Assembly: GCA_963843795.1 (NCBI GenBank)
Contig: CAWJLW010000006.1
Span: 744,001 to 808,000 of the forward strand
Origin: an uncultured bacterium
Lineage (GTDB): Bacteria > Armatimonadota > Abditibacteriia > Abditibacteriales > Abditibacteriaceae
Reading direction: 5' to 3'
Length of the DNA: 64,000 nt
In this document: positions 1 through 64,000 of the stretch, piece by piece
Layout: the number at the start of each line of letters is the position of its first letter
Numbering within the stretch: position 1 is the first letter of the stretch
Translations under genes and position numbers: made by a program
The notes under the pieces: generated by a model
Seen by the model: the letters and a program-made list of their open reading frames with translations, nothing else
Databases searched by the model: none
What the model was told of the DNA's origin: nothing

Positions 1-260
1 GCTTTCACCAAGGAACGCAGCGCATTGGCGACACGACCATCGCGGCCAATCACACGTCCGATATCTTCTTCATGAACGCGCACGCCATAAACCGAGCCGA
101 CATTATCGAAAAATTCTTCGACTTCGACTTCGTCGGGATGGCCAACGATATTCTGCACCAGATAACCGACCAGCTCGATTAAACGCGCGTCTTCTGCGGC
201 GGGCACGTCGTAGGCTGAGACATCGAATTCATCGTCCTGCGTGTTTTGATCGTCACTCAT
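1..260 (-). CDS. khpA: KH-domain RNA-binding protein (KhpA/YlqC family), runs off the left edge
   Basis: Manual translation: MSDDQ...LIELVGYLVQNIVGHPDEVEVEE...VHEEDIGRVIGRDGRVANALRSLVK. It has the KH GxxG loop and lies directly downstream of rpsP. Confidence 0.85.
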   Translation of the reverse strand, partial: MSDDQNTQDDEFDVSAYDVPAAEDARLIELVGYLVQNIVGHPDEVEVEEFFDNVGSVYGVRVHEEDIGRVIGRDGRVANALRSLVK

Positions 261-283
261 AACGTTTTCTCACACGAAAAAAA

Positions 284-616
284 TTAGGCAACAGCTTCGG
301 CAGGCTTGGCTTCTTCGGACGCGACCGGCGCAGTTTCATTCTGAGCGGCTTCGGCAGGAATCACTTTGTTGCTGGAATCGGTGATACCAGCTTTGCGCAG
401 CAAGGACGCCACCGTTTCGCTGGGCGAAGCACCCTGACTGAGCCATTTACGTGCTTTGTCGCCATCAATTTCGCAAACCGAAGGCTGACGTGTCGGCAGA
501 TAATAACCGATGCTGTCGATAAAACGGCCATCGCGCGGGCTATTCTGATCGGCGACCACAATACGATACGCCGGGTTGTTCTTGGCGCCGGTACGGCGCA
601 AACGAATACGAACCAT
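284..616 (-). CDS. rpsP: 30S ribosomal protein S16
   Basis: MVRIRLRRTGAKNNPAYRIVVADQNSPRDGRFID; ATG at 616 preceded by a GGAGAG Shine-Dalgarno (SD) sequence. Confidence 0.97.
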   Translation of the reverse strand: MVRIRLRRTGAKNNPAYRIVVADQNSPRDGRFIDSIGYYLPTRQPSVCEIDGDKARKWLSQGASPSETVASLLRKAGITDSSNKVIPAEAAQNETAPVASEEAKPAEAVA

Positions 617-648
617 AATCTTGTTTTCTCTCCAATAATCCACGCAAA

Positions 649-672
649 CGCCCTGCAAGTACTTGCAGGGCG
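649..672. repeat. 24-bp perfect palindrome centred on GCAAGTACTTGC
   Basis: CGCCCTGCAAGT|ACTTGCAGGGCG between ffh and rpsP. Confidence 0.9.
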
Positions 673-691
673 GAATACGCAACCTTTTATT

Positions 692-2047
692 CTATCTCAT
701 TTTACCTAAAGGGTTAAAGTGCCGGGGCACTTTCATTTTACCATTAGCCATCGCGCTCATCTGGCGCAGCATCTTACGCATATCACGAAACTGGCCTAAA
801 AGACGATTCACATCTTGCACGCTCGTTCCCGAACCTGCGGCGATGCGGCGTTTTCGACTGCCATTAATGATTTCCGGATCGCGGCGTTCTTTAAACGTCA
901 TCGAGCGCACAATCGCTTCGACGCGACCCAGAGCCTTTTCGTCGATATTCAAGGCGCCGCCGCCTTGTTGCGCCATCATTTTGCTGGCTCCGGGAATCAT
1001 GCCGAGCAAATTTTCCAGCGGCCCCATTTTTCGCACTTCTTGCATTTGCTGCAAAAAGTCGTCGAAATCGAAGTTGCCTTCGCGCAACTTCGCTTCCATG
1101 TGCTCGGCCTGCTTCTGTGTGATCGAATGTTCGGCCTTTTCAATCAAGGTCAAAACATCGCCCATTCCCAAAATGCGCCCGGCCATGCGGTCGGGATGGA
1201 ACGGTTCGATAGCGTCCAGCTTTTCACCCAGGCCAACAAACTTCACGGGCACGCCCGTGACCGCGCGCACCGATAGAATTGCGCCGCCGCGCGCATCGCC
1301 ATCCAATTTGGTTAAAACCACGCCGGTCAGCGGCAGGATTTCATTGAAGGCTTGAGCAGCATTGACCGCATCCTGACCAGTCATCGCATCCAAAGCCAGC
1401 AGAGTTTCGTGCGGTTGTGCGACTTCATGCACGCGACGCACTTCTTCCATCATCGCTTCATCGACGTGCAGGCGACCTGCAGTATCGAGAATGACCACAT
1501 CGTGCGCGTGTTCGCGCGCGTATTTAATGCCCGCCTGCGCGATTTGCGCGGGCGGGGCTGTCCCCATTTCAAAGACCGCCGCGCCGATTTGTTTGCCCAC
1601 CGTTTGTAATTGCAAAATCGCGCCGGGACGGTAAATGTCGCAGGCTACCAAGAGTGGTTTTTTGCCATCGCGCTTGAAAATACCAGCGATTTTGGCGGCA
1701 GTTGTGGTTTTTCCCGTGCCCTGCAAGCCAGCCAGCAGAATAATGGTTGGTGCTTGCGATGACCAGTTGAGGCGATGAATTTGTCCGCCCAGAAGTTTGG
1801 TCAGCTCGTCGCGCACGATGGCGATAACTTGCTGATCGGGCGAAAGCGATTCGAGTACGTCGGCACCGATAGCGCGCGCGCGCAAATTGGCGACGAATTC
1901 TTTGACAATTTTAAAGTTAACGTCAGCTTCGAGCAGCGCCAAACGCACTTCGCGCAGGGCAGCGTCTACATCGGCTTCGGTGACGCGCCCTTTGCCGCGC
2001 AACTTTTGAAAGGTTTGCGAAAGTTTTTCTGAAAGACCGGAAAGCAT
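692..2047 (-). CDS. ffh: Signal recognition particle protein Ffh
   Basis: GLQGTGKTTT, DTAGR, TKLDGDARGG and a Met-rich M domain; start reassigned to MLSGLSEKL at 2047. Confidence 0.97.
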   Translation of the reverse strand: MLSGLSEKLSQTFQKLRGKGRVTEADVDAALREVRLALLEADVNFKIVKEFVANLRARAIGADVLESLSPDQQVIAIVRDELTKLLGGQIHRLNWSSQAPTIILLAGLQGTGKTTTAAKIAGIFKRDGKKPLLVACDIYRPGAILQLQTVGKQIGAAVFEMGTAPPAQIAQAGIKYAREHAHDVVILDTAGRLHVDEAMMEEVRRVHEVAQPHETLLALDAMTGQDAVNAAQAFNEILPLTGVVLTKLDGDARGGAILSVRAVTGVPVKFVGLGEKLDAIEPFHPDRMAGRILGMGDVLTLIEKAEHSITQKQAEHMEAKLREGNFDFDDFLQQMQEVRKMGPLENLLGMIPGASKMMAQQGGGALNIDEKALGRVEAIVRSMTFKERRDPEIINGSRKRRIAAGSGTSVQDVNRLLGQFRDMRKMLRQMSAMANGKMKVPRHFNPLGKMR

Positions 2048-2203
2048 AAGCACACAGTGTAGCAAGTACTTGCACTGCAAATAATTCGTTTTTCGGCCCG
2101 TGCAAAAATGTTTCGGAACGCGCAGGGAAAAGTGTGCAAGTACTTGCACAACAATTTGCGCTGTGAAAACTCCAAAATCGTGTAACAATACCAACACTCG
2201 ATT

Positions 2204-4306
2204 ATGAATCCTTCCGCTTCTCCTTCTCCCGCTGCTCCAACCAGGTCACCACAGATTGTCACTGAAGCGTCTGATTACGACCGCCGCGATGGCGGTGTAA
2301 CGCCGCGTGTGGTGATATTTTCGTTAATCATGGCTGTCGTTTTCGGCTACGCGCTGCCGGTCATCGACTTCAAATTGCTGAACACGTTTCTGGGCGCGCA
2401 ACACTTGCCGCCGGGTTCGGTTGGCACGCTGATTTTTCTTTTAGTCGTTGCTAATCCTTTACTGGGTGTGCTCAGTCGCAAATTTCGCCTCAGCCGCAAC
2501 GAAGCCCTCACGGTCTATATCACGACCTTATTTTCTTCACTATTGACCGGACACGGCGCGGAAACGCAACTGGTGACGAACCTGATCGCGCCCTTTTATT
2601 TCGCCTCGAAAGAAAATGCATGGCTGGGGAAATTAGAGCCATATCTCGCGCCGTGGATGACGCCCGCGCTGTGGAAAGATGGCGGCAAATATGGCGAAGT
2701 CGGGCGCGCAACGGTTGAAGGTTGGTATGTCGGAACCGGAGCGGCGCCGATTCCGTGGGGCGCGTGGCTGGTGCCGCTGGGCCTGTGGATGATTTTCACG
2801 CTGGTGAGCTACTTTATGCTCGCTTCTTTGAGCGTAATTTTGCGCGCGCAATGGGCCGAACGCGAAGCGCTGGCGTTTCCGCTTTTGCGCTTGCCCTTGG
2901 AAATGACGCGCGATTTAGACGAAAGCCACGTTTCCTCTTTTGGCAATAAACGCGAAGAATCGTTCTGGCACAACAAATTGTTGTGGATCGGTGTAGCAAT
3001 TCCGTTCACCATTCAAACGCTCAACGGCTTGAACTTTTATTTTCCCGACGTGCCGCGTGTGCCGCTGGATATTAACACCGGCCTGTTGTTCACCGAAGCG
3101 CCCTGGAACCAATTGGGGTGGGTGCCGATGGTGTTGTTTCCAATGGTCATCGGCGTCACTTACCTCTTGTCCAGCGAAGTCAGCTTTTCCCTCTGGTTTT
3201 TCTATCTTTTGATGAAGGCGCAGTATATTGGCGCTTCACTGCTGGGTTATCCCTCGGGAATGCTGCCACAAAATGGCGCGCTTTATCCCGAAAAACTGAT
3301 TACCGGTTATCAAACTTGGGGCGCGTTCGTGATGTATACGCTGCTGATTACTTGGACTGGCCGCGAGCACTATACCTACGTTTTCAAGCGCGCGATTGGC
3401 CGCCTTAAAGCGCGCGAAGAAGAAAAAAACGAAATGTTGTCGTATCCGGTCGCGTTCTGGGGCTTCGTTTTGTCGTGGCTAATTATGTATGGCTTCACCA
3501 TCGCGGGCGGCGTGCGTTGGGATGTGGCCTTAGCGCTGTGGGTGACCTACATCATCGGTTGTATTGCTCTCACGCGTGTGGCCGTTGAAGGCGGCTTATT
3601 ATCTTTGCAACATCAAACCGCGCCTTTGGGAATGATCGCGCGCTTATTGGATAGCGGGCCAAGTCGCTGGCTCACGGCAGACGCTGGCATCGCACCAGCA
3701 GCAATTTTTCAGACCGGATTTGTCGTCCACACGCGCTCGTTTCTCTTGCCTTCTTTTCTCCACGGCCTGAAGCTGGCGCACGACCGCAAAATTGCGATTA
3801 AGCCGCTGGGCTGGCTCATTGCGAGCGTGATTTTGGTATCGTTTGTCGTCAGTTGGACAACGTGTGTGCGGCTGGGCTATCAAAATGGCGGTTTGCAATT
3901 GAACAGTTCGTATTGGAAGCACGGCAATGGCGATTGGGCGATGAATTTCGTTAATATCGTCGAGAATCCCGGCCAAAATTCCGCGTGGGTGAACTGGTTG
4001 TGCGTGGCGATTGGTATGACTCTGACGTGGGGCATTGTCTGGATGCGCGGACATTATGCGTGGTTTCCGCTGCATCCGATTGGTTATCTGATGTGGGGCA
4101 ATTATCCTTCGGCAATTTTTTGCAGTTCGATTTTTACAGGTTGGTTGTGCAAAGTCACCATCACGCGCTACGGAGGCCCCGACGCATATCGCAAAATCAC
4201 ACCGTTATTTCTTGGATTAATTCTGGGCGACGTGGTGATGATGCTCTTCTGGCTCGGCATTGACGGCTGGCAAGGCCGCACCCTGCACCAATTGTTGCCG
4301 GGTTGA
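2204..4306 (+). CDS. Multi-pass membrane protein (DUF6785-like), possible transporter
   Basis: 700-aa ORF with many hydrophobic segments; motifs QWAEREALAFPL, WFPLHPIGY and FLGLILGD. Family assignment is from recall. Confidence 0.6.
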   Translation: MNPSASPSPAAPTRSPQIVTEASDYDRRDGGVTPRVVIFSLIMAVVFGYALPVIDFKLLNTFLGAQHLPPGSVGTLIFLLVVANPLLGVLSRKFRLSRNEALTVYITTLFSSLLTGHGAETQLVTNLIAPFYFASKENAWLGKLEPYLAPWMTPALWKDGGKYGEVGRATVEGWYVGTGAAPIPWGAWLVPLGLWMIFTLVSYFMLASLSVILRAQWAEREALAFPLLRLPLEMTRDLDESHVSSFGNKREESFWHNKLLWIGVAIPFTIQTLNGLNFYFPDVPRVPLDINTGLLFTEAPWNQLGWVPMVLFPMVIGVTYLLSSEVSFSLWFFYLLMKAQYIGASLLGYPSGMLPQNGALYPEKLITGYQTWGAFVMYTLLITWTGREHYTYVFKRAIGRLKAREEEKNEMLSYPVAFWGFVLSWLIMYGFTIAGGVRWDVALALWVTYIIGCIALTRVAVEGGLLSLQHQTAPLGMIARLLDSGPSRWLTADAGIAPAAIFQTGFVVHTRSFLLPSFLHGLKLAHDRKIAIKPLGWLIASVILVSFVVSWTTCVRLGYQNGGLQLNSSYWKHGNGDWAMNFVNIVENPGQNSAWVNWLCVAIGMTLTWGIVWMRGHYAWFPLHPIGYLMWGNYPSAIFCSSIFTGWLCKVTITRYGGPDAYRKITPLFLGLILGDVVMMLFWLGIDGWQGRTLHQLLPG

Positions 4307-4331
4307 TGCAAGTACTTGCAGGGCGAAATCA

Positions 4332-4541
4332 TTGGGTGCGGGCCTTGTGCCCGCCCTTTTCCAATTCCACAAACGTCAATCGAATGACCCAATCGTAGGG
4401 CGCGGGTCTCTGACCCGCCCTTGTATTGCGCTTGTATTCGTTCATTCGATGAACGCGATCGGTGCGCGACAAGGGCGGGTCAGAGACCCGCGCCCTACGA
4501 TGGTTTGTCCGAATGAACGCGGGCACGAGGTCCGCGCCCAA
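4332..4541. repeat. Nested REP doublets (REPIN-like)
   Basis: Inner inverted pair GTAGGGCGCGGGTCTCTGACCCGCCC at 4395-4420 and 4473-4498; outer diverged inverted pair at 4332-4354 and 4519-4541. Confidence 0.9.
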
Positions 4542-4574
4542 CAATTGGGTTCGATTAGGTTTTATAATTGAACC

Positions 4575-7500
4575 ATGCCAATTTCCATCGAAGCCAACCA
4601 TCCGGCGCTCCATGAATATTACGCGCATCTTGCCGATTATGCGCGCTTAAATATCACGACCGAACAATCGACGCGCGTGGCGTTTCAAACTTTGCTGCTT
4701 TCGTTTTCTAAATCTGCCGAGTGGACTTTGGAAGCCGAAGGGCGTTTGAGTTCGGGCAAGCGGCCCGATGCCACGCTCAAAGATAAATGGGGTTTGCCGC
4801 GCGGTTGGTGGGAAGCCAAAGACGTTCACGATAATCTCGATAAAGAAATTGCCCACAAAAAGCAGATCAAATATCCGCTGCGCAACACGATTTTTGAAAA
4901 CACCCAACAAGCGGTGCTTTATCAAAACGAGCGCGAAGCGGCGCGTTATGATCTGACCAAACCGCAGCAAGTCGCCGATTTGCTGGCGCGCTTTTTCAAT
5001 CACACCGACGAAGAAATTGAAGAATATCATGTCGCGGTCGATGAATTTGAAGCGCGCATTCCGACTTTGGCGAACGCGCTCAAAGCCATCATCGAAAGCG
5101 CGCACGGCGAAAACCTCAAGTTTCGCAACGCGTTTCTCAGCTTTCACGAAATGTGTCGCGGTTCGTTGAATAAAAACATTTCGCAGGGCGCGATTGAAGA
5201 AATGTTGGTGCAGCATCTTCTCACCGAGCGCTTGTTTCGCACGGTTTTTGAAAACCCCGAATTTCTCCATCGCAACATCATCGCGCGCGAAATCGAAAGC
5301 GTGATTAACGCGCTCACCAGTTCGTCGTTTAGTCGCCGCAGTTTTCTGGCGCAGCTCGATTCGTTTTATAAACCCATCGAAAAATATGGCGCGCGATATT
5401 TCCGATTGGAGCGAAAAACAAAGTTTTCTCAACGCGTTATACGAGCGCTTTTTTCAAGGTTACAGCGTGGAAACCGCCGACACGATGGGCATCGTTTACA
5501 CGCCGCAGCCGATTGTCGATTGGATGTGCGAAAGCGTGCAGCAAGTACTTGCAGACGAATTTGGCACCAGCTTATCGACGCGCGATGTGAAAATTCTCGA
5601 TCCGTGCACCGGAACCGGAAACTTCATCGTGAATTTGCTGCGTCGCATTGATGGCAGCGCGCTTGAAATACAAATACGAGCACGATTTGTTCGCCAACGA
5701 AATTATGCTGCTGCCGTATTACATCGCCAGCATGAACATCGAACACGAATTCTGGGAACAAGCGCAGCAATACGCGGGCTTTGATGGTTTGTGTTTCGCC
5801 GATACGCTCGATTTGCAGGAAACCAACCTGTTTTCCGAAGCCAATACCGACCGCATCGCGCGCGAAAAAGGCGCGAAACTCACGGTGATTATCGGCAATC
5901 CGCCGTATAACGTCGGGCAGAAAAACGAAAACGATAACAACAAAAATCGACCTTACGAACAATTGGACAAAAGCATTCGCGCGACGTATGCCAAAGCCTC
6001 GAAAGCGACCAATAAAAACGCGCTCAGCGATGCTTATGTGCGATTTTTCAAATGGGCGAGCGAGCGTTTGGCGCGCAACGAAAACGGCGTGATTTGTTTT
6101 GTCACCAATAATTCGTTTATCGACCAGATTGCGTTCGATGGTATGCGCAAGTACTTGCAGAGCGATTTCGACCTGATTTATCATCTCGATTTACACGGAA
6201 ACGTGCGCAAAAACCCGAAATTATCGGGCACGACGCACAATGTTTTCGGCATTCAAGTCGGCGTCGGCATTACGATTTTAGTGCGCAATCCGCAGCGTAG
6301 CGAAAAAGCCATCAAGTATTTTCGCGTGCCCGAAGATTGGAAGCGCGTGGAAAAAGAAGCGTTTCTCGAAAAAAGCCAAAACGTGAACGGAATCGAATGG
6401 CAAACGCTGACGCCCAACGCGAAAAATGCGTGGCTCACCGAAGGTTTGCAAGACGATTTTGATTCGTTTCTGCCAATCGGAACGAAAGACGCCAAAGCCT
6501 CGAAAGCTGCTTTCACTAAAGATGTCAAAGCAATTTTCAAAAGTTACAGTAACGGCGTCAAAACGAACCGCGATGAATGGGTTTATGCCTTCAATCGCCA
6601 GACTTTAGAAAGTGATGTGCAACGCTTGATTGCCAATTATAATGCGGAAGTTACGCGTTGGTTGGCGCGCGACAAGTCGCAAGTACTTGCAGTAGATGAT
6701 TTCGTTGACAATGACGAAACGAAGATTAAATGGAGTCGAAACTCTCAAACAAAATTTGCTGCGTGCGAAACGCGTAGTTTTTGCCGCAAACAAAATTAGA
6801 GAGTCTCTTTATCGTCCATTCTCTAAACGGAATCTTATACTACGACCGAATTTTGAATGAGCGCGTTTATCAGATGCCCGTGGTTTTTGCACTGGCAAAA
6901 AATGAATGTAGAAAATCAAGTAATTTGCCTTAGTGGAGTTGGTAGCAATAAACCTTTTCACTGTTTGATGACAAATCAGATTCCTTGTCTTGATTTGTTA
7001 GAAAAAACACAATGTTTCTCGTTCTACGCTTACGACAGAGGATGGGACTTACTGCAAGGACAATATCACCGATTGGGCGCTGCAACAATTCCGCAATTTT
7101 TATATATCAAATACCCCCACGCATGTGTCAATAAATAAGCGAGACATTTTTCATTACGTTTACGCGCTGTTGCATCATCCGAGCTATCGCGCGAAATACG
7201 CCGAAAATCTCAAACGCGAATTGCCGCGTTTGCCCTTGCTGGGCGACGCCGACAGTTTTTCGACGCTGGCTTCGCTGGGCGCGCAACTGTCGCAACTGCA
7301 TTTGAATTACGAAAGCGCGCCCGAATATGCGCTGCGCTGGGTGGAAAGCAAACCGTTTTCGTGGCGCGTGGAAAAGATGAAATTCACGCCCGACAAAAGC
7401 GCGCTCATCGTCAATTCGTCGCTCACGCTGGCCGATATTCCGCCCGCCGCGTTCGATTATCGTCTGGGCAATCGCAGCGCTCTGGAATGGATTGTCGATC

Positions 7501-7655
7501 AATACCAAATCAAAACCGATAAACGCAGCGGCCTCACGTCCGACCCCAACCGCGCCGATGACGAAGAATACATCGCGCGCCTCATCGGTCGCATCGTCAC
7601 CGTGAGCGTGGAAACCGTGCGCTTAGTGAATGAATTGGAAGCAGTGAAATTGTAG
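4575..7655 (+). CDS. Fused restriction-modification enzyme (N-terminal PD-(D/E)xK-like nuclease, N6-adenine methyltransferase, Type ISP-like C-terminus); frameshifted in this sequence
   Basis: Consecutive ORF pieces: RPDATL..WEAK; GIVYTPQPIVDWM and LDPCTGTGNF (motif I); IIGNPPYN (motif IV); GVKTNRDEWVY; DIFHYVYALLHHPSYRAKYAENLKRELPRLP; YRLGNRSALEWIVDQY. Frame breaks near 5385, 5663 and several within 6740-7125. Confidence 0.85.
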
Positions 7656-7822
7656 GGCGCGGGTCTCTGACCCGCCCTGTTCCAATCCCACAAACGTCCA
7701 TCGAATAACGCAAACCATCGTAGGGCGCGGGTCTCCGACCCGCCCATGTTGTGCACCACAAACGTTCATGCGATAAATGTTTGTGGGATTGGAACAGGGC
7801 GGGTCAGAGACCCGCGCCCTAC
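7652..7822. repeat. REP cluster upstream of the RAYT gene (3 copies)
   Basis: REPs at 7652-7677 (+), 7720-7745 (+) and 7797-7822 (-); 7652-7695 and 7779-7822 form a perfect 44-bp inverted repeat. Confidence 0.92.
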
Positions 7823-7847
7823 GATGGTTCGCTGCGATATTTTGGAA

Positions 7848-8357
7848 ATGATTATGGTTTACAATCCCGATATTCATCATCGTCGTTCGATTCGCTTCAA
7901 GGGTTAAGATTATTCAAATGCGGGCGCATATTTCGTGACGATTTGTGTTTATCATCGCGAAATGTTGTTGGGCGAAATCGAAGATGGCGAAATGATTATC
8001 AGCGAAATTGGCGCGATGGTACAGGAAAATTGGGATTTTCTGCCGCAGATTCATCCGCATTTCGCATTAGATGCTTTTGTCGTAATGCCGAATCACGTTC
8101 ACGGAATTGTATTGCTCCACGAACAGGGCAAATCATTATCGGAAATTTTGCGCGGTTTCAAAACTTATACAGCGCGGCAAGCCAATATTCTGCGCGATGC
8201 CATCGGTAATCCATTCTGGCAGCGCAATTATTTCGAGCGCATCATTCGCGACGAACGCGAATTGCTCAACGCGCGCCGATACATCCTTGAAAATCCGCAA
8301 CGCTGGCCCGACGACCGCAATCATCCCGACAATATAATTTCTCCGAAAACATTGTAG
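7848..8357 (+). mobile_element. REP-associated tyrosine transposase (RAYT/TnpA-REP, Y1 HUH family) with an in-frame TAA at 7905-7907
   Basis: YNPDIHHRRSIRFKG*DYSNAGAYFVTIC...FVVMPNHVHGIV...FWQRNYFERIIRDE...YILENP; flanked by REPs on both sides. Confidence 0.9.
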
Positions 8358-8460
8358 GGCGCAGGTCTCCGACCTGCCCTTGTTAATTACAAATCACGTT
8401 CATCAATGAACGTTTGTGGTGCACAACATGGGCGGGTCGGAGACCCGCGCCCTACGATGG
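8354..8460. repeat. REP doublet downstream of the RAYT gene
   Basis: REPs at 8354-8379 (+, with a compensatory stem change GCAGG/CCTGC) and 8430-8455 (-). Confidence 0.92.
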
Positions 8461-8504
8461 GTTTTGTCAAACTATTCGCTGCAAGTACTTGCAGGAGGCG
8501 CACG

Positions 8505-9116
8505 ATGGCATCAGTGGCTTATCAACCCGAAAGCGAACCGTTGATTTCGCCGCAGCAAGCGGCGGAAATGGAAGCGCGCGACGGTATGAAATATGAATGG
8601 GTGGACGGCTACGCTTACGCGATGGCCGGAGCCAGTCCGACACACAACACGATTTCAACCAATTTAGTTCGTCGATTGGCAAACCATTTGGATAGCAAGC
8701 CGTGTCAGGTGTGGAGCAGTGACATGAAAGTGCGTGAGCAGCAAAGCGAATTGCGCGCTTATCCCGATGTCGTCGTGGCGTGTCCACCGTATGAATGGGA
8801 TGAAACCGAAAAGCCGGTGGCGCTGTTGAACCCGTTGATTGTGATTGAAATTTTGTCTCCGTCCACGCAAAGTTACGATCACAGCTTGAAATGGGACAAA
8901 TATCGGCACATTCCCGCGCTGCAAGAATTTATCTTGGTGGAAAGCGAGAAGATTGGCGTGCAGCATTATCGTCGTCAATTCCCCGAACATCCCGAACGCA
9001 ACAACTGGTATTTGCACATCGCCGAAACGCGCGCAGAAATTCTGTCAATCAATGCCATTGATTATGAACTCTCGTTACAAGAAATTTACGAGCGCGTGGC
9101 GTTTGGCGGCGAATAA
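8505..9116 (+). CDS. Uma2 family (PD-(D/E)xK) endonuclease-like protein
   Basis: KYEWVDGYAYAMAGASPTHNTI, YPDVVV, IEILSPSTQSYD, KWDKYRHIPALQEFILV; GGAGG SD before the ATG at 8505. Confidence 0.9.
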   Translation: MASVAYQPESEPLISPQQAAEMEARDGMKYEWVDGYAYAMAGASPTHNTISTNLVRRLANHLDSKPCQVWSSDMKVREQQSELRAYPDVVVACPPYEWDETEKPVALLNPLIVIEILSPSTQSYDHSLKWDKYRHIPALQEFILVESEKIGVQHYRRQFPEHPERNNWYLHIAETRAEILSINAIDYELSLQEIYERVAFGGE

Positions 9117-9122
9117 ATCTTT

Positions 9123-9225
9123 GTAGGGCGCGGGTCTCTGACCCGCCCTTGTTGCGCCCCGCAAACGTTCATTCAAAGTACATTTGTGGAATTGAAAGAG
9201 GGCGGGTCGGAGACCCGCACCCTAC
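9123..9225. repeat. REP doublet
   Basis: REPs at 9123-9148 (+) and 9200-9225 (-). Confidence 0.9.
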
Positions 9226-9236
9226 AAAAGAACCTC

Positions 9237-9959
9237 ATGAATTCAAGAAATCCAAATCGCGTGGTGATGAAACCAAGCTGGCAGCATTTGCTGTTTTTGC
9301 ACTGGGAAGCCGACGCTGATGCGTTGCGCGCGCTGTTGCCGCCGGGTTTGGAGCTCGATTTATACGATGGCCGTGCGTATATCGGTTTCATTCCGTTTAC
9401 GATGCGCGAAGTGCGGCCCACTTCCTTGTTGCGTTTAGTTCCAGGACATCACAAAATTGCCAATTTTCACGAAGCCAATGTGCGCACTTATGTGCGTTGT
9501 GGTGATGAGATTGGCGTGTGGTTTTTCAGTCTCGATGCCGCCAGTGCGCACGCAGTTCTGGCGGCGCGTTTATGGTTTCATTTGCCCTATTTCTGGGCGC
9601 GCATGAGCTTGCATCGTCGCCAGCAAACATTCACTTATCGCTCACGCCGCCTTTGTCCGCGCCCTTTGCCTGCACAATGTGAGGTGCGTTATACGCTGCG
9701 AGGCGCAGCCGCGCCCGCTACAGTTGGCTCTTTAGAACATTTCTTAGTCGAGCGTTACAATCTTTACAGTTTCAAGCGCAGCCAATTGTTCAGCGGTCGT
9801 GTGCAGCACGAACCATATCAAATCCAAGATGTGCAATTGCATCATCTGGAAGAGAATTGCATTGCGTCAGCGGGCATCAATCGTCCCGACACGCCGCCGC
9901 ATGCGTGCTATGCGCAGCGGGTGGATGTGACGATTTATCCGTTGCAGCGCGTGGCATAG
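9237..9959 (+). CDS. YqjF/DUF2071 family protein
   Basis: WQHLLFLHW, FHEANVRTYV, GVWFFSLDA, LEHFLVERY. Confidence 0.85.
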   Translation: MNSRNPNRVVMKPSWQHLLFLHWEADADALRALLPPGLELDLYDGRAYIGFIPFTMREVRPTSLLRLVPGHHKIANFHEANVRTYVRCGDEIGVWFFSLDAASAHAVLAARLWFHLPYFWARMSLHRRQQTFTYRSRRLCPRPLPAQCEVRYTLRGAAAPATVGSLEHFLVERYNLYSFKRSQLFSGRVQHEPYQIQDVQLHHLEENCIASAGINRPDTPPHACYAQRVDVTIYPLQRVA

Positions 9960-9962
9960 TTA

Positions 9963-10388
9963 TCAGAATCCGCTTTGTTTCAGGCGCGCGATGGCTTGAA
10001 CTTGCTTGGAATCGGGCGATAGTTGCATCAATTCAATGCGGTTGCCTTCGGGATCGCGTGTCCACGCCTGCAAATTGCCGTCTTGGCCGGTTTTTATCGG
10101 CGCGTCAATCACTGCGCCGCGTGCGGTGATTTCTTCGACGGTCGCGGCGATGTCATCGACTTCCAAACACAAGTGCGAAAAGTGCATATCGTTTTCGGGT
10201 TTTTCACTGTTTTTGGGAAAAAGTTCGATAAAAACGCCATCATTGACGCGCAGATAAACGATCCACAATTCATCTTTGTCGTTGGCCAAGCGAAACATTT
10301 CGGGGAAATTGAAAACGCGCGTGTAAAAATCGAGCGTTTCGTCAAAGCGATAACAGTTGAAGGCCGCATGGCCGATTCCAGTAATCAT
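9963..10388 (-). CDS. VOC/glyoxalase family protein
   Basis: MITGIGHAAF, FIELF, HLCLEVDDI, RDPEGNRIELMQ. Confidence 0.88.
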   Translation of the reverse strand: MITGIGHAAFNCYRFDETLDFYTRVFNFPEMFRLANDKDELWIVYLRVNDGVFIELFPKNSEKPENDMHFSHLCLEVDDIAATVEEITARGAVIDAPIKTGQDGNLQAWTRDPEGNRIELMQLSPDSKQVQAIARLKQSGF

Positions 10389-10421
10389 GAACGTATTTTC
10401 CTTGTACAAGTACTTGCAGGG

Positions 10422-10658
10422 CTATTTTGTGTGCGCTGTGTTGGGATGAGCTGTGTGGCGAGCGTGCTCGATTTGCGCTTTCAAAGCGCCCTTTAGCACA
10501 TATTGCGCACCATTTTGCAGCGTGATTTGTGTGACGATGTGTTCTCCGCGTAAAAATAAACGTTCCGTGCGTTCTTCAGCGGATACAACTTCTTGTGGGT
10601 CGAATTCGATATGATTTTCGCCGTGGTAAAAGGTGTCGGAAAAAAGTGCGGCTTGCAT
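10422..10658 (-). CDS. Small hypothetical protein
   Basis: 78-aa ORF with an AGGAAG SD, co-oriented between ftsY and the VOC gene. Confidence 0.6.
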   Translation of the reverse strand: MQAALFSDTFYHGENHIEFDPQEVVSAEERTERLFLRGEHIVTQITLQNGAQYVLKGALKAQIEHARHTAHPNTAHTK

Positions 10659-10704
10659 TCGGTTCTCACTTCCTTTGCATTTTGTATTGCTATTTCAAAT
10701 TATT

Positions 10705-11637
10705 TTACGAACCAAATAAGGTGTTCGTCCATTCCACTGCATCGAAATCGCAAATATCGTCGATTTGTTCGCCGACGCCCAATTGTTTCACCGGCAAACC
10801 GGTTTCATGAGCAATAGTCAGCACGATGCCACCTTTGGCCGTTCCGTCCCATTTGGTCAAAATCAAACCGCTTAGCGGAGCCGAACCGGTGAAAGCGCGG
10901 GCTTGCGTGAGGCCGTTTTGGCCGGTCGAAGCATCGACAACGAGCAAGGTTTCTTCAGGCGGACGTCCGGTTTCGCGTTCGACGATGCGCGCGATTTTTG
11001 CTAACTCATTCATTAGATTCGATTTGGTGTGCAAACGGCCCGCGGTATCGATCATCACCAGATCGCAGCCGCGCGCTTTGGCGGCGCTAAGGCCATCGAA
11101 AACCACTGCGGCGGGATCGGCGCCCTGTTGTTGCGCGACAACTTCGCAACCGGTGCGCTTGCCCCATTCCTGCAATTGTTCGGTCGCGGCGGCGCGAAAA
11201 GTGTCGCCCGCGACCAGAAGAGGACGATGGCTTTTGCGCTTCATCTGCGCGGCCAGTTTGCCGATGGTGGTGGTTTTACCGACGCCATTGACGCCAACGA
11301 ACAGCCATACCGTGATTTGACCTTCGGGCGCGAAACGCAGGGCGGCGCTGTTGTGCTTCAGGGTCGGGGCCACAATCGTTGTGGTGTCATTTTTTCCGTC
11401 ATGACCGGTGACCTGACCGGCGCCATCGAAAATGGCCGCGACCTGATCGTGCAGAATTTGCTGCGCCTGGTCGTCGTCCGAGATGCGGCCACGGCGCACG
11501 GCTTCGCGCACACTATTCATGAGGTGTTCGGTTGTATCAAGCGAAACATCGCTCATTACCAGAGTTTCTTCCCATTCTTCCAGCAACGCTTCGTCTACGC
11601 GCCGCCCGCTGAGCTTGCCAAACAAACTTTTGAGCAT
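10705..11637 (-). CDS. ftsY: SRP receptor FtsY
   Basis: GVNGVGKTTTIGKLA, DTFRAAA, DTAGRLH, TKWDGTAKGG; start reassigned to MLKSLFGKL. Confidence 0.96.
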   Translation of the reverse strand: MLKSLFGKLSGRRVDEALLEEWEETLVMSDVSLDTTEHLMNSVREAVRRGRISDDDQAQQILHDQVAAIFDGAGQVTGHDGKNDTTTIVAPTLKHNSAALRFAPEGQITVWLFVGVNGVGKTTTIGKLAAQMKRKSHRPLLVAGDTFRAAATEQLQEWGKRTGCEVVAQQQGADPAAVVFDGLSAAKARGCDLVMIDTAGRLHTKSNLMNELAKIARIVERETGRPPEETLLVVDASTGQNGLTQARAFTGSAPLSGLILTKWDGTAKGGIVLTIAHETGLPVKQLGVGEQIDDICDFDAVEWTNTLFGS

Positions 11638-12017
11638 AATGTTATAGATTTGTCCTATGTTTACAAATACGATATTTGTGGAATCAAGTACAGGTGCGTG
11701 CAAATCGCAGGCATTTGAAAGGTCTTGCAGCAAGTACTTGCAGCAGCACAATCACCCTTTGCTTTTGTAACGGGAAAACAGTGTGGCAGTTCGTGACCAA
11801 CCTTGCAGCTATCGAGAGTTTAAAAAGCAGTGCGCACTGTCAATCGCGCTCAAAGAACCGTTTCGAGCGCTCATTTAGTGATGTTCTTCAAGCGCTGCAG
11901 CCATCTGCCATTTTGGGCGTGCAAAAATTGTTGTCGTGTATTAATTGCACGTTGGCAGAACTGTCCGGCTCTGCGAACCGACCGTCGGTTTGCCGAAATG
12001 CGATTTCGTAATTTTTT

Positions 12018-15000
12018 ATGTCCAATTCGTTTTCCTCTTCGACACCCGAAAGCGCGCCGACAGTGGCGGACGATTCGTCGTCCGCACAGCGCGCTGGGGC
12101 GCCGCGTGTGTCGAGCTGGTTGACAACAGGCAACTGTGCGCTGGTTTTGACCGTAACTCTGGCTGCTGCCGCGCTTTTTCGCTGGCAGCTTGGTGGTGCC
12201 AGTTTCGCTTATACGGCGAGTGGCGCTTTGCAACTGCTGGCCGCGCTGGGTGGCACGCTCGCTTGTATGGTCGCGTTGCGGCGCATCGTCGTGGCGCGTT
12301 CGCGCGGAGCCGATATCGACTGGCGTGATGTGTGGTCGTGGGGTTTGTTAGCCGCTTCGTTGTTGTGTTTTGCCTGCGCGCACGCTTTGTCAATTGGCGA
12401 ATGGTTTCCTAATGGAGCCAAACGCGGCATTTGGCCACAGAATCTGGCCGCTCTAGATGTCTCGCTTTTGTGGATTTTGCAGTATCCGTTGTTATGGCTG
12501 GGCTTGTTACTTTTCGCATGGCCCGACGACGTGTTGAGTTCGCGCGCCCGCGAACTCAACCTCGCGACAACCATCTCGATAACCAACGAGAGCACCAGTG
12601 GCCAAACTCAGCTCACGCGCGTCGTAGCCGACCGTTTGATTGTCGTGCTGGCCGTTTTGGTGGTGTTTTGGAAAATGCTGCTGGAGCAGCCACTTTTCGC
12701 TTCGTTTGAAGCGTTTCCCTTCGCCCAAAAATCGCTCGCTTTTTGCTTTCCCCTCGGTATTGCGGGACATCTGTTTTGCGGTCTGATGCTGTTAACCGCA
12801 CCGCGCCGCCGCCTGAGTTCGCGCACGCTGACGATTTTGTTGATTGCCCTGGGGCTGCTCGCCGTTACCGATACGATTTACGCGGTTGTCGTCGCACAAA
12901 CTTTTTACGCGCCGGGTGCCGTCGTCGATGCCGGCTGGATTGGTGCTTGGCTCCTGTTTGGCGTCGCTGCGCTCGATAGTTCCGCTCAGGTCTGGAAACG
13001 TCGCTTCACCAATTCCGCAAATGGCTCGGTGAAATCGGGAAGGAGCAGCGTAGAAAGCCTAGATGATAAGAAAACTATTGTAGAAGGTGCTGTGGAAGCC
13101 AATGGTTTGGCTTTGGCTACAAAAAAATCTCGCAGCCTTGGCGAGCGGCGCAATACAACAGCGTGGCTACCTTATATTGCTTCGCTGCTGGCGTGCTGCG
13201 TGCTGTTGGTGAGCGAAAATTTTCGTTCTACCGAACTGAGCCACGTTTTACCCGTTGTCGGATTGGTAATGGCTGTTCTGGTGCGCCAGATGCTTTCGCT
13301 TTCAGATAACCTGGCGTTGGCTGGTCGCCTGACTCATCTCAATACCGATTTGGAGCGCAATGTCGCCGACCGCACGCGCCATCTAACTTCACTGCACAGC
13401 GTCGCTTCGTCGCTTAACTCTTCGCTCGACGAACACGCGATTTTGCGCGCGACTCTGGAAGGTTTGATGCCCGCCATCCACGCCGAGCACGGCGGTATTT
13501 GGCTGCGTCCGGTCGCACAGGCTGCACCGCGCAGCCGCCGCATTCATACCAAATCTGAAAATTCAAACAAAACGCGCACCAAAAGCCGACGCGATAAAGC
13601 TAGTGACAGTGAGAATAAAGAATTCGATGATATTCTCGATTGTGATGATGGCTGGGTCACGGAATGTTCTTCTTCTCTAATGGAAAACGAAGAACTGTGC
13701 CGTGCGCTACGACGCCATGCCATTGTGCAGTCGCTTTCTGGGCCCGCAGCGTACCGCGATAAAGCCGCGCCGCTGCCAGCTAATGCCAGCAGCTTGGTCG
13801 CTTCGATTCGCTGGCAGGGCGTTTTGCTGGGTGTGATCGCTTTGATAAGTGAGAACGGTGAATTTTCTGCTGCCGACCGCGCATTAGTCGATAGTGTTGC
13901 CGTCGAGGCGGGCGCTGCTTTGCAAAATGCGCGCTTGTATCAGGAAGCCAGTCGGCGCGCCGACCGCGATTCCGTGACTGAACTACTCAATCATCGCGCT
14001 GTGCAGCAAGAATTGCACACCATCGTGTTGCAAGCGCGTCAACATTCCGAGTCGTTTGCGGTTGTGATGATGGATTTGAACAACTTCAAATTCTTCAACG
14101 ACACTTACGGTCATCTCACCGGCGACGAGGTGCTGCGCGCTGTGGCGCAAACTTTAAGTGCGGCGTGCCGCGATTCGGATGTCGTCGGGCGTTATGGGGG
14201 AGATGAATTTATCGCCATTTTGCCCGCGACCGATCTGGCGGGCGCTCGCGAAGTGTGCGAGCACATTGTGGACGAATTGGATCGTCATCATTTCGAAGCC
14301 GCGCCCGATTCGCACATTCCCATCGCTATGAGCTTTGGTGTCGCCATTTACCCTGCTGATGGTGAAACGCCACTTGAATTAACTAATCGCGCTGACGCGA
14401 ATTTATATCAAAACAAGCGCAGTGGGAGTAGCGGCGCGCTTCCGCTAATCTTTAGTGGCCGCAGCCTGTCATCGCAGCGTGCCGAGCTTTCTGGTCAAGC
14501 TTTCGGTGTGTTGGATGCGCTGGTGACAGCGATTAACAACAAAGATCATTACACGCGCCAACACAGCGAAGAAGTAGCCCAATTGGCGTTGTTCGTGGCT
14601 GAAGAACTGGGTTATTCGAGCGAAATGCAGCGCGCGGTGCGCATGGCGGCGATGCTACACGATGTTGGCAAAATCGCCGTACCAGATTCGATTCTGCGCC
14701 ATCCGGGGCGTTTGGGCGAAGACGAAGCGGCCATTATGCGTCAGCATCCGGTCTTCGGTGCTCTTATCGTGCGCGATATCGCTCATCAGGACGTAGTGAT
14801 TGGCGGTGTGCGCCATCACCACGAGCGCTACGATGGACAAGGTTATCCCGATGGTTTGCGCGGCGATGCCATTCCATGGATGGGGCGCTTGCTGGCTGTC
14901 GCCGATGTGTATTCTGCCCTCACGACAGATCGTCCTTATCGCAAAGCCTTGTCGCCCGAAGCTGCACTTTACGAAATTGAAAGTGGCGCATTGACCCAAT

Positions 15001-15236
15001 TCGACCCGCGCTTTGCCTCGGCGCTGGTGCGCGTGATGCGACGCGAGTTGCATCGCGTATCGCATCATCATCCGCATCCCAACATTCCGCGCGTGGCCGC
15101 GCGACCCACACTGCGCATGGCTCAACAGACTGCGAACAAGGCCGATGCACGCACAGAATCTCCCAAAATCCAAGCCGATAAAATCCACAACCAATCATTG
15201 CACTCCGATTTGCCCGAACGCGCTACGGGCCGGTGA
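12018..15236 (+). CDS. Membrane-bound GAF-GGDEF-HD-GYP c-di-GMP signalling protein
   Basis: N-terminal multi-TM region; RDSD..RYGGDEF; HSEEV..HDVGKI..HHERYDGQGYPDGL. Confidence 0.92.
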   Translation: MSNSFSSSTPESAPTVADDSSSAQRAGAPRVSSWLTTGNCALVLTVTLAAAALFRWQLGGASFAYTASGALQLLAALGGTLACMVALRRIVVARSRGADIDWRDVWSWGLLAASLLCFACAHALSIGEWFPNGAKRGIWPQNLAALDVSLLWILQYPLLWLGLLLFAWPDDVLSSRARELNLATTISITNESTSGQTQLTRVVADRLIVVLAVLVVFWKMLLEQPLFASFEAFPFAQKSLAFCFPLGIAGHLFCGLMLLTAPRRRLSSRTLTILLIALGLLAVTDTIYAVVVAQTFYAPGAVVDAGWIGAWLLFGVAALDSSAQVWKRRFTNSANGSVKSGRSSVESLDDKKTIVEGAVEANGLALATKKSRSLGERRNTTAWLPYIASLLACCVLLVSENFRSTELSHVLPVVGLVMAVLVRQMLSLSDNLALAGRLTHLNTDLERNVADRTRHLTSLHSVASSLNSSLDEHAILRATLEGLMPAIHAEHGGIWLRPVAQAAPRSRRIHTKSENSNKTRTKSRRDKASDSENKEFDDILDCDDGWVTECSSSLMENEELCRALRRHAIVQSLSGPAAYRDKAAPLPANASSLVASIRWQGVLLGVIALISENGEFSAADRALVDSVAVEAGAALQNARLYQEASRRADRDSVTELLNHRAVQQELHTIVLQARQHSESFAVVMMDLNNFKFFNDTYGHLTGDEVLRAVAQTLSAACRDSDVVGRYGGDEFIAILPATDLAGAREVCEHIVDELDRHHFEAAPDSHIPIAMSFGVAIYPADGETPLELTNRADANLYQNKRSGSSGALPLIFSGRSLSSQRAELSGQAFGVLDALVTAINNKDHYTRQHSEEVAQLALFVAEELGYSSEMQRAVRMAAMLHDVGKIAVPDSILRHPGRLGEDEAAIMRQHPVFGALIVRDIAHQDVVIGGVRHHHERYDGQGYPDGLRGDAIPWMGRLLAVADVYSALTTDRPYRKALSPEAALYEIESGALTQFDPRFASALVRVMRRELHRVSHHHPHPNIPRVAARPTLRMAQQTANKADARTESPKIQADKIHNQSLHSDLPERATGR

Positions 15237-15239
15237 CGC

Positions 15240-15285
15240 ACAAACGCCCTGCAAGTACTTGCGCAAGTACTTGCAGGGCGTTTGT
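15240..15285. terminator. 46-bp perfect palindrome containing two tandem GCAAGTACTTGC, between convergent genes
   Basis: ACAAACGCCCTGCAAGTACTTGC|GCAAGTACTTGCAGGGCGTTTGT just after the stop at 15236. The terminator role is inferred. Confidence 0.65.
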
Positions 15286-15536
15286 AGTGAATGAAGCGCG
15301 CCAGTGAATCAATTGCAGCTCAGTGGCGACCATTTCTGTGGCGAGTGTTTCTGTGGCGGCCTCTTATCAATCGACGATCAGGCCACCGAGTTTCGCCCAA
15401 GCCTCGAAATCAACGCCTTTGGTCGTGGTTCGTGAAACCGTCGCGCCATTTACTTCCGTCTCGTCCAAAATTGCCTCGCGCAAATCCGCTCCACGCAGAT
15501 TCGGTTTAATTTGGAGAACTCATGAGGACCAAAGGT

Positions 15537-16256
15537 TTAACGCGCGAGATGCAGACCACACTCGCGTTTTTCGGTTCCTGCCCAGCGTCCGGCGCGTTCG
15601 TCGTCGCCCGCTTTGACGGCACGGGTGCAGGGCCAGCAGCCAATCGACGGGAAACCTTGCGCGTGCAGCGGGTTGGTCGGCACGTCATTTTCGCGCACAT
15701 AATTCCACACATCATCGTGTGTCCAGTTGGCCAATGGATTGATTTTAATCAATGGATAGCGCGCGTCGGGGCCGATGATGGGTTGAGCAGCGCGTTCGGG
15801 AGTTTGGTCGCGGCGAATCGAACTAATCCACGCGTCGAAGCCTTCAATCGCACCAGCCAATGGCACGACTTTGCGGATATTGCAGCATTGATTGGGATCG
15901 CTGTTGTAAATCGGGCCGCCGAAGCGCGCTTCCATTTCTTTTACGGTTTCGGTTGCGCTGACAAAGCGAACCTGTAAATCGTAGCGTTTTTGCAAGCGCT
16001 CGCGCAAAGCCAGAGTTTGTGGAAATTGATAGCCAGTTTCGAGATTGAACAAATCTGGCATAATGCCGGTTTCGTCGCGGATTTCAGCCAGCATCGCCAG
16101 CAAGCAGCAACCTTCTGCGCCGAAGGCGGTCGCCATAGTTAATTTTTCGCCGTATTGATTTACCGCCCAACGCAGAATTTCCTGCGGCGTGGCCGTTTCT
16201 AATTTCTGGCTCATACGCGCCAACTCTGCACCCGATAATTCTACTTTCGCTGTCAT
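15537..16256 (-). CDS. cysH: APS/PAPS reductase
   Basis: QCCNIRKV, SIGCWPCT (Fe-S cysteines of the APS reductase type), ERAGRW, C-terminal ECGLH. Confidence 0.93.
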   Translation of the reverse strand: MTAKVELSGAELARMSQKLETATPQEILRWAVNQYGEKLTMATAFGAEGCCLLAMLAEIRDETGIMPDLFNLETGYQFPQTLALRERLQKRYDLQVRFVSATETVKEMEARFGGPIYNSDPNQCCNIRKVVPLAGAIEGFDAWISSIRRDQTPERAAQPIIGPDARYPLIKINPLANWTHDDVWNYVRENDVPTNPLHAQGFPSIGCWPCTRAVKAGDDERAGRWAGTEKRECGLHLAR

Positions 16257-16347
16257 GTTCTCGCTCCTGTTTGCAAATTCTACCACGAAGGTAGGAATTG
16301 CCGGTTGCGCAAAAATTTATTTTCTGTTTCACGCAGGGGCGCAGAAA

Positions 16348-17292
16348 TTAAATGTTGGGTGTCGGTGCGGGGCGGGCGGTGAGCATCGACATATAAAAAC
16401 CCAGAGAAGGGCGGAACGTTTCGATGGCGAAGTAGGGCGCGACTTCTTGGCGCAGTTCTTCGGGCGTGAAGCGGAAAAACGGGATGCCACCGTCGTGTTC
16501 GCCTTCTTTTTCAAAACGTTTGGTAAAACGATAATAGCTGTAAGCCGAAAGTAATAACGCGCCATCGGGTTTGAGCACGCGGCGCGCGTGCGCGAGAAAT
16601 TGCTCGCGTAGGGCGCGCGAGGGGATGTGTTCGTAAACGCCAACATGAGCCACAGCACTCACGGTATCAGTCTTTAGGGGCAAATGTGTGAGATCGGTGT
16701 GAATATAATGCACGGTGCCGCGCGTGCGACCGGCGCAATGGACTCGGTTGCGTTCGATGGAATCTCGCGACATATCGGCGGCGATCACTTCATCACTGAG
16801 TTCGGCGAACAAGGGCGTGAAATGTCCGGTGCCACATCCTGCTTCCAGCAGCGGCGTGCGCGCCAAATTGTCGGCCAGAGATTTTTTGAGGGCGTTGCGA
16901 TAAGCGGGCTTTTCAAACGCATTCAAAATTTGCAGCGCGAAAATGCGGTCGTATTGTTCCGATTGTTCATCGCGCGCGCGACGTTCGCGGTCGATGCGCT
17001 CGAAATCGGTGCCCGTATGGTTGGTGTCTTTCTCGTCTAAACGGCAACCCACTTTTTTGAGTTGTGATTCAAAGCGCGCGGCGAAAGCCCTATCTCGTGC
17101 GGCTTCGTTACCCACGCGCAGGGCGTCGATAAATAGTGAAGGCAGGGCATCGTGAATCGGATACCAGCGTCCGCTTTCGGGTTGCAGCAACACGCCCTCG
17201 CGCACGCGTTCGTCGCGCGCCTGGAAAATGTGCAATTGCAGCGGCTGAGAGTCGTTGGGGTCGCAAAGAAAATCGTGAAGGCGAATGTCCAT
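16348..17292 (-). CDS. Class I SAM-dependent methyltransferase with a Trm112-like N-terminus
   Basis: LCDP...EGVLL...RWYPIHDALP at the N-terminus; LLEAGCGTGHF motif I. Confidence 0.8.
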   Translation of the reverse strand: MDIRLHDFLCDPNDSQPLQLHIFQARDERVREGVLLQPESGRWYPIHDALPSLFIDALRVGNEAARDRAFAARFESQLKKVGCRLDEKDTNHTGTDFERIDRERRARDEQSEQYDRIFALQILNAFEKPAYRNALKKSLADNLARTPLLEAGCGTGHFTPLFAELSDEVIAADMSRDSIERNRVHCAGRTRGTVHYIHTDLTHLPLKTDTVSAVAHVGVYEHIPSRALREQFLAHARRVLKPDGALLLSAYSYYRFTKRFEKEGEHDGGIPFFRFTPEELRQEVAPYFAIETFRPSLGFYMSMLTARPAPTPNI

Positions 17293-17498
17293 AAAACAAT
17301 GAGGAAACAGTGATGAATGAGGGCAGATAAACTGTGGCGCAGCTACTTGGCAAGTACCCGCAGCGCATAGCGCGCCTCAGAGCATAACGCATCGCTAAGG
17401 ATTTTGCAGCGTTTTTGTGTCAAAATTCTTTGTTGTGCGAACCCAGAAGCTCCTGCAAGTACTTGCAGGGTCTTAAACGTCGGAAAAGGAGACAGACA

Positions 17499-18173
17499 AT
17501 GAGTTTATTAGACAACATGCGCCAAACGTTGAACGATGTGGCTGGAAATGTGGTCGAGCAGGGCAGACAAATTACGGCACAAACACAGTTGCAAGTCGCG
17601 GTCAAGAAAATGCAGCTCGAACGCGCGCGCCGCATTCATGAACTGGGCAAGCAAACTTTCGATTGGTACCGCAATGGCCAACTGGTCGTGAGTGGCCAGG
17701 TGCCCGCCGATGTCGCCGATTTATGTCACCAGCTTGAAGATTTAGAGCGTGAACTCGCCGACGCACAGCGTGAACTCGACGCCCTCGCCGAATCGGCCAC
17801 GCCTCACACAGACACGCCGCATGTCGATGTCACCGTCACGCCTGATCCCAGTCAAAATCAACCTTTCACAGCACAGGGCGCACCACCGCAACCACCACAA
17901 ACTCCGCAACCGCCTTACACGCCCCAAGCGCCTTATGCTCCGCCTCCGCAAACCGGACAGCCGCCTTATCCGCAACCGCCCGCTTCATCTGACCCGCATG
18001 GCACGGCGGTTTTGCCCAATCATTCGCAGCCACAGCCACCGTATAACGCGCCCTATGGAGCGCCTCCAACCGCGCCTTATGGTTACAATCCGCCACCAAA
18101 TGATAGTGATGAGAAAAAAGATGGGCCACCAAATTCGTATCCAGGTTTGGGCCCGCGTCCGCCCGCATCGTGA
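17499..18173 (+). CDS. Hypothetical protein, coiled-coil N-terminus and Pro/Gln/Tyr-rich tail
   Basis: AGGAGA SD before the ATG at 17499; low-complexity PQ/PY tail. Confidence 0.75.
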   Translation: MSLLDNMRQTLNDVAGNVVEQGRQITAQTQLQVAVKKMQLERARRIHELGKQTFDWYRNGQLVVSGQVPADVADLCHQLEDLERELADAQRELDALAESATPHTDTPHVDVTVTPDPSQNQPFTAQGAPPQPPQTPQPPYTPQAPYAPPPQTGQPPYPQPPASSDPHGTAVLPNHSQPQPPYNAPYGAPPTAPYGYNPPPNDSDEKKDGPPNSYPGLGPRPPAS

Positions 18174-18315
18174 AACCAATTGTAAAGCCATTATTGAGCG
18201 AGGTCATTGGTGGACAGCGTGCGCACCTGAGTGTGATGACGCGTAATCAATCTGTGTGATAATGGTTGTGCGATAATGGTCTGAGGTCGTTGAATTTGTC
18301 GAAGGGGAAGTCGTT

Positions 18316-20595
18316 TTGAATACGTTTTTTGCGCCGCGTTTTCGGCTGGGTTGGATGTTGTTTGCGATTGGTGTTATCAGTTCGCTGGGGGCTTTCGTGG
18401 CGCGCTGGAATTACGAGAACTCGTTGCAAAACGTGCAACTCACCGTCGATTACGATGACACGCGTACGCTGGCCGACGCTTATCAAATTTCGCACGGCGA
18501 GTTACTGAAGCAACTGAAGAAAATCGGCATCACGAGCGTTGGCATTTACAATCAAACTCTGGGCACGCTCAGTGCGCGCGGTCGGCTTTCGGTGATTCCA
18601 CGCGAACAGGCCGAAGCCAGCTATCCCGATGCGCCGTGGAGTCAGTTTCCGCCCGCTTATCGTTATCTTGTGGTGGCTGCGGCTAAAGATCGCGAGCTAT
18701 TCGCTCAGGTCAAAACCCATCTCAGCGATCAGGCTCAAGCGACTTTGCCTTCGCGTCCCATCGACTTGACTAAAGCCACACCCGGCAAGCCGACTTTGCC
18801 CGGCATCATGATTTCGTCGTCCGAGCAACTGCGTGGCGATGCGCAACTTGGTTTCGATCCCGCCGCACTTAAAGCAATTCAAAAAGTTGGTTTGGTGCCG
18901 ACAGCGCGCGTTTCCAACGCGCTCAGTCTCAATGCCGCTCGTTTGCGCACACTTCTAGACGAATGCAAAGCGACCGGTGCGCGCGTGGTGATTTTTTCAG
19001 AAGACGAGGTTTTGGGCTACGATACCTTATTGCCTCTGGCTTCCAAAGAAATGCGGGCGCGTGGTTTGTTGTTCGGCAATGTCGAGTTCACTAAACAACG
19101 CGGTTGGGAAGAGTTCGCCACGCGCAGCGAAGGTCAGGTTGTGCGCGTCCATTCGGTTTCGCAAGACGAAGCGGCCAAAGTTAAAACGCATTTACTGGTT
19201 GATCGTTATGCGCGCGCCATTAAAGAGCGCGATGTGCGCGTGGCCTATATTCGCCTGATTCGCCAGTATAAAGGCGAGATCGACCCCGAAACGGGCAAGA
19301 CTCTCACGCCATTGCAGCAGAATTTGAATTTTGTGGCGAGCGTGTCGCGCGATGTGAAAACTTCGCCCGCGCCATTTTTGCGCCCGCCGCTGCGTTTGAC
19401 CGAAGCTCGCGGTTTCGGCAATTACCCGATTGCCAATTCCGGCGTTGTGCTGCGTCGTTTGCAATTATTCGCAGCAGGATTGGGCGCGTTGGGTTTGTCG
19501 TGGCTTTTGCTGAACTTGTTTTTCGATTTATCGGTACAAAGCAAAACTTTCGTTTTATTTATGGGGCTCATTGTGTGCGGCTCATTGGCTATGTCGGATG
19601 GAATCGGCGCCAAATTAATCGGCCTGTGGGCTGGCGTATGCGCGGCACCGGTAGCGATCTTGTGGGGTGGCCTAACGCCACTGTGGTCGCGCATCGATGA
19701 AACGCCGCTACCCAATGGTTATGGCGGCTACGAAGAAGTGCATGTGCCCACAGGCAAAGCGTTCTGGCAAGGTTGTCGCGTGCTGGCCGTCACGACTTTT
19801 ATTACATTGTGCGGTGGCTTACTGATTGTCGCGGCCTTCAACCATTGGCGTTATCTTTCGCACAGCGACGAGTTTCTGGGCGAGAAAGCCACGCTGCTGT
19901 TTCCTCCGTTGCTGATTGCGCTGGCGTTCAGCGGGCGCGTGTTTCCCGAGCGAGTTATCGTGAGTGGTTCGATGCAGGCGCGTCGTTTGGCGACCGAACG
20001 TTTCCAGAACTTTTTATCCGAAGCCTTTACTTTTCGCGTGGCAGTTGTCGGATTGGTCTTAGCGGTTCTGGCGTATTTGTTCGTGGCGCGAGCGGGCAAC
20101 GATTCGGGCATGGAGATTTCCACGTTGGAATGGAATTTTCGTGCGGCAATGGAGCAAATTTTCTTAACGCGCCCGCGCACCAAAGAAATGTTCTTCGGCA
20201 TGCCCGCAATGATTTTTGCGGTTTATTTCGCGCTCAAAAAACAACCGCTGCCCGCATTGGGAGCAACGGTCGCGGTCGCGGTCGGGCAGGCCGATGTTTT
20301 GAACACGATGTGTCACTTCTGGACGCCGCTGTTTTACTCGCTGCTGCGCACCTTCCACGCCGTGTGGCTGGGAGCTTTGTTGGGTGGTCTGGCGTTGTGG
20401 GCGTGGGTTTATTTTGAGCGTACATTTTTCGGACGCATGCGCCCCGTCAAACTTAACCCCAAACCCGCGCCTGCTACAGGTGCAATAAGCGCCGAAAGCA
20501 ATCCGGTGTTTGCTGGCGCGATTTACGAAAGTGGCAATGGAACTGAAAAACCAGTTGCCCAAAAGCGTGGCGTTGAGCCGCGTGCAAGACGATAA
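18316..20595 (+). CDS. DUF5693-like membrane protein
   Basis: 759-aa ORF; RAIKERDVR, RAGN and RPRTKE motifs; C-terminal TM bundle. Family assignment is from recall. Confidence 0.7.
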   Translation: MNTFFAPRFRLGWMLFAIGVISSLGAFVARWNYENSLQNVQLTVDYDDTRTLADAYQISHGELLKQLKKIGITSVGIYNQTLGTLSARGRLSVIPREQAEASYPDAPWSQFPPAYRYLVVAAAKDRELFAQVKTHLSDQAQATLPSRPIDLTKATPGKPTLPGIMISSSEQLRGDAQLGFDPAALKAIQKVGLVPTARVSNALSLNAARLRTLLDECKATGARVVIFSEDEVLGYDTLLPLASKEMRARGLLFGNVEFTKQRGWEEFATRSEGQVVRVHSVSQDEAAKVKTHLLVDRYARAIKERDVRVAYIRLIRQYKGEIDPETGKTLTPLQQNLNFVASVSRDVKTSPAPFLRPPLRLTEARGFGNYPIANSGVVLRRLQLFAAGLGALGLSWLLLNLFFDLSVQSKTFVLFMGLIVCGSLAMSDGIGAKLIGLWAGVCAAPVAILWGGLTPLWSRIDETPLPNGYGGYEEVHVPTGKAFWQGCRVLAVTTFITLCGGLLIVAAFNHWRYLSHSDEFLGEKATLLFPPLLIALAFSGRVFPERVIVSGSMQARRLATERFQNFLSEAFTFRVAVVGLVLAVLAYLFVARAGNDSGMEISTLEWNFRAAMEQIFLTRPRTKEMFFGMPAMIFAVYFALKKQPLPALGATVAVAVGQADVLNTMCHFWTPLFYSLLRTFHAVWLGALLGGLALWAWVYFERTFFGRMRPVKLNPKPAPATGAISAESNPVFAGAIYESGNGTEKPVAQKRGVEPRARR

Positions 20596-20614
20596 AAATT
20601 CCTCAAAGGTCTCC

Positions 20615-20646
20615 ATTCTGCACTGCAAGTACTTGCAGTGCAGAAT
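20615..20646. repeat. 32-bp perfect palindrome centred on the iterated motif (possible terminator)
   Basis: ATTCTGCACTGCAAGT|ACTTGCAGTGCAGAAT shortly after the stop at 20595. Confidence 0.85.
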
Positions 20647-20723
20647 TTACGAACAAAATCGGGCTACCCACATCGCCTGCAAGTACTTGCAGTGAACTTT
20701 TGAACCAAAGGAAGCGATAGCTC

Positions 20724-23700
20724 ATGAAGCGGCACACGACGCGAACACAAACGGCGTTCACAGTGGCTCTGGTAGCCGCGCGCTCCGAACTTGCCTCTCC
20801 TCTGCGTGGTTGGCTTGAAGCTGTGCCCGAAAAATTCCGCACGGTTGTCTGTCACGTCAGCGGAGATCGCGCTGTGCCACCTGCGCACGAGCTGGCAGGT
20901 TGCGATGTCGCACTTCTCGCTGGCGATTGTGATTGGCTCGCCGCGATGCTCCATGGCGAAGCCGGTTCGCACGCATTGGAAGGAGTGCCGATTGTCGCTG
21001 TTTTGGAAGGCGACGAGGAGTTGCCAGAAAGCTTGCGTGCTCATGTGAGCGATGAATTGCGCTGGGAAGAGTGCAGTGCGCCGCTTGTGCAGCGCGCGCT
21101 TTTACTGGCTTTGCAACAACGCGCTCAAGACCATCGTGAGGCGGCGCGCGACGAAAGTTATCAGGGATTGCAGGATGTGCTGGCCGCTGCCGATGAGCTG
21201 CTGAAATTCGATAATCTCGTCGATTTATTGCGCCGCGCGGTGCAGTTGGGCGTGGAACGCTTACAACTCGAATACTGTGCGCTTTATCTCATCGAAAACG
21301 ATGATATAAGCGGTAACTTCGTGGCCACTCGCGATGGAGAGTTGACTACGCACGATGCAACTCAGAAGGGACAGGGCAAATTGTGGATACGCGATGCCAC
21401 ACCTGAAAACAGCGAACGCTGGGTCGTGCATGAAGTCAAATTCGATCAGGCCAATCAACAACAGCTTAACCAAGAGGTTGACAAGGTCGACCATCCCAAC
21501 ATACACAGATCGCGATTTCTTAACATCCTGCCTTTTCAATACCGCGAAGCCGAACGCCAAGATCAACGCAATGAAACCGAAAACATTGAATCTGTTGTGG
21601 GCTGGCGAGCTTCGACGTTGATTCGTGCGGCGGGCGGCGTGGTCGGCATCTGGCACAACGATACGCGTTTCAGCGGGCGCGCTTTGGATCGCGCGCAGCA
21701 AGAATTGGTAGCGGTTTACTGTTCATTGCTGGGTAATATTATCGAACGTAAGCGCGCCGACGATGCGTTGCGCAACAACGAGCGCCGCTTCCGTTTACTC
21801 ACCGAACACGCCACCGATCTCATCGTTCGTATGACGCCCAAAGGGCGAATTTTATATGTGTCTCCCTCGTGCCGTCATACGCTGGGCTACAAACCTGAAG
21901 AGTTGGTCGGTGGGTTAGTGCACGACTGGGTGCATCCTGAAGATGTGGATGAGGCGTTTTTGTTCAAGCGTCGTCCCGATGCGCTGCCTGATATTTTTCG
22001 ACGCGAAGTGCGCGTGCGCCGCCACGATGGCAGTTATGCGTGGTTCGAAGCGGTTTCGCGTCCGGTTTTGGATGAATTGGGGCGAGTTCACGAATATCAA
22101 ACCACAGCACGCGACATTTCCGAGCGCCGCCATGCTGAAGACGCGTTGCGTCAAAGCGAAGAACGTTTCCGGGCTTTCATGGACAACACGCCAGCCATGA
22201 CTTTCATTAAAGATCCTGATGGACGTTACGTTTATTTCAATCGCACGACCGAAGAACTGAGTGGCGTCAAGCTGAATGAGCTCAAAGGCAACACCAATTT
22301 CGATCGTATGCCGGTCGAAGTGGCGCGGCAACTGCGCGATAACGACCGGCAAGTACTTGCGACGGGCCAAAGCCAAGAATTTATGGAAGTTTTGCCCGGC
22401 AAAGACGGGCGCAATCGCTACTGGCTTACCTTCAAGTTTCCTTTGCAAGGAGCCGACGGGCGAACCAACATCGGCGGTGTGGCCGTCGATGTGACCGAAC
22501 GGCGCGAATCTGAAGCCGCTCTGGGGCGTTCCGAACAACGCTTGTCAACGGTTGTCGATTCGGCTTCGCTGGTTTTGTGGGCCATCGACCGCGAGGGCAT
22601 TTTCACGCTTTCTCAGGGTCAGGGCTTGCAATTGCTGGGCTTGTTGCCGGGTGAAGTGGTTGGGCAAAACAGCTTTGAAGTTTATCGCGATTATCCCGAA
22701 ATTTGCGCTTATTTGCGGCGCGCTTTGAACGGTGAAACCCTCAGCACAGAGGTGACCATTGGACCGACGGTTTTTCAGGTGCGCATCAATCCGTTGCGCG
22801 GGGAAAACAGCGTTTTGAATGGCGCATTGGGCGTGGCTTTCGATATCACCGAGCAACGGCGCAGTCAGGAAACTTTGTCTCTTTATACCGCGCGTTTAGA
22901 AAATTTGCTGGAAATTGACCGCGCTATCCGCGCTGCGCATTCGCCTGCCACTATCGCTGCGGTCGCACTGAAACAATTGTGTCGCTATTTGCCCTGCCAT
23001 CGCGCTTCGGTTGCCGTTTTCGATTTCGAAACGCGGCAGGCGCGCGTTCTCGCTACGAGCGGCGCCGATTCGCCATATCGTGTGGGTCACGTTTATCCGC
23101 TCAACCAGTTCACTCCCGCTGAATCGAATCCTGACACCATAGAAAGGGAAAATGTAAATAAGGGGCCGGAAAACACACACAATGGCGATTTGCGACGTAT
23201 TTTGCCTTTGGTAGTGCAAAACGAGCGCGTCGGCGCTCTGGAACTACACTTGCAATCGGATTTAAAAGCTGATGATGTAAAGGGGATGCCATTGAGCACG
23301 GCAATGCCTTTGAGCGAACGCTGGACGATGGCGAGCGAAGTCGCGGGACAGTTGGCAATTGCGATTCAACAGGCGCGTTTGTTCGAACAGGTGCGCGAGG
23401 GCAAAACTCAACTGCAAACTTTGTCGCACCGCTTAATTCAAGCGCAAGAAACCGAACGCCGCAATCTCGCACATGAACTGCACGATGAAATCGGGCAGGT
23501 TCTGACTGCGGTCAAACTCAATCTCCAACACATCGACCGCCAACTCGAGCAAAATCCGTCTTCGCTTCAACGGCCCGTTGGCCAAATCGCGACTCACGCC
23601 GAACCAATTGCTTTACAACTGCAACACAGCGTGCAAATTGTCGAAGGCGCGCTGCAATCGGTACGCGATTTATCGCTCAATTTACGACCTTCCCTTCTCG

Positions 23701-24158
23701 ACGATTTGGGTTTGGGTGCTGCACTGCGCTGGTATGTTGACCGCATGACGGCGCGTTTGCCAGTCACGGCACAACTTATAGTCGACTTGCCCGAAGAACG
23801 TCCCGCACCAGAAGTTGAAACCGCGTGTTTCCGCATTGCTCAAGAAGCGCTCACCAATGCGATTCGGCATTCCAACGCCCTGAACATTTGCATCGAAGTT
23901 TCGCAGCACGCTTTGCCCGCTACCTGCCCACATCCGCCGGGTATGCGCAACGAAGAAAGCGAGGAACTCCACGAAATTGCTCTCACTATCAGCGATGATG
24001 GATGTGGCTTCGATGTGCGCAACGAGCGTGCGCACGCTGCTGGCTCCAGCCTGGGACTGCCCGGAATGGAAGAGCGCGCCGCTCTGGTCGACGGTCGTCT
24101 TGTCATCGATTCTGCGCCCGGACAAGGCACTCAAGTGCGCGCTTATTTTCCATTGTAA
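20724..24158 (+). CDS. Cytoplasmic multi-PAS/GAF sensor histidine kinase (HisKA_3 type)
   Basis: Three PAS/PAC repeats; ERRNLAHELHDEIGQ; FRIAQEALTNAIRH; DDGCGFD; SAPGQGT. Confidence 0.93.
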   Translation: MKRHTTRTQTAFTVALVAARSELASPLRGWLEAVPEKFRTVVCHVSGDRAVPPAHELAGCDVALLAGDCDWLAAMLHGEAGSHALEGVPIVAVLEGDEELPESLRAHVSDELRWEECSAPLVQRALLLALQQRAQDHREAARDESYQGLQDVLAAADELLKFDNLVDLLRRAVQLGVERLQLEYCALYLIENDDISGNFVATRDGELTTHDATQKGQGKLWIRDATPENSERWVVHEVKFDQANQQQLNQEVDKVDHPNIHRSRFLNILPFQYREAERQDQRNETENIESVVGWRASTLIRAAGGVVGIWHNDTRFSGRALDRAQQELVAVYCSLLGNIIERKRADDALRNNERRFRLLTEHATDLIVRMTPKGRILYVSPSCRHTLGYKPEELVGGLVHDWVHPEDVDEAFLFKRRPDALPDIFRREVRVRRHDGSYAWFEAVSRPVLDELGRVHEYQTTARDISERRHAEDALRQSEERFRAFMDNTPAMTFIKDPDGRYVYFNRTTEELSGVKLNELKGNTNFDRMPVEVARQLRDNDRQVLATGQSQEFMEVLPGKDGRNRYWLTFKFPLQGADGRTNIGGVAVDVTERRESEAALGRSEQRLSTVVDSASLVLWAIDREGIFTLSQGQGLQLLGLLPGEVVGQNSFEVYRDYPEICAYLRRALNGETLSTEVTIGPTVFQVRINPLRGENSVLNGALGVAFDITEQRRSQETLSLYTARLENLLEIDRAIRAAHSPATIAAVALKQLCRYLPCHRASVAVFDFETRQARVLATSGADSPYRVGHVYPLNQFTPAESNPDTIERENVNKGPENTHNGDLRRILPLVVQNERVGALELHLQSDLKADDVKGMPLSTAMPLSERWTMASEVAGQLAIAIQQARLFEQVREGKTQLQTLSHRLIQAQETERRNLAHELHDEIGQVLTAVKLNLQHIDRQLEQNPSSLQRPVGQIATHAEPIALQLQHSVQIVEGALQSVRDLSLNLRPSLLDDLGLGAALRWYVDRMTARLPVTAQLIVDLPEERPAPEVETACFRIAQEALTNAIRHSNALNICIEVSQHALPATCPHPPGMRNEESEELHEIALTISDDGCGFDVRNERAHAAGSSLGLPGMEERAALVDGRLVIDSAPGQGTQVRAYFPL

Positions 24159-24332
24159 TTCACTCTAGTAGGCTCGCTATCAAAGCTCCATTGTGTCAGA
24201 ATTCTCAGAGTCACAATACACTTGGTGAAGCAAACATTACTTTCGTGATCTGCCTTGTACTTGCCATTTGCCGTCTGGCGCGTCCATACTTGCGCGCTCA
24301 TAAGTAGGCTCCAGAAATTCGATTTTACAACC

Positions 24333-25025
24333 ATGTCAACATCTTCCGTCCAAACCCCGCATCTGCCTATTCGAGTGTTACTGGCTGAAGATCACGAACT
24401 TGTGCGCGCCGGAATTTGCGCTTTGTTGGAAAATATCGCCGATGTCGAGGTCGTAGCGCAGGTATCCGATGGCGTTTCGGCCTTGCGCTGGATTGAAAAA
24501 GCGGAGCAGGAAAACGCGCTGCCCGATGTGGCGATTCTGGATATTTCGCTGGGTGGCATGAGTGGCCTGGAAGTTGTGGCGCACATCACGCAAGATTTCC
24601 CCGCTGTGCGCACGATGATTTTATCGATGCATTCGAGCGAAGAGTATGTGATGCGGGCGCTGCGCAACGGCGCGGGCGCTTATTTGCTTAAAGATTCTGG
24701 ATTCAACGAACTCGAAATCGCCGTGCGCGCGGTGGCGCGCGGCGAAACTTATCTGAGCCCCGCCCCTTCGCGTCATTTGATCGATGATTACAAGCGTCGC
24801 AGCGGAGCCGAAGAAGATCCCAAAGCGCTCCTCACACCGCGCCAGCGTGAAATTCTCACGCTTATCGCTCAGGGCGAAACCACAGGGCAAATCGCCACGC
24901 ATCTTTCCATTTCCAGCAAAACTGTTGAAAGTCATCGCGCCCAGCTGATGAGCCGTCTGGAAATCCATGATATTCCCGGCTTAGTTCGTTACGCTCTGCG
25001 CACTGGATTAATCGATTCGCGTTGA
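24333..25025 (+). CDS. NarL/LuxR-family response regulator
   Basis: LAEDHELVRAG, LDI, YLLK, LTPRQREIL...ISSKTVESHR. Confidence 0.93.
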   Translation: MSTSSVQTPHLPIRVLLAEDHELVRAGICALLENIADVEVVAQVSDGVSALRWIEKAEQENALPDVAILDISLGGMSGLEVVAHITQDFPAVRTMILSMHSSEEYVMRALRNGAGAYLLKDSGFNELEIAVRAVARGETYLSPAPSRHLIDDYKRRSGAEEDPKALLTPRQREILTLIAQGETTGQIATHLSISSKTVESHRAQLMSRLEIHDIPGLVRYALRTGLIDSR

Positions 25026-25215
25026 ACTTTTTTCGCTGCGTTTCCAAATAAGGTGTAAGTGCTGATGACAAGTACTTGCACCTTATTTTTGTGGAATCCG
25101 TTTTTTATCTCAGATAAATCCCAATTATTGGAAAAAGTAATGTAAGATAAGTTAGCTTTGCGCTTCAGTTGGACGGAATTTTGCCTGATAGCGCCCGACA
25201 TTAGGAAAATTTCTT

Positions 25216-25593
25216 ATGCCATTTTTATCAACCTCCACACTTTTGGTGGACGACAGTCCAAGCTTTTTGAAGTCGGCGGCTCGCTTTTTGGCTGCTGATA
25301 AGCGAATCGACATCGTCGGCCTGGCTCTCACGGGTGTAGAAGCATTGGAGCAGTGCGAAAAATTGCACCCCGAACTAGTTCTTATCGACATGAATATGCC
25401 GGAAATGAATGGACTGGAAGCCACGCGTCGTCTCAAAGCTGGTCCGCATCCGCCGCGCGTGGTCATTCTCACGCTGCACGATACCGAAGAATATCGCCAC
25501 GCCGCACTCGAAGCTCACGCCGATGGCTTTGTTTCCAAAGCCAATTTCGGCGTGCAACTGATTCCGCTCATCGAATCGCTGTATTCCGAATAA
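25216..25593 (+). CDS. Single-domain response regulator
   Basis: LLVDDS, LIDMNMPEMNGLE, FVSK. Confidence 0.9.
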   Translation: MPFLSTSTLLVDDSPSFLKSAARFLAADKRIDIVGLALTGVEALEQCEKLHPELVLIDMNMPEMNGLEATRRLKAGPHPPRVVILTLHDTEEYRHAALEAHADGFVSKANFGVQLIPLIESLYSE

Positions 25594-25635
25594 CTTCTTG
25601 AATTCGATTAATTTCGCCGCAGCTTTCCATTCGCG

Positions 25636-25687
25636 ATAAAATAAGCCCCGCAAGTACTTGCACAAGTATTTGCGGGGCTTATTTTAT
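25636..25687. terminator. Intrinsic terminator-like hairpin incorporating the iterated palindrome
   Basis: ATAAAATAAGCCCCGCAA...TTGCGGGGCTTATTTTAT, 18-bp arms with A/T tails. Confidence 0.75.
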
Positions 25688-25696
25688 TTTCTCGCT

Positions 25697-26632
25697 ATGC
25701 AACCATCCCAAAAGTCATCACCAGGGCCATCATCTGAAAATTCGCTGTTGGAAATCAAAAATCTGCAAACCCAGTTCGCTACCGATGCTGGCCTTGTGCG
25801 CGCGGTCGATGACGTTTCGTTTCGAGTCGATTCGAGCGAAATTCTGGGCGTTGTCGGCGAAAGCGGCAGCGGCAAAAGTGTCACCAGCCTGTCGATCTTA
25901 CGTCTGGTCGCGCCGCCGGGCCGCATTACGTCGGGCCAGATAATGTGGAAAGGCGATGATTTATTAAAGCGCAGCGAAGCGCAAATGCGCGCTATTCGCG
26001 GCAACGACATCGCGATGATTTTTCAAGAACCGATGACTTCGCTCGACCCGCTTTATACCGTCGGTAATCACATCGAAGAAGCCCTTTCGCTGCACCAAAA
26101 TTTGCGCGGCGCGGCGGCTCGCGAACGCGCGATTGCGGCTTTGGACGAAGTCGGCATTCGTGATGCCGCACATCGCGTCGATGCGTATCCGCACCAACTT
26201 TCGGGCGGAATGCGCCAGCGCGTGATGATCGCCATCGCGCTCAGTTGTAATCCCGAACTTTTGATTGCTGATGAACCGACAACTGCATTGGATGTCACGG
26301 TGCAAGCCAAAGTCTTGGATTTGCTGAAAGCCTTGCGCCGCGAACGCGAAATGGCGATCATTTTGGTGACGCACAACATGGGTTTAGTGGCTGAAATGTG
26401 CGACCGCGTGGTTGTGATGCATAACGGAAAAATCGTGGAAAGCGCTGGGGTTGAAGCGATTTTCGATGCGCCGCGCCATCCTTACACGCAAGGTTTGCTG
26501 CGCTCGATTCCCACTCTGGACAGCCCGCTCAAACAGCCTTTACCGACGTTGGATTACCATCCTGAAGTCGGCCAAAATACGTTGCCTTTAATCGAAGTGG
26601 GTGCGGGTCATTTTGCGCGTGTGGCGGTGTAA
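25697..26632 (+). CDS. Oligopeptide/dipeptide ABC transporter ATP-binding protein (OppD/DppD-like)
   Basis: GESGSGKS, LSGGMRQR, DEPTTALD, HPYTQGLL. Confidence 0.92.
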   Translation: MQPSQKSSPGPSSENSLLEIKNLQTQFATDAGLVRAVDDVSFRVDSSEILGVVGESGSGKSVTSLSILRLVAPPGRITSGQIMWKGDDLLKRSEAQMRAIRGNDIAMIFQEPMTSLDPLYTVGNHIEEALSLHQNLRGAAARERAIAALDEVGIRDAAHRVDAYPHQLSGGMRQRVMIAIALSCNPELLIADEPTTALDVTVQAKVLDLLKALRREREMAIILVTHNMGLVAEMCDRVVVMHNGKIVESAGVEAIFDAPRHPYTQGLLRSIPTLDSPLKQPLPTLDYHPEVGQNTLPLIEVGAGHFARVAV

Positions 26633-26751
26633 CAATAAAACAAAGATGAGAACCGAGAAGTGAGAAACATTGCAAGTACTTGCACGAAGAAATAACCTTG
26701 CGTCTCATTTCTCCGTTTCTATTTCTTGCCTTTCAAACCTCTCAAAAAATT

Positions 26752-27561
26752 ATGCCTTTATTGAAAGTTGAAAATTTAAGCAAAGAATTCGCCGCTTCTT
26801 CGAGCGTTCTGGGCAAAAGCAAAGGCGGGTTGGTGCGCGCCGTTGATGACATCAGCTTTGAAATCGAAGCCGGTGAAGTTTTGGGTTTGGTCGGCGAAAG
26901 TGGTTCGGGCAAATCGACAACAGGCCGTCTGATTCTGCGATTGATCGAAGCGACTTCGGGCCGCGTTTGGTTTGAAGACAAAGAAATTTTCGCCCTGCCA
27001 AAACCGGAAATGCGTGCCCTGCGCCGCGAAATGCAGATCGTGTTTCAAGACCCTTACGGCGCGTTCAATCCGCGTCTCACCGTCGGCGCGATCATCGGCG
27101 AAGGTTTGGAATTGCGTGGTATCAACGACAAGAGCGAACGCGCGCGCGAAGTGACGCGTTTTCTCGAACTGGTGCAACTGCCGCCGCATTACGCCGCGCG
27201 CTATCCGCACGAATTCTCCGGCGGGCAACGCCAACGCATCGGTATCGCGCGCGCTTTATCGGTTGAACCGAAATTCATCGTTGCCGACGAACCCGTTTCC
27301 GCACTGGATGTTTCCACTCAGGCCGAAATTGTCAATTTATTATTGGATTTGCAAACTCGATTGGATTTGACAATGCTGTTTATTTCGCACGATCTCAGCG
27401 TGGTCAAAGTTCTGTGCGACCGCGTGGCTGTGATGCAAAGCGGAAAAATTGTAGAGATTGCCGGAAGCGAACAATTATTCCGCGCGCCGCAACAAGAATA
27501 CACGCGCGAATTGCTGAACGCGATTCCAATTCCCGATCCCAAGCGCGCACGACGCGTGTAA
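26752..27561 (+). CDS. Oligopeptide/dipeptide ABC transporter ATP-binding protein (OppF/DppF-like)
   Basis: GESGSGKST, FSGGQRQR, DEPVSALD. Confidence 0.92.
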   Translation: MPLLKVENLSKEFAASSSVLGKSKGGLVRAVDDISFEIEAGEVLGLVGESGSGKSTTGRLILRLIEATSGRVWFEDKEIFALPKPEMRALRREMQIVFQDPYGAFNPRLTVGAIIGEGLELRGINDKSERAREVTRFLELVQLPPHYAARYPHEFSGGQRQRIGIARALSVEPKFIVADEPVSALDVSTQAEIVNLLLDLQTRLDLTMLFISHDLSVVKVLCDRVAVMQSGKIVEIAGSEQLFRAPQQEYTRELLNAIPIPDPKRARRV

Positions 27562-27601
27562 TTTTTTTCGCGCCCGCCCACAAAGTGCGAAACTTTCACT
27601 T

Positions 27602-28511
27602 ATGAAATCTGGATTTTGCGTTCTCTGGGGACGCCCGAACGCCGGCAAAAAGTACTTTGTTGAATGCTTTATTGGGGCGCAAACACGTCATCGTCAGCCC
27701 GCGTCCGCAAACCACGCGGCACCGCATTGCGGGCGTTTTGAATGGCGAGCGCCAAAACGAACGTGGGCAGGACGAAACGTTTCAAATCGTGTTTCTCGAT
27801 ACGCCAGGCATTCACGAACCTCAGCACAAATTGGGCGAAGCGCTAGTTAAAAATGCGCGCAGCGCGCTCCAAGATATTGAATGCGTGGTGTTCGTCGCCG
27901 ATGCTTCTGATTATCCGCACGCCGATGATAAGCGTGCCATTGCCTTGTTGGAGCACATGGACGCGCCGATAATTCTGGCTCTCAATAAAATTGACGCGGT
28001 TGACGCAGAAACTCTGGCCAACAATCGTCGCCAGTTTGAAGCTCTCCGAAACTTTGCAGCAGTTGTGGAGATTTCGGCGCTGGAAAATCGTGGCTTGCAA
28101 GTACTTGCGGGTGAAATTATCGGACGTATGCCCGAAGGCGAGGCGTATTTTCCGCCCGAAATGTTGGGCGACCGTTCGCCGGAATTTCATGTCGAAGAGC
28201 TCGTTCGCGAACAAGCGATGGTGCAGCTGCACCACGAACTGCCACACGCCGTCGCGGTTGGCATTGAAAGCATGGAGCCGCGTCCCAAGGGAATGCTGTA
28301 TATCGCAGCTGTGGTTTACGTCGAGCGCGAAAGCCAGAAAGGTATCGTTATCGGACAGCGCGCCGCGCGCATTCGTGAAATCAATCAGCAGGCGCGCAAG
28401 GAAATCGAAGCGTTTTTGGGTCGCAAAGTGTTCTTGGAATTGCGTGTGAAAGTGCGAGACAAATGGCGCGACAACGATATGTGGATTTCGCGTTTGGGCT
28501 ATAGCGAATAA
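27602..28511 (+). CDS. era: GTPase Era (one extra base in an A5 run at about 27647-27651, probably a sequencing error)
   Basis: GRPNAGK then STLLNAL after removing one A; PQTTR, DTPG, NKID, and the KH domain SQKGIVIG. Confidence 0.93.
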
Positions 28512-28631
28512 TCGCAGATCAAAGGCGTTGGTTCAAGGGCCAGAGAAGCCGTTGCAAGTACTTGCCAGATACTTGCAGCGGCTTTTCATTTGCCAGATTT
28601 TGAAAATATCACAATGGTGAGGAGAAATTGC

Positions 28632-29612
28632 ATGGACGAACGATTGGCACGGGCGCAGCAATCTTTGCAGGGTTTAAATGTGGGCGATGCGTTTGGAGAA
28701 TGTTTCTTTTTTTCGCCCGATCTGGTTTTCAAACTGATTCGCGCCGGAGTGATTCCCGGCCCGCATTTCGATCCCGATTTGGTCGAAGAATACATCATGT
28801 TTCAGGTCGGCAAGCTGCGCGAAGTTCCCGCTCTGCCGCCTTGGAAATACACTGACGATAGCGCGCTGGCGTTTGCTTTGGTCGATCATCTGCGCCAATT
28901 TTCTCGTGTGGAAAGCAATGAATTAGCAGGACGCTTTGGCGATGAATTTTTGCGCGATCCGCAGCGCGGTTATGGCGCGGGAATGCACTCGCTGTTGCCG
29001 GAATTGGCTATCGGAGCCGATTGGCGCCAGCTTTCAGTGCAATTGTTCGATGGCGGTTCGTATGGCAACGGCGCTGCCATGCGCGTTGCGCCTCTGGGAG
29101 CGTATTTCGCCGATGATTTGGAAACTGTTGTCGAAAACGCGCGCAAATCTGCCGAAATTACGCACGCTCATGAAGAAGGAATTTGCGGCGCGATTGCCAT
29201 CGCCGTGGGTGCTGCGTTGGCGTGGCAAGAGCGAGAAACGCTGAAAAATGGCGGGCAAGTACTTGCGGGTGAATTTCTGGATAAAATCGCGCAAAAACTG
29301 CCGCCCAGTGTAGTGCGCAGCGAAATTGAAGTCGCGCGCGATTTGCCCGATCGCACAGAAATCGACGTTGCCGAAGTCGTGGAACACTTGGGCAATGGTG
29401 GCGATGTGACCGCGCAAGACACCGTGCCATTCGTTCTGTGGTCTGCCGCGCAGAATTTGAATAACTACGAAGAGGCACTTTGGCTCACTGTTTCGGCTCT
29501 GGGCGACCGCGACACAACCTGCGCAATGGTCGGCGGCATTGTAGCGCTCTCAACGCAAACGCCAATTCCACAATCGTGGATTGACAATTGTGAAGGTTTG
29601 CCGGAACTGTAA
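28632..29612 (+). CDS. ADP-ribosylglycohydrolase family protein
   Basis: GDAFG, YTDD, SYGNGAAMRVAPLG, THAH, GDRDTT. Confidence 0.92.
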   Translation: MDERLARAQQSLQGLNVGDAFGECFFFSPDLVFKLIRAGVIPGPHFDPDLVEEYIMFQVGKLREVPALPPWKYTDDSALAFALVDHLRQFSRVESNELAGRFGDEFLRDPQRGYGAGMHSLLPELAIGADWRQLSVQLFDGGSYGNGAAMRVAPLGAYFADDLETVVENARKSAEITHAHEEGICGAIAIAVGAALAWQERETLKNGGQVLAGEFLDKIAQKLPPSVVRSEIEVARDLPDRTEIDVAEVVEHLGNGGDVTAQDTVPFVLWSAAQNLNNYEEALWLTVSALGDRDTTCAMVGGIVALSTQTPIPQSWIDNCEGLPEL

Positions 29613-29700
29613 CACGCATTTGTGAAATTGGGCGCTGCAAGTACTTGCACAGGCATCTGCGCCAGAAGTTCGGCACGAAGTTCGCGCCCGCACTCAGGCC

Positions 29701-30690
29701 ATGCAATTTCCTTCTCTTACCGCGCTCAGCTTTAATTTACTTTATAGTTCCGGCTCCGACCCCGTCGACGAAAGCGCAGCGGGCACTTGGCCGCAGCGAC
29801 GGCCTTTAATGCGCCGCGTAGTCGAAAAGCACGCGCCCGAAATCATTAGTTATCAGGAAGTCGAGGGCGATCAGTTGGAAGATTTAAAGGCCGATCTAAC
29901 CGATTACGATTGCAGTCAGGGCTTTCGCAACGGCACCGACCGTTCGCCGATGTGGGCCAAACGTGGTGCGCCGCCTTTGTTGGGTTTGGCGTTGTGGAAC
30001 TGGTTGCAAAATCGTCGCTTTATAAGCGCGCTGAGCGGCGTACTGGGAGTAGCGCCGATAATTTTGGCAGCGCTTCAAAAGAATGCCAAAGGCCAAGCGC
30101 TGCGCGACGGCGGCTATTGTCCGATTTTCTGGACGAAAAAGCGCTGGCAGTTGAAACATGATGGCACTTTTTGGATTTCTCATGTCCCGCAGCAGCGCGA
30201 TAGCGTGATGCCGGGCGCATGGCTGCCGCGCATCTGTCATTGGGTCGAACTGGAAAATATCGCCAATGGAGAACGCTTGCAAGTGTTCAACGTGCATCTC
30301 GATTGGTGGCTACTGGCGCGAGCGCGCGGCGGGAATTATCTGGCGCAGGAAATGAATCGAATTTGGAACGGCGCGCCACAGCTTTTGATGGGCGATTTCA
30401 ACGCACCACGCCAATCGGCCACTTGGAACGCGTTACTGAACGCCGCGACCGCAAACGAAAATCTGCCACTGTGCGATGCCTGGGACAACGCCGATAAGCA
30501 AATCGGCCCGCGCGAAACTTATCACGGCGGTGATGGAGACGAGACTTTTCCCGGACGCATCGACCACATTCTTATACGCCCCGCCGCGCCGATTCGTCGC
30601 GTAATTGCCGAAACGCTGCACGATGGCAAATTGTATCCTTCCGACCACTTCCCTTTGATTGCAGACATCGGCGAAAAACCGCGCTCTTAA
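29701..30690 (+). CDS. Endonuclease/exonuclease/phosphatase (EEP) family protein
   Basis: SFNL, YQEV, NVHLD, GDFN, RIDHI, SDHFP. Confidence 0.9.
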   Translation: MQFPSLTALSFNLLYSSGSDPVDESAAGTWPQRRPLMRRVVEKHAPEIISYQEVEGDQLEDLKADLTDYDCSQGFRNGTDRSPMWAKRGAPPLLGLALWNWLQNRRFISALSGVLGVAPIILAALQKNAKGQALRDGGYCPIFWTKKRWQLKHDGTFWISHVPQQRDSVMPGAWLPRICHWVELENIANGERLQVFNVHLDWWLLARARGGNYLAQEMNRIWNGAPQLLMGDFNAPRQSATWNALLNAATANENLPLCDAWDNADKQIGPRETYHGGDGDETFPGRIDHILIRPAAPIRRVIAETLHDGKLYPSDHFPLIADIGEKPRS

Positions 30691-30819
30691 AGTTCTCGAT
30701 TAGGCCAATAGTACAATTGCCGCGCAGCATCGAGTAGAAAACCCTCTCGGTTGAAGCGAGATGCGAATGGAATGATCTTATAGTGCTCGCGCGGGCTGGA
30801 TTTTCGTGGGTTGAACGGA

Positions 30820-30853
30820 AAAATCGCGCTGCAGATATCTGCAGCGCGATTTT
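30820..30853. terminator. 34-bp perfect palindrome between convergent genes (bidirectional terminator candidate)
   Basis: AAAATCGCGCTGCAGAT|ATCTGCAGCGCGATTTT. Confidence 0.7.
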
Positions 30854-30881
30854 AAAATTTTGCGCGAAAATTCAGTAAAAT

Positions 30882-32042
30882 TTAGCGCACGCCGAGCAGA
30901 ACTTCGACCGTCAATTGGTCCAACTTTTCATAAGGCAATGAACGTGATACCAAGGCTTCGACATCGAATTCCTGAGCTTTCAATTGCGCGGCGGCATCGG
31001 CAGAGAAAGTGCCAGCGGCGGGCGAATCGCCGTCGCCATTGAGTTTTTGGATGATACCTTGAATTTCCTCGTCGGCATTGAACTGCTGCACTTTTTCTTT
31101 AAGAATCAAATAAGTGCGCATACAGCCTTTGGCAAATTCCCACACATCGTCGGCATCACTCGTGCGTAGCGCATGCGCGTCGAAGTGTTTCGGACCTTGA
31201 TAATTGTTGTCTTCGAGCAATTTCACCAGAAAGAAATTGGTTTTCTGGTCTTCCTGGCCAAAACGCAAATCTTGGTCAAAACGGCCGGGCTTCTGGCCGT
31301 TTAAGTCGACGTGAAACAGTTTGCCCGCATCCAGAGCTTGCGCGACATTGTGGGCGAAATTCAAACCAGCCATTGTGTCGTGGGCAAATTCGGGATTGAC
31401 TCCGACATTTTCGGGATGATCGAGAGTTTCGATGAAGGCCAGCGCGTGGCCGGTCGTGGCGAGATAAATATCGCCGCGTGGCTCGTTGGGCTTGGGTTCA
31501 ATGCACAATTTGTAATTGTAACCTTGATCCATTTGATAAGCGTTAAGGAAGTTGAGAGCTTCACGCATCCATTTCAAGGTGTCTAATGGATTTTTGGCGG
31601 CATCAACTTCACTGCCTTCGCGTCCGCCCCAGAAAACATAAGTTTCCGCGCCCAAATCTTTGCCCAAATCCATGCCGCGCATCGCTTTTTGAATTGCAAA
31701 AGCGCGCACTTTGGGATCGCTGGAAGTGAAGGCGCCGTCCTTGAAAACTGGATGCGAGAATAAATTGGTGGTCGCCATCGGCACTTTCATTCCAGTGTCG
31801 GAAAGCGCGGCCTTAAAACTTTTTAAAATCGCTTCGCGTTCGGCCGGGGTAGCATCGAAGGGAATGAGATCGTTGTCGTGAAGGTTGACGCCGTAAGCGC
31901 CCAGAGGCGCGAGTTTGCGTACGCTATCAGATGGATCGACCGCTGCGCGCACGGCTTCGCCGAATGGGTCGCGTCCCGTGTTGCCAACTGTCCATAAACC
32001 GAAGGTGAATTTGTCCGAAGGTTGGGGCGTGTAATTGCTCAT
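30882..32042 (-). CDS. xylA: Xylose isomerase (class I)
   Basis: [53 protein letters not shown]. Confidence 0.96.
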
Positions 32043-32258
32043 ATTATCCTTTGCACTGAAATTGGAATTGCTCTAATTGTATCGATGAGAGTGCCAGCGC
32101 ACAAGGTTTGAATCAGGTTTCTGGCTCATGAATTTTGACGTTAGCTCAAAAAATCGCTACAATTCATTAACGCACTTCGTTCATTGCGCCTTGCAAGTAC
32201 TTGCACCACTTCTGGCAAGAAAGGTGACGATGACGAGCGTTTCGAGGAGAGAAAACGG

Positions 32259-33854
32259 ATGTCCCCACGCGATGATAACGCAGTAGAAATGAACGCCAAT
32301 AACGGCAATGGCAGCAGTGAGCCGACCCCTAAAGAAGCGCGCAGCAGCCGCAATCCGCGCGTGCAGATGGCGAAAACGCCGTTTCCCGAATTGCAATTGC
32401 CTTTAGGTTACGACGAAATTTGCCGAATTTTGCCGCATCGCTATCCATTTTTGCTGGTCGATAAAATCATCGAACTTGAACCCGGCCATCGTTGCGTAGG
32501 TGTCAAAAACGTCACCGCGAGCGAAGATTTCGTGCAGGGACATTTTCCCGGTCACCCCGTCATGCCGGGAGTTTTAATTCTCGAATCAATGGCGCAAGTT
32601 GCGGGTGTTCTAACGCTGGTTTCGCGCAACACACCGGGCGCTTTGAGTTATTTCGCGGCGATTGAAAAAGCGCGTTTTCGCCAGCCAGTGCGTCCGGGCG
32701 ATGCCGTGGTGACCGAAGCGATTCTGGAAGTTTTGCGCGGCCCGTATTGCAAAGTTCATGTGGTGGGCCGCGTCGATGGGCAAATCGTGGTTGAAGCCGA
32801 TTACACCTTCATGACTTCGGGGGATAACGCCGCTGCCGCCGCCATCACCGCAGTTCAAAACGCCGCGCCTTTCACACAAATGCCAGTGCAAGCGGCACCG
32901 CAGCCGGTTCAGGCCGCACCGCAGCCGGTTCAGGCCGCGCCGCAAACCATGCAGCCTTCATTGCCCAGCGTCGCGCAGCAAAATGGCGGCATGGTCACCC
33001 CACCGCAACAGGCCAATCGTGTTTCGATGGCTTCGCCGCCGCGCGAAAGTTCGGGCGAAACCTTTATTCATCCAACCGCTTTAGTCGATCCCAGTGCCCA
33101 ATTGGGCGCGGGCGCATGGGTCGGCCCGTTTTGCATTGTCGAAAACGATACGGAAATTGGCGAAGGCACAATTTTGGAATCGCATGTCACCATCAAAAGT
33201 GGCACCACGGTAGGAGCACGCTGTCGAATCTGGCCGCACTGTGTGCTGGGTCACGAGCCACAAGATTTGAAATACAAAGGCGAAAAATCGTTTCTGCGCA
33301 TCGGCGACGAAAATATGTTGCGCGAAATGGTGACGATTCACCGCGCGACTGGTGCGGGTCAAGCGACGGTCATTGGCGACAACAATTTGTTCATGGCTTA
33401 TGTTCACGTCGGCCACAATTGCGTGATCGGCAACAAAAATCTCATTTCCAATTCGACCGGCATTTCCGGCCACGTCACGATTGAAGACAAAACTGTGATT
33501 GGTGGCTTTGTTGGCATTCATCAGTTCGTCCACGTCGGAAGAATGGCGATGGTTGGTGGCCTGAGCAAAGTCGTGCAAGATGTGCCGCCGTTCTGCTTGG
33601 CTGATGGCCGACCGGCGAAAACGCGTGGTTTGAATAGTCGTGGCTTGCGGCGCAACGGCGTTCCGTCCGAGGAACGAATTCAGGTTTCCAACGCGGTCAA
33701 GCTTTTATATCGTTCCGAACTGAATACGACCGAAGCCTTATCGCGTATCGCAGATGAAATTCCGCGCAGCGGCACGTTGGATTATCTGGTCAATTTCATC
33801 GAACGCGTGCGCGAAGGCAAACTCGGTCGTCAGGACGAAACCGCGCATTTATAA
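32259..33854 (+). CDS. fabZ-lpxA: Fused 3-hydroxyacyl-ACP dehydratase FabZ and UDP-GlcNAc O-acyltransferase LpxA
   Basis: LPHRYPFLLVD and GHFPGHPVMPGVLILESMAQ (FabZ), a PQ-rich linker, then IHPTALVD, PQDLKYKGE, REMVTIHR and HQFVHVG (LpxA) in one frame. The start codon is uncertain. Confidence 0.9.
   Translation: MSPRDDNAVEMNANNGNGSSEPTPKEARSSRNPRVQMAKTPFPELQLPLGYDEICRILPHRYPFLLVDKIIELEPGHRCVGVKNVTASEDFVQGHFPGHPVMPGVLILESMAQVAGVLTLVSRNTPGALSYFAAIEKARFRQPVRPGDAVVTEAILEVLRGPYCKVHVVGRVDGQIVVEADYTFMTSGDNAAAAAITAVQNAAPFTQMPVQAAPQPVQAAPQPVQAAPQTMQPSLPSVAQQNGGMVTPPQQANRVSMASPPRESSGETFIHPTALVDPSAQLGAGAWVGPFCIVENDTEIGEGTILESHVTIKSGTTVGARCRIWPHCVLGHEPQDLKYKGEKSFLRIGDENMLREMVTIHRATGAGQATVIGDNNLFMAYVHVGHNCVIGNKNLISNSTGISGHVTIEDKTVIGGFVGIHQFVHVGRMAMVGGLSKVVQDVPPFCLADGRPAKTRGLNSRGLRRNGVPSEERIQVSNAVKLLYRSELNTTEALSRIADEIPRSGTLDYLVNFIERVREGKLGRQDETAHL
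32883..32945 (+). repeat. Three 21-bp coding tandem repeats (PVQAAPQ)
   Basis: CCAGTGCAAGCGGCACCGCAG / CCGGTTCAGGCCGCACCGCAG / CCGGTTCAGGCCGCGCCGCAA. Confidence 0.9.
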
Positions 33855-33860
33855 ACCACC

Positions 33861-35027
33861 GTGTCGATGAATTCTTCTGTCGATGCGTCACGCACTCTGC
33901 TGTTCGTAGCGGGCGATGTCTCAGGCGATGTGCATTGTGCGCGTCTGGCGCGTCTGATTTTGCAGAAATATCCCGACTGGAAAATTTATGCGCTGGGCGG
34001 GCCGCATCTCAAAGCTGCTGGCGCGCAATTACTGGCCGATACCAGTGGTTTCGGCGTTATCGGTTTCGCGGCGGCACTCTCGTTAATTCCACGCGCGCTG
34101 CAATTGCAGGCGCAAGTACTTGCATGGCTTCAAAAACAGCCTATTGATGCCGTAATCTTGTGCGATTGGGGCGCTTTTAATGCGCGCCTGTTGCCGAAAC
34201 TGCATGCGCGAAAGTTGCGGACGATGTTTTATTTTCCGCCGCGCTCGTGGCAGAAAAACGGTTCGGGCGGGTTGGGAATCGCGCAGCAAGTCGACGTAAT
34301 TGCCACACCATTCCAATGGTCGGCCCAGCGTTTGAATGCAGCGGGCGGGAAGGCGCATTGGGTCGGTCATCCGGTTTTGGAACTGCGTGCCGAAATTGGC
34401 GAACGTGCAGCATTGCGCCAAGAATTTGGTGTGGCCGATGATGAAAAAATGATCGCGCTGTTGCCAGGTTCGCGCGCTCTGGAATGGAAATCTATCGCAC
34501 CGCACATCAACGGTGCAGTGACAATTTTAAAGCGTGAACCCAATTTGAAGTTTGTGGCCGCGATTGCGCCAGGCGCGCAAAAACGCGCCCGCAAGTACTT
34601 GCAGGCAGACATTCGCGTGATTGAAAACCGCAGTGCGCACGTACTTGCGGCGTGCGATGCGGCAATTGTTAAAAGCGGCACTTCAACGCTCGAAGCGTGC
34701 GCTTTGAATGCGCCGCAAGTCGTGGTTTACGACGTGCCAACTTTGCTGCGTTGGCAATGGAAATGGACGTTGCAGAAAAAAGTACCATTTGTCGCGATGC
34801 CCAATATTTTGTTGGGACGCGAACTGGTCACCGAACTGCTGGGCGACAATTGTCGCCCAGAACAAATTGCGCAGCAAGTGTTGCAACTTTTGAATGCGGA
34901 ACGTCGCGATCAACTGCTTGATGGTTACACTGCCGTGCATCACGCTTTAGGCGCACAATTATCTGGCACCGCAACCGAGCGCACGCTGGAAGTTTTGGAG
35001 GATTTGCTGAAAAAGCGCACTGCTTGA
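33861..35027 (+). CDS. lpxB: Lipid-A-disaccharide synthase
   Basis: VAGDVSGD, WVGHP, ALLPGSR, KSGTSTLE, MPNILL; follows lpxA. Confidence 0.92.
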   Translation: MSMNSSVDASRTLLFVAGDVSGDVHCARLARLILQKYPDWKIYALGGPHLKAAGAQLLADTSGFGVIGFAAALSLIPRALQLQAQVLAWLQKQPIDAVILCDWGAFNARLLPKLHARKLRTMFYFPPRSWQKNGSGGLGIAQQVDVIATPFQWSAQRLNAAGGKAHWVGHPVLELRAEIGERAALRQEFGVADDEKMIALLPGSRALEWKSIAPHINGAVTILKREPNLKFVAAIAPGAQKRARKYLQADIRVIENRSAHVLAACDAAIVKSGTSTLEACALNAPQVVVYDVPTLLRWQWKWTLQKKVPFVAMPNILLGRELVTELLGDNCRPEQIAQQVLQLLNAERRDQLLDGYTAVHHALGAQLSGTATERTLEVLEDLLKKRTA

Positions 35028-35028
35028 A

Positions 35029-35688
35029 ATGTCCAGTTCTATGAATCAAACGCCCGAAAATGCCACTGCAAGTACTTGCAATACGCCCTCCAACGAGACA
35101 ACGAGCGAAACTCCGGAGCCGCGCTACAGACAAAGCGGCCTTTGGGCGCGCTTGCGCTTGCCGCTGACGATTTTGGCGATGCTCATTTTGCCGTTCGTCG
35201 CGTGGAAATTTGCCCTCGCTTCGTGGTTGCGCTGGTCGTTTCCGCTCGGAGTTCTCGTCACCTTGTGCGGCGTAGCTTTGCGCGTGTGGGCAGCGGGCTG
35301 GTTGCACAAACATCAGGCTTTGGCGACGAGCGGGCCCTATGCTCTGGTGCGCCATCCGTTGTACACCGGCACCGGATTGTCGGCGGCGGGCCAGGGTTTG
35401 ATGAGCGGCGTACCGGTCGCGATGTTGGTTTTGCCCGTCTTGTGGCTTTTATTGTATCGGCAGGCGATTAAGGAAGAAGAACAGTTTTTAATTTCCAAAT
35501 ACGGCGATGATTATCGCCAGTTTCAGCGCGAAGTGCCGGCTCTGGTGCCGCTTCCGGGACGCGGCTGGCCTGCGCGCACCGGCAGGAATTTTACCTGGGC
35601 ACAAGCATGGCTCAATCGGGAATATGAAGGCGTTTTCGTCAATGCGTTGATTACTGCCGTTTACGCGTGGCTGTATTGGCGAATGTGA
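35029..35688 (+). CDS. ICMT/PEMT-family membrane methyltransferase
   Basis: LRVWAAG, LATSGPYALVRHPLYTG, EEQFL..KYG..Y..F...VP. Confidence 0.85.
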   Translation: MSSSMNQTPENATASTCNTPSNETTSETPEPRYRQSGLWARLRLPLTILAMLILPFVAWKFALASWLRWSFPLGVLVTLCGVALRVWAAGWLHKHQALATSGPYALVRHPLYTGTGLSAAGQGLMSGVPVAMLVLPVLWLLLYRQAIKEEEQFLISKYGDDYRQFQREVPALVPLPGRGWPARTGRNFTWAQAWLNREYEGVFVNALITAVYAWLYWRM

Positions 35689-35720
35689 CCAATGCGAGTT
35701 ATTGAGACGCTCGCTTTACC

Positions 35721-37628
35721 ATGAAAAATTTGCGACGAATTTACGCTTATTTGCACCCTCATCGCAGTGCCGTCGTGCTGTCGATCATCTTCATGATTGC
35801 TTCGGGCTTACTCACGCTGGCGTTTTTGTTGTTGTTTCAAAACGTGCTCAGCGGAATTATGCACGTCGCCAAGCCCGAACAAATTCTCAAAGGTGCACAG
35901 GAGCTGCTTAAAAGTGGCGCGTCCGATGCCCAGATCGGCGCTCAACTACGCACCGATTCCAATGTACCGCTCGACCGCAGCGAGATGTTGCGGCAGTTGA
36001 ACTGGTTCATGGTCGTGGTGATTTTGTGGGCCATTGCGCGCGTCGTGGTCGATTTTGCGATGCAATATCTCACGCAACGCACCGGACAGTTGGCGCTGGC
36101 ACAGTTGCGTTTGGATTTGTTCGCTCATTTTCAGCGTTTGTCGATCAGTTTCTTCGAGTCGCGGCGCACGGGCGACATCATGAGCCGCCTCACCAACGAT
36201 TTGGGCGCGCTGCAAACTGTGCTCACGGTTGCCGTGATTGCGGCGATTCGCGCACCAGTCGAAGCGTTGGGTTCGCTGGGCTTCATGTTTTACACAAACT
36301 GGAAACTGTCGCTGTTCGTGTTCCTAATTCTGCCGCCGATGGCGCTTCTCATCAACCGCGCCGGACAGCGCATCCGGCGCGCGACCTCAGCTTTGCAGGC
36401 GCAGTTGGGCGAACTGACAAACTATCTGCAGGAAAAAATCGCCGCGATGCGCTTGATTCAAACTTTTGGCACGCGCGATTACGAAATCGCGCGCTTTGCC
36501 GAAGTCAATGAAGAAGCTTATCGGCGCACGATGAAGCCGATTCGTATTAGCGCGAGCCTCGGCCCGTCGATTGATTTCACCGGTTACATGGGCGTTTTTT
36601 CGGTATTATGGTTCGGTGCGCGCAGCGGCATGGCACCCGAAGAATTACTGGTATTTTTGTTCGCCATGCACCGCGCGGCGATGAACTTTAAAGCGGTTGC
36701 GAGCTTGAGCAATATGTTCAAAAGTGCTGATGCCGCTGCTGATCGCTTGTTCGAAATGCTCGATGCGCAGCCCGAAGTCGTCGATGCGCCTGACGCTTTG
36801 GCTCTTGACCCCAATGATGTGCGCGGCCATCTACGTTTTGAAAACGTGCGCTTTGGCTACGCAGCCGAAAACGAAATTTTACACGGTGTCAACTTTGAAA
36901 TCGCACCCGGCGAAGTCGTCGCGATTGTCGGCCAAACTGGTTCGGGCAAAAGCACGATTGCTTCCCTAGTGCCGCGCTTGTACGATCCTTCTGCAGGGCG
37001 CGTGACTTTGGATGGGCGCGATCTGCGCGAAATTACGCTCGATTCGCTGCGTTCGTGCATCGGTGCGGTGCCGCAAGATATTACGCTTTTTCACGGTAGT
37101 ATTCGCGAAAATATCGCTTATGCGCGGCCCGATGCGACGCGCGAAGAAATTGAAAACGCCGCCCGATTGGCACACGCGGATGAATTTATCCTCGCGCAAC
37201 CCAACGGATACGATACGCAAATTGGAGAGCGTGGCACCAAACTTTCTGGAGGCCAGCGCCAGCGTCTGGCAATTGCGCGCGCCCTGTTGCGCGACCCGAA
37301 AATTTTGCTTTTAGATGAAGCGACTTCTTCGCTCGATGCCAATACCGAAGCTTTAGTCCAAGATGCGCTGGAAACTTTGATGCGTGGTCGTACGACTTTG
37401 GTCATTGCGCACCGTTTTTCGACAATTCAAAATGCGGATCGGATTTTGGTGTTGGAGCAGGGGCGCGTGGTGGAAAGCGGCAAACATCAAGAATTATTGG
37501 AGAAGGGCGGGTTGTATGCGCATTTATATCAGCGCCAAACGCTTTTCGATGGGCGCGATGTTGCCACCGCACCAATTGATGCGCCGCTGGAATTGCCGAT
37601 GGGGGCGCTATTGGGAGAAGCGGCGTAA
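35721..37628 (+). CDS. msbA: ABC exporter, fused TM and ATPase domains (MsbA-like lipid A flippase)
   Basis: RTGDIMSRLTND, GQTGSGKST, LSGGQRQR, DEATSSLD; sits within the lipid A cluster. Confidence 0.8.
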   Translation: MKNLRRIYAYLHPHRSAVVLSIIFMIASGLLTLAFLLLFQNVLSGIMHVAKPEQILKGAQELLKSGASDAQIGAQLRTDSNVPLDRSEMLRQLNWFMVVVILWAIARVVVDFAMQYLTQRTGQLALAQLRLDLFAHFQRLSISFFESRRTGDIMSRLTNDLGALQTVLTVAVIAAIRAPVEALGSLGFMFYTNWKLSLFVFLILPPMALLINRAGQRIRRATSALQAQLGELTNYLQEKIAAMRLIQTFGTRDYEIARFAEVNEEAYRRTMKPIRISASLGPSIDFTGYMGVFSVLWFGARSGMAPEELLVFLFAMHRAAMNFKAVASLSNMFKSADAAADRLFEMLDAQPEVVDAPDALALDPNDVRGHLRFENVRFGYAAENEILHGVNFEIAPGEVVAIVGQTGSGKSTIASLVPRLYDPSAGRVTLDGRDLREITLDSLRSCIGAVPQDITLFHGSIRENIAYARPDATREEIENAARLAHADEFILAQPNGYDTQIGERGTKLSGGQRQRLAIARALLRDPKILLLDEATSSLDANTEALVQDALETLMRGRTTLVIAHRFSTIQNADRILVLEQGRVVESGKHQELLEKGGLYAHLYQRQTLFDGRDVATAPIDAPLELPMGALLGEAA

Positions 37629-37678
37629 CGGTGTGCAAGTACTTGCACTGCGCTATAAGCGTGTGGTTTAGCTTTACG

Positions 37679-39775
37679 ATGAAATCCGAAGAAACTGTGC
37701 TGCCGGAAATTTCTATGACCGATGTGACAGGGGTGGAAACGTGTCCGGCAGCAATGGAAAAAACTACGCACAAAGTGTCGCCCAAAGCCTTGAAGCGCAA
37801 TCGTTATGTCGGGCGTTTCATCGGGCGTTGTGCGCGCTTGCTCGGCGCAACTCTGCGCATTACATGGCGCGGTGAAGAACAGCTGCGCGCGGTGCAAAAG
37901 CGCGGCGAAAACGGCGGGCGCGGCGGAATATTTTCGCTCTGGCATGGCCAACTGCTGCTGCCTTCTCTGGCTTTGCGCGACCGCGATTATGTGGGTTTGG
38001 TATCGAGTTCGGCAGATGGGGAAATTGCGGCTTCGGCGCTGGAAACGCTGGGCTGGCAAACCCGGCGCGGTTCGGGAACCTGGAATTCTATCGGTGCCGC
38101 GCGTGATTTGTTGCGTGCTTTGAAAGATGGAAAAATCGTCGGCATCACGCCCGATGGCCCGCAGGGGCCTTCGCGCATCGCAGCTGTAGGCGCGGTGCGC
38201 ATCGCTAAGAATCTGGATTGCGAAATGTGGCCAATTGGCGTGGCTGCCGAAGGTTTGCATTTCAAAACTTGGGATCAGATGATCGTACCGCGACCGTTTT
38301 CGCGCGTGGTCATCGTGGCCGATAAACCTTTCGATTCAGAACAATCTTCCACGCTCGAAGTCGCGATGTGGCACGCCGAGAATCGCGCGCAAGAAGAACT
38401 CAAGCGTTTGCAAAAGCACGACGCCAACCGTCGCGCGACTCTGGCTTTCAACACCTTATTAACACCGTTTCTGCCCGCGCTTTGGGGTTACACGCAGTGG
38501 CGGCGCGAAGTGCAAGGCAAATCTGCCGCTTCCACACGCGGGATGTGGGGCCATATTCCACGCTCGGCATTACAAAATTTGCGTCCGTCCCACTTCCATA
38601 AAAATGCGCCCGTGATTTGGATTCACGCGGTTTCCGTCGGCGAAGCGATGGCGGCGCGTATCGTGGCACGCGCGCTGCGTGAGGAAATTCCTGACGCGCG
38701 GTTGGGTTTGTCGGTGACAACCGATACCGGAATGGAAACCGCGCGCGCGGGCCAGAAAGCCGGTGATTTCGATGCGGTGTGGTTTTATCCGATTGACGCG
38801 CCGGTTGCCGTGCGCCGCGCATTGAACCAGATTCGTCCACAGGTTTTCCTGACTTTGGAAACCGAATTGTGGCCCAATTTTTTGGCCGAATGCAAAGCGC
38901 GTGGTATTCAAACTTTTCTGGTCAACGGTCGCGTTTCCGACCGTTTGCTGGCTTCCGCACCACGTTTGGGCCGATTTTATCGCTGGATGCTAGGCAATTT
39001 TGATGCGCTGCTGATGCGCTCGTTCGAAGACGCCGCGCGCTTGAAAGCCGCCTTCGGTCGCGTCGCCAATGTGCAGGTCGCGGGCGATGTCAAGCTCGAT
39101 GTCATAACCGCTGAATGCGCCGATGACGAGCGCTCTAAATGGCGCGAAATTTTGCGATTGCAAAGCAACGAGCGTCTGTGGGTTGCGGGTTCGACGCACG
39201 AAGGCGAAGAAGCCATCATCGCGAATGCGTGGCAGAAAACGCGCCAAGAACTACCCAAAACTTCGCTGCGATTATTGATTGCACCACGCCACGTCGAACG
39301 TGTACCGCAAGTACTTGCTACGCTGCATCAAAGGGGTTACAAAACAATTTTGCGTTCACAATTGAACGCTAAAGATGCCGTGCAACTACTTGCTGATACG
39401 ATTATTGTGCTCGATACGATTGGTGAACTGGCGCAGACCTACAGCGCGTGCGATGTCGCATTCGTAGGTGGTTCATTGATCGAACGCGGCGGTCACAATT
39501 TGTTGGAGCCAGTCCTGCGCGGCGCACCAGTTCTGTTCGGACCGCATGTGATGAATTTTCGTGGTGCCGCACAGTTAGTGAAAAGCCACAACTTGGGCCA
39601 ATGCGTGCATAATGAAGGTGAGCTATGCGCGGCGCTATTGAACTGGCTAAACGGCAACCGCGCCGCGGATGATTTCGCGGTGCGCGTGAACGAAGCAGTC
39701 GGCGCACATCGCGGCGCAGCGCAGCGCGTGGCCCAAACGGTGCGCGCCGCGTTGGAAGCGCGAGCTTCGCGATGA
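37679..39775 (+). CDS. waaA: DUF374 (lysophospholipid acyltransferase-like) domain fused to Kdo transferase
   Basis: N-terminus: WHGQ, SSSADGE, RRGS, ITPDGPQGP. C-terminus: WIHAVSVGE, ETELWPN, GSTHEGEE, APRHVER, GGHNLLEP. Confidence 0.88.
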   Translation: MKSEETVLPEISMTDVTGVETCPAAMEKTTHKVSPKALKRNRYVGRFIGRCARLLGATLRITWRGEEQLRAVQKRGENGGRGGIFSLWHGQLLLPSLALRDRDYVGLVSSSADGEIAASALETLGWQTRRGSGTWNSIGAARDLLRALKDGKIVGITPDGPQGPSRIAAVGAVRIAKNLDCEMWPIGVAAEGLHFKTWDQMIVPRPFSRVVIVADKPFDSEQSSTLEVAMWHAENRAQEELKRLQKHDANRRATLAFNTLLTPFLPALWGYTQWRREVQGKSAASTRGMWGHIPRSALQNLRPSHFHKNAPVIWIHAVSVGEAMAARIVARALREEIPDARLGLSVTTDTGMETARAGQKAGDFDAVWFYPIDAPVAVRRALNQIRPQVFLTLETELWPNFLAECKARGIQTFLVNGRVSDRLLASAPRLGRFYRWMLGNFDALLMRSFEDAARLKAAFGRVANVQVAGDVKLDVITAECADDERSKWREILRLQSNERLWVAGSTHEGEEAIIANAWQKTRQELPKTSLRLLIAPRHVERVPQVLATLHQRGYKTILRSQLNAKDAVQLLADTIIVLDTIGELAQTYSACDVAFVGGSLIERGGHNLLEPVLRGAPVLFGPHVMNFRGAAQLVKSHNLGQCVHNEGELCAALLNWLNGNRAADDFAVRVNEAVGAHRGAAQRVAQTVRAALEARASR

Positions 39776-40804
39776 AAACAGAGAAATTACGCCGCACGTT
39801 GGGCGAAAAAATTTACGCGTATTTTTTGCAGCGCCGCCGCGCACGTTTTGCAGTCGCGCACGAAATCGCGGATGTAAGCATTGTTTCGATTGGGAATTTG
39901 ACGTTGGGCGGCACGGGCAAAACGCCGTGCGTGCAATGGCTGGCCGCGCGATTGAGAAACGACGATTTCCGGCCTGCAATTGTGGCGCGTGGCTACGGTG
40001 GAACATTGTCGGGTAAAGGCGCACTGGTCAGCGATGGCCGCACGATTTTCCTGGGCGCGCACCAATCGGGCGATGAGGCTTTGTTGCACGCGCGCGCGCT
40101 ACCTGATGTGCCGGTTATTATCGGGCGCGAACGGAAAAATGCAGTCGAGCGCGCGCGCGATTTGGGCTGCAATATTATAGTGCTGGACGATGGTTTTCAA
40201 TACTGGTCACTGGCGCGCGCCTTCGATTTGGTGTTGTTGGATGCGCGTCGTCCGTTCGATAACGAAAGACTGCTGCCACGCGGTCGGTTGCGCGAAGAGA
40301 TTGGCGAATTACAACGCGCCAACGCTGTACTTTTTAACGCGCGCCGACCGCGCCAGCGCTGCGCAGTTGCAACGTGCGCGCGACGCGGTCGCGAACTATC
40401 AATTGCCGGTTTTCACCGCGCAGCATTCGCCGCAGGTATTGTCGGTGTGGAATGGCAATTCGTGGGGCGAAAAACCGCTATCGGCGTTGAAAGGAAAACC
40501 AGTCGCGTGCCTATCGGCGATTGCTGATAATGCGGGTTTTGTTCACGAAATCGAACGTTGTGGCGCGCAAGTTAGCGCGCAGTTGGGGCGGCGCGATCAT
40601 CACGGCTGGCGACCGCGCGAAATCGAAAAATTCGCCCATTGGGCGCACCAACGTGGTGCGCGTGCGCTGGTGACAACGGCCAAGGACGCGGTGAAAATTG
40701 CGCCCGAATGGTGCGCGCCGTGCGAATTTTGGGCGTTGCAAATTGCCCTGAAAATTAATGATGAAGACGAGTTGTATCAGTTGGTGCGCGCGAAATTGAA
40801 TTAA
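39772..40804 (+). CDS. lpxK: Tetraacyldisaccharide 4'-kinase (one extra base in a T run at about 40331-40335, probably a sequencing error)
   Basis: SIGNLTLGGTGKTP, RGYGG, GDE, LDDGFQ, LPRGRLRE; continues in another frame with TRAD...SAIAD...DHH...VTTAKDAVK. Confidence 0.92.
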
Positions 40805-40875
40805 ACGGTTTGATTTAACATTGCAAGTACTTGCAGAGCAGTTTGGAAATTGTCACGTTCTAAAATTCTAAAATA

Positions 40876-41835
40876 ATGAACGAAACCGATAAAAAACAGA
40901 AAGTACCACGCGATTTCCGTGCGCGCACGCTGGGCGAAGTCGCGTTGGTGCGCGGCATCGGTGGCACGATGGAGCGCGCTTCGTTCGACGCTTGTCGGCG
41001 CGCGGGTGCGTGGCTGGGGCTGGCGCTTTTCGGCGCGCTCAAGCATCGGCGTGGCGTGGCGATTGATAACATTCAGCGCGCGTTTCCGAGTGTTAGTCGG
41101 GCGCGCGCTAGTCAAATGGCGCGTCGTTCGTCGCAGAATTTCGCGATGACGTTTTGCGAGTTTTTACATCTGCGGGCGGCCAGCAAATCCGAGATTCGCG
41201 CTTATTGCGATTTCGATGGTTTCGAGCACATCGAGCACGCTTTGGAAAGCGGGCATGGCTGTATTTTGCTGACGGCGCATCTGGGCAATTGGGAAGTGAT
41301 GGGCGCGCGCGCCACGCAGGAATTTCCGCTTGCTGTGGTCGCGCGACCGACATCGAACGCGGGCGTTGAAGCACACATTCAGGCTTGTCGCGAAGCAGGC
41401 GGTTTGCGTGTCGTTTCCAAATACGATATGGCGCGCGCTTCGTTGGGAGTTTTGCGCGGTGGCGGGACACTGGGCATTCTGCCCGATCAATACAGTCGCG
41501 ATGATGGATTGTTGTTGCCACTTTTTGGCCACAACACGCGCTTTACGCCTGCCGTAGCAAAGTTGGCGCAAGTGTCGCGCGCGCCGGTCGTGCCGGCGTT
41601 TGGCGTGCGACGCGAACCGTTTTTCAGCAACGGTCATATTGTGGCGACGATGAGCGAAGGTTTCACCATTCCGCGCGCCGGACGCGGTGACAGCGAAAGC
41701 GAGCGCGCTGCGCAAATTCGGCGCGGCACGCTGCGCTGCATTGGGGAATTGGAAAACATTGTGCGCGCGCATCCTGTGCAATGGATGTGGTTGCATCGGC
41801 GCTGGCGCGATGAAGATTTAAACGCAGGAAATTAA
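40876..41835 (+). CDS. Lipid A late acyltransferase (LpxL/HtrB family)
   Basis: TAHLGNWE, LPDQ, QWMWLHRRW. Confidence 0.9.
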   Translation: MNETDKKQKVPRDFRARTLGEVALVRGIGGTMERASFDACRRAGAWLGLALFGALKHRRGVAIDNIQRAFPSVSRARASQMARRSSQNFAMTFCEFLHLRAASKSEIRAYCDFDGFEHIEHALESGHGCILLTAHLGNWEVMGARATQEFPLAVVARPTSNAGVEAHIQACREAGGLRVVSKYDMARASLGVLRGGGTLGILPDQYSRDDGLLLPLFGHNTRFTPAVAKLAQVSRAPVVPAFGVRREPFFSNGHIVATMSEGFTIPRAGRGDSESERAAQIRRGTLRCIGELENIVRAHPVQWMWLHRRWRDEDLNAGN

Positions 41836-41893
41836 AATGTGCATTGCAAGTACTTGCAGCATGCTGTCGGTGAAGTAGAGAAGCGAAAGCGAG

Positions 41894-42586
41894 GTGATAG
41901 CGAAAGCAATGATGGCGGATAAAAGCGGAGCGCGTTCGAGAGCGCAGAACGATATAGCGCGGCGTTGGCGGCGCAGCGATTTCGAGAGCGCAATCGTGCG
42001 CGTCGTGCATCGTGGGCGCGGCTATCAAAGCTCGGTTTACGTCGCCGAATTGGATGGATATTGCGTGGCGATCAAAGATTTCGCGCAAACTTCGCGCGCT
42101 TTTCGGCGCTGGGTCGCGCCCTTTCTGGTCCGCCGCGAGTGCGCCGCTTTGCGTCGCTTGCAAGGCGTGCCTGGCGTGCCGCACTTTTACGGACGCATCG
42201 ACCGCTTGTCGCTGGCGATGGAATATATCGAAGGCACGCCGCTCGACACTTTCGCACGCGGCGAACTGCCCTCCGAAGCTTTCGCGCGCGCCCAGCAAGT
42301 TATCGACGCCATCCACGCGCGCGGCGTTTCGCACGGCGATCTCAAACGTCGCTCGAATTTGCTGCTTACGCCCGATGGCGAAATTTATCTGATCGATTTC
42401 GCGACCGCCGTTATCGACAGTCGCGGTAAGCGCTGGCTGCAACGTGAACTGGCGCGCGTCGATGATAAAAGCGTGCCGCGACTGAAAAAGTTCGTCGCGC
42501 CCGAATTATTAACCGCTGAAGATCAATTCAAGCTCGATCATCCCACCAAACTCGAACGCTGGGCGCGTCGTTGGCTCAATCGGTGA
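41894..42586 (+). CDS. Protein-kinase-fold LPS/Kdo kinase-like protein
   Basis: AIKDF, MEYIEG, HGDLK..N, LIDF; last gene of the lipid A cluster. The start is uncertain. Confidence 0.7.
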   Translation: MIAKAMMADKSGARSRAQNDIARRWRRSDFESAIVRVVHRGRGYQSSVYVAELDGYCVAIKDFAQTSRAFRRWVAPFLVRRECAALRRLQGVPGVPHFYGRIDRLSLAMEYIEGTPLDTFARGELPSEAFARAQQVIDAIHARGVSHGDLKRRSNLLLTPDGEIYLIDFATAVIDSRGKRWLQRELARVDDKSVPRLKKFVAPELLTAEDQFKLDHPTKLERWARRWLNR

Positions 42587-42608
42587 ATATCTCAAGCATT
42601 AAATCGCC

Positions 42609-42652
42609 AACCCCAAAGCCCGCTGCAAGTACTTGCAGCGGGCTTTGGGGTT
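42609..42652. terminator. 44-bp perfect palindrome centred on the iterated motif, between convergent genes
   Basis: AACCCCAAAGCCCGCTGCAAGT|ACTTGCAGCGGGCTTTGGGGTT followed by a T-rich tract. Confidence 0.75.
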
Positions 42653-42660
42653 TTGGTTTT

Positions 42661-44286
42661 CTATAATTCGGCTTCGATGGATTTAATGGCACGAATGGGA
42701 ATTTCAAAGGTGAAAGTCGAGCCATTGCAATTTTCGCTGTGCGCGCTGATAACACCGCCGTGTAATTCGACCAGATGTCTGACCAGAAACAGGCCGATGC
42801 CAGTTCCGCCGGCCTGCCGCGTGTCGCGATTATCAATACGCTCGAATTTCTCAAAAATGCGCGACAATTTATCCGCTGGGATGCCAATCCCCTGATCGCT
42901 GACGCTGACTTTCAGCATCACATCATCGCAGCTCATGACAATTTTGACTATGCCACCCTGGGGTGAGTACTTGATGGCGTTGGAAACCAGATTGTTCAAA
43001 ATTTGATCGAATTTGTCTTCGTCGGCGTCGATTTCGGGCACTTCAAAGCTCGCGTCCAATTCCAGCGTGTGCTTGTCGCTATACGCGCGCTGCGCGTTCA
43101 ACACGCCTTCGGCGGCCTCGACCGGATCGAATTTTTTGGTGTGCAACTGCAGCGAACGTCCGCTTTCGATGCGCGACACGTTCAATAAATCTTCGATCAA
43201 GCGCCTGAGTCGGTCGCATTCGGAATCGATAATTTCGTAAAATTCGCGCCGTTCATCCGGCCCAAAATAATCGTCCTCGTCTTGCAAAAGCGTGGCGATA
43301 AAACCTTTGATCGAAGTCAATGGAGTACGTAATTCATGAGAAACTGTCGAGACAAACGCGGTTTTCATGCGCTCGACGTTGCGAATTTCCGTAATGTCGT
43401 TGAAAATGGCCACGACGCCCAAAACCACCGGCACGCCGTCGCGCTCGCCATGAACAAACGCGGTCTGGGTTTGAAAAATGCGCGGCTGCGAACCGTCGAA
43501 CACGCCTTCGATGGTCGTTAATTCAACTTCGGCGTGCTGTTCGACGCCATCTTCAATCGCGGCGCGAAACAGTTCGTTAATATCGGATGAATCGAACACA
43601 TCGCTGTAGTGAGAACCGGTTGCGTCTTCGGCGTTCACGTGCAGCATTTGGGCGGCAGCGGCGTTCAAAAGCGAAACTTGTCCGCCACTGTCGATCATCA
43701 CCATCGCGGCCAGCAGGCTTTGGAAAGTGGCTTGAAGTTGTTCTTTTTCTTCGGTCAGGCGCAGGTAAATTTGCGCGTCGGCAATAACGGCAGCGACTTG
43801 GCGCGCCATCGCGGACAGCGTTTTGATATCGTCGGGCGAAAAACTTTCTTCCCCGCGTTTGTTGATAACGAATAAGACGCCGACTGGAACGCGTTCGATG
43901 GAGCGAGTATTTTCGTCGGGCCGTTCGATAGTGAGTGGATAAACGATGAGATTGCGCGCTTCGATACGGCTCATCCATTCTTGATCGAACGAATTTTGGG
44001 TGTGGATGTCATCGACGATTTCGGGCGTGGAAGAATGAAAAACCCGACCGCTGAAACCACCTTCGAGCGGAACGTGCAAGGCGCGCACTTCAGCAGAGGA
44101 AAGGCCCAGCGCGGGACGGCGCGCGACGAGCAGATGGCGTTCGCGGTCGTGCAACAAAAAAACGCACTTTTCCGCCTGCATCATCATGCCAACGCGCCGC
44201 ACCAGACGCTGCAAGGTTTGTTCGAGGTCTTCGGGCGAAGGCAATGCGTTCGCGGCTTCCGTTTCCGTCATCGCAACTTGATTCAT
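42661..44286 (-). CDS. GAF-PAS sensor histidine kinase (HisKA)
   Basis: VSHELRTPLTSIKG, NLVSNAIKYS, DQGIGI, GGTGIGL. Confidence 0.93.
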   Translation of the reverse strand: MNQVAMTETEAANALPSPEDLEQTLQRLVRRVGMMMQAEKCVFLLHDRERHLLVARRPALGLSSAEVRALHVPLEGGFSGRVFHSSTPEIVDDIHTQNSFDQEWMSRIEARNLIVYPLTIERPDENTRSIERVPVGVLFVINKRGEESFSPDDIKTLSAMARQVAAVIADAQIYLRLTEEKEQLQATFQSLLAAMVMIDSGGQVSLLNAAAAQMLHVNAEDATGSHYSDVFDSSDINELFRAAIEDGVEQHAEVELTTIEGVFDGSQPRIFQTQTAFVHGERDGVPVVLGVVAIFNDITEIRNVERMKTAFVSTVSHELRTPLTSIKGFIATLLQDEDDYFGPDERREFYEIIDSECDRLRRLIEDLLNVSRIESGRSLQLHTKKFDPVEAAEGVLNAQRAYSDKHTLELDASFEVPEIDADEDKFDQILNNLVSNAIKYSPQGGIVKIVMSCDDVMLKVSVSDQGIGIPADKLSRIFEKFERIDNRDTRQAGGTGIGLFLVRHLVELHGGVISAHSENCNGSTFTFEIPIRAIKSIEAEL

Positions 44287-44370
44287 CGCAGGAAAATTGC
44301 CTTGTTTAAATTAGCGCGCAAAAAATGCCTTGTCGATACGTGTGTATCGACAAGGCAAAGTTGAACGTTT

Positions 44371-44976
44371 TCAGGTCGCGCTGCAATCATCGCCGCTACC
44401 GTTGGCAGCGTTTTGCTCGTCATCGGCTTCATCGCCACGCCCGTTTTCGTTGCGTTCGATGTTGCCGCGTTTGTCGCTGTTGCGCTTGTCGCTATTGCGA
44501 ATGTCGCTATTGCGCTTGTCGGCGCTTCGCCTGTCACTATTGCGTTTGTCGCCGTTGCGTTTGCGACGGCGCGGCGAAGTTTGTTCAAAGCGGGTGTTAG
44601 GCGCACCGGTTTTTTCTTTGTCGGCGTTTTCGACTCTTTCGCTTTGCGGGAGCGAATCGGGACTTTGAAGTTGAGCGACAGAAGCGACATTTTTCAAGGC
44701 CGCGTGAAACGCCATCAGTTCGGCGGCCGAAATCGGCCCGGCTTCGAGAGCGCGGTCACGCTCCTGAGGCGTCATTTCGTCAGGTGCGCTTTCGAGCGAA
44801 GTCCAATCGAAGTTGGCTTCGGGAATAAAGGTTTGGCCTAAGCGTTTACAGCGTGTGCAGCGAAACTTGATGTAGATGTAGTCGCGCCCGGAGGCACGCT
44901 CATAGAGGTCGGTTCGCAACACTTCTCGCGCCATCACCTGATGGCCGCAACGACATCGCACAATGGTTTTGTTCAT
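44371..44976 (-). CDS. Hypothetical protein with a putative Zn ribbon and DKRNS-repeat tail
   Basis: GGAGG SD; CRCGH...CTRC; charged pentapeptide repeats. Confidence 0.7.
   Translation of the reverse strand: MNKTIVRCRCGHQVMAREVLRTDLYERASGRDYIYIKFRCTRCKRLGQTFIPEANFDWTSLESAPDEMTPQERDRALEAGPISAAELMAFHAALKNVASVAQLQSPDSLPQSERVENADKEKTGAPNTRFEQTSPRRRKRNGDKRNSDRRSADKRNSDIRNSDKRNSDKRGNIERNENGRGDEADDEQNAANGSGDDCSAT
44461..44565. repeat. About seven 15-bp degenerate coding tandem repeats
   Basis: Consensus GCTATTGCGCTTGTC on the + strand, encoding DKRNS on the - strand. Confidence 0.85.
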
Positions 44977-45074
44977 CGAAATATCGACCTCCAAAATCCC
45001 AGTATAAAACAGCCGCCAATTCCTTGTTCGTCTCGGCCCAGAATGCACTGCAAGTAACTTGCACCGCACCTTCG

Positions 45075-46289
45075 TCAGTGCCCGCACCAATTCGAGGGCA
45101 AGCACAATTTGGAATGAGTTTGCGAAGCGAAACGGTCGGTCATGCCAGCGATATAATCGCAGACGCGCCGCGCCAGTTGCTTCGTATCGCCAAGCGTTTC
45201 ATCGGTGACTTCAATCTCGGGAGCAGAATCGGAGGTATTGACGGGCAAAATCGCCGCAGGTCGCATCAAATGCGGACGCGCCATAAAACAATCGAACAAT
45301 CCGTTGATAACAGTTTGCACACGCGACGATTCGTCCACACTTTCCAGGGTATAAACATGACTGAACATCCACGTTTTGAGCGCATCGGTCGCCTGTCTCA
45401 CGTCATCCTTCATCGCGATAGTCTCATGAGCCAGCCGCTGCCCGTTACGCACGCTGCTTGAAGCCAGAACTACCGCTAAAACCATGGTTGTGATGCGCTC
45501 GCCATGAGTTTTGCCCAGCACTTTGATGCAATCTGAAGGCAATTCTTCGGCCCGAATCAAGCCGGCGCGGCGCGCGTCGTCGATGTCGTGATTGACATAA
45601 GCGATGCGGTCGCAGATGCGCACGACCTGACCTTCCAAAGTAGAAGGCATAACGTGCGTGCCATCCAAATCTTTTTCGCCTTTGGAGTGGTACAAAATAC
45701 CGTCGCGTGTTTCCCAGGTCAGGTTCAATCCCTGCCCATGATTTTCGAGTTCGTCCACGATGCGCAACGATTGCTCGTAATGGCGAAAATGAGCGTCGGG
45801 ATCGTAGCGCCGATAAGCCGCATCCAGTGCGGCCTCGCCGACATGACCAAAGGGCGCATGGCCCAGATCATGGCCCATGCCAATGGCTTCGACCAAATCT
45901 TCGTTCAAGCGCAACGCACGCGCGACGGTGCGCGCGATTTGCGTGACTTCCAGCGTGTGGGTGAGTCGCGTGCGATAATGATCGCGTTCGGGTGAAACGA
46001 AAACCTGCGTTTTGTGCTTGAGGCGGCGGAAGGCTTTGCAGTGAATGATGCGGTCGCGATCGCGTTGCCACTGCGTGCGCACGGCGTCTTCGGCCTCGGG
46101 CGCTGCGCGTCCACGCGAACGCAGGGCGTGCGCGGCGCGCGGGTCGAGCCACACTTCTTCGCGCTGTTCAGTGGCGCGCCGCAAAAAAGAGAGATCGAGC
46201 GACGATTCGTCGTCCAATAAAGAATCATCTAACGATGAATCGTTTACAGGCAATTCATCTGAAGAATCCAGGGAATCAAGAGAATTCAT
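45075..46289 (-). CDS. dgt: Deoxyguanosinetriphosphate triphosphohydrolase (HD-domain dNTPase)
   Basis: QRDRDRIIHCKAFRRLKHKTQV, RTRLTHTLEV, HDLGHAPFGH, DRIAYVNHDIDD, DYIAGMTD. Confidence 0.93.
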   Translation of the reverse strand: MNSLDSLDSSDELPVNDSSLDDSLLDDESSLDLSFLRRATEQREEVWLDPRAAHALRSRGRAAPEAEDAVRTQWQRDRDRIIHCKAFRRLKHKTQVFVSPERDHYRTRLTHTLEVTQIARTVARALRLNEDLVEAIGMGHDLGHAPFGHVGEAALDAAYRRYDPDAHFRHYEQSLRIVDELENHGQGLNLTWETRDGILYHSKGEKDLDGTHVMPSTLEGQVVRICDRIAYVNHDIDDARRAGLIRAEELPSDCIKVLGKTHGERITTMVLAVVLASSSVRNGQRLAHETIAMKDDVRQATDALKTWMFSHVYTLESVDESSRVQTVINGLFDCFMARPHLMRPAAILPVNTSDSAPEIEVTDETLGDTKQLARRVCDYIAGMTDRFASQTHSKLCLPSNWCGH

Positions 46290-46362
46290 AACGTTTGACC
46301 GAGCAGTATTTTGTGTAACAGGCGCAGTGTGCCACAACAGGTCCCGATGACGCTGCAAGTAC

Positions 46363-46392
46363 TTGCAGCACGATTGAATTTTGCATTACAAT
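46363..46392 (+). promoter_or_regulatory. Putative sigma70 promoter for the candidate retron ncRNA
   Basis: TTGCAG (46363-46368, overlapping the iterated palindrome), 18-bp spacer, TACAAT (46387-46392). Confidence 0.45.
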
Positions 46393-46404
46393 TGTTTTCA
46401 TCGA

Positions 46405-46632
46405 ATGGTTCCAAAACAGTCGGCAATTTGTCCGCGATGTTTCGTCGTGGCCGTTCTTACGCTTTCATTCCATCACGGGTCGCCGGTGCGATTTCACCCC
46501 GTCCCGGTTCAGTAGTGCGCCCCCATCACGCTGAGACAGCACGCTCGTGGCGGCGGCGCACTACTGAACCGGGACGGGGTTACAGTGACCAGCGCCCGTC
46601 CTTTCTTGTTGAGCGACTGTTCTAAAAACCAT
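46405..46632 (+). ncRNA. Candidate retron msr-msd ncRNA
   Basis: Outer inverted repeats ATGGTT..AACAGTCG (46405-46422) and CGACTGTT..AACCAT (46614-46632), an unpaired G at 46423, short hairpins at about 46432-46491, and a perfect 26-bp stem (46496-46521 with 46555-46580). It lies upstream of a retron-RT operon. Confidence 0.7.
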
Positions 46633-46636
46633 CACT

Positions 46637-46682
46637 AAAATGCCGCCGCAAGTACTTGTACCCTAACTTGCGGCGGCATTTT
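46637..46682. terminator. Intrinsic terminator-like hairpin closing the candidate ncRNA
   Basis: AAAATGCCGCCGCAAGT...ACTTGCGGCGGCATTTT, 17-bp arms. Confidence 0.75.
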
Positions 46683-46742
46683 GCGTATTTAAAATTAGTT
46701 GAACCCCCGTAGAAAATTCATAACCTGCCATTGAAGTTGTGG

Positions 46743-46771
46743 TTGACGCAATAGAAGATCTCACATAAAAT
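46743..46771 (+). promoter_or_regulatory. Near-consensus sigma70 promoter for the three-gene RT operon
   Basis: TTGACG, 17-bp spacer, TAAAAT. Confidence 0.7.
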
Positions 46772-46980
46772 AAGTGTAATTAAATTTGCTTGTTTCGAAC
46801 GGTATTTTGACTTTGATACCTGCTTGTGTCTGTTGTTATCCTCTCATTTTATTGAGGATAATATGCCTACAATCTCCACCTCCCGTTTTTGTTTAATGAT
46901 CCCAACGCGCGGGTGTTTCTTCTGCAAGTTCAGTGGTTTTTCAGCAGCTCTCAAAACTTTTATTATATTCAGGTGCCGCC

Positions 46981-49900
46981 ATGACTTCAGCCGAAATTCA
47001 TGCGCTTGTTGAACGATTCGAGAGCTTAAATTCCAATGAGCGTGCTATTTTGCTCGATTGGGCGCGCACTGTCTCCCTGCATTATGGCGCGTGGCAGCCC
47101 TTCAAACGTTTGTATAAAACATTGGATACGCGTGCTCTTGATGGGAAAAACGAATTATCGTCGGATGAGATTGCTTCGTTGGCTGCGATGATGGGACGTC
47201 TGGATACGGCGACCATTGCTCAATCGGGGCCGCGTTTACAGGCGATTGAGTTACCCGAGCAGAATTGGCCCGCCAAGCGTGCGAAATGGAATGGCTTGAC
47301 CCTGTTTGTTTCGGGACGAACGCGCTATGACTGGAAAGGTTGGCGCTTGTTGGTGGCAGAAGATGCCGGACAATCACGTTGGAGCGAAAGTTTTTCGACT
47401 TTGCGGCGCCTCGCCGGTTTGTCTGCCAACGCGTTGGGACCACAAAACGAATCCGATAAAATTAAAAATATTCGCGCCGCCTGGGATTTCAATGCGCGCG
47501 ATTATATCGGTCAAGTTGAAAAAATTGAACTGAATGGCGACATACTGACGATTCAGTGCGCTTACGGCGGCCGTGGCGCTCAATTCACCGTCGATATCAG
47601 CGATCCGGCTTTTCCGCATCTCGCCACAAGCGCGCCCAAACCTGCAACTTGGCAATACATGAAACGCCGCGTGCGTCGTCTGCTGCGTGAACTCAGCGCA
47701 AATCAACCCTCACGTTACTGGGCTTTGCTCAAGGCTCTGCTGCACGAAAGCGCGGAGTTGCAGTCCGATGGTTCTATCAATCCTGAAAGTCAGTGGGCGC
47801 TGATGTGGGCATTGTATGGAAACGGCACGCGTTGGGCGCAAAAAGGTCCTGGCCGAGGCGCTTATCGTCTGCAAGCGAATTCGCTGAAGTGGCAACGCAC
47901 GCGACGCGAAGAAATGCATCCCGAAATTTGGAATGCGCATCTGGACGAAATGCGCGATTTGTCGCTGAATGAGACCGTGCCAGTGCAAGCGAATTTAATC
48001 GCGCTGCAAGTACTTGCAGCGGCTAATCAAGAGTGGCCCGCACTTTCGTCCACCCAAGCCTTGCGGTTTTTAAATAGCGACGTTCTCTGGCTCAAATCGC
48101 TGGCAACGCGAGTGATTGGTAAGCGCTGGTTGGCGGGCGAAAGGGTGTCGGGAGCGCTGGCTGCCGCAACGATTTTACTGGCCAATGCGCCTTTGCGTCG
48201 CCAGTTACAACTCTCGCTGGAAAATGTGCTTCGTGGCACTGATAAAAAGTGGTGCGGCGAATTTATGGCACAGGCGCTGGAAACCTTGAAATTTAATCCT
48301 AAAAATCGGCGCGGACGTTTGGCTGCTCATTATTTGGCGCTTCATGGACGCGATACAGTGAGTAACGATAACTTGTTTGCCTATTTAGGTTTATGGTTGG
48401 AATTGAGCAAACAATCGGCAAATTGGGCACTGGAGCGCGTACGCCAAGCGGGCGCGCAAGGTGAGGCCAGTCGGTTGGCTGCGATTGCTGCCCTGCCCGA
48501 AGGGCAATGCGAACAGGCTCTGGCGGCGTTTTTGGAGCGTGCGGGTGAAACAAACCCGACGATATCGCAAGCTTGGGAACAGGTTTCGTGCGAGGAACGC
48601 GCGCGTAATGAAGTGGGCTGGCGTTATTTGGAAGCAACTGGAATTGAATCAACAGTGCTGCGGGAGTTGTGGAAACGGTTGTTAAATGGTTGGTACGACG
48701 AGGATATTTTTGCGCCTGCGTTTGGCAGTTCCGCCGGTGCAAACTTGTTTTTGCGCGCCAACTGGCAGGTCAAAGATGTGGCCGATTGGTTCAAAAACTA
48801 TTATTCAGGCTGGACGAAAATGCAGCCGCATTTGTCGGTCGAATTCGCGCGCGCTGTGATGAGTTTCGTACCTAAAGATGAAATTGCCCATCGCATTTTC
48901 AATGCTTTGCCAAAGCTCAAAGCCGAAGCGGCACCGCAAATTGCTGAAGCGTTTTTCGACCGTGCGCGCGATTTTTCGCCTACAGCACAGGAAATTCGCA
49001 ACTCAATTTTAACGGTTGGTGCGAGCTGGCCCTACACCCCAAGTGCGCCTGAAGCTATGGCCGCGACGTGGCGTTTTCTCGAAGCCTCGGCTGTGACTGA
49101 AGTGGTTTTGCAGGAAGTGTGGCAGCAGTTGTTTGCACCCAATCAGATAAGAGACCACGTCGCGCCCGCTATTGCTTTGTTGCGGCGAGCCAATCTCAGC
49201 GAAGACCAAATCGAAAAATGGCTACAAAGTTCTCCCGATTTAGCCACGATGTTTACTCCTAACTTTTTTGGCGCGCTGTTTTCGCTTTGTTCGGGCGCCG
49301 GCAAGGTGGCACTTGCGGTTGGCGCGACGCCCGAACAGTGGTGTGCCGTGCGGCCCCTCTTGCTGCGAGTGCTGGATAACGTCAATTTGCGCGTTTCGTT
49401 CTGGAAAAGCATCTGGGAACAATTGCGTGAAAACGCGGAAAGTTTGCAAGAGCGTTTACTGAGCGATAGTGAAATTCTCGCGACTTTTGTGCTTCTGGAC
49501 AACGCCGCCGTTGCCGAAATGATGGCAACTAATGAAGACGCGCACGCGCCGCTTTTGGGGCGTTGGCTCGACGCGCACCACGACGAATTGATGCGCGATG
49601 ACGTGGCTCTCATTGCTGCGGCAACTTGCCCGCTTCCGCCCATTCGTGAGCGGGGATTGGCGCGCGTGCGCGAAATTGGCCTTGATTTGCCGCTCGCTTT
49701 GCGTTTAATCGAATCGAATTTGCCCCCAGCGATGGAACTGGCACAAGAGTGGTTTCAGAAAACCGAAACTGGCATTGAAGCTGAAACCGAACTTGCCCTC
49801 GCGCTCTGCGACAGCCCGCAGGCGGCGGTGCGCGCGTGGGGCCGCAATTTCGTGACGCAGCGCGCTGATAGGCTTTTAAATTCCGCTCTTTTGAAAAACC

Positions 49901-50211
49901 TTAGCGAAAGTGGCGATGCATACAATCAAGCGTTCGTCGCGCAGCAGTTGGAGAAACGCAGGGCAAACTTCGATACTGCGGAATTTGATAAAGCGGTGCT
50001 GAAAAGTCGCGGTCGCGCGCGTCAAGCAAAAAACGCTGTGCAAAAGCGCTTGTCACACGAACTCGATAGCTCGATGAACGTGGAAGCTCTGCTTGAATTG
50101 GCGCGTGGACGCGTGCCTCGCGACCGCGAGTGGGCCCTGCAACAATTGGCGCGTCTAGCGCAAAATGGCACAAACATCGACGGCGTTGAGCTGGTTTCAC
50201 CCAAAGCGTAA
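46981..50211 (+). CDS. Large (about 1076 aa) hypothetical protein, probably helical-repeat; retron-associated
   Basis: Long uninterrupted ORF rich in Leu/Ala/Trp with no recognisable catalytic motif; first gene of the RT operon. Confidence 0.75.
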   Translation: MTSAEIHALVERFESLNSNERAILLDWARTVSLHYGAWQPFKRLYKTLDTRALDGKNELSSDEIASLAAMMGRLDTATIAQSGPRLQAIELPEQNWPAKRAKWNGLTLFVSGRTRYDWKGWRLLVAEDAGQSRWSESFSTLRRLAGLSANALGPQNESDKIKNIRAAWDFNARDYIGQVEKIELNGDILTIQCAYGGRGAQFTVDISDPAFPHLATSAPKPATWQYMKRRVRRLLRELSANQPSRYWALLKALLHESAELQSDGSINPESQWALMWALYGNGTRWAQKGPGRGAYRLQANSLKWQRTRREEMHPEIWNAHLDEMRDLSLNETVPVQANLIALQVLAAANQEWPALSSTQALRFLNSDVLWLKSLATRVIGKRWLAGERVSGALAAATILLANAPLRRQLQLSLENVLRGTDKKWCGEFMAQALETLKFNPKNRRGRLAAHYLALHGRDTVSNDNLFAYLGLWLELSKQSANWALERVRQAGAQGEASRLAAIAALPEGQCEQALAAFLERAGETNPTISQAWEQVSCEERARNEVGWRYLEATGIESTVLRELWKRLLNGWYDEDIFAPAFGSSAGANLFLRANWQVKDVADWFKNYYSGWTKMQPHLSVEFARAVMSFVPKDEIAHRIFNALPKLKAEAAPQIAEAFFDRARDFSPTAQEIRNSILTVGASWPYTPSAPEAMAATWRFLEASAVTEVVLQEVWQQLFAPNQIRDHVAPAIALLRRANLSEDQIEKWLQSSPDLATMFTPNFFGALFSLCSGAGKVALAVGATPEQWCAVRPLLLRVLDNVNLRVSFWKSIWEQLRENAESLQERLLSDSEILATFVLLDNAAVAEMMATNEDAHAPLLGRWLDAHHDELMRDDVALIAAATCPLPPIRERGLARVREIGLDLPLALRLIESNLPPAMELAQEWFQKTETGIEAETELALALCDSPQAAVRAWGRNFVTQRADRLLNSALLKNLSESGDAYNQAFVAQQLEKRRANFDTAEFDKAVLKSRGRARQAKNAVQKRLSHELDSSMNVEALLELARGRVPRDREWALQQLARLAQNGTNIDGVELVSPKA

Positions 50212-50340
50212 AGCACGCTATGCGTAAAGTGTTGAGCAAGTACTTGCGAGCGGTCACGAATCAGTTTTCGTTTCAAATAGCACTTTAAATAGCACTCTGC
50301 AAGGGCCTGCAGAACCAGCCTGTTTACAAATGGTTATTCA

Positions 50341-52326
50341 ATGGAAATCACACAATCGTACGCGAAACCCTCAAGCGCCGCGCCCCGTGGTGAAGGCACG
50401 AACTTTTCGCTTTCAATTCAATCCGAGCGTCCGCCGGTTGCGCTGCAAGCGCTGGTTCTGGATAGCTTGAGTTACGCGCGCGCTATGCTTGCTTTGCACG
50501 AAGTTGTGTCAGGCGATTTGCGCTTCAAGGAAAAAGATCACAGCGCGTATCAAACTTGGGTGCAAGGCCAATATCTTCAAGAACTCGACGCCGTCGCGGG
50601 CGCGCGTTTACGCGCTTTGCCGGGCCAGCACGAGCAATTACAGCGCGTGCGTGAGGCGATGGCACCGCTGCAGAAGCGCGAGCGCGAATTGTATCGCGAC
50701 TATGATGGCGGCGATATGCGGAAAGCCAAAACGCGCTATTGGAAGTACTTGTATACGCACAATAAGGCGTTGTGGTGGCTGCTCGATCCTGTGGTTTCCG
50801 TGCATCCCGATAGCGTGATTTTTGAAGTGTTTTCACAAGATGAATCGAGTTATGGCCGCGTAACCGTTCCGATGGAAAAATTGGATACCATTGGCGAAAC
50901 CGTGTTCGGGACGACGAATGTCGATTTTTCGCAGCGTTTGGCCGATGAATTCAAGCGCGTGCGCAATTATCGTCCGGCGTTTCTGGAAATCGGCGGTGGT
51001 GGCGTCGCGGTTTCGACTTCAGCGGGCACGCAATTCGAGAAAAAAATTGACTTGCCTCCTTCGTGGGTGCGCGGCTTTTTGCAAGTGCAAAGCGCATCAA
51101 GTTTGCCAGGCGAAACCGTGATTTTATCATCAGCAACTGTTAGCGAATTGTTGCTGGTAATGCGTCAACGACGCGAAAAAGGTGGACCGCGCTCGCTGCG
51201 CTTCAAACTGTCACCAAATCAAAAGCCGATCATCGAAATCGAACCGTGGAACATCGAAATTTCAGAGCCGACGCAAATCTGGCAGGGCAGTGGGGCGCAG
51301 GAAATTCGTATCTGGGGCCGTCGTCGTTTGTTCGTTTTAGAATCGCTATTGGCGCACGCACAAACCGTGCAAATCAAGCTCTTGGGTAGCGGAATGCCTT
51401 CCTACTGGAGTGTCGAGCAGGGTGAAGGAGGTCATCGTTTTGAGCTAGGTTTGAGCGGTTGGACAAAAAATGATTGGTCGGGCGCAGCGCGTTTTGACTT
51501 GTTGGCTTCGACGCAAGAAGTGACTGAAGGCGACGTCGAACTAGCTGCCACTCAGTTACAGAATGAATTGAAAATTACGCCCGCCGAACTCGCTCAACGC
51601 AGTGATTTATCACAAAGCAGCGCGACCGGTGCGCTTCAAGAGTTGTGCAAGCAAGGACGCGCGATGTACGATGCGACGCAGGGCGCGTATCGCTGGCGTC
51701 AATTGTTGCCATTTCCAGCGCCCCAAAGCGAAGAAGATAGCCGTCTGGCTGCAGCCAGACGCTACGTACAGCAGAGCGCGGTGAAATGCAAAGAGATCAC
51801 CAATTCGGATGGTTTAAGCGAGTTTTTAGAGCATCAGCTTCAAGACGGCGCGCGCTTGTTCGAGGCGAGCGTAAAAACGACCGGTGGCACGTTCTCGCCG
51901 ACCATCGGTTTGGACGCCGATGGTCGTGCGCGTTTCGCGCAATGTACCTGCGGCGAATTCCGGCGCGATAAGCTGCGTAAAGGCCCGTGCGCGCATATTC
52001 TGGCGGCGTGCGTTATCGCGGCGCAAATGCAAAGCGCTAGCGCGCAGCCAGTCGACCGTTTCAAAGGCCAGACATGGGTTTTTACGGGCGCTTTAAGCTT
52101 GTTCACGCGTGAGCAGGCCGAAAAGCTCATTACCGATGGTGGCGGCAAAGCTAGCGGCAGCGTATCGAAAAATACAACGTATCTGGTAGTCGGTGAACGC
52201 GCTGGCTCGAAATTGGACAAAGCCAAAGACTTGGGTGTGCCAGTAATAACCGAAGCACAATTCGGGCAAGTCCTTGCGGGCAAAGATGTAGCAGCGGTGG
52301 TGCAATCGAGCGAGGCGAAAGCATGA
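50341..52326 (+). CDS. SWIM zinc-finger protein with a C-terminal BRCT domain; retron-associated
   Basis: CTCGEFRRDKLRKGPCAH matches SWIM CxCx(n)CxH. FKGQTWVFTGAL...REQAEKLI..GGKASGSVSKNTTYLVVGERAGSKLDKAKDLGVPVITE resembles a LigA-type BRCT domain. Confidence 0.88.
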   Translation: MEITQSYAKPSSAAPRGEGTNFSLSIQSERPPVALQALVLDSLSYARAMLALHEVVSGDLRFKEKDHSAYQTWVQGQYLQELDAVAGARLRALPGQHEQLQRVREAMAPLQKRERELYRDYDGGDMRKAKTRYWKYLYTHNKALWWLLDPVVSVHPDSVIFEVFSQDESSYGRVTVPMEKLDTIGETVFGTTNVDFSQRLADEFKRVRNYRPAFLEIGGGGVAVSTSAGTQFEKKIDLPPSWVRGFLQVQSASSLPGETVILSSATVSELLLVMRQRREKGGPRSLRFKLSPNQKPIIEIEPWNIEISEPTQIWQGSGAQEIRIWGRRRLFVLESLLAHAQTVQIKLLGSGMPSYWSVEQGEGGHRFELGLSGWTKNDWSGAARFDLLASTQEVTEGDVELAATQLQNELKITPAELAQRSDLSQSSATGALQELCKQGRAMYDATQGAYRWRQLLPFPAPQSEEDSRLAAARRYVQQSAVKCKEITNSDGLSEFLEHQLQDGARLFEASVKTTGGTFSPTIGLDADGRARFAQCTCGEFRRDKLRKGPCAHILAACVIAAQMQSASAQPVDRFKGQTWVFTGALSLFTREQAEKLITDGGGKASGSVSKNTTYLVVGERAGSKLDKAKDLGVPVITEAQFGQVLAGKDVAAVVQSSEAKA

Positions 52327-53765
52327 GCGACGAGCAAAAGACCAAGGGCAAGGAAGAATGGCGCACTCGCTACCAACAGTTGGGCAAACGCGCTTTTGAA
52401 CTGGAAGAAATGGAACGGTTGGGCTTCTGGCCGCCCGACGAGGAAACGCAACAGCGAACCGAAGCCGTGCGCCGCGAACTGCGCGAAGTTCAAAACAAAT
52501 TGGCTCCGCTGCGGAAAGAACAGCACGAACTGGAAAAAGCGATTTCCGAGAGCAGCGACATTGCCGCGTTGCTGGCCGAAGTGCGCTCGCGGCGCATCGA
52601 GCGTGTGAAAGCCGAACGCGCGATTCGCAAAATGCGTCGCACCGAAAAAGCTGAACAAAAAGCCGAAGCTGACCGAAAATGGCGTGAGAAAAATTTGCCG
52701 CATCTGGGCCGCGATGTTTCACAGGGCTTGCAATATGAAGGCGGTTCGGATGACAAGCTGCAAGTACTTGCGCTGCCACTTTTGCACTCAGCGGAAGAAA
52801 TCGCGGCTGCGATGGAAATCGAAACCCAGAATCTGGCGTGGTTGTGCTATCATCGTGGTGCGTCGAAAGTCGATCATTACGTACATTTTTCAATTCCCAA
52901 GAAAAGCGGTGGGCTGCGTTCGATTTCCAGCCCCAAAGCGCAAATGCGTGATGCGCAAAGCTGGATTTTGGAAAATATTCTGCAATCGGTGCCGATTCAC
53001 TCCGCCGCCTTTGCGTTTCGCAGGGGAATTAGCATCGCCGACAACGCGCGCTTCCACGCCAGATGCGCGGTCGTTGTGCGTATCGACTTAAAAGATTTTT
53101 TCCCTTCTATTACTTTTGGGCGCGTGAAAAATGCGTTTGTGGGTTTGGGTTACAACGAAGGAGTGGCCTCGATTTTCGCACTCATCTGTACCGAAGCGCC
53201 GCGGTTGGCATTGCGCTTGGATAGACAGATTCACCACGTGGCTTTGAGCGAGCGTTTTCTGCCGCAAGGCGCGTGCACCAGTCCCGTGTTGACCAACATT
53301 TTGTGTCGCCATCTGGATGCACGCATGACTGGCGCGGCACAAAAATTAGGCTTCACTTATTCGCGTTATGCAGACGACTTAGTGTTCTCCAGTGATAATG
53401 AGCGCGCCAATATCGTGGGTTTGCAGAAGTTGGCATCGCTCATTGTCGAGCAGGAGAATCTGCAAATCAACGCTGCCAAAACTTCCATTATGCGCCCGCA
53501 TTGCCGCCAGAGTGTGACTGGGTTGGTTGTGAACCGGGCCGATGGCGTCAACGAAATTCGCGTTTCGCGACGCGACTTGCGGAAGTTTCGCGCTTTTTTG
53601 CATCGCTACGAAACGTTGGGCTGCGAAGTGTTGAGCAATCAAATCGGTCAAGACGCTCTCAGTTATGCGCGCGGCTATTTATCCTTCATTCACATGGTCA
53701 ACGCAAGTCAAGCCGCACAAATTCGCTCTGCACATTCATGGCTGGAATCGCCAGAAAGTACTTGA
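52323..53765 (+). CDS. Retron-type reverse transcriptase with a long charged N-terminal extension
   Basis: IPKKSGGLRSI, NARFH (region X), DLKDFFPSI, LPQGACTSP, YSRYADDL, QSVTGLVVN (region Y); ATGA overlap with the upstream gene. Confidence 0.93.
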   Translation: MSDEQKTKGKEEWRTRYQQLGKRAFELEEMERLGFWPPDEETQQRTEAVRRELREVQNKLAPLRKEQHELEKAISESSDIAALLAEVRSRRIERVKAERAIRKMRRTEKAEQKAEADRKWREKNLPHLGRDVSQGLQYEGGSDDKLQVLALPLLHSAEEIAAAMEIETQNLAWLCYHRGASKVDHYVHFSIPKKSGGLRSISSPKAQMRDAQSWILENILQSVPIHSAAFAFRRGISIADNARFHARCAVVVRIDLKDFFPSITFGRVKNAFVGLGYNEGVASIFALICTEAPRLALRLDRQIHHVALSERFLPQGACTSPVLTNILCRHLDARMTGAAQKLGFTYSRYADDLVFSSDNERANIVGLQKLASLIVEQENLQINAAKTSIMRPHCRQSVTGLVVNRADGVNEIRVSRRDLRKFRAFLHRYETLGCEVLSNQIGQDALSYARGYLSFIHMVNASQAAQIRSAHSWLESPEST

Positions 53766-53975
53766 CAAATTAACTTTCTTGCATCAAATTTATTTCTTAC
53801 AATTACTTGCAGCGAACTTTGTTCTTGTCGCACCGGCAAATCATATGTTGTCTGGAAAATGGCTCAATCGGGCCCAGTTTGCAATTCCTCAACAGGAGCA
53901 GATTTAAATAATATTGAAAGGTTATGTCCAGAATGAAATAAAAGTGCCCTGCAAGTACTTGCAGGGTTTTTGATT

Positions 53976-54986
53976 TCATTTTTCTGCCATTTCCTTCCAG
54001 CGCTCATCGGCGAAGCGCAGGGAATCGTGATAATGTTGAGTCAGAAATTCCCATGTGTGGTCGCCGGGAAAGATGTGCGCTTCGAAGTCGATATGGCGCG
54101 CTTGCAGTTCGGCTTCCATTTTTTTGAATTCGTCCAGCAAATCGTCGTCGGCACCAACATCCATATACAAATGCAGTCGCGTGCCAGTTGGCAAGGCGCG
54201 CACCAAGCGTAGAGGGCTGTTCTGCTGCCACAGCGGGCCGGGCGAGCCGAGAAAACGCGTCATGGCTTTGGGGTCGTCATTGGGATCGAAGAAGCCCGAA
54301 TGGGAAGCCATCACCGTCCACACCTTGGGATGTTTGAGGCCCAAGTTTGCCGCGCCGTAACCGCCTGCCGAAAAGCCAATTAGCGCGCGCGATTGGGCGT
54401 CAGCACGGGTGCGAAAATGGGCGTCGATCCACGGCACCAGTTCTTGCACCGTGAAATCTTCCATCGCAATGCCATCGCGCCGATTTAGATAATACGTGGT
54501 GTCCTCGACGCCTTTTGGCCCTGTCCCGTCCCATCCGACTAAAATTAGTGATGCGATTTGCCCGCTTGTAATCAGCTTTTCGGCCACGCGATGCACGCGC
54601 GCATTGACAAAGCAATCGCGCACGCCGCCCGGCGCGCCGTGCAAGATATAAGCGACCGGATAACGAGCGTTGGTTTGCTCTTGATAATTTGGCGGCAAAT
54701 AGACCCACACGTTCGATTTGCGCTTCAAGCGCGAGCTATATGGCATCGAAAGGCGCAGCAGTTGGCCACGCAAGCCCGCGACCAGAGCGATATCTTGCTT
54801 TTTGAGCAGCGCCAAATGTTTGGCCTTATCCGCTGACAGCGTGGCCGTCGGTTTCGCTGTCGCTTGAGGTTTGGTTGCAATTGTCTTCGGCGGTGCGGCG
54901 GTGGAAGCGTTTTGGGGTGCGCAGGACAGTTGGGGCAGCACGGTGGCCAAGGCAAATATGCAGCTAATGGAAAGGTTGAATTTCAT
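53976..54986 (-). CDS. Alpha/beta-hydrolase esterase, probable lipoprotein
   Basis: Signal peptide with LSC; VYLPPNY, LHG, GFSAGG nucleophile elbow, GDHTW. Confidence 0.88.
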   Translation of the reverse strand: MKFNLSISCIFALATVLPQLSCAPQNASTAAPPKTIATKPQATAKPTATLSADKAKHLALLKKQDIALVAGLRGQLLRLSMPYSSRLKRKSNVWVYLPPNYQEQTNARYPVAYILHGAPGGVRDCFVNARVHRVAEKLITSGQIASLILVGWDGTGPKGVEDTTYYLNRRDGIAMEDFTVQELVPWIDAHFRTRADAQSRALIGFSAGGYGAANLGLKHPKVWTVMASHSGFFDPNDDPKAMTRFLGSPGPLWQQNSPLRLVRALPTGTRLHLYMDVGADDDLLDEFKKMEAELQARHIDFEAHIFPGDHTWEFLTQHYHDSLRFADERWKEMAEK

Positions 54987-55054
54987 GAAAAAGGCCTGTC
55001 GGAATCTGTGAATTTTTACAGGCACGATTACGATTGGGTTGCGTCGTGCGCGCT

Positions 55055-55987
55055 ATGAGGATTAGAAAACAAAAAGGTCGAAAAGCCTGCGGTTTTTCGC
55101 GGCTTGCATGGTCGCTGGGCATAATGGTGCCCGGGGCTCCGGCATTGGCAGATGCCATAAGCGCACCTGACGTTCCGGTTTTGCGTGGGCGGCTGGTTTT
55201 GAAGTCGATGCCGCTTTCGCCCATCGTCAATCGCAAAATCACGACGTGGGTTTATCTACCGCCTGGCTACGACACTGCGACCAAACGTTATCCGGTGATG
55301 TATCTGCTGCACGGACAGCCCGGCGGTTGGACGGATTGCTACCAGTCAGGGCGTGTTGAAGAAATGGCCGATAATCTTATTAGCGCTGGCAAAATGCCGC
55401 CCGTGATTCTGGTTGCTTTCGATGGCGACGGGCCAAATGGCGTTAAAGACCTCACCAACTTTTGCAATCGCATCGATGGTTATCGCACCGAAGATTTCGT
55501 TGTGCAGGAACTGGTGCCTTATATCGATGCCACTTATCGCACCCTGCCCAACGCCGCTAAGCGCGCGCTGTGGGGCTATTCTTCGGGTGGTTACGGCGCT
55601 CTTAATCTGGGCATCAAGCATCCCGCTCTATGGAGCGTCATTTGTTCGCACGCCGGTTTTTATCAGCCCTCCGATGATGGCAGAGTGATGAACAAAATTC
55701 TTGGCCCACCCGGCTCGAATTGGGACGCCAACAGCACGCTCGTCAATGTCCAAAATTTGCCCGAAAATGCGCCACTGCATTTCTACCTGAATGCCAGTCC
55801 CAACGAAGACAGTTACGAGGGTTTTCAACAATTGGTGGCACAGCTCAAGGCGCGCCATATTGATGTCGAAACCAAAGTGCTGAAAAAGGCCCATGCTTGG
55901 CGCTTGATCGTCGAAAATTGCCGCGAATCGTTGCTTTTTGCCGGCCAATGTTTCAATAATACCGCCGCGTCAGAAAAAGCGCGCTGA
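55055..55987 (+). CDS. Alpha/beta-hydrolase esterase, probably exported
   Basis: Signal-like N-terminus (ALA-D); VYLPPGY, LHG, GYSSGG, AHAW. Confidence 0.88.
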   Translation: MRIRKQKGRKACGFSRLAWSLGIMVPGAPALADAISAPDVPVLRGRLVLKSMPLSPIVNRKITTWVYLPPGYDTATKRYPVMYLLHGQPGGWTDCYQSGRVEEMADNLISAGKMPPVILVAFDGDGPNGVKDLTNFCNRIDGYRTEDFVVQELVPYIDATYRTLPNAAKRALWGYSSGGYGALNLGIKHPALWSVICSHAGFYQPSDDGRVMNKILGPPGSNWDANSTLVNVQNLPENAPLHFYLNASPNEDSYEGFQQLVAQLKARHIDVETKVLKKAHAWRLIVENCRESLLFAGQCFNNTAASEKAR

Positions 55988-55989
55988 AA

Positions 55990-57417
55990 TCAGCGCATCT
56001 GCGGCACGCCCATTTTGTCGAATCGCGCGTCAATGAACCGAAGCGAATCGTAGAAGTGAGTGCTCCAATATTCCCAAGTGTGGCGGCCCGGAAAAACATG
56101 ACATTCGTGGTCCATGTTTTTACTTTGCAACTGCGCGCAAAACTGCGAAAATTCAGCGCTCAACTGGTCGCTCTGTCCGATATCGGCATACACATGCAGG
56201 TTTTGCGCGGGCGAGATTTGCGCAACGGTTTTTAGCGGATTATTGGCGACCCACAGCAGCCCTTTGGGGCCAAGAATGTCGGTCATGTTATCGGCATCAT
56301 CGGCAGGATCGAAAAAACCGGTGTGTGAAGCGCCGATTTTCCACACTTCGGGATGTTTAAACATCAGATTCACTGCCGCGTAACCGCCCGCTGAAACGCC
56401 GCACAGCGCGCGCGCTTCGGGTCGCGCGATGGTGCGATAAGTGCGGTCGATATAAGGAACCAGTTCTTTCACCATGAAACTTTCCATCGGCCAACTGCCA
56501 TCAGCGCGGTCGAGAAAATTAGTGATGTCGTTCGGCCCGTTGGGGCCTTGTCCGTCCCATCCGACCAAAATCATCGGCTTGATTTTGCGCCCTAGAATCA
56601 ATTCTTCGGCGGCGTTGTGAATCTGCCCTTTGACAAAGCAATCGCGCACTTCGCCTGGCATTCCGTGCATCACGTAAACCACCGGATAACGCACGCTCAA
56701 GCGGTTGTAGCCCGGTGGTAAATAAACCCATGTGGTGATTTTGCGCTTTAATAAGGGGCTGAGCGGCATTGATTTAGGAACCAGCTTACCCGACAATTTT
56801 TCATCCAAAACCGCCGCTTCCTGTCGCGCGTGGAACCAGCGCAAATACGAAGGCCACGCCGCGCGCCCAACTGCAAACAGCACAATCGCCGCCCCCAGTC
56901 TGGCAAGTACTTGCGTGCGTCTGAGCGCCCGCTGTTGCGGCGATAACGGCGCGATTTCGACCAGCTCCCTCACGCGCAGATCGTTTTGTAAAATTGCCCA
57001 GCGTTGCCTGGCACTGATGATCCAAATTGTCAGCAAAAGAACGGCGTAAGCCGCAGTCGTTTGTTTGCTCGCGACTGATAAATCATCGCTCAGCATGAAC
57101 AGCGGCAACAGGCCCAAAATCACGCGCGGCGCGGCCAGCCACAACGTGGCGCGCGATAAGCGCGGCACCATCAGGCATAAAGCGAGCGCGATTTCCCAAC
57201 TCGCCAATAATATTCGATTGCTGTGTGGCGTCAAGCGTCCGACCGAGAGAATGCTCAGCACGCGCGAAGCGTAATCGAGCGCTGTGTTGGGCGCGCCGTG
57301 CCAGTGTGCCAGCGCGCTCCACGCCAGAATGGCAGCGATTAAGACTGCAAGTACTTGCAGACCGTGCTGCGCCATCCATCCCAAAGAACGCGCTGCTACA
57401 CGTCGAGGTTGAATCAC
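55990..57417 (-). CDS. Membrane-anchored alpha/beta-hydrolase esterase
   Basis: GTG start overlapping the upstream stop, with a GGAGG SD; N-terminal TM segments; VYLPPGY, GVSAGG, GRHTW. Confidence 0.85.
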   Translation of the reverse strand: MIQPRRVAARSLGWMAQHGLQVLAVLIAAILAWSALAHWHGAPNTALDYASRVLSILSVGRLTPHSNRILLASWEIALALCLMVPRLSRATLWLAAPRVILGLLPLFMLSDDLSVASKQTTAAYAVLLLTIWIISARQRWAILQNDLRVRELVEIAPLSPQQRALRRTQVLARLGAAIVLFAVGRAAWPSYLRWFHARQEAAVLDEKLSGKLVPKSMPLSPLLKRKITTWVYLPPGYNRLSVRYPVVYVMHGMPGEVRDCFVKGQIHNAAEELILGRKIKPMILVGWDGQGPNGPNDITNFLDRADGSWPMESFMVKELVPYIDRTYRTIARPEARALCGVSAGGYAAVNLMFKHPEVWKIGASHTGFFDPADDADNMTDILGPKGLLWVANNPLKTVAQISPAQNLHVYADIGQSDQLSAEFSQFCAQLQSKNMDHECHVFPGRHTWEYWSTHFYDSLRFIDARFDKMGVPQMR

Positions 57418-59231
57418 GTGGCCTCCACTTGGGGCGCGTCGTGGGGCGCGCCCGATTTGGCTTGCGCTCCGGGTTCGTCGTGTTCGCCCCGCAGGTGCTT
57501 CAGGAAGTCCCACCACGAATCTTGCCCCGAATCGGCGCGAATAATCGCGGCGGCGATAGCGGGCAAACCGGCTTTGCCGGCGTAAGCCAGGTAAATCGGT
57601 CGCCATTCGGGATGAAATTTTTCTTTGAACGAATGCAAACCTTTGAAATTGTAAAACTGATTGATGTGTTCATAGATAAAGTGCAGCGCCTTTTCCGCTG
57701 CGGGATCGTGGGCTTCTTCTCCCACCATGGCAAACGGGCTGGGGCCTAAATTGAACGTATCGAAACCTTCGCTTTTGGCCCACTCGAACAGCGATACGAA
57801 CAATAATTCCATGGTGCCCTTGGCGGTTTCGGGGCGGCGGCGCATTAAATCGACGGTGATTTCATTGAGATTGTAGCAACTGACAATGTTGGCAAAAGCC
57901 GTGATACTGCCGCTTTCGTCGGAAATTGCCATCACGGGGCCGTTGCGAATATATTCGTCGTCGAACCAACCCAGCGAAAACTGCTTTTCGCTGCCGTGCA
58001 TCATCGCCAGCCACTCGTCGGAAACTGCGCGCAATTCTTCCAGCAGAGCACTTGAAAGCGGCGGCGCGTGGTATTTCGCTTGATGTCCGGCTTTGGTGAT
58101 CTGGTTGGTCACGTTGCGCAGGCTCTTGCCTTCTTTACCAGCCAGCGAAAATTCCTGCACGTTCACTACGGCTTCGTGCGCGATGCGCAAAACTTCCAAG
58201 CCCGCAGCGCGATAATCGTCCAAAAGTTCGTCGTAAACTTCATAAAACGCGGGACGCCAATCGTTTTGCGCGCAGAAACCGACGAAGCCTGCAATGGCGG
58301 CGCGCGCGTCTTCGCGTGGGCCAATTGGTTCGCCCAATGCGACGGCAATGCGCCCGACTAAGGCATAGGAAATCAGCGAGCCGCCGGGCGAAAACCAGTA
58401 AATTTTATCGTCAAACAAGGCGCAAAACGCCAACGCTGTGCGCCCGTGCGCCTGCACGATTTGCCTCACGCGCTGGCGTTCTTCGTCAGCAGCGTTGGCG
58501 CGCAACATCACGGGACGCGCCAGCATCAGCAGCGCGTAGCCGAAAGTCGCGGCGGCCACGATGTAAATCGAATCGGCGAAGTAGCGTCCGAAGCCGGTGA
58601 TAGGTTCCAAGCCTGGGTTGGCAAATTCGGTAAACATGGCCAGCGTTTGTTGAAGCGCCGCGCTGAGGTTGAAGTTCACCTGAAAATGTCGATCCAGCAG
58701 ATAAAAACCGACCGTGCCGTAAGCCAGTGTGAAGGCAAAAGCCAGTGCAAGTACTTGCAGGCCGCGCTGCACCGAAGGTGCGTCCGAGCGCGCGTGAAAC
58801 TGCGCGCGCGCCAGCCACAGCCAAACCGCCAGCGCTAACGCACAAATCGCTTCTTCGTAATCTAAACCTTTGAGCAGATGCCCCAGTGCAGAGATGAGAA
58901 GCGCGACCAGCGTCAAAGCCCACGCGACTTGCTTGCGACGCCACAGGCTTTGCGCCAGCAGCAGTAGGGCGAAGCCAGCCAGAACCGTTGTGAGATGACC
59001 ACTGCGCCTCGCATCAAAGGGCAACGCATCCCAAAGTACTTGTACGCGCGCGGGTAAGCTGGGCGTTGCAGCCGACCACACATTCATCAACCCCATCAGC
59101 GCCGTCAAAATTGCTGGCACGCGCACGGCCCACAGCGCGCGCCGATGATTAACTGGCGCGGGTGAAACCGCTTGTGGCGGCGCGAAGTTAGCTTCAAAAA
59201 AATTGGCTTCAGAAGATTGAGTGTCTTGCAT
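57414..59231 (-). CDS. Aminoacyl-phosphatidylglycerol synthase (MprF synthase domain, DUF2156) with TM segments
   Basis: HLLKGLDYEEA, ALGEPIG, EKQFSLG, VDLMRR, YNFKGLHSFKEKFHPEW. Confidence 0.9.
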   Translation of the reverse strand: MQDTQSSEANFFEANFAPPQAVSPAPVNHRRALWAVRVPAILTALMGLMNVWSAATPSLPARVQVLWDALPFDARRSGHLTTVLAGFALLLLAQSLWRRKQVAWALTLVALLISALGHLLKGLDYEEAICALALAVWLWLARAQFHARSDAPSVQRGLQVLALAFAFTLAYGTVGFYLLDRHFQVNFNLSAALQQTLAMFTEFANPGLEPITGFGRYFADSIYIVAAATFGYALLMLARPVMLRANAADEERQRVRQIVQAHGRTALAFCALFDDKIYWFSPGGSLISYALVGRIAVALGEPIGPREDARAAIAGFVGFCAQNDWRPAFYEVYDELLDDYRAAGLEVLRIAHEAVVNVQEFSLAGKEGKSLRNVTNQITKAGHQAKYHAPPLSSALLEELRAVSDEWLAMMHGSEKQFSLGWFDDEYIRNGPVMAISDESGSITAFANIVSCYNLNEITVDLMRRRPETAKGTMELLFVSLFEWAKSEGFDTFNLGPSPFAMVGEEAHDPAAEKALHFIYEHINQFYNFKGLHSFKEKFHPEWRPIYLAYAGKAGLPAIAAAIIRADSGQDSWWDFLKHLRGEHDEPGAQAKSGAPHDAPQVEAT

Positions 59232-59233
59232 AA

Positions 59234-60304
59234 TTACTTGCTTTGCGCGTTCACAACAGTCTCGCGCAGCCTGAGCGAGGGCGTCCAGCGCAGTGCGACA
59301 AAGCCCACGCACAGCGGCAGCCAGAACGATAGGCCGCGATAAGCCAACACGACCACAGCGGCGCGTTCGAGCGGCACGCCAAACGAGACGAAAATCGCCG
59401 TCATCACGCCCTCGACCACGCCCAATCCTTGCGGCGTAACCGAAACCACCAAAAACAAAGTGCCCAGCGCGTAACCCGCGATCAGCATACTTGGCGTCAC
59501 TACGCGCCCCACACCGGGAAACGCCGCGAAACACGCGCCCAACACCAAAATCTCCAAGCCATCCACCAACATGGCATGACACCACGGGCGCAGAAGTTTC
59601 CCGTGCGCCCTGCGTAAAGTGCCTATGGAATTGGCAAAATTAGCAGCGAATTCAATCGTCATCGGCTCCATCAAAACTTCGCGCTTCACTACACGACGAC
59701 TAATTCCATTAACAAAGCGCGCTACACGCAGCGCCAAATTAGAAAACGCCTGCGGGCGCACGCAAACCAGCCACAGCGCGCCCAGCGCCAACACGACGCC
59801 CATCATCGGAATGGCCGAGACGGCAACCTCGTAAGGTTTTAAATCGTGCCACAAAAACAACATTACCAGGCTAAAACCAAGTAATAAAACGAACCACAAA
59901 AAGTTGAGCAAAAAATACAGGGTGTTGGCCAGAGTTACACGCCCCATGTCGAAACCACGTCGTCGCGCCTCGTCCAACAACAGCGCTGTGCCACCCAATC
60001 CAGCGGCGGGCGTCACGATATTGACGAAGTGCGCCGCCCACACAACGGGCGCCAAATCGCGCCAGCGAATTGGCAGATCGAGCAACGCATACAAAGATTG
60101 GTACAGCGCTGGTTGATTGAGCAGGGTGCCGCCCTGCAGTAGCAAAGCCAGCACGATCCATTGGATACGCCCACGTCGCAGCGTGGCGAGCAAGCTTTCG
60201 ATTTGCCCCACACGATGCACCATCAGCACAACAAAGCCCAGTAGCAGCAGGCCCACCACGATTTGACGCAAGTTGGGACGAAGGGGAGATTTCTGAACGT
60301 TCAT
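59234..60304 (-). CDS. MprF flippase-like membrane protein (LPG synthase TM / UPF0104)
   Basis: TPQGLGVVEG, VLAYRGLSFWLP; multi-TM; adjacent to the synthase gene. Confidence 0.87.
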   Translation of the reverse strand: MNVQKSPLRPNLRQIVVGLLLLGFVVLMVHRVGQIESLLATLRRGRIQWIVLALLLQGGTLLNQPALYQSLYALLDLPIRWRDLAPVVWAAHFVNIVTPAAGLGGTALLLDEARRRGFDMGRVTLANTLYFLLNFLWFVLLLGFSLVMLFLWHDLKPYEVAVSAIPMMGVVLALGALWLVCVRPQAFSNLALRVARFVNGISRRVVKREVLMEPMTIEFAANFANSIGTLRRAHGKLLRPWCHAMLVDGLEILVLGACFAAFPGVGRVVTPSMLIAGYALGTLFLVVSVTPQGLGVVEGVMTAIFVSFGVPLERAAVVVLAYRGLSFWLPLCVGFVALRWTPSLRLRETVVNAQSK

Positions 60305-60418
60305 TTTTGCTGGACCGCACAAAGTAGCGACGTTACCATTAGCTCCGACACAAATTGCAGCGTGTGGCCACTACGTTTCGACGCGTTAAGCGTGAAGCCA
60401 ATCGTTCAAAGCGTTGTA

Positions 60419-60781
60419 TTAAGTAATTTCGTATGCGATCAATCCGGCGATAATCGTCATGACGCCCAACGCGATGAGAAAAATGCGGTCGGCGATGCGC
60501 TCGAGCTTAAGCGCGCGTTCGGCATGGCGCGAGCGCAGCGAAAAATAGGACAGCAGGCACGACGCCAGAAAACCCAACGAATCTAAAGCCAGCAAATTGT
60601 CGGCGACGCCATTGATATTTTTTAATTGCTCGATTACGCGAAACAAGCCGATTCCCGTGAGACAAACACCCACCATCGTCGCCGACACGCTGAAAATATG
60701 AATACTGACATTATCTTCCCGTGCTCTTTGCGCTTCTGTGGCTGCCACATTTTCGCTATCTTGCGCCTGGTCAATTTTCAT
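60419..60781 (-). CDS. Small hypothetical membrane protein
   Basis: HIFSVSATMVGVCLTGIGL; three hydrophobic segments. Confidence 0.7.
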   Translation of the reverse strand: MKIDQAQDSENVAATEAQRAREDNVSIHIFSVSATMVGVCLTGIGLFRVIEQLKNINGVADNLLALDSLGFLASCLLSYFSLRSRHAERALKLERIADRIFLIALGVMTIIAGLIAYEIT

Positions 60782-60835
60782 GCTGATTTGGAGATAACGC
60801 CGCGAAAACCGGCTTGCAAGTACTTGCAAGACGAT

Positions 60836-62200
60836 CTAATGCGTCGCTGCGTGCCAGCGCCGCAATTCCTCATCCAAGTGAACCGCGATTTCGCTATTGT
60901 CTCCCTCACAATTCAACATCTGCATTTGACACGGATCGGCATGCAAATCGTGAAAATAATGTGGACGGTCGCCCAATTCCGGTTTGTTTTGCCACGGCAA
61001 ACCATAAAAATGTTGTGGCGTGCGAATGCCCACGCCATCGCCTCCGGTTTCCACAAAACTTCCCGCCATTTCCAGATGCGCACGTTCGCCGCGTAAAACC
61101 GGCGCGAGGCTGCGGCCGTGAGGGTGAGACGGCACTTCGCCGCCACATAAATCGAGCAGCGTCGGCATTACGTCCACCAAATTGGCGACTTGCTCTTCGA
61201 TCACGCGCTGATTTTGCAAACCCGGCACGCGCATTATCAAGGGAATACGAATCGCTTCTTCGTTCAAGCCGCCTTTTTGCACCAACCCGTGACTGCCCAG
61301 GTTATCGCCGTGATCGGAAGTGAAAATCACAATCGTTTCTTCGCTCAATCCCTGCTGTTCTATGGCGTTTACCAAACGGCCCAAGGCGTCGTCCACCCAC
61401 GTCGTCATTCCGTAATATTCGGCAATAGCCTTAAGCAAATCGTAATCGTCCGGCAATTCTTCGGTATAAGGCAAATGGAAGCCGTAATAGCGAAAATCCC
61501 AGCGATAAACTTTGAGCCAATGTTCTTCATCTTTAATCGGCACATTGAGATCGACATTGGCGCGCAGTGGAATTTCCTCAGGCCGATACATTTGCGTATA
61601 TTTATCCGGACCATCGCTAATCGGACAGTGCGGCGGCGAGAGATTGAAATACAGAAAAAACGGTTTTTCTTCTTGAGCACGCTGGACGAAAAATTGTTCG
61701 GCGCAATCGAGTTCAAAATCAACGCTCCAGCCATCGGGCACGAATTCCGGGCCACCGTTGCGCGTGAAATGTTGTGCGCTGTGGCAATGATGCACGCGCG
61801 GAATGGTGTATTCATCGAAGCCAATGTCGTGCGGCCATGAATGAATATGCCACTTCCCGATGGCCGCATTGTAATAACCACGCTCGCGCAACAGTTCGGG
61901 CAAGGTCGGGTCGGGCAAATGAGGCCGACCGGCGAACGGATATTCCGGCATTCCCATTGCGTCTTTTGCACCCGGATAAGTAAAATTAGCCGCGCCGCCC
62001 GTACAACGGCGCGGATACTGTCCCGATAAAAGGGCCGAACGCGCCGCCATGCAAACCGGATACGGTGTGATAGCAGTCTCGAAACGCACGCCACGAGCCG
62101 CCAGCGCGTCTATATTCGGTGTGCGAATCACATTATTGCCATAGCAGCCCACTTCAAAGGCGCGCAATTGATCGCAAGTGCAAAGAACAATGTTTTTCAT
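60836..62200 (-). CDS. Sulfatase family protein
   Basis: DQLR, TPNIDALA, CMAARSALLSG, GKWH, PPH, TSDHG. Confidence 0.92.
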   Translation of the reverse strand: MKNIVLCTCDQLRAFEVGCYGNNVIRTPNIDALAARGVRFETAITPYPVCMAARSALLSGQYPRRCTGGAANFTYPGAKDAMGMPEYPFAGRPHLPDPTLPELLRERGYYNAAIGKWHIHSWPHDIGFDEYTIPRVHHCHSAQHFTRNGGPEFVPDGWSVDFELDCAEQFFVQRAQEEKPFFLYFNLSPPHCPISDGPDKYTQMYRPEEIPLRANVDLNVPIKDEEHWLKVYRWDFRYYGFHLPYTEELPDDYDLLKAIAEYYGMTTWVDDALGRLVNAIEQQGLSEETIVIFTSDHGDNLGSHGLVQKGGLNEEAIRIPLIMRVPGLQNQRVIEEQVANLVDVMPTLLDLCGGEVPSHPHGRSLAPVLRGERAHLEMAGSFVETGGDGVGIRTPQHFYGLPWQNKPELGDRPHYFHDLHADPCQMQMLNCEGDNSEIAVHLDEELRRWHAATH

Positions 62201-62224
62201 AACAATTCATTGAGTGAATAATAG

Positions 62225-62272
62225 AAAAAGCGTTCTGCAAGTACTTGCGCAAGTACTTGCAGAACGCTTTTT
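62225..62272. terminator. 48-bp perfect palindrome with two tandem iterated motifs and A5/T5 ends
   Basis: AAAAAGCGTTCTGCAAGTACTTGC|GCAAGTACTTGCAGAACGCTTTTT just past the cupin stop codon. Confidence 0.75.
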
Positions 62273-62277
62273 GCGCT

Positions 62278-62634
62278 TTAAACCGCGCCACTGGTTTCGG
62301 TTTCGCGCTGTGCCGAGGAATAACAGACCAACATTACGGCATCCTGTTCGTTAGATGCGCGCGCGTTGTGCCATTCGCCTTGCGCAATCACGATGCTATC
62401 GCCCGCGCGTAGCGGGAAATTTTCGTCGCCGATGCGATGTTCTAATTGGCCTTGCAACAAATGCAATATTTCGTCGCAATTGGGATGTCGATGCAGAGTA
62501 TTGGTCTGACCCGCGCGAATCGTAACGCGGCCTAAAGTCATTGTTTCAGAATTGGCTTTGGCGTGTGAAACCAGCCATTCGATGCGTCCCCAATCAAAGT
62601 CTTCAATTATCGCGTCTTCAATTTTGCTGAGCAT
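62278..62634 (-). CDS. Cupin domain protein
   Basis: HRHPNCDE...GDSI.I..GEWHN. Confidence 0.9.
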   Translation of the reverse strand: MLSKIEDAIIEDFDWGRIEWLVSHAKANSETMTLGRVTIRAGQTNTLHRHPNCDEILHLLQGQLEHRIGDENFPLRAGDSIVIAQGEWHNARASNEQDAVMLVCYSSAQRETETSGAV

Positions 62635-63379
62635 TGGCTTCCTTCATAAATTTATCTAAGAACTTTTGTGTGTCGGCTAGACTTTGTTGCACACCCGCAC
62701 CACTTTCTTCATCAACACACAGCGGCCCGTCGTATTGGATTTCTTTCAAGGCTTTGAAAATTGGCGTGAAAGGAATTTCACCTTGTCCTAATGTTTGAAA
62801 CTGTCCCTCAGAAAAATCTTTGAGGTGTACGTTATCAATGAAAGGCGCGAATTGACGGATAATGTCCGCGATAGACGTTTCGCCTGATTTCCATAAATGC
62901 GCGGTGTCTATCGTCAAACCGACGTTTTCGGCGGTACTAAAGAAAACGCGCAAATCGTCACGCGTCATAATTGGTTGGTCGTAATGATGATGCAGCGATA
63001 ACATCACGCCATCGTGCGCGACTTCACCGGCGATTTTGCTCAAGATGCGCGCAAATTTTTCGCGGTCTGAATCTGTTGTTGCATCGTGCGGGCATCCGTG
63101 ACAAATCACCACTAAAGGTGCGCCAATTTGTCCGGCGAATTTGCACACGAGGCGCAGTTCATTTTGTCCGGCTTCATTCAATGGGCCGCCGCAAATCAGG
63201 CCCGCCGCGCTGCCGCGTTTCCACTCATTCAAATAACGCGCGGCGTCATAATCGTAGCGCGCGTATTGGCCAGCTTTGAGCTGCAAGTTTTGAAATCCAT
63301 AGCGCGCGAACTGCGAAAATAGTTCGCGCTGTTCGCTTTCATTAAAGGTTGGAATCGAAAAATGGCGTGCGTTTTTCAC
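62618..63379 (-). CDS. Sugar phosphate isomerase/epimerase (xylose isomerase-like TIM barrel)
   Basis: HHH, DTAH, VHLKD, LGQGEI, YDGPLCVDEE. Confidence 0.85.
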   Translation of the reverse strand: MKNARHFSIPTFNESEQRELFSQFARYGFQNLQLKAGQYARYDYDAARYLNEWKRGSAAGLICGGPLNEAGQNELRLVCKFAGQIGAPLVVICHGCPHDATTDSDREKFARILSKIAGEVAHDGVMLSLHHHYDQPIMTRDDLRVFFSTAENVGLTIDTAHLWKSGETSIADIIRQFAPFIDNVHLKDFSEGQFQTLGQGEIPFTPIFKALKEIQYDGPLCVDEESGAGVQQSLADTQKFLDKFMKEANAQQN

Positions 63380-64000
63380 GATGTCAGCTCTCCATTTTTC
63401 AAGTTCACCATTTGCCCGCTTTGAGCCGATTGATATGAGGCTTCCAGTAGCGCGATAGTTTTTAAGTTGTCGCGCCCACTATTGGCCGGCTTTATCTTGT
63501 TTTCTATCGCACTTAATAATTCTTCCAAACCGGCAAACGCGGATTCGGGCTTGTTCTCACCCGCATATTTTGCGTTATCCCAACGCTGCACTTCTTGGCC
63601 GCGCTTGTGCAAAGTGACGCCATTGTAATTCACAACCAGCGTGCCGGTTTCGCCGATAATTGTCGTCTCGGTCTGGTTAATCGCGCTGGAAAAACTTTGC
63701 GAATAGTTGGCGATGGTGCCGTTAGTAAATTGCAACAGCACATTGGCTTCAGTTTCGCCCGTACAATTGACGGAATCCGAGGAATGCGTTTGACAAAATA
63801 CCGAAGTCGCATCGCAATCTAAAATCCAGCGCAGGCCATCGAGCCAATGCACTCCCATCACCATCATGGCGTGGCGAGGTTGTTCGATGCGCCAACCGGC
63901 GTCCTGACGAAAAAACCAGTCGCAGTGCAAAATGTTGGAAACCGCGCCGATTTCGTCCCCTGCAATTAACTGGCGCGCAGTGTGAAACGGATAGTGAAAA
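63376..64000 (-). CDS. Gfo/Idh/MocA oxidoreductase, C-terminal part (begins beyond the window)
   Basis: MGVHWLDGLRW, IIGETG, SGRDNLKTIALLEASYQS. Confidence 0.8.
   Translation of the reverse strand, partial: FHYPFHTARQLIAGDEIGAVSNILHCDWFFRQDAGWRIEQPRHAMMVMGVHWLDGLRWILDCDATSVFCQTHSSDSVNCTGETEANVLLQFTNGTIANYSQSFSSAINQTETTIIGETGTLVVNYNGVTLHKRGQEVQRWDNAKYAGENKPESAFAGLEELLSAIENKIKPANSGRDNLKTIALLEASYQSAQSGQMVNLKNGELTS

Follow-up and report, generated by a model that had tools for sequence, protein, structure and literature searches.

The palindrome in the 64-kb window

Within the window (the whole 64-kb stretch of DNA that was analysed), the 12-bp palindrome GCAAGTACTTGC was found in 41 exact copies spanning 655..62260, in agreement with the count of about 41 in the initial annotation, and in none of 100 dinucleotide shuffles. 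By the gene calls of this analysis, 26 copies are intergenic and 15 lie in genes; 21 of the 41 are extended to TGCAAGTACTTGCA, the frequent extension noted earlier. No Rfam family matched the window, and the nearest records to its Ffh protein were from Abditibacteriaceae/Abditibacteriota. The motif (50% GC, AT-rich core) is its own reverse complement; strand is entered as "." for all features:

649..672: copy at 655, flanked by perfect extra arms of 6 bp; the genes on either side are co-directional, on the minus strand
2062..2147: two intergenic copies (2062, 2136), 74 bp apart, divergent spacer before ffh
4308..4319: intergenic copy directly after a stop codon
5541..5552: coding copy, ASTC frame, type ISP restriction-modification fragment
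6147..6158: coding copy, xKYLx frame, type ISP fragment
6679..6690: coding copy, xQVLA frame, type ISP fragment
8481..8492: intergenic copy, 25 bp past the final REP (GTAG type) at the RAYT locus, that REP being an element distinct from the palindrome
11730..11741: intergenic copy, divergent spacer
15251..15274: two copies head to tail, capping a long hairpin that separates convergent genes, predicted terminator
17455..17466: divergent-spacer copy; use of a TTG start would place it within a longer ORF
20615..20646: copy at 20625, flanked by perfect extra arms of 10 bp; hairpin fold with a GTAC loop
20679..20690: another intergenic copy, 54 bp on from 20625
22349..22360: coding copy, xQVLA frame, PAS sensor kinase
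25650..25673: copy and two-mismatch second copy, together forming a hairpin stem
26672..26683: intergenic copy, with an ABC ATPase gene on each side
28097..28108: coding copy, xQVLA frame, GTPase Era
28554..28565: intergenic copy with a degenerate partner after it in a hairpin
29255..29266: coding copy, xQVLA frame
29637..29648: intergenic copy
32193..32204: divergent-spacer copy, ahead of fabZ/lpxA
34112..34123: coding copy, xQVLA frame, lpxB
34591..34602: coding copy, xKYLx frame, lpxB
35068..35079: coding copy, ASTC frame
37635..37646: copy lying between the genes msbA and kdtA
39307..39318: coding copy, xQVLA frame, kdtA
40823..40834: intergenic copy
41846..41857: intergenic copy
42609..42652: convergent genes, the copy at 42625 capping a hairpin of 20 pairs that has a T-rich tail; top terminator-like match of a 20-kb scan
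46355..46366: intergenic copy, divergent spacer
48006..48017: coding copy, xQVLA frame, 1076-aa ORF
50236..50247: intergenic copy
52760..52771: coding copy, xQVLA frame, retron-type reverse transcriptase
53946..53967: convergent genes, the copy at 53951 capping a terminator-like hairpin that was called on both strands
56903..56914: coding copy, xQVLA frame, esterase-like gene
57347..57358: coding copy close to where that esterase-like gene begins
58747..58758: coding copy, xQVLA frame, mprF-like gene
60816..60827: intergenic copy
62237..62260: head-to-tail doublet at a hairpin tip with A and T tails

Abundance in the source genome

The source genome (G000; 4.3 Mb, 92% complete) carries 2,567 exact copies (~2,600), in genes and spacers alike and on 11 of 11 contigs, which bears out the genome-wide signal supposed earlier. 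Markov models trained with the exact motif masked gave expectations of 0.12 (order 3), 7.4 (order 5) and 57 (order 7). Six shuffled palindromic 12-mers of the same letters occurred 0 times each, and one-mismatch copies numbered just 506. Density was 62.9 per 100 kb on the 3.6-Mb contig and 7.4 per 100 kb on the poorest contig; along the main contig it stayed at 47–83 copies per 100 kb, with no terminus void. Per Mb, there are 597 copies of the 12-mer and 754 of AGTACT, the corresponding range in five relatives being 1,005–1,233. Two-fold symmetry is strict (the other half was present at 5,134 of 5,687 half-sites), and about 70% of copies are intergenic, a 15-fold excess, with 29% in genes.

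Dialects across the class

A GTAC-cored word was detected in 7 of the 31 genomes of the class at ~0.7–1.2 per kb, in lineage-specific dialects: CCAAAGTACTTTGG in G001, WTCGAGTACTCGAW in G009, G015 and G019, and CGAGTACTCG in G012. AGTACT was counted 2,813–4,733 times in six of the 31 genomes and 1–1,094 times in the remaining 25. The identical 12-mer is carried by a second species (13 contigs, GC 0.63–0.68; 89 copies in 216 kb), and cognate dialects occur in five other genomes.

The element of G006 is a hairpin bounded by two GTAC, a 24-bp dyad represented by 2,981 half-sites (84% paired). Its half-site, AAGTACGGT-c-g-awwt, agrees with the H. influenzae USS consensus (PMC1852404) at 8 of 9 core bases and in the n-r-wwww tail; the likeness may be chance, given that there is a single W-tract, the second being absent, and that half of the half-sites begin with G. 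An unrelated, non-palindromic, GTAC-free word, CAGCCACG, occurs in three of the 31 genomes (2,676–3,503 copies), without strand polarity and mostly singly (84 single, 31 paired); from its presence in these relatives it follows that one family repeatedly evolves such words. TCGATATCGA was rejected as a dialect of G004 (60 copies). In sister lineages the word has gone missing or been exchanged for another (G017 beside G012; G006). A quick ComEC tree, in which g1 and g6 are not sisters (88–94% SH-aLRT), may fit one gain with losses and equally two gains.

Confinement to one contig, or an adapter or assembly artefact, had been named among the outcomes that would refute the initial annotation. Indel errors do exist in the G000 assembly (13 of 236 orthologs change frame), but the artefact reading is refuted by the second species, dialects in independent genomes, frame-biased peptides and orthologous sites in common; its probability is negligible.

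Copies inside genes

QVLA occurs 566 times in the G000 proteome (permutation median 37), 503 times with the exact motif codons (2.2 expected), and ASTC 132 times against 3; the palindrome thus reshapes the proteome, 15-fold in the case of QVLA. Identity to orthologs is 0.32 at the motif codons, 0.47 in the flanks and 0.61 over the whole gene, that is, the copies sit in poorly conserved stretches, as uptake sequences do (PMC2817400). Indel-free alignment to orthologs without AGTACT words was obtained for 29 of 36 scorable coding copies; indel-flagged sites made up 7 of 36, against a background of 7.5%. Orthologs in G009 and G012 show synonymous near-misses, with the core common at 4 of 14 and 6 of 22 sites, and 6 of 10 coding copies are retained in the second species with the same 12-mer. 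The alignments indicate that coding copies arose mostly by substitution. A search for an empty paralogous site returned none, the six duplicated sites all being filled.

A mobile mini-hairpin of REP or SDR type, copied or stamped in by a nuclease or transposase, would suit the intergenic majority, the 45 head-to-tail doublets at 12–13 bp in G000, the GTAC-bounded hairpin of G006 and the excess of indel-flagged sites. It is nonetheless very unlikely: the sole Y1 transposase match in G000 has its own GTAG-type REP (36 copies), G006 has no Y1 match, no stand-alone GIY-YIG nuclease (Ssn type) was found in G000 (two matches, in 672-aa and 450-aa frames), and the coding sites are mostly colinear, with synonymous near-misses and filled duplicates. 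The earlier statement that the unit is neither MITE nor REP stands.

Flanks, hairpins and spacing

The flanks, initially described as unconserved, proved to contain recurrent GC-rich arms and an A-tract ~10 bp out. C (68%) and T (66%) prevail at −2/−1, GC-richness extends to −6, and A reaches 53–55% at −10/−9; the A-rich patch is kept by coding copies (35–37% A vs ~22%) and by intergenic copies lacking extended arms (49–51% A). One clear and one weak AT patch lie ~10 bp apart in G000, at offsets unlike those of USS, in which two T-tracts are helically phased. The arms pair (≥8 of 12) at 72% of convergent, 30% of co-directional, 13% of divergent and 2% of coding copies; GCAAGTACTTGC appears to have been co-opted at the tips of terminator-like hairpins between convergent genes, the terminators being predicted ones.

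Copies lying close together keep a 10.5-bp phase across unrelated spacers (R=0.32, n=234); permutation inside the spacers gave R=0.36 against a null maximum of 0.23 (2,000 permutations). No phasing was seen in the second species with the same 12-mer (n=26, R=0.06). Coding copies lie farther from intergenic copies than expected by chance (median 1,048 vs 674 ± 30 bp), which points to a saturating benefit; among themselves they show no mutual repulsion (1,722 vs 1,832 ± 123).

An abundant, sequence-specific dimer that organises the nucleoid or chromosome, bends DNA and links adjacent sites, with selection acting on chromosome structure or expression, would explain the dyad symmetry, the phasing across unrelated spacers, the intergenic excess and the A-tract 1.5 turns from the dyad, coding copies included. 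The E. coli SlmA site, a 12-bp palindrome with an AGTACT core, moreover has GAGTACTC in common with the G009/G012 dialects, identical in both. We consider such a dimer unlikely, however. No TetR match was obtained in G000; its one HU and one chromosomal ParB are present likewise in word-less genomes and are unsupported as readers; a terminus void is lacking; loss or swapping in sisters (G017 beside G012; G006) is hard to reconcile with an essential architectural site; and pair-spacing peaks can come from overlapping flank preferences, as described for USS (PMC1852404).

Orphan methyltransferase and the GTAC core

A stand-alone orphan adenine methyltransferase, conserved across the family, is encoded at G000:C6:2517365-2518135. 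The gene was present in all seven GTAC-word genomes, whose words have only GTAC in common, and in word-less genomes as well. The nearest solved structure is M.RsrI (E 1.6e-36); names and structures of homologues gave no specificity for the enzyme. In 7 of 8 outside sets, GTAC ranked within the six least frequent 4-mers beside ~60%-identical homologues, carriers in other phyla avoiding it too. Among genomes without a GTAC word, rho(GTAC) was <0.3 in 12 of 13 with the gene and in 2 of 9 without, as computed on 3–158 kb of DNA per genome with a threshold chosen after the values had been seen. This avoidance suggests that the enzyme probably targets GTAC, and the core of the word is probably N6-methylated by it. 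The initial proposal of GTAC or AGTACT as a methyltransferase target thereby gains indirect support.

Elhai's HIP model can be transferred to m6A as a methylation-directed repair ratchet, in which the orphan enzyme would mark GTAC, a nicking or strand-choice factor would read methylated GTAC only in a certain flank, and mismatch repair would fix mutations towards that flank until ~1 site per kb is reached. Such a ratchet predicts palindromy, substitution origin and saturation near 1 per kb (PMC4390886); the shared GTAC, the gene in all seven genomes and the avoidance in relatives and outside sets agree with it, as do MutL in 5 of 5 genomes and the position of the methyltransferase gene between uvrC and mutL in G009. 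It is improbable all the same, since 13 genomes encode the enzyme intact but carry no GTAC word, GTAC being mostly avoided in them, CAGCCACG lacks GTAC, and no match to the gene was found in G016. The GTAC positions are not the most intolerant in G000 (one-off variants at positions 1–6: 110, 40, 62, 154, 60, 80), Vsr and NucS gave no match in G000, and A-tracts and phasing are not predicted.

Competence genes and search for a reader

ComEC was found in 30 of 31 genomes, and G000 holds the full set of competence gene families (ComEA, DprA, PilB/T/C/D and a minor-pilin cluster). Short-read contigs differ by one base at 4 of 5 frame changes in PilB/T/C/D and the minor-pilin cluster, which probably makes them assembly errors. 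Word-less relatives are equally provided with competence genes (ComEC, ComEA, minor pilins), and DprA is present in G005, which has no word. Among the candidate families searched, no reader of GCAAGTACTTGC was found: neither of two pilins profiled across genomes tracks the word, ComEA and Y1/RAYT are unsupported, and the genes beside the methyltransferase and in the uvrC-mutL region include no supported reader. Profiling of 1.3 Mb of word-bearing against 1.1 Mb of other DNA (partial genomes) returned core genes and was uninformative.

Occurrence in acquired DNA and databases

GCAAGTACTTGC is scarce in islands and plasmid-like contigs of G000. Eight poor stretches, whose contents were judged from protein starts, comprise IS-rich or restriction islands, a tail-like cluster, plasmid-like contigs and a foreign type IV secretion cluster. 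IMG/VR contained no close pairs of the 12-mer and six single matches with surroundings that were not enriched; close pairs in a species collection amounted to 17 loci, at most three per genome, with no other dense carrier among those records. Four DNA sequencing runs from a single study, perhaps the campaign behind the assembly, cover the motif sites too thinly for variation to be scored there, and no RNA run carrying the sequence was listed. The 12-mer was absent from the literature searched, supplements and most subscription journals lying outside its scope, and publications on Abditibacteri palindromes or competence, judged by title and start of abstract, contained nothing on the topic. AGTACT figures in PMC8919816 as the ScaI site and nothing more.

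Comparison with known systems

The nearest analogues are those named in the initial annotation, HIP1 and DUS/USS. HIP1 and alternate cyanobacterial palindromes are alike in symmetry, in a density of ~1 per kb in genes and spacers, and in loss or replacement in lineages (PMC4390886); the inner 4–6 bases are likewise a likely orphan-methyltransferase target (PMC4390886, PMC13756078). According to Elhai 2015 (PMC4390886), HIP words occur at 1,000–2,000 per Mb, have 75–100% GC and show one-off variants at the end bases. The present palindrome is grossly over-represented too, but it is not GC-rich, its variants are not concentrated at the first or last base, and its host is not a cyanobacterium. 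HIP1, as there described, is a GC-rich 5–8-mer, whereas the word here, in another phylum, has at least 12 bp and an AT-rich core. Further differences are the presumed m6A without GmeC, species dialects around a fixed core, strong terminator bias, A-tracts, phasing, and avoidance of the core in word-less carriers of the enzyme.

DUS/USS (PMC2817400, PMC3458573, PMC1852404, PMC12616744, PMC6776037) resemble GCAAGTACTTGC in thousands of copies, dialects with a conserved inner core and terminator co-option, and in peptide excess, frame bias, poorly conserved residues, AT-rich flank and competence genes. Scarcity in acquired DNA and presence in long-resident phage-like DNA are also common to both. 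Defining features of DUS/USS that were found here are at least 1,000 near-exact copies of a 9–12-bp word, dialects, terminators (as a sequence pattern), peptides, frame bias, scarcity and competence machinery; a non-palindromic core is not among them. GCAAGTACTTGC is self-complementary and one copy makes a hairpin tip, whereas in DUS/USS an inverted pair does so. Theirs is a ComP/PpdA-type receptor, none being identified here, and GCAAGTACTTGC differs further in its probable methylase core.

REP elements of RAYT genes possess a 5' GTAG foot and a 20–40-bp hairpin, flank the RAYT gene and are almost only intergenic. REP was ruled out, as GCAAGTACTTGC has no GTAG foot, lies in genes with frame bias in 29% of cases, and the RAYT of G000 has another REP. 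REP/RAYT and Ssn/NTS repeats resemble GCAAGTACTTGC as dispersed intergenic hairpins (Ssn/NTS: PMC11893778), an Ssn/NTS target being excluded in the 92% complete G000 by the missing stand-alone GIY-YIG nuclease. Chi, non-palindromic and replication-polarised, does not agree with a word that equals its own reverse complement, and an SlmA site was dismissed for want of a TetR protein in G000, for thousands of copies and for lack of terminus exclusion.

Interpretation

For two families of proteobacteria the existence of sequence-specific self tags is established, and the function of HIP1 has been debated for three decades. Uptake-type drive ranks first among the three functions initially proposed, repair and nucleoid binding retaining the low weight given above. 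We favour, with belief and doubt about evenly balanced, the reading of GCAAGTACTTGC as a self tag that resembles uptake sequences and is maintained through biased uptake and recombination, with HIP1-like symmetry and a methylase core. GTAC-cored words run at ~1 per kb through Abditibacteriaceae chromosomes, GCAAGTACTTGC being one dialect. A putative, probably dimeric protein would read the word during DNA uptake and recombination, with action at uptake presumed; word-carrying fragments would be favoured and the word would spread, termination being a secondary co-option. A similar density is reported for N. meningitidis (1,892 copies, 34.5% in ORFs; PMC2817400), and methylated HIP1 raises transformation in cyanobacteria (bioRxiv 10.1101/2024.09.10.611283; PMC13756078). 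Further weight in its favour comes from the dialects around a constant core, from CAGCCACG, the peptide excess, the mostly indel-free coding sites in poorly conserved stretches, the scarcity in acquired DNA, the copies in phage- or satellite-like contigs, the arm pairing, the distance between coding and intergenic copies, the competence genes and the G006 half-site. Against the uptake tag, competence genes and methyltransferase are present in word-less genomes too and no reader was found; strict symmetry and phasing would be no less expected of a cytoplasmic dimer than of a pilin, USS being described as non-palindromic (PMC12616744). The absent repulsion between coding copies, the indel-flagged fraction and the missing phasing in the second species likewise count against it.

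A two-factor kin-recognition code is possible, if doubtful: methylated GTAC would denote "family" and the flanks "species", a dimeric reader would gate uptake or recombination, and the code would be rewritten repeatedly and copied by satellites, which would thereby exploit the uptake route of their host. The rewrites in one family would be the four AGTACT dialects, the 24-bp dyad with its half-site near the Haemophilus USS, and the unrelated CAGCCACG. If this were true, HIP1 and DUS/USS would be one phenomenon extending beyond cyanobacteria and proteobacteria. Among close relatives in this family, words have repeatedly been gained, lost and swapped in nature, with the candidate methyltransferase present or absent, so that uptake drive, repair ratchet and nucleoid binding are separable by comparison and one methylome.

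Absence of GCAAGTACTTGC marks recently acquired DNA, and its presence can assign phage and plasmid contigs to Abditibacteriaceae hosts. Phage- or satellite-like contigs, chosen for close pairs and three of them sharing sequence, carried 11 copies over 12.6 kb of genes with PHROG support, compared with 0.20 per kb in genes of the host; temperate phages of Pasteurellaceae are described as building up USS (PMC6776037).

Abundance and placement of the palindrome

The palindrome GCAAGTACTTGC, with its AGTACT core and inner GTAC, was counted 41 times in the window (655 to 62260), in agreement with the initial annotation (about 41), and not at all in 100 shuffles. The source genome (G000; 4.30 Mb, 11 contigs, 92 % complete) contained 2,567 copies, with all 11 contigs represented, versus Markov expectations of 0.12 to 57 (training with the word masked); the over-representation for which a genome-wide check had been proposed was thus confirmed. 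Six palindromes shuffled from the same letters gave 0 copies each. The word is tightly kept, because one-mismatch versions number only 506. The window was assigned to the family by its Ffh, which is 79-81 % identical to Abditibacteriota/Abditibacteriaceae records. Among the papers searched, as main texts and from journals largely outside subscription, none contained the 12-mer or dealt with palindromes in Abditibacteriaceae.

By our own gene calls (3,508 genes), 1,790 copies were intergenic, 754 coding and 19 across a gene end (297 intergenic versus 20 coding per 100 kb). A left half was attached to 5,134 of 5,687 right halves, so the full dyad is the signal. The flanks, earlier described as not conserved, do have a pattern: C/T at -2/-1, GC-richness out to -6 and A-richness from -11 to -8, with a second, weaker A patch at about -18. 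The A patch was also present in coding copies and armless intergenic copies and, at equal distance from the core but weaker, in the relative G009 and in satellite contigs. Arms were scored as extended at 8/12 pairs or more.

Copies with extended arms, by position (shuffled flanks in brackets)
Convergent spacers: 72 % of 296 copies (35 %)
Co-directional spacers: 30 % of 1,229 copies (7 %)
Divergent spacers: 13 % of 260 copies (5 %)
Coding: 2 % of 754 copies (1.5 %)

The predicted fold of extended-arm copies was a hairpin with the loop GTAC; they scored as terminator-like, and transcription termination is predicted there. Doublets at 12-13 bp (45 in the genome) appear to have arisen by local duplication at the tips of hairpins. 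A mobile hairpin as the source of the word is regarded as highly improbable.

Coding copies

QVLA occurred 566 times in the proteins (permutation median 37), 503 times with the exact motif codons (2.2 expected), and ASTC 132 times (versus 3). Coding sites were compared with orthologs lacking an AGTACT word: 29 were indel-free, 7 indel-flagged (background 7.5 %) and 7 beyond the alignment. The sites lie in weakly conserved protein stretches, and orthologs in G009 and G012 include synonymous near-misses, such as identical VRVLEM or SRVLAI encoded with one or two bases that depart from the word. The core was common to G000 and G009 at 4/14 colinear sites, to G000 and G012 at 6/22, and to G000 and G017 at 0/15. 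Stepwise substitution is the simplest reading of these alignments for the origin of the coding copies.

Spacing

Pair distances of 14-110 bp had maxima near 21, 30, 40, 51 and 62 bp, with a best period of 10.5 bp (R=0.32, n=234), a value not reached when sites were reshuffled inside their own spacers (0/2,000). The spacers carrying phased pairs were unrelated to one another. Coding pairs only gave R=0.25 (p=0.06), and no phasing was seen in a second, GC-richer species with the same 12-mer (n=26). A nucleoid dimer binding the word would account for symmetry and phasing but fits poorly with its loss and swapping among relatives, and is considered rather unlikely. Coding-to-intergenic distances were greater than chance; those between coding copies were not. 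The spacing CV was 0.57-0.72 among five relatives, in part an effect of the genes that separate intergenic copies. No terminus void was found in G000.

Words in related genomes

Distribution among relatives had also been proposed as a check: AGTACT was iterated in 6/31 genomes of the class, and exact GCAAGTACTTGC in 40 relatives amounted to 0-3 copies each. Some word at 0.6-1.2 per kb was carried by 10/31 genomes. A metagenome scan yielded 57 loci, 13 of them from the second, partly syntenic species.

Words of relatives (G, genomes; L, loci)
CCAAAGTACTTTGG: dialect of G001
WTCGAGTACTCGAW: dialect of G009, G015, G019
CGAGTACTCG: dialect of G012
RAGTACGGTCG-AWWT-CGACCGTACTY: G006, 24-bp dyad with two GTAC (examples L154-L156, L512-L531)
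CAGCCACG: G007, G016, G018 (L173, L174, L178, L179, L532-L535)

The G006 half-site (2,981 copies; paired in 438/520 sampled) agrees with the USS core of H. influenzae at 8/9 bases and differs at one. It matches the first W-tract, not the second, of the consensus aaAAGTGCGGTnrwwwwwnnnnnnrwwwww in PMC1852404; the likeness may be chance. At one orthologous site GTAC was retained and the G012 flanks were replaced by G006's own. CAGCCACG, unrelated to GCAAGTACTTGC and non-palindromic, reached 2,676-3,503 copies (about 300 for the control), locally on both strands and in both gene orientations; in G016 it was extended, partly as inverted pairs. G017, without any word, was the sister of G012 in a quick ComEC tree.

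By analogy, GCAAGTACTTGC would work like the uptake sequences DUS/USS with the symmetry of HIP1, and is a member of neither: DUS/USS are non-palindromic whereas GCAAGTACTTGC is palindromic, and HIP differs in GC-richness, edge-variant pattern and host.

Elsewhere, four actinobacterial records (L001, L004, L007, L008) have two 12-mer copies at a distance of 19 bp, and three Bacteroidota records (L015-L017) have a double site that is AT-rich; both are likely unrelated regulator sites. In Prevotella-group records, 22-bp tandem repeats enclose the 12-mer (L002, L003, L005, L006, L009, L011, L012, L014).

Methyltransferase and GTAC avoidance

G000 has one PF01555 gene, for a 256-aa orphan DPPY methyltransferase (C6:2517365-2518135), with no conserved nuclease neighbour. 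It was present in 22/31 genomes, including all seven GTAC-word genomes; two copies were broken. Its homologues in Verrucomicrobiota, Chlorobiota, Acidobacteriota and Poribacteria are about 60 % identical to it; GTAC was among the six rarest 4-mers in the DNA beside them in 7/8 sets, the exception being Poribacteria (0.81). Controls gave 0.84 (Clostridia) and 0.04 (Verrucomicrobia, status unknown). In genomes without a GTAC word, rho was under 0.3 in 12/13 with the intact gene versus 2/9 without (Fisher p=0.0015, for non-independent kin and a threshold chosen afterwards); both genomes with broken copies had low values as well. CTAG was frequently low too, with a weaker association with the gene. 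From these sequence frequencies we infer GTAC as the putative target. The enzyme is insufficient for a word, because most carriers avoid GTAC.

Many g5 and g2 genomes (groups of relatives; e.g. L175-L177, L184-L186) are word-less, with GTAC and CTAG almost missing (rho 0.0-0.2). The gene lies between uvrC and mutL in G009 and adjoins uvrC in G015 (loci L492 and L310); other genomes have it in other places.

A methylation-directed repair ratchet keeping the word would account for its symmetry and putative methylase core, but leaves CAGCCACG, the A-tracts and the phasing unexplained; we give it perhaps one chance in five.

Mobile DNA and a proposed biased uptake

Word-free gaps over 7 kb numbered 32 in G000. 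Eight word-poor stretches were inspected. Judged by protein starts, some are islands (IS-rich or of restriction genes) and some are plasmid-like contigs, one of them mixed; the others are a tail-like cluster and a secretion cluster of foreign type. Contigs L203, L218, L228 and L232 carry genes of phage or satellite type, for primases, helicases and an excisionase, and a tape-measure-like gene. Such genes have 11 exact GCAAGTACTTGC in 12.6 kb, a density some four-fold that of host genes (loci chosen for close pairs, three sharing sequence; host putative). Several of their 12-mer pairs are 42 bp apart. An IMG/VR search gave no word-enriched contig. Temperate phages of Pasteurellaceae gain USS with residence time, according to PMC6776037.

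Every model of the word must include a reader that recognises about 12 symmetric bases and a benefit that saturates per kilobase; it must also allow for gain in steps, despite changed residues, and for quick rewriting among relatives. Putative biased uptake with recombination explains more than the other readings and is ranked first, at even odds. It would favour word-bearing DNA, giving density, dialects and peptides. It would also explain why islands are poor and resident phage-like DNA is rich in the word, its co-option by predicted terminators, and why unrelated words have arisen repeatedly. Uptake drive and repair ratchet can be combined, since methylated HIP1 raises transformation (bioRxiv 10.1101/2024.09.10.611283 and PMC13756078).

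Candidate readers, competence genes and other features

TetR, stand-alone GIY-YIG, Vsr and NucS had no match in G000. Its competence set comprises ComEC, ComEA and DprA, together with a cluster of type IV pilus genes. The cluster has five frame changes, above the background of 13/236, but is probably intact, because single low-depth short-read contigs have one base different at four of the five. Competence and pilus genes did not track word presence among genomes, and DprA was not found in G017 (84 % complete). The sole Y1 transposase match in G000, a RAYT, was rejected as reader of GCAAGTACTTGC: it has its own GTAG-type REP (36 in G000, mostly inverted pairs about 100 bp apart).

Further features (window positions unless stated)
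G000:C3 2634-27317: contractile-tail-like cluster, almost without the word (protein starts only)
4575-7655: restriction-modification gene of type ISP, broken into several pieces and containing three word copies; real decay or assembly error
7652-8456: RAYT gene, in-frame TAA near the start, five GTAG-type REPs around
55515-55803 (G000:C6 near 799515, approximate): 289-base A/T homopolymer, sole genome run over 20, probably an assembly artefact
32259-41835: lipid A cluster, fabZ and lpxA in one ORF, 698-aa kdtA, split lpxK; oddities may come partly from indel errors
46981-53765: 1076-aa ORF (no Pfam match), SWIM/BRCT protein and retron-type reverse transcriptase, co-directional; possible retron defence locus

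Follow-up and report, generated by a model that had tools for sequence, protein, structure and literature searches.

A probable type XIII retron of an uncultured Abditibacteriaceae bacterium with its msr-msd gene at the head of the operon

The genome of an uncultured bacterium of the family Abditibacteriaceae carries, in a 64,000-nucleotide stretch (the window, the whole of the DNA analysed here), a reverse transcriptase (RT) gene preceded by two larger genes and a structured element. This arrangement raises the question of whether the parts make up a retron and, if so, what such a retron would do. Type XIII includes the first retrons found, msDNA having been discovered in myxobacteria in 1984. 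A preliminary description had read the locus as an intact retron of this type, resembling Mx162, and this reading is supported by PADLOC matches to the RT_XIII and SWIM_XIII models, by the RT tree and by a type XIII RNA. The locus is thus almost certainly an intact type XIII retron, belonging to a sub-clade whose msr-msd gene heads the operon and is tied to the HEAT gene, not to the RT.

Layout of the locus and its reverse transcriptase

The three ORFs and the ATGA coupling of the last two were found where they had been reported (Table 1), and the order given for them, RNA first and RT last, also holds, the RNA lying ahead of both partner genes and the RT being the third ORF. The retron-diagnostic motifs ascribed to the RT were located as NARFH at residue 241, YADD at 349 and VTG at 398, and N241, H245, Y349-D352, T399 and G400 are invariant in 77 RT homologues. 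PADLOC assigned the protein to RT_XIII (492 bits, E 5e-148), the second-best model reaching 277 bits. In an unrooted tree of 107 RTs it was placed with relatives from myxobacteria, Bacteroidota and cyanobacteria; the RTs of Mx162, Mx65, Sa163 and Ne144 are not in this tree, and placement in clade 10 derives from the PADLOC models and fetched loci. Homologues of the HEAT and SWIM partners occur with the RT homologues.

Table 1 Features of the locus (nucleotide positions in the window; residue numbers refer to the SWIM protein).
Feature	Position	Strand	Remarks
Possible ncRNA promoter, TTGCAG-18-TACAAT	46363..46392	+	by eye; absent from promoter scan list
Type XIII msr-msd ncRNA	46405..46632	+	best window match of model R1; covariation; single copy in genome
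5' terminal arm	46405..46422	+	RNA fold; pairs with 46614-46632
Predicted branching G	46423	+	directly 3' of 5' arm
Conserved msr hairpin, TTT loop	46432..46450	+	also in RT-adjacent type XIII RNAs; 97% of cells paired
msd long stem-loop	46496..46580	+	complementary arms, covariation
Terminator-like hairpin on genome-wide palindrome	46637..46682	+	17-bp perfect arms; local feature
Sigma-70-like promoter, TTGACG-17-TAAAAT	46743..46771	+	ahead of three genes; 10 of 12 match
HEAT/ARM-like partner ORF	46981-50211	+	1076 aa from ATG; 1092 aa from GTG 46933
SWIM_XIII protein ORF	50341-52326	+	661 aa
PCNA-like clamp fold	residues ~32-375		predicted structure; long helical insertion ~60-145
Winged helix	residues ~395-458		predicted
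SWIM finger	C535-x-C537-x12-C550-x-H552		
BRCT, LigA/RFC-type	residues 572-641		
Retron reverse transcriptase ORF	52323-53765	+	480 aa; ATGA overlap with SWIM gene

The lineage had been called unexpected, a view that finds no support in view of RT matches in 30 of 201 genomes of the phylum Armatimonadota and in 12 of the 18 other genomes of the family, the remaining 171 and 6 genomes searched giving none. Three genomes carry two paralogous systems. The neighbours of the locus are housekeeping genes; its position is not fixed, and the genes that flank it in the window did not turn up next to the system in the other loci. Type XIII is described as the retron type with the broadest taxonomic spread in the accessible text of PMC13712802.

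The msr-msd RNA and its distance from the RT gene

The msr-msd-like element noticed at the head of the locus proved to be real. Its msd arms (46496-46530/46546-46580) form a stem of 35 bp with 91% complementarity, the fold has a z-score of -9.3 and was equalled by 0 of 100 shuffles (the stretch folded also contains the downstream hairpin), and homologues occupy the same locus position in relatives. Covariation was seen over 25 copies, with changes on both sides at 24 of 24 pairs of the msd stem, and in 23 of these copies the 5' and 3' ends form at least 8 pairs. Paired ends, a short msr hairpin, a long msd stem and a G after the 5' arm, as expected of a retron RNA, are thus all present. The structure agrees with the type XIII class as represented by R1, a model of our own built exclusively from RT-adjacent RNAs, 30 in number, of type XIII loci, for which the best match in the window (E 0.0016, next 0.41) spans the msr part only; Rfam gave no retron match. 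In alignments, G46423 falls on the G of TAGC that is invariant among related copies, and it is probably the branch site, and the msDNA is predicted to be ~140 nt long, copied from ~46613 back to ~46470. Some relatives carry the RNA gene in tandem arrays, with as many as six members whose stems differ.

Near-consensus promoters lie directly ahead of the RNA in several relatives (L111, L113, L116); the -35 element of the possible ncRNA promoter found here overlaps a genome-wide palindrome. The near-consensus promoter reported ahead of the genes is present as TTGACG-17-TAAAAT, which is weak taken alone since the scan found 10 sites where 5.5 +/- 2.2 would be expected at random. The palindrome, with 2567 copies in the genome, accounts for the repeats at 46355-46366 and within the 46637-46682 hairpin, which were ruled out as retron arms. 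Separate termination of the ncRNA, as first proposed, has become a weak and local feature: the terminator scan did not list the hairpin, and the gap between RNA and HEAT gene is 358 nt here, but measured 4-223 nt in 19 relatives.

The RNA lies 5.7 kb upstream of the RT gene with two genes between them, and across the clade this distance is 5-8.5 kb or the two are unlinked. A contiguous cassette is the usual description of a retron, with exceptions in print in which ORFs lie between msd and RT, as in the Vc95/Ec83 group (PMC6868368, available part); RNA and RT are not contiguous here, so the locus is filed as a retron variant and not as a plain member. Relatives in the Bacteroidota have retained the parts, although these are scattered. 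They lie at least ~100 kb apart in genome G201, and RT and HEAT genes are separated by 52 kb in G215 and 28 kb in G217; as many assemblies are fragmented, location on a different contig proves distance in some genomes only. The literature searched, as far as its text was accessible, yielded no report of unlinked retron parts or of an RNA separated from its RT by 5-8.5 kb. A pipeline confined to the sequence immediately 5' of the RT gene would class the whole clade as lacking an RNA. A distant or unlinked RNA broadens the notion of a retron, and the clade is a source of new natural RT-RNA pairs, which apparently function when transcribed separately.

Partner proteins

The 1076-aa gene product, at first taken for an orphan, corresponds to the HEAT partner known from type XIII. 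Its hhalign comparison with canonical WGR_XIII proteins gave a probability of 99.8 over 683 columns, starting at template position 267, and single-sequence PADLOC matches were weak (E 3e-10, 8e-10). No WGR domain was found in it; judged by these alignments, it is the type XIII HEAT/ARM partner minus the N-terminal WGR domain, a domain that type XIII partners have or lack according to their cluster. By insert length, residues ~76-215 are what is left, in shortened form, of a variable insert; in relatives it consists of LVIVD repeats (LVIVD in 13 of 33 homologues).

The second gene encodes a SWIM_XIII protein (PADLOC E 5e-170) in which the SWIM (525-557) and BRCT (572-641) domains previously noted both exceed the Pfam cut-offs, the BRCT being a lineage feature. 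The DEDE motif occurs at the published spacing (D149, D157, E162, D195, E233; 97-100% conserved over 77 sequences, in which D167 and E168 are invariant) and, with the winged helix and the SWIM CxCx12CxH finger, places the protein in cluster 114. The predicted model displays the two-domain clamp fold of the PCNA family, and clamps, BRCT and winged-helix domains make up its 50 best structural matches; a PCNA-like clamp fold is therefore predicted. A shared clamp fold by itself is no proof of function, and the numerous acidic residues that are invariant in the clamp domain would suit an enzyme too.

Sister loci include an in-operon PARP with WGR, regulatory and catalytic domains, whose catalytic-triad motifs show H, Y and E, which we take to be the triad of DNA-dependent PARPs. 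All these loci belong to one genus and one clade and represent one event; the counts of co-occurrence across genomes come from related organisms and could reflect genome size. PARP, WGR and microbial PARG were not found in the present genome (92% complete; the PARP family control matched nowhere), nor did tblastn with the sister PARP give a match in it, so PARP is not a required part. The WGR-PARP is the first enzyme candidate for a type XIII output.

Possible mode of action and related systems

A mechanism for type XIII retrons was not found in the literature searched. We favour, with a probability of about 45%, a DNA-end sentinel composed of msDNA, SWIM clamp and HEAT scaffold and passing a signal to an output. 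The RNA would fold and the RT prime on the 2'-OH of G46423, giving, by analogy with retron biochemistry, a branched msDNA of ~140 nt with a long duplex stem that could mimic a DNA end or nick. The SWIM protein would hold it, clamp fold and winged helix gripping the duplex and the BRCT reading the end or junction, while the HEAT protein would be the scaffold of the complex; the parts could assemble from separate transcripts. Disturbed DNA ends, whether through phage end-binding or recombination proteins or through DNA damage, may be the trigger. The output would probably be the WGR-PARP, using NAD+, in sister loci; in this genome, where no enzyme output was found, it might come from a partner not linked to the locus or from the clamp complex, which would itself block DNA.

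The locus had been presented as a defence module lacking a classic toxin domain, and it could be an ordinary abortive-infection retron, in which msDNA-RT restrains a SWIM or HEAT toxin released by phage. This alternative is possible, if doubtful. Most retrons tested were anti-phage (8 of 11; bioRxiv 2020.06.21.156273, accessible text), presence is patchy in the family, the genes flanking it in the window were not seen beside it in other loci, and RNA arrays with differing stems could broaden sensing; however, those 11 systems all came from E. coli, Salmonella and Vibrio, and no toxin domain was indeed found in the locus. In the surroundings, only 5 of 106 neighbouring ORFs gave PADLOC matches, partial or candidate (no control set; flanks of a few kb), with no clear system among them, and the parts are dispersed in related genomes, those of Bacteroidota being scattered yet kept, unlike mobile cassettes. 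A search of 50,697 phage records found no full-length SWIM homologue; one of 72,556 plasmid records found 9, all on records of >700 kb. If this were only another such retron, the locus would be a rearranged known system.

A domesticated DNA-repair or stress helper without anti-phage role, its msDNA storing, loading or regulating a second clamp and scaffold, seems unlikely. All recognisable modules (clamp, winged helix, SWIM, BRCT, WGR, PARP) are of DNA-damage type, and the housekeeping neighbours, the dispersed parts and the vertical inheritance and possible domestication of type XIII reported by Mestre et al. (PMC7736814, available part) would fit, whereas the RT was not found in most of the phylum genomes searched or in a third of those of the family, three genomes hold paralogous systems and the position is not fixed. 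This alternative overlaps the sentinel, differing in trigger and output only. Still less probable is that the SWIM protein is a nuclease- or transposase-like enzyme and the effector, as its conserved DEDE motif (Mestre et al.) might imply: the acidic residues lie on strands and turns of the predicted clamp domain, the 50 best structural matches are of the three kinds given above, and a profile search of solved chains matched no enzyme. For the core partner, the clamp prediction would supersede this published suggestion, and it points to residues for mutation. Finally, an RT of another class beside a chance hairpin or repeat, suggested by the abundant palindrome flanking the element and the blank in Rfam, is refuted by the type XIII RT and its tree, the strong covariation and a single-copy RNA homologous to RT-adjacent ones.

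Extending the sentinel to the whole type, type XIII might be a bacterial DNA-break surveillance built from eukaryote-like parts, an msDNA break mimic setting or reporting on a PCNA-like clamp as well as, in systems that have one, a DNA-dependent PARP, with one branch domesticated into unlinked trans-acting genes and arrays of up to six RNAs giving different msDNA stems. This is a long shot, rather improbable as a whole; if true, it would account for the finding of msDNA in myxobacteria in 1984.

Compared with known systems, the predicted SWIM fold shares 6-15% identity with PCNA, 9-1-1 and beta sliding clamps and herpesvirus processivity factors, but adds a long helical insertion and a fused winged helix, SWIM and BRCT; no clamp loader is linked, and a ring is putative. 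The sister-locus PARP has the domains of DNA-dependent PARPs (PARP1/2/3 type), and BRCT and WGR recur on retron partners, but such PARPs were not found in this genome, and the activity of the sister PARP and its link to msDNA are predicted only. Retrons of the Vc95/Ec83 group likewise have ORFs between RNA and RT gene but belong to another retron group, and the branching G stands in CGGC here versus TAGC or CAGC named for retrons (PMC6868368, available part). Closest are the type XIII retrons of RT clade 10, given as Retron-Mxa1/Mx162, Mxa2/Mx65, Sau1/Sa163 and Nex2/Ne144 in the accessible part of Mestre et al. 2020 (PMC7736814). Shared with these are an RT with a long N-terminal extension, a SWIM protein of cluster 114 that has both the winged helix and the DEDE motif, a HEAT/ARM partner ahead of the SWIM gene, and an RNA in which the identical msr hairpin occurs along with a long msd stem; the present locus differs in its non-contiguous RNA, placed before both partner genes, in the coupling of RT and SWIM genes, in a HEAT protein without WGR and a SWIM protein with BRCT, and in having relatives with unlinked parts or an added PARP gene.

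Components of the type XIII operon

The locus holds three ORFs on the plus strand (1076, 661 and 480 aa), flanked by a gene and an ORF on the minus strand, and its GC content does not deviate from that of the rest of the window. All the RT motifs named in the preliminary description (NARFH, YADD and VTG) are present, as is the ATGA overlap by which it had coupled the SWIM and RT ORFs. Its reading of the locus as a retron was borne out by PADLOC, which matched the RT to RT_XIII (E 5e-148; next model 1e-82), the 661-aa protein to SWIM_XIII (E 5e-170) and the big protein of the HEAT gene weakly to WGR_XIII and HEAT-ARM_XIII, as it did 28 of 33 aligned homologues. Type XIII retrons are defined by these partner proteins in the accessible text of Mestre et al. 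(PMC7736814). A profile of the 33 homologues aligned with 22 canonical WGR_XIII proteins (probability 99.8, 683 columns); as this alignment begins only at template position 267, the big protein lacks the WGR domain. Its residues 76-215 form a variable insert. The length of this insert is 114-620 aa among relatives from Armatimonadota, compared with 8 aa in three from Bacteroidota, and LVIVD repeats are present in it in 13 of the 33 homologues. The nearest named relative of the RT, at 60% identity, is labelled Abditibacteriaceae, and the next matches are records from Armatimonadota. Shorter, divergent SWIM homologues were seen in G201 and G202 (C493), on contigs other than that of the RT, and likewise among Streptomyces plasmid matches (H10-H19).

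Coordinates of features in the window, related loci (L) and genomes (G; C, contig)
Feature	Location	Strand	Remark
HD phosphohydrolase gene (HD + HD_assoc)	45075-46358	minus	left flank
Type XIII msr-msd RNA	46405-46632	plus	head of operon
msd long stem-loop	46496-46580	plus	
HEAT gene	46981-50211	plus	
Short degenerate direct repeats	50198-50229		gap between HEAT and SWIM genes
SWIM gene	50341-52326	plus	
RT gene	52323-53765	plus	
ORF	53976-55025	minus	right flank
WGR-PARP gene	L127:9586-10875		in retron operon; also L128, L132, L134, L135, L136; partial in L130
WGR-domain gene	L009:8937-9890		between SWIM and RT; one Bacteroidota RNA-first locus
Divergent SWIM homologue	G201:C16:1224327-1225442		
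RNA array	G201:C29:45254-46892		L157
TROVE/Ro60 gene	L119:2526-4187		adjoins RNA; single locus, probably chance
Exonuclease VII large-subunit gene	L111:9129-10370		adjoins RNA; single locus, probably chance

The 12-bp palindrome GCAAGTACTTGC flanks the RNA and does not belong to it. It occurs 2567 times in the genome, where it is the commonest 12-mer and falls inside coding sequence too. Its 10-base core has 44 copies in the window (e.g. 46355-46366, 48006-48017 and 52760-52771), and it was not found in the loci of nine relatives checked. We take it to resemble highly iterated palindromes or uptake sequences.

The msr-msd RNA and the order of the operon

The RNA at the head of the operon, single-copy in this genome, is a real type XIII msr-msd. 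A model (R1) was built from 30 aligned RNAs that immediately precede canonical type XIII RTs outside Armatimonadota. Its best hit in the 64-kb window was 46432-46504 (E 0.0016, against 0.41 for the next), the aligned portion being the msr only, and on 55 other loci it gave 26 matches, many of them full-length and at the operon head. Over 25 head-position copies, which are kin and whose structure was derived by RNAalifold from the same alignment, 91.9% of cells were paired, versus 61.8% on shuffling and 33-45% on sliding, and 24 of 24 msd pairs had changes on both sides. The RNA ends are joined by at least 8 pairs in 23 of the 25, and in the fold of the window's RNA G46423 is unpaired immediately after the terminal stem; retron priming is 2'-5', on a G after the terminal stem, as stated in PMC6868368.

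Of 201 phylum genomes, 30 gave RT matches (E 1e-40 or better); two of these matches are weak, and no partner genes accompany them. The RNA-first, RT-last order, which the preliminary description had considered unusual, is a clade trait: the RNA lies 5.1-8.5 kb upstream of the RT, before the HEAT gene, in 26 of 30 loci of the same RT type (two of the 26 had been in the model training set), it was beside the RT in none of the 30, and in the remaining four a contig edge falls before or at its expected position. In an unrooted FastTree tree of 107 RTs (six rows left out), a branch with support 100 sets apart the 32 RNA-first rows, and the side that they form also includes Bacteroidota rows. On 150 phylum genomes a further model, R2, detected the RNA in 20, with the RT present in 18; the two without an RT match are both fragmented. 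The RNA and the HEAT gene are 4-223 nt apart in 19 relatives and are therefore likely on one transcript there. A gap of 358 nt, containing a hairpin and a second promoter, is specific to the window.

RNA copies may be multiple. In the G201 array, five copies were scored and a sixth is degenerate; their msr is shared and their msd stems differ. Arrays of this kind precede the HEAT gene also in G206, G207, G208, G209 and G212, and pairs in L114, L115, L120, L009 and L015. In L020, L021, L027, L029 and L035, a canonical type XIII RT is immediately preceded by two to four RNA genes. For cyanobacterial RTs of the group (L064, L067, L069, L075, L077), the RNA-model match is downstream of the RT, with no SWIM match within the locus.

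Scattered parts and PARP genes

Among 31 Bacteroidota genomes around G201, the RT type (called at E below 1e-110) was present in 13, together with the RNA and the SWIM gene in all 13 and the HEAT gene in 12; the RNA was found in one of the other 18 genomes. The RNA and the RT were on separate contigs in 13 of 13. In G201 the lengths of the contigs put the parts at least ~100 kb apart, and the RT-HEAT distance within one contig is 52 kb in G215 and 28 kb in G217; elsewhere in the sample, fragmented assemblies may be the cause of separation. SWIM-RT adjacency is kept in six genomes, and in eight the RNA, often arrayed, is directly before the HEAT gene. Because it adjoins this gene, away from the RT, we infer that the RNA travels with the HEAT gene and reaches the RT in trans in these Bacteroidota.

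A 430-aa PARP gene (WGR-regulatory-catalytic) lies between the RNA and the HEAT gene in six loci of one clade, and in one cut by the contig end. In these six loci the SWIM protein measures ~570 aa and has no BRCT, and BRCT-type and PARP-type loci occur together in three genomes. Of the 201 phylum genomes, 15 had PARP homologues, and 13 of these 15 also carry the RT; among the Bacteroidota genomes around G201, they were present in 11 of the 13 that bear the RT versus 0 of the other 18. These counts represent kin and not independent trials. Searches of the genome of the window found no PARP homologue.

Proposed mechanism and known retrons

The reading we prefer, at a probability of about 0.45, is that an msDNA of ~140 nt with a long duplex would be captured by the predicted PCNA-like clamp of the SWIM protein, the winged helix and BRCT, with the HEAT protein as scaffold; disturbed DNA ends would cause release or rearrangement of the complex, and the output would be PARP in loci having one. 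A classical Abi retron is rather unlikely, and a defence role of the locus is possible. At E 1e-10, PADLOC matched 5 of 106 neighbours, as helicase, ABC or candidate families, a count from short flanks without a control set (120 ORFs listed; the 14 excluded were truncated where a locus ends, shared sequence with the RNA or with a second ORF, or were additional copies of the PARP gene). Save for one weak esterase match, none of the three genes that flank the system in the window turned up next to it in other loci. In the accessible text of Millman et al. (bioRxiv 2020.06.21.156273), the retrons tested are enterobacterial and Vibrio only, and two retron clades are rarely near defence genes. A pure repair or stress role is improbable, and that the SWIM protein acts as an enzyme through its acidic DEDE motif is more doubtful still.

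The literature searched (Mestre et al. without its supplement) yielded no mention of the clamp fold, the dispersal or the PARP link, and the accessible main text of PMC13712802 mentions neither BRCT nor Armatimonadota. The system type itself, type XIII, is already catalogued, and PMC6868368 describes a different retron group in which ORFs likewise lie between msd and RT.

Follow-up and report, generated by a model that had tools for sequence, protein, structure and literature searches.

The usual layout of a retron places its RNA contiguous with the gene of the reverse transcriptase (RT). At the locus described here, which belongs to type XIII, the family of the first retron found, this is not the case, and the question arises where the RNA is encoded. 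The locus lies in the window, i.e. a stretch of 64,000 nt (contig CAWJLW010000006.1, positions 744,001 to 808,000) from an uncultured bacterium of the family Abditibacteriaceae with a 4.3-Mb, 92%-complete genome (G000). The RT open reading frame starts at 52323 and overlaps the stop of the preceding gene at 52326, and therefore leaves no room for an adjacent RNA, as a first-pass annotation of this DNA had rightly remarked. With a probability of about 0.9, the region 46400-46635, separated from the RT gene by two genes and ca. 5.7 kb, is a conserved structured RNA gene that heads the type XIII retron operon and provides template and primer for the RT. It is very likely a functional retron RNA whose type is known but whose position is rearranged throughout a branch.

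Table 1. Features of the predicted retron RNA and its operon (window coordinates)
Feature	Position	Strand	Details
Sigma-70-like promoter candidate	46363..46392	+	TTGCAG, 18 nt, TACAAT; 8/12 consensus matches
Predicted msr-msd RNA	46400..46635	+	Ends approximate
5' arm of terminal inverted repeat	46405..46422	+	6 bp, internal loop, 8 bp
Candidate branching G	46423	+	Context CGGC; in relatives CGGC, TGGC, CAGC, TAGC
Conserved msr hairpin	46432..46450	+	8 bp, 3-nt loop
CAC motif	46474..46476	+	35 nt past the G closing the msr loop
Basal msd stem	46475..46599	+	46475-46487 paired with 46588-46599; absent from the first-pass annotation
Long msd stem with 33-nt tip	46496..46580	+	26 perfect bp, 46496-46521/46555-46580
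Opposing unpaired G	46613	+	Predicted first or next-to-first templated base
3' arm of terminal inverted repeat	46614..46632	+	
17-bp perfect hairpin with TTTT end, possible terminator	46637..46682	+	Holds the core of a genome-wide palindrome
Second promoter-like site	46743..46771	+	TTGACG, 17 nt, TAAAAT; 10/12 matches; precedes the protein genes
HEAT/ARM-like protein, 1092 aa	46933..50211	+	Likely start ATG 46981
Type XIII SWIM protein	50341..52326	+	Predicted PCNA-fold domain (ca. aa 34-375), winged helix, SWIM zinc finger, BRCT
Type XIII retron RT, 480 aa	52323..53765	+	PADLOC RT_XIII 5e-148, next model 1e-82

The operon and its proteins

The three co-oriented genes behind the RNA, ARM, SWIM, and RT, are the gene set of type XIII retrons of RT clade 10, which include Retron-Mxa1/Mx162, Mxa2/Mx65, Sau1/Sa163, and Nex2/Ne144 (PMC7736814). 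The locus shares with them an RT with a long N-terminal extension, a winged-helix/SWIM protein with the CxCx12CxH motif (cluster-114; here aa 535-552), an upstream HEAT/ARM gene, reported before the SWIM gene in many, not all, type XIII retrons (PMC7736814), and an RNA with arms, a priming G, an msr hairpin, and a long msd stem, close in size to the 241-nt Mx162 transcript (PMC6868368). Unlike in the published members, the RNA precedes the ARM gene, 5.7 kb from the RT, the RT and SWIM genes overlap, the SWIM protein has a BRCT domain, and the acidic region of this protein is predicted to form a PCNA-type clamp domain rather than the transposase-like DEDE domain proposed in print.

The RT carries the motifs NARFH at 241 (NAXXH), YADD at 349, and VTG at 398. 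Its best relative of solved structure is the Ec86 RT (E 1e-37), and the nearest titled relative among the matches listed, from an Abditibacteriaceae MAG, is 60% identical. It is the sole RVT_1 match in the genome, which, together with the split of RNA position along the RT tree (see below), bears out the earlier assignment of the RNA to an RT 5.7 kb away. PADLOC matches of the ARM gene are weak and partial (WGR_XIII 3e-10, HEAT-ARM_XIII 7e-10) and become stronger in relatives (to 7e-25); a Pfam scan of the ARM protein gave no match, and its homologues hold the same position in related loci. The SWIM protein is matched by PADLOC SWIM_XIII (5e-170) and by the Pfam SWIM and BRCT models, with the winged helix at aa 393-458. 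The unit is flanked by an ordinary equivalog of a dGTP triphosphohydrolase gene (45075-46358, minus strand) and, on the other side, by a cluster of related esterase-family genes (53976-57606).

In an AlphaFold2 model of SWIM residues 1-570 (59-row alignment, pLDDT 82), a clamp region with a helical insert is followed by the winged helix, SWIM, and BRCT parts. Residues ca. 34-375 of this predicted model resemble PCNA (Foldseek E 2.6e-9), and comparison with PCNA (VIA) gives Z 20.0 and an rmsd of 2.9 A over 232 aligned residues with 11% identity. The protein is thus predicted to have a PCNA clamp fold; a shared fold by itself shows no function. The SWIM family profile found no sequence relative below E 0.04 among solved structures, and most ESM Atlas matches to the ARM and clamp regions were clusters without a name. 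A relaxed DEDE pattern matches the SWIM protein from aa 149, and many invariant acidic residues are located in the predicted clamp fold.

The locus offers the concrete hypothesis that a clamp-fold partner reads a DNA stem of fixed length. The SWIM protein might join the RT and the ARM protein in a complex and hold the stem there; the stem, free in sequence but fixed in length, might serve as a decoy reporting tampering by phage DNA-processing proteins, and such a report might trigger a protective response. A defence role of the system is given slightly better than even odds and is favoured over repair. The rather unlikely alternative is that the same RNA and RT yield a product with a domesticated role in DNA-damage signalling or repair, not in phage defence. 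It would agree with the presence of a full RT in 16 of 25 host-family genomes, a GC content of the unit matching that of the host, the nature of the clamp fold, BRCT, winged helix, and SWIM as DNA-metabolism modules, the addition of WGR-PARP in a sister branch, and the vertical inheritance of type XIII noted in PMC7736814. It is opposed by the flanking dGTPase gene, which stands beside no other locus examined, and by several traits typical of defence: the system is patchily distributed and present twice in some genomes, its RNA varies in copy number, and the stems change fast. Moreover, where tested, retrons of other types protect against phage (10.1101/2020.06.21.156273). The literature found on type XIII, in searches not aimed at the clamp fold, consists of classification or survey papers alone, whose accessible text gives no mechanism and no defence phenotype; that of PMC12548924 and 10.1101/2024.07.21.604473 holds nothing further on this type.

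Structure, conservation, and predicted priming of the RNA

The window RNA has the layout of a retron RNA, with terminal arms ending at two opposing unpaired Gs, short msr hairpin(s), and a long msd stem. The 5' arm comprises ATGGTT (46405-46410) and AACAGTCG (46415-46422). Every element listed in the first-pass annotation is found where it had been placed, and the proposed msr-msd identity is upheld by the fold, covariation, the G:G junction, and the type XIII genes downstream; the suggested length of 230-280 nt compares with ca. 235-285 nt supported here. Folding of 46395-46690, as had been advised, gives -146.2 kcal/mol (z -10.86; none of 200 shuffles folds as well). However, the repeat-type hairpin behind the RNA falls within this segment and long palindromes abound in the genome, and therefore conservation is stronger proof than the z-score.

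The loci compared were the best 80 of at least 404 confirmed in a genome-collection scan and 19 stretches from relatives; homologues of the window RNA were found before the ARM gene in related loci. In a plain MAFFT alignment of 18 copies, two-sided change is seen in 40 of the 50 predicted pairs. The share of paired cells is 88.7%, versus 63.8% in shuffles, a comparison inflated by the kinship of the sequences, and 34-46% with slid partners; the structure was derived from the same alignment. The msr hairpin is paired in 95.8% of cells, with two-sided change in five of eight pairs, and the basal msd stem in 94.4%, with two-sided change in 6 of 11. The structure of the window RNA is real: its pairs are conserved through compensatory change, and the covariance model from homologous loci called for earlier could be built (R1). 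Two small hairpins of the first-pass annotation fared unequally, CCGT/ACGG being poorly retained (two of four pairs form in 9-10 of 18 copies) and TCGC/GCGA being retained in part (three inner pairs in 15-17 of 18 copies, the outer pair in 6 of 18); the bases of both pair better in the basal stem with 46588-46599 (94% of cells).

The arms and the long stem have a mean identity of only ca. 30-31%, versus 64-82% in the flanking core. Among 21 copies (L118 left out for want of the G:G register, L116 and L117 not included), the own 3' arm is the best partner of the 5' arm in 17, and the long stem pairs best with its own partner in all; the G:G register is present in 21 of 22 copies tested. The long msd stem is free in sequence and kept in length. 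By a crude measure, the median span of the msd hairpin is 86 nt in 31 operon-head copies, 126 nt in seven copies of a PARP branch, and 62 nt in 47 RT-adjacent copies. A long stem that accepts any sequence also lends itself to carrying cargo in retron tools. Some msd stems contain perfect palindromes of at least 6 nt, but that of the window has none, and therefore no bait-palindrome claim is made.

TAGC and CAGC are named as priming contexts in PMC6868368, and G46423, within CGGC, aligns with the CAGC and TAGC of relatives. It stands opposite G46613, as in the scheme of 10.1101/2020.06.21.156273, and its nomination as branch point gains from both the conserved G:G register and the aligned context. 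By analogy with other retrons, the arms of the RNA would pair, the RT would prime from the 2'-OH of G46423 and copy from ca. 46613 back to ca. 46470, RNase H would strip the template, and the product would be a branched RNA-DNA molecule with a DNA hairpin predicted at ca. 140-145 nt. Of the copies in which the msr hairpin was located, 21 of 32 at operon heads and 35 of 36 next to the RT have CAC at the offset seen in the window; the spacing from the priming G to the msr loop has its mode at 14 and that from the loop to CAC at 35, in both groups. The CAC is likely near the stop site and the RNA-DNA overlap. With a stop at this point, the DNA part of the msDNA is predicted at 138-146 nt, more likely than the 120-130 nt of the first-pass annotation because the msd includes the conserved basal stem; a shorter DNA of ca. 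120-125 nt, via the partly conserved TCGC/GCGA hairpin, is left open.

The arm of the window RNA is the weakest measured, with 14 pairs versus 16-26 in other copies and a pairing energy of -15.6 kcal/mol (best non-cognate pairing -13.3, family mean -27.0), and so this copy may be less active. That it is a decaying copy, made inactive by the weak arm and the insertion of the repeat-type hairpin immediately behind it, is improbable in view of the perfect 26-bp stem, three open genes, intact RT motifs, eight contiguous pairs at the G:G junction, and an R1 score of 207.8 bits, among the best though that of a training member.

Position and transcription of the RNA

R1, built from operon-head copies alone, also matches RNAs that lie between SWIM and RT in distant type XIII loci, several of them immediately 5' of the RT (L074, L055, L036, L028, L042, and L039; E 3e-9 to 3e-3). 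A full type XIII RT is present in 17 of 41 genomes; 16 of the 17 (many having supplied training copies of R1) show a strong R1 match, and the RNA of the remaining one is cut by a contig end. Two more genomes match R1 strongly. In one, the contig that carries the RNA breaks off within the RT; the other (G005, 330 contigs, two RNA copies) has an ARM gene truncated by the contig end and gave no RT_XIII match. The one weak match is not a full copy. Searched with R1, 121 genomes of the phylum show the RNA in 16, and, as a blind test, of the eight new places six have ARM-SWIM-RT behind the RNA, one is at a contig edge, and one is an orphan. Five whole myxobacterial genomes gave no R1 match, although L065 and L039 matched weakly in a loci-only search, and a direct link to the Mx162 RNA was therefore not obtained.

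The position of the RNA was surveyed with an iterated nhmmer profile giving 0 decoy hits on reversed loci, after L101, L110, and L033 had been dropped as duplicates or apparent duplicates. It heads the operon in 24 loci, 4,981-8,268 nt before the RT, and is RT-adjacent in 36, all within 724 nt and 34 within 120 nt. In a 95-row FastTree tree, the 22 head rows all fall in one 35-row branch and the 36 adjacent rows all outside it; in a 30-row IQ-TREE subset, hand-chosen from the two groups, 15 rows are separated from the other 15 by one change with 100/100 support. The trees are unrooted and so do not show which way the RNA moved, although retron RNAs usually adjoin the RT. The RNA thus stands at the operon front, 5-8 kb from the RT, across the whole head branch of type XIII. 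No RNA match at threshold was found in 37 of the 95 rows (22 with long upstream sequence, 15 with short), of which four long and nine short ones are inside the head branch; RT-upstream gaps folded in seven RNA-less loci gave hairpins and no recognisable retron layout.

Retron RNAs have been sought within 500 bp of the RT (10.1101/2024.01.25.577267), within 250 nt (10.1101/2020.06.21.156273), and, in de novo discovery, within 600 bp (PMC13712802), while the covariance-model search of PMC13712802 spans 10 kb around RTs and that of PADLOC (PMC9252829) whole genomes. The warning that an RT-adjacent search would miss this RNA thus holds for ranges of 250-600 nt; the wider searches would span the distance if their models match, and so distance alone does not hide the RNA. 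The locus and its relatives provide a well-supported RNA model for a branch left RNA-less by RT-proximal searches, along with a precise msDNA prediction. In the accessible literature no operon-head retron RNA is described; Figure 5 and the supplement of PMC7736814 may show this order.

The gap between the RNA and the first gene is 297 nt in the window and contains the 17-bp hairpin and the second promoter-like site. Among 26 loci, with start codons placed approximately, it is ca. 120 nt or less in 23, and the window, L016, and L108 are the only ones with more than 150 nt; by eye, a strong hairpin can be made out in ca. 5 of the 26. A promoter-like site precedes the first RNA copy in 19 of 26 loci versus 3.75% of random windows, a background understated because these were mostly coding. 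In the window itself, the putative promoter annotated earlier corresponds to the 8/12 site, whose -35 part derives from the genome-wide palindrome and which is absent from a stricter consensus scan. Similarly, the hairpin annotated as a terminator is present, but it was uncalled by a consensus terminator scan and carries the palindrome. In the genome of the window, the RNA is probably transcribed from a promoter of its own to a stop of its own, with a second promoter for the proteins, whereas in most relatives it probably forms the 5' leader of the operon transcript. The earlier description of a stand-alone, independently transcribed RNA is therefore plausible for the window genome, where separate transcription may be recent, but it is not the rule. 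One soil DNA run (a quarter of the query words, contigs nearly without RNA coverage) is uninformative on expression or msDNA.

The short distance to the first gene and the location at the operon 5' end would also suit a cis-regulatory leader or small RNA that is never reverse transcribed. This reading is very improbable, as the same RNA family adjoins the RT in 36 other loci, the G:G junction and free-sequence arms are retron features, and a leader fits poorly with tandem copies differing in their stems and with the 297-nt gap of the window. A housekeeping RNA (6S, SRP, tmRNA, riboswitch) or a dispersed repeat, suggested by the richness of the genome in long palindromic repeats, has a negligible chance: the Rfam scan of the window proposed earlier gave no match at gathering score (by E-value only hairpin matches far below threshold), tRNA and tmRNA scans found none at the RNA, only 16 of the 121 phylum genomes have it, and it is single-copy in G000.

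The dispersed-repeat check named in the first-pass annotation thus ruled out a repeat origin of the single-copy RNA; only the flanking palindrome is repeated, and the downstream hairpin is accepted as repeat-type. The 12-bp palindrome occurs in 2,567 copies in G000 (ca. 600 per Mb), in spacers and inside genes, versus 0-3 times in each of 40 relatives, among them a congeneric genome, 63% complete, with 0. Its window sites include 46355, 46649, 48006, 50236, and 52760, and within the ARM and RT genes it is translated as LQVLA. Of the 2,397 core sites on the main contig, 452 lie at the centre of a perfect repeat at least 14 bp long.

Related systems and variant loci

Retron types are assigned by partner genes, and an intervening gene is already known from St85-like retrons. 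In Retron-Sen2/St85 and Retron-Vmi1/Vm85 (PMC11701397), as in the window, the RNA heads the unit and an effector gene precedes the RT; there, however, one ORF of ca. 320 codons intervenes, versus two or three large genes (5-8 kb) here, and the RT clade and partners differ. The repeats of Retron-Nex1 (Ne160; PMC6868368) are msr-msd copies without an RT within a kilobase, similarly to an orphan RNA in G070 (see below), but they are duplicated repeats, whereas the distant RNA of the window is the regular operon-linked copy. In UG27 (10.64898/2026.09.22.753630), one RT unit is accompanied by several RNA units, which share a frame but differ in the hairpins that are copied into short DNA; unlike the window, with its one RNA, these systems are non-retron and mostly phage-encoded. 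In the accessible literature there are no natural retron RNA arrays beyond the Ne160 repeats, the UG27 arrays being non-retron.

The relatives provide natural variants for comparative tests: single, tandem, orphan, and long-stem with PARP. Tandem arrays of two to four complete RNA units, with a near-identical core and differing arms and stems, occur only in relatives, the window having a single RNA. They are found in 7 of 24 head loci plus two RT-less contigs (L105, L106, L108, L119, L120, L121, L122, L009, L015) and in 6 of 36 RT-adjacent loci (L020, L021, L027, L029, L035, L071). In G070, an intact-looking orphan RNA (L127, G070:C65:6311-6563, minus strand), with arms and a downstream hairpin, lies among unrelated genes, and the single RT_XIII operon of this genome, with its own RNA, is on another contig. 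The orphan is a candidate trans-acting template.

In a sister sub-branch (L010:3075-4367, L111, L113, L115, L116, L117, and the split L123/L112), the first gene after the RNA codes for a WGR, PARP-regulatory, and PARP-catalytic protein with the H-Y-E residues kept, and the msd stem is ca. 50 bp long rather than ca. 30. The PARP members with G handles are all of one genus and so are not independent. In the window's genome the WGR-PARP gene was not found with the query used, and the literature search returned no paper combining retron, PARP, WGR, and bacterial. The observations can be joined into a speculative reading, doubtful as a whole, in which the head branch uncoupled its template RNA from the RT gene, so that the RNA became modular, separately promoted, able to duplicate and diverge, and trans-capable; its DNA rods, free in sequence and set in length, would be measured by the PCNA-fold ring, and one sub-branch would have lengthened the rod to ca. 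50 bp and coupled it to WGR-PARP with its intact H-Y-E triad, to form a bacterial ADP-ribosylation alarm gated by retron DNA.

Several loci depart from these patterns. Close Bacteroidota relatives of the RT (L006, L008, L012, L013, L014, L017) gave no RNA match; three of them have no SWIM match in the locus and may be split or degenerate systems. In cyanobacterial type XIII RT loci (L064, L067, L069, L075, L077), the profile gave short partial matches ca. 1.9 kb past the RT start but nothing upstream of it. Two Bacteroidota loci of the head type have extra genes between SWIM and RT (L009:8937-9893 and L015:8211-9767), that of L009 with a WGR domain. Finally, in L119 (G014:C8) the ARM, SWIM, and RT genes are each fragmented, by decay or sequencing error, and the three RNA copies look intact.
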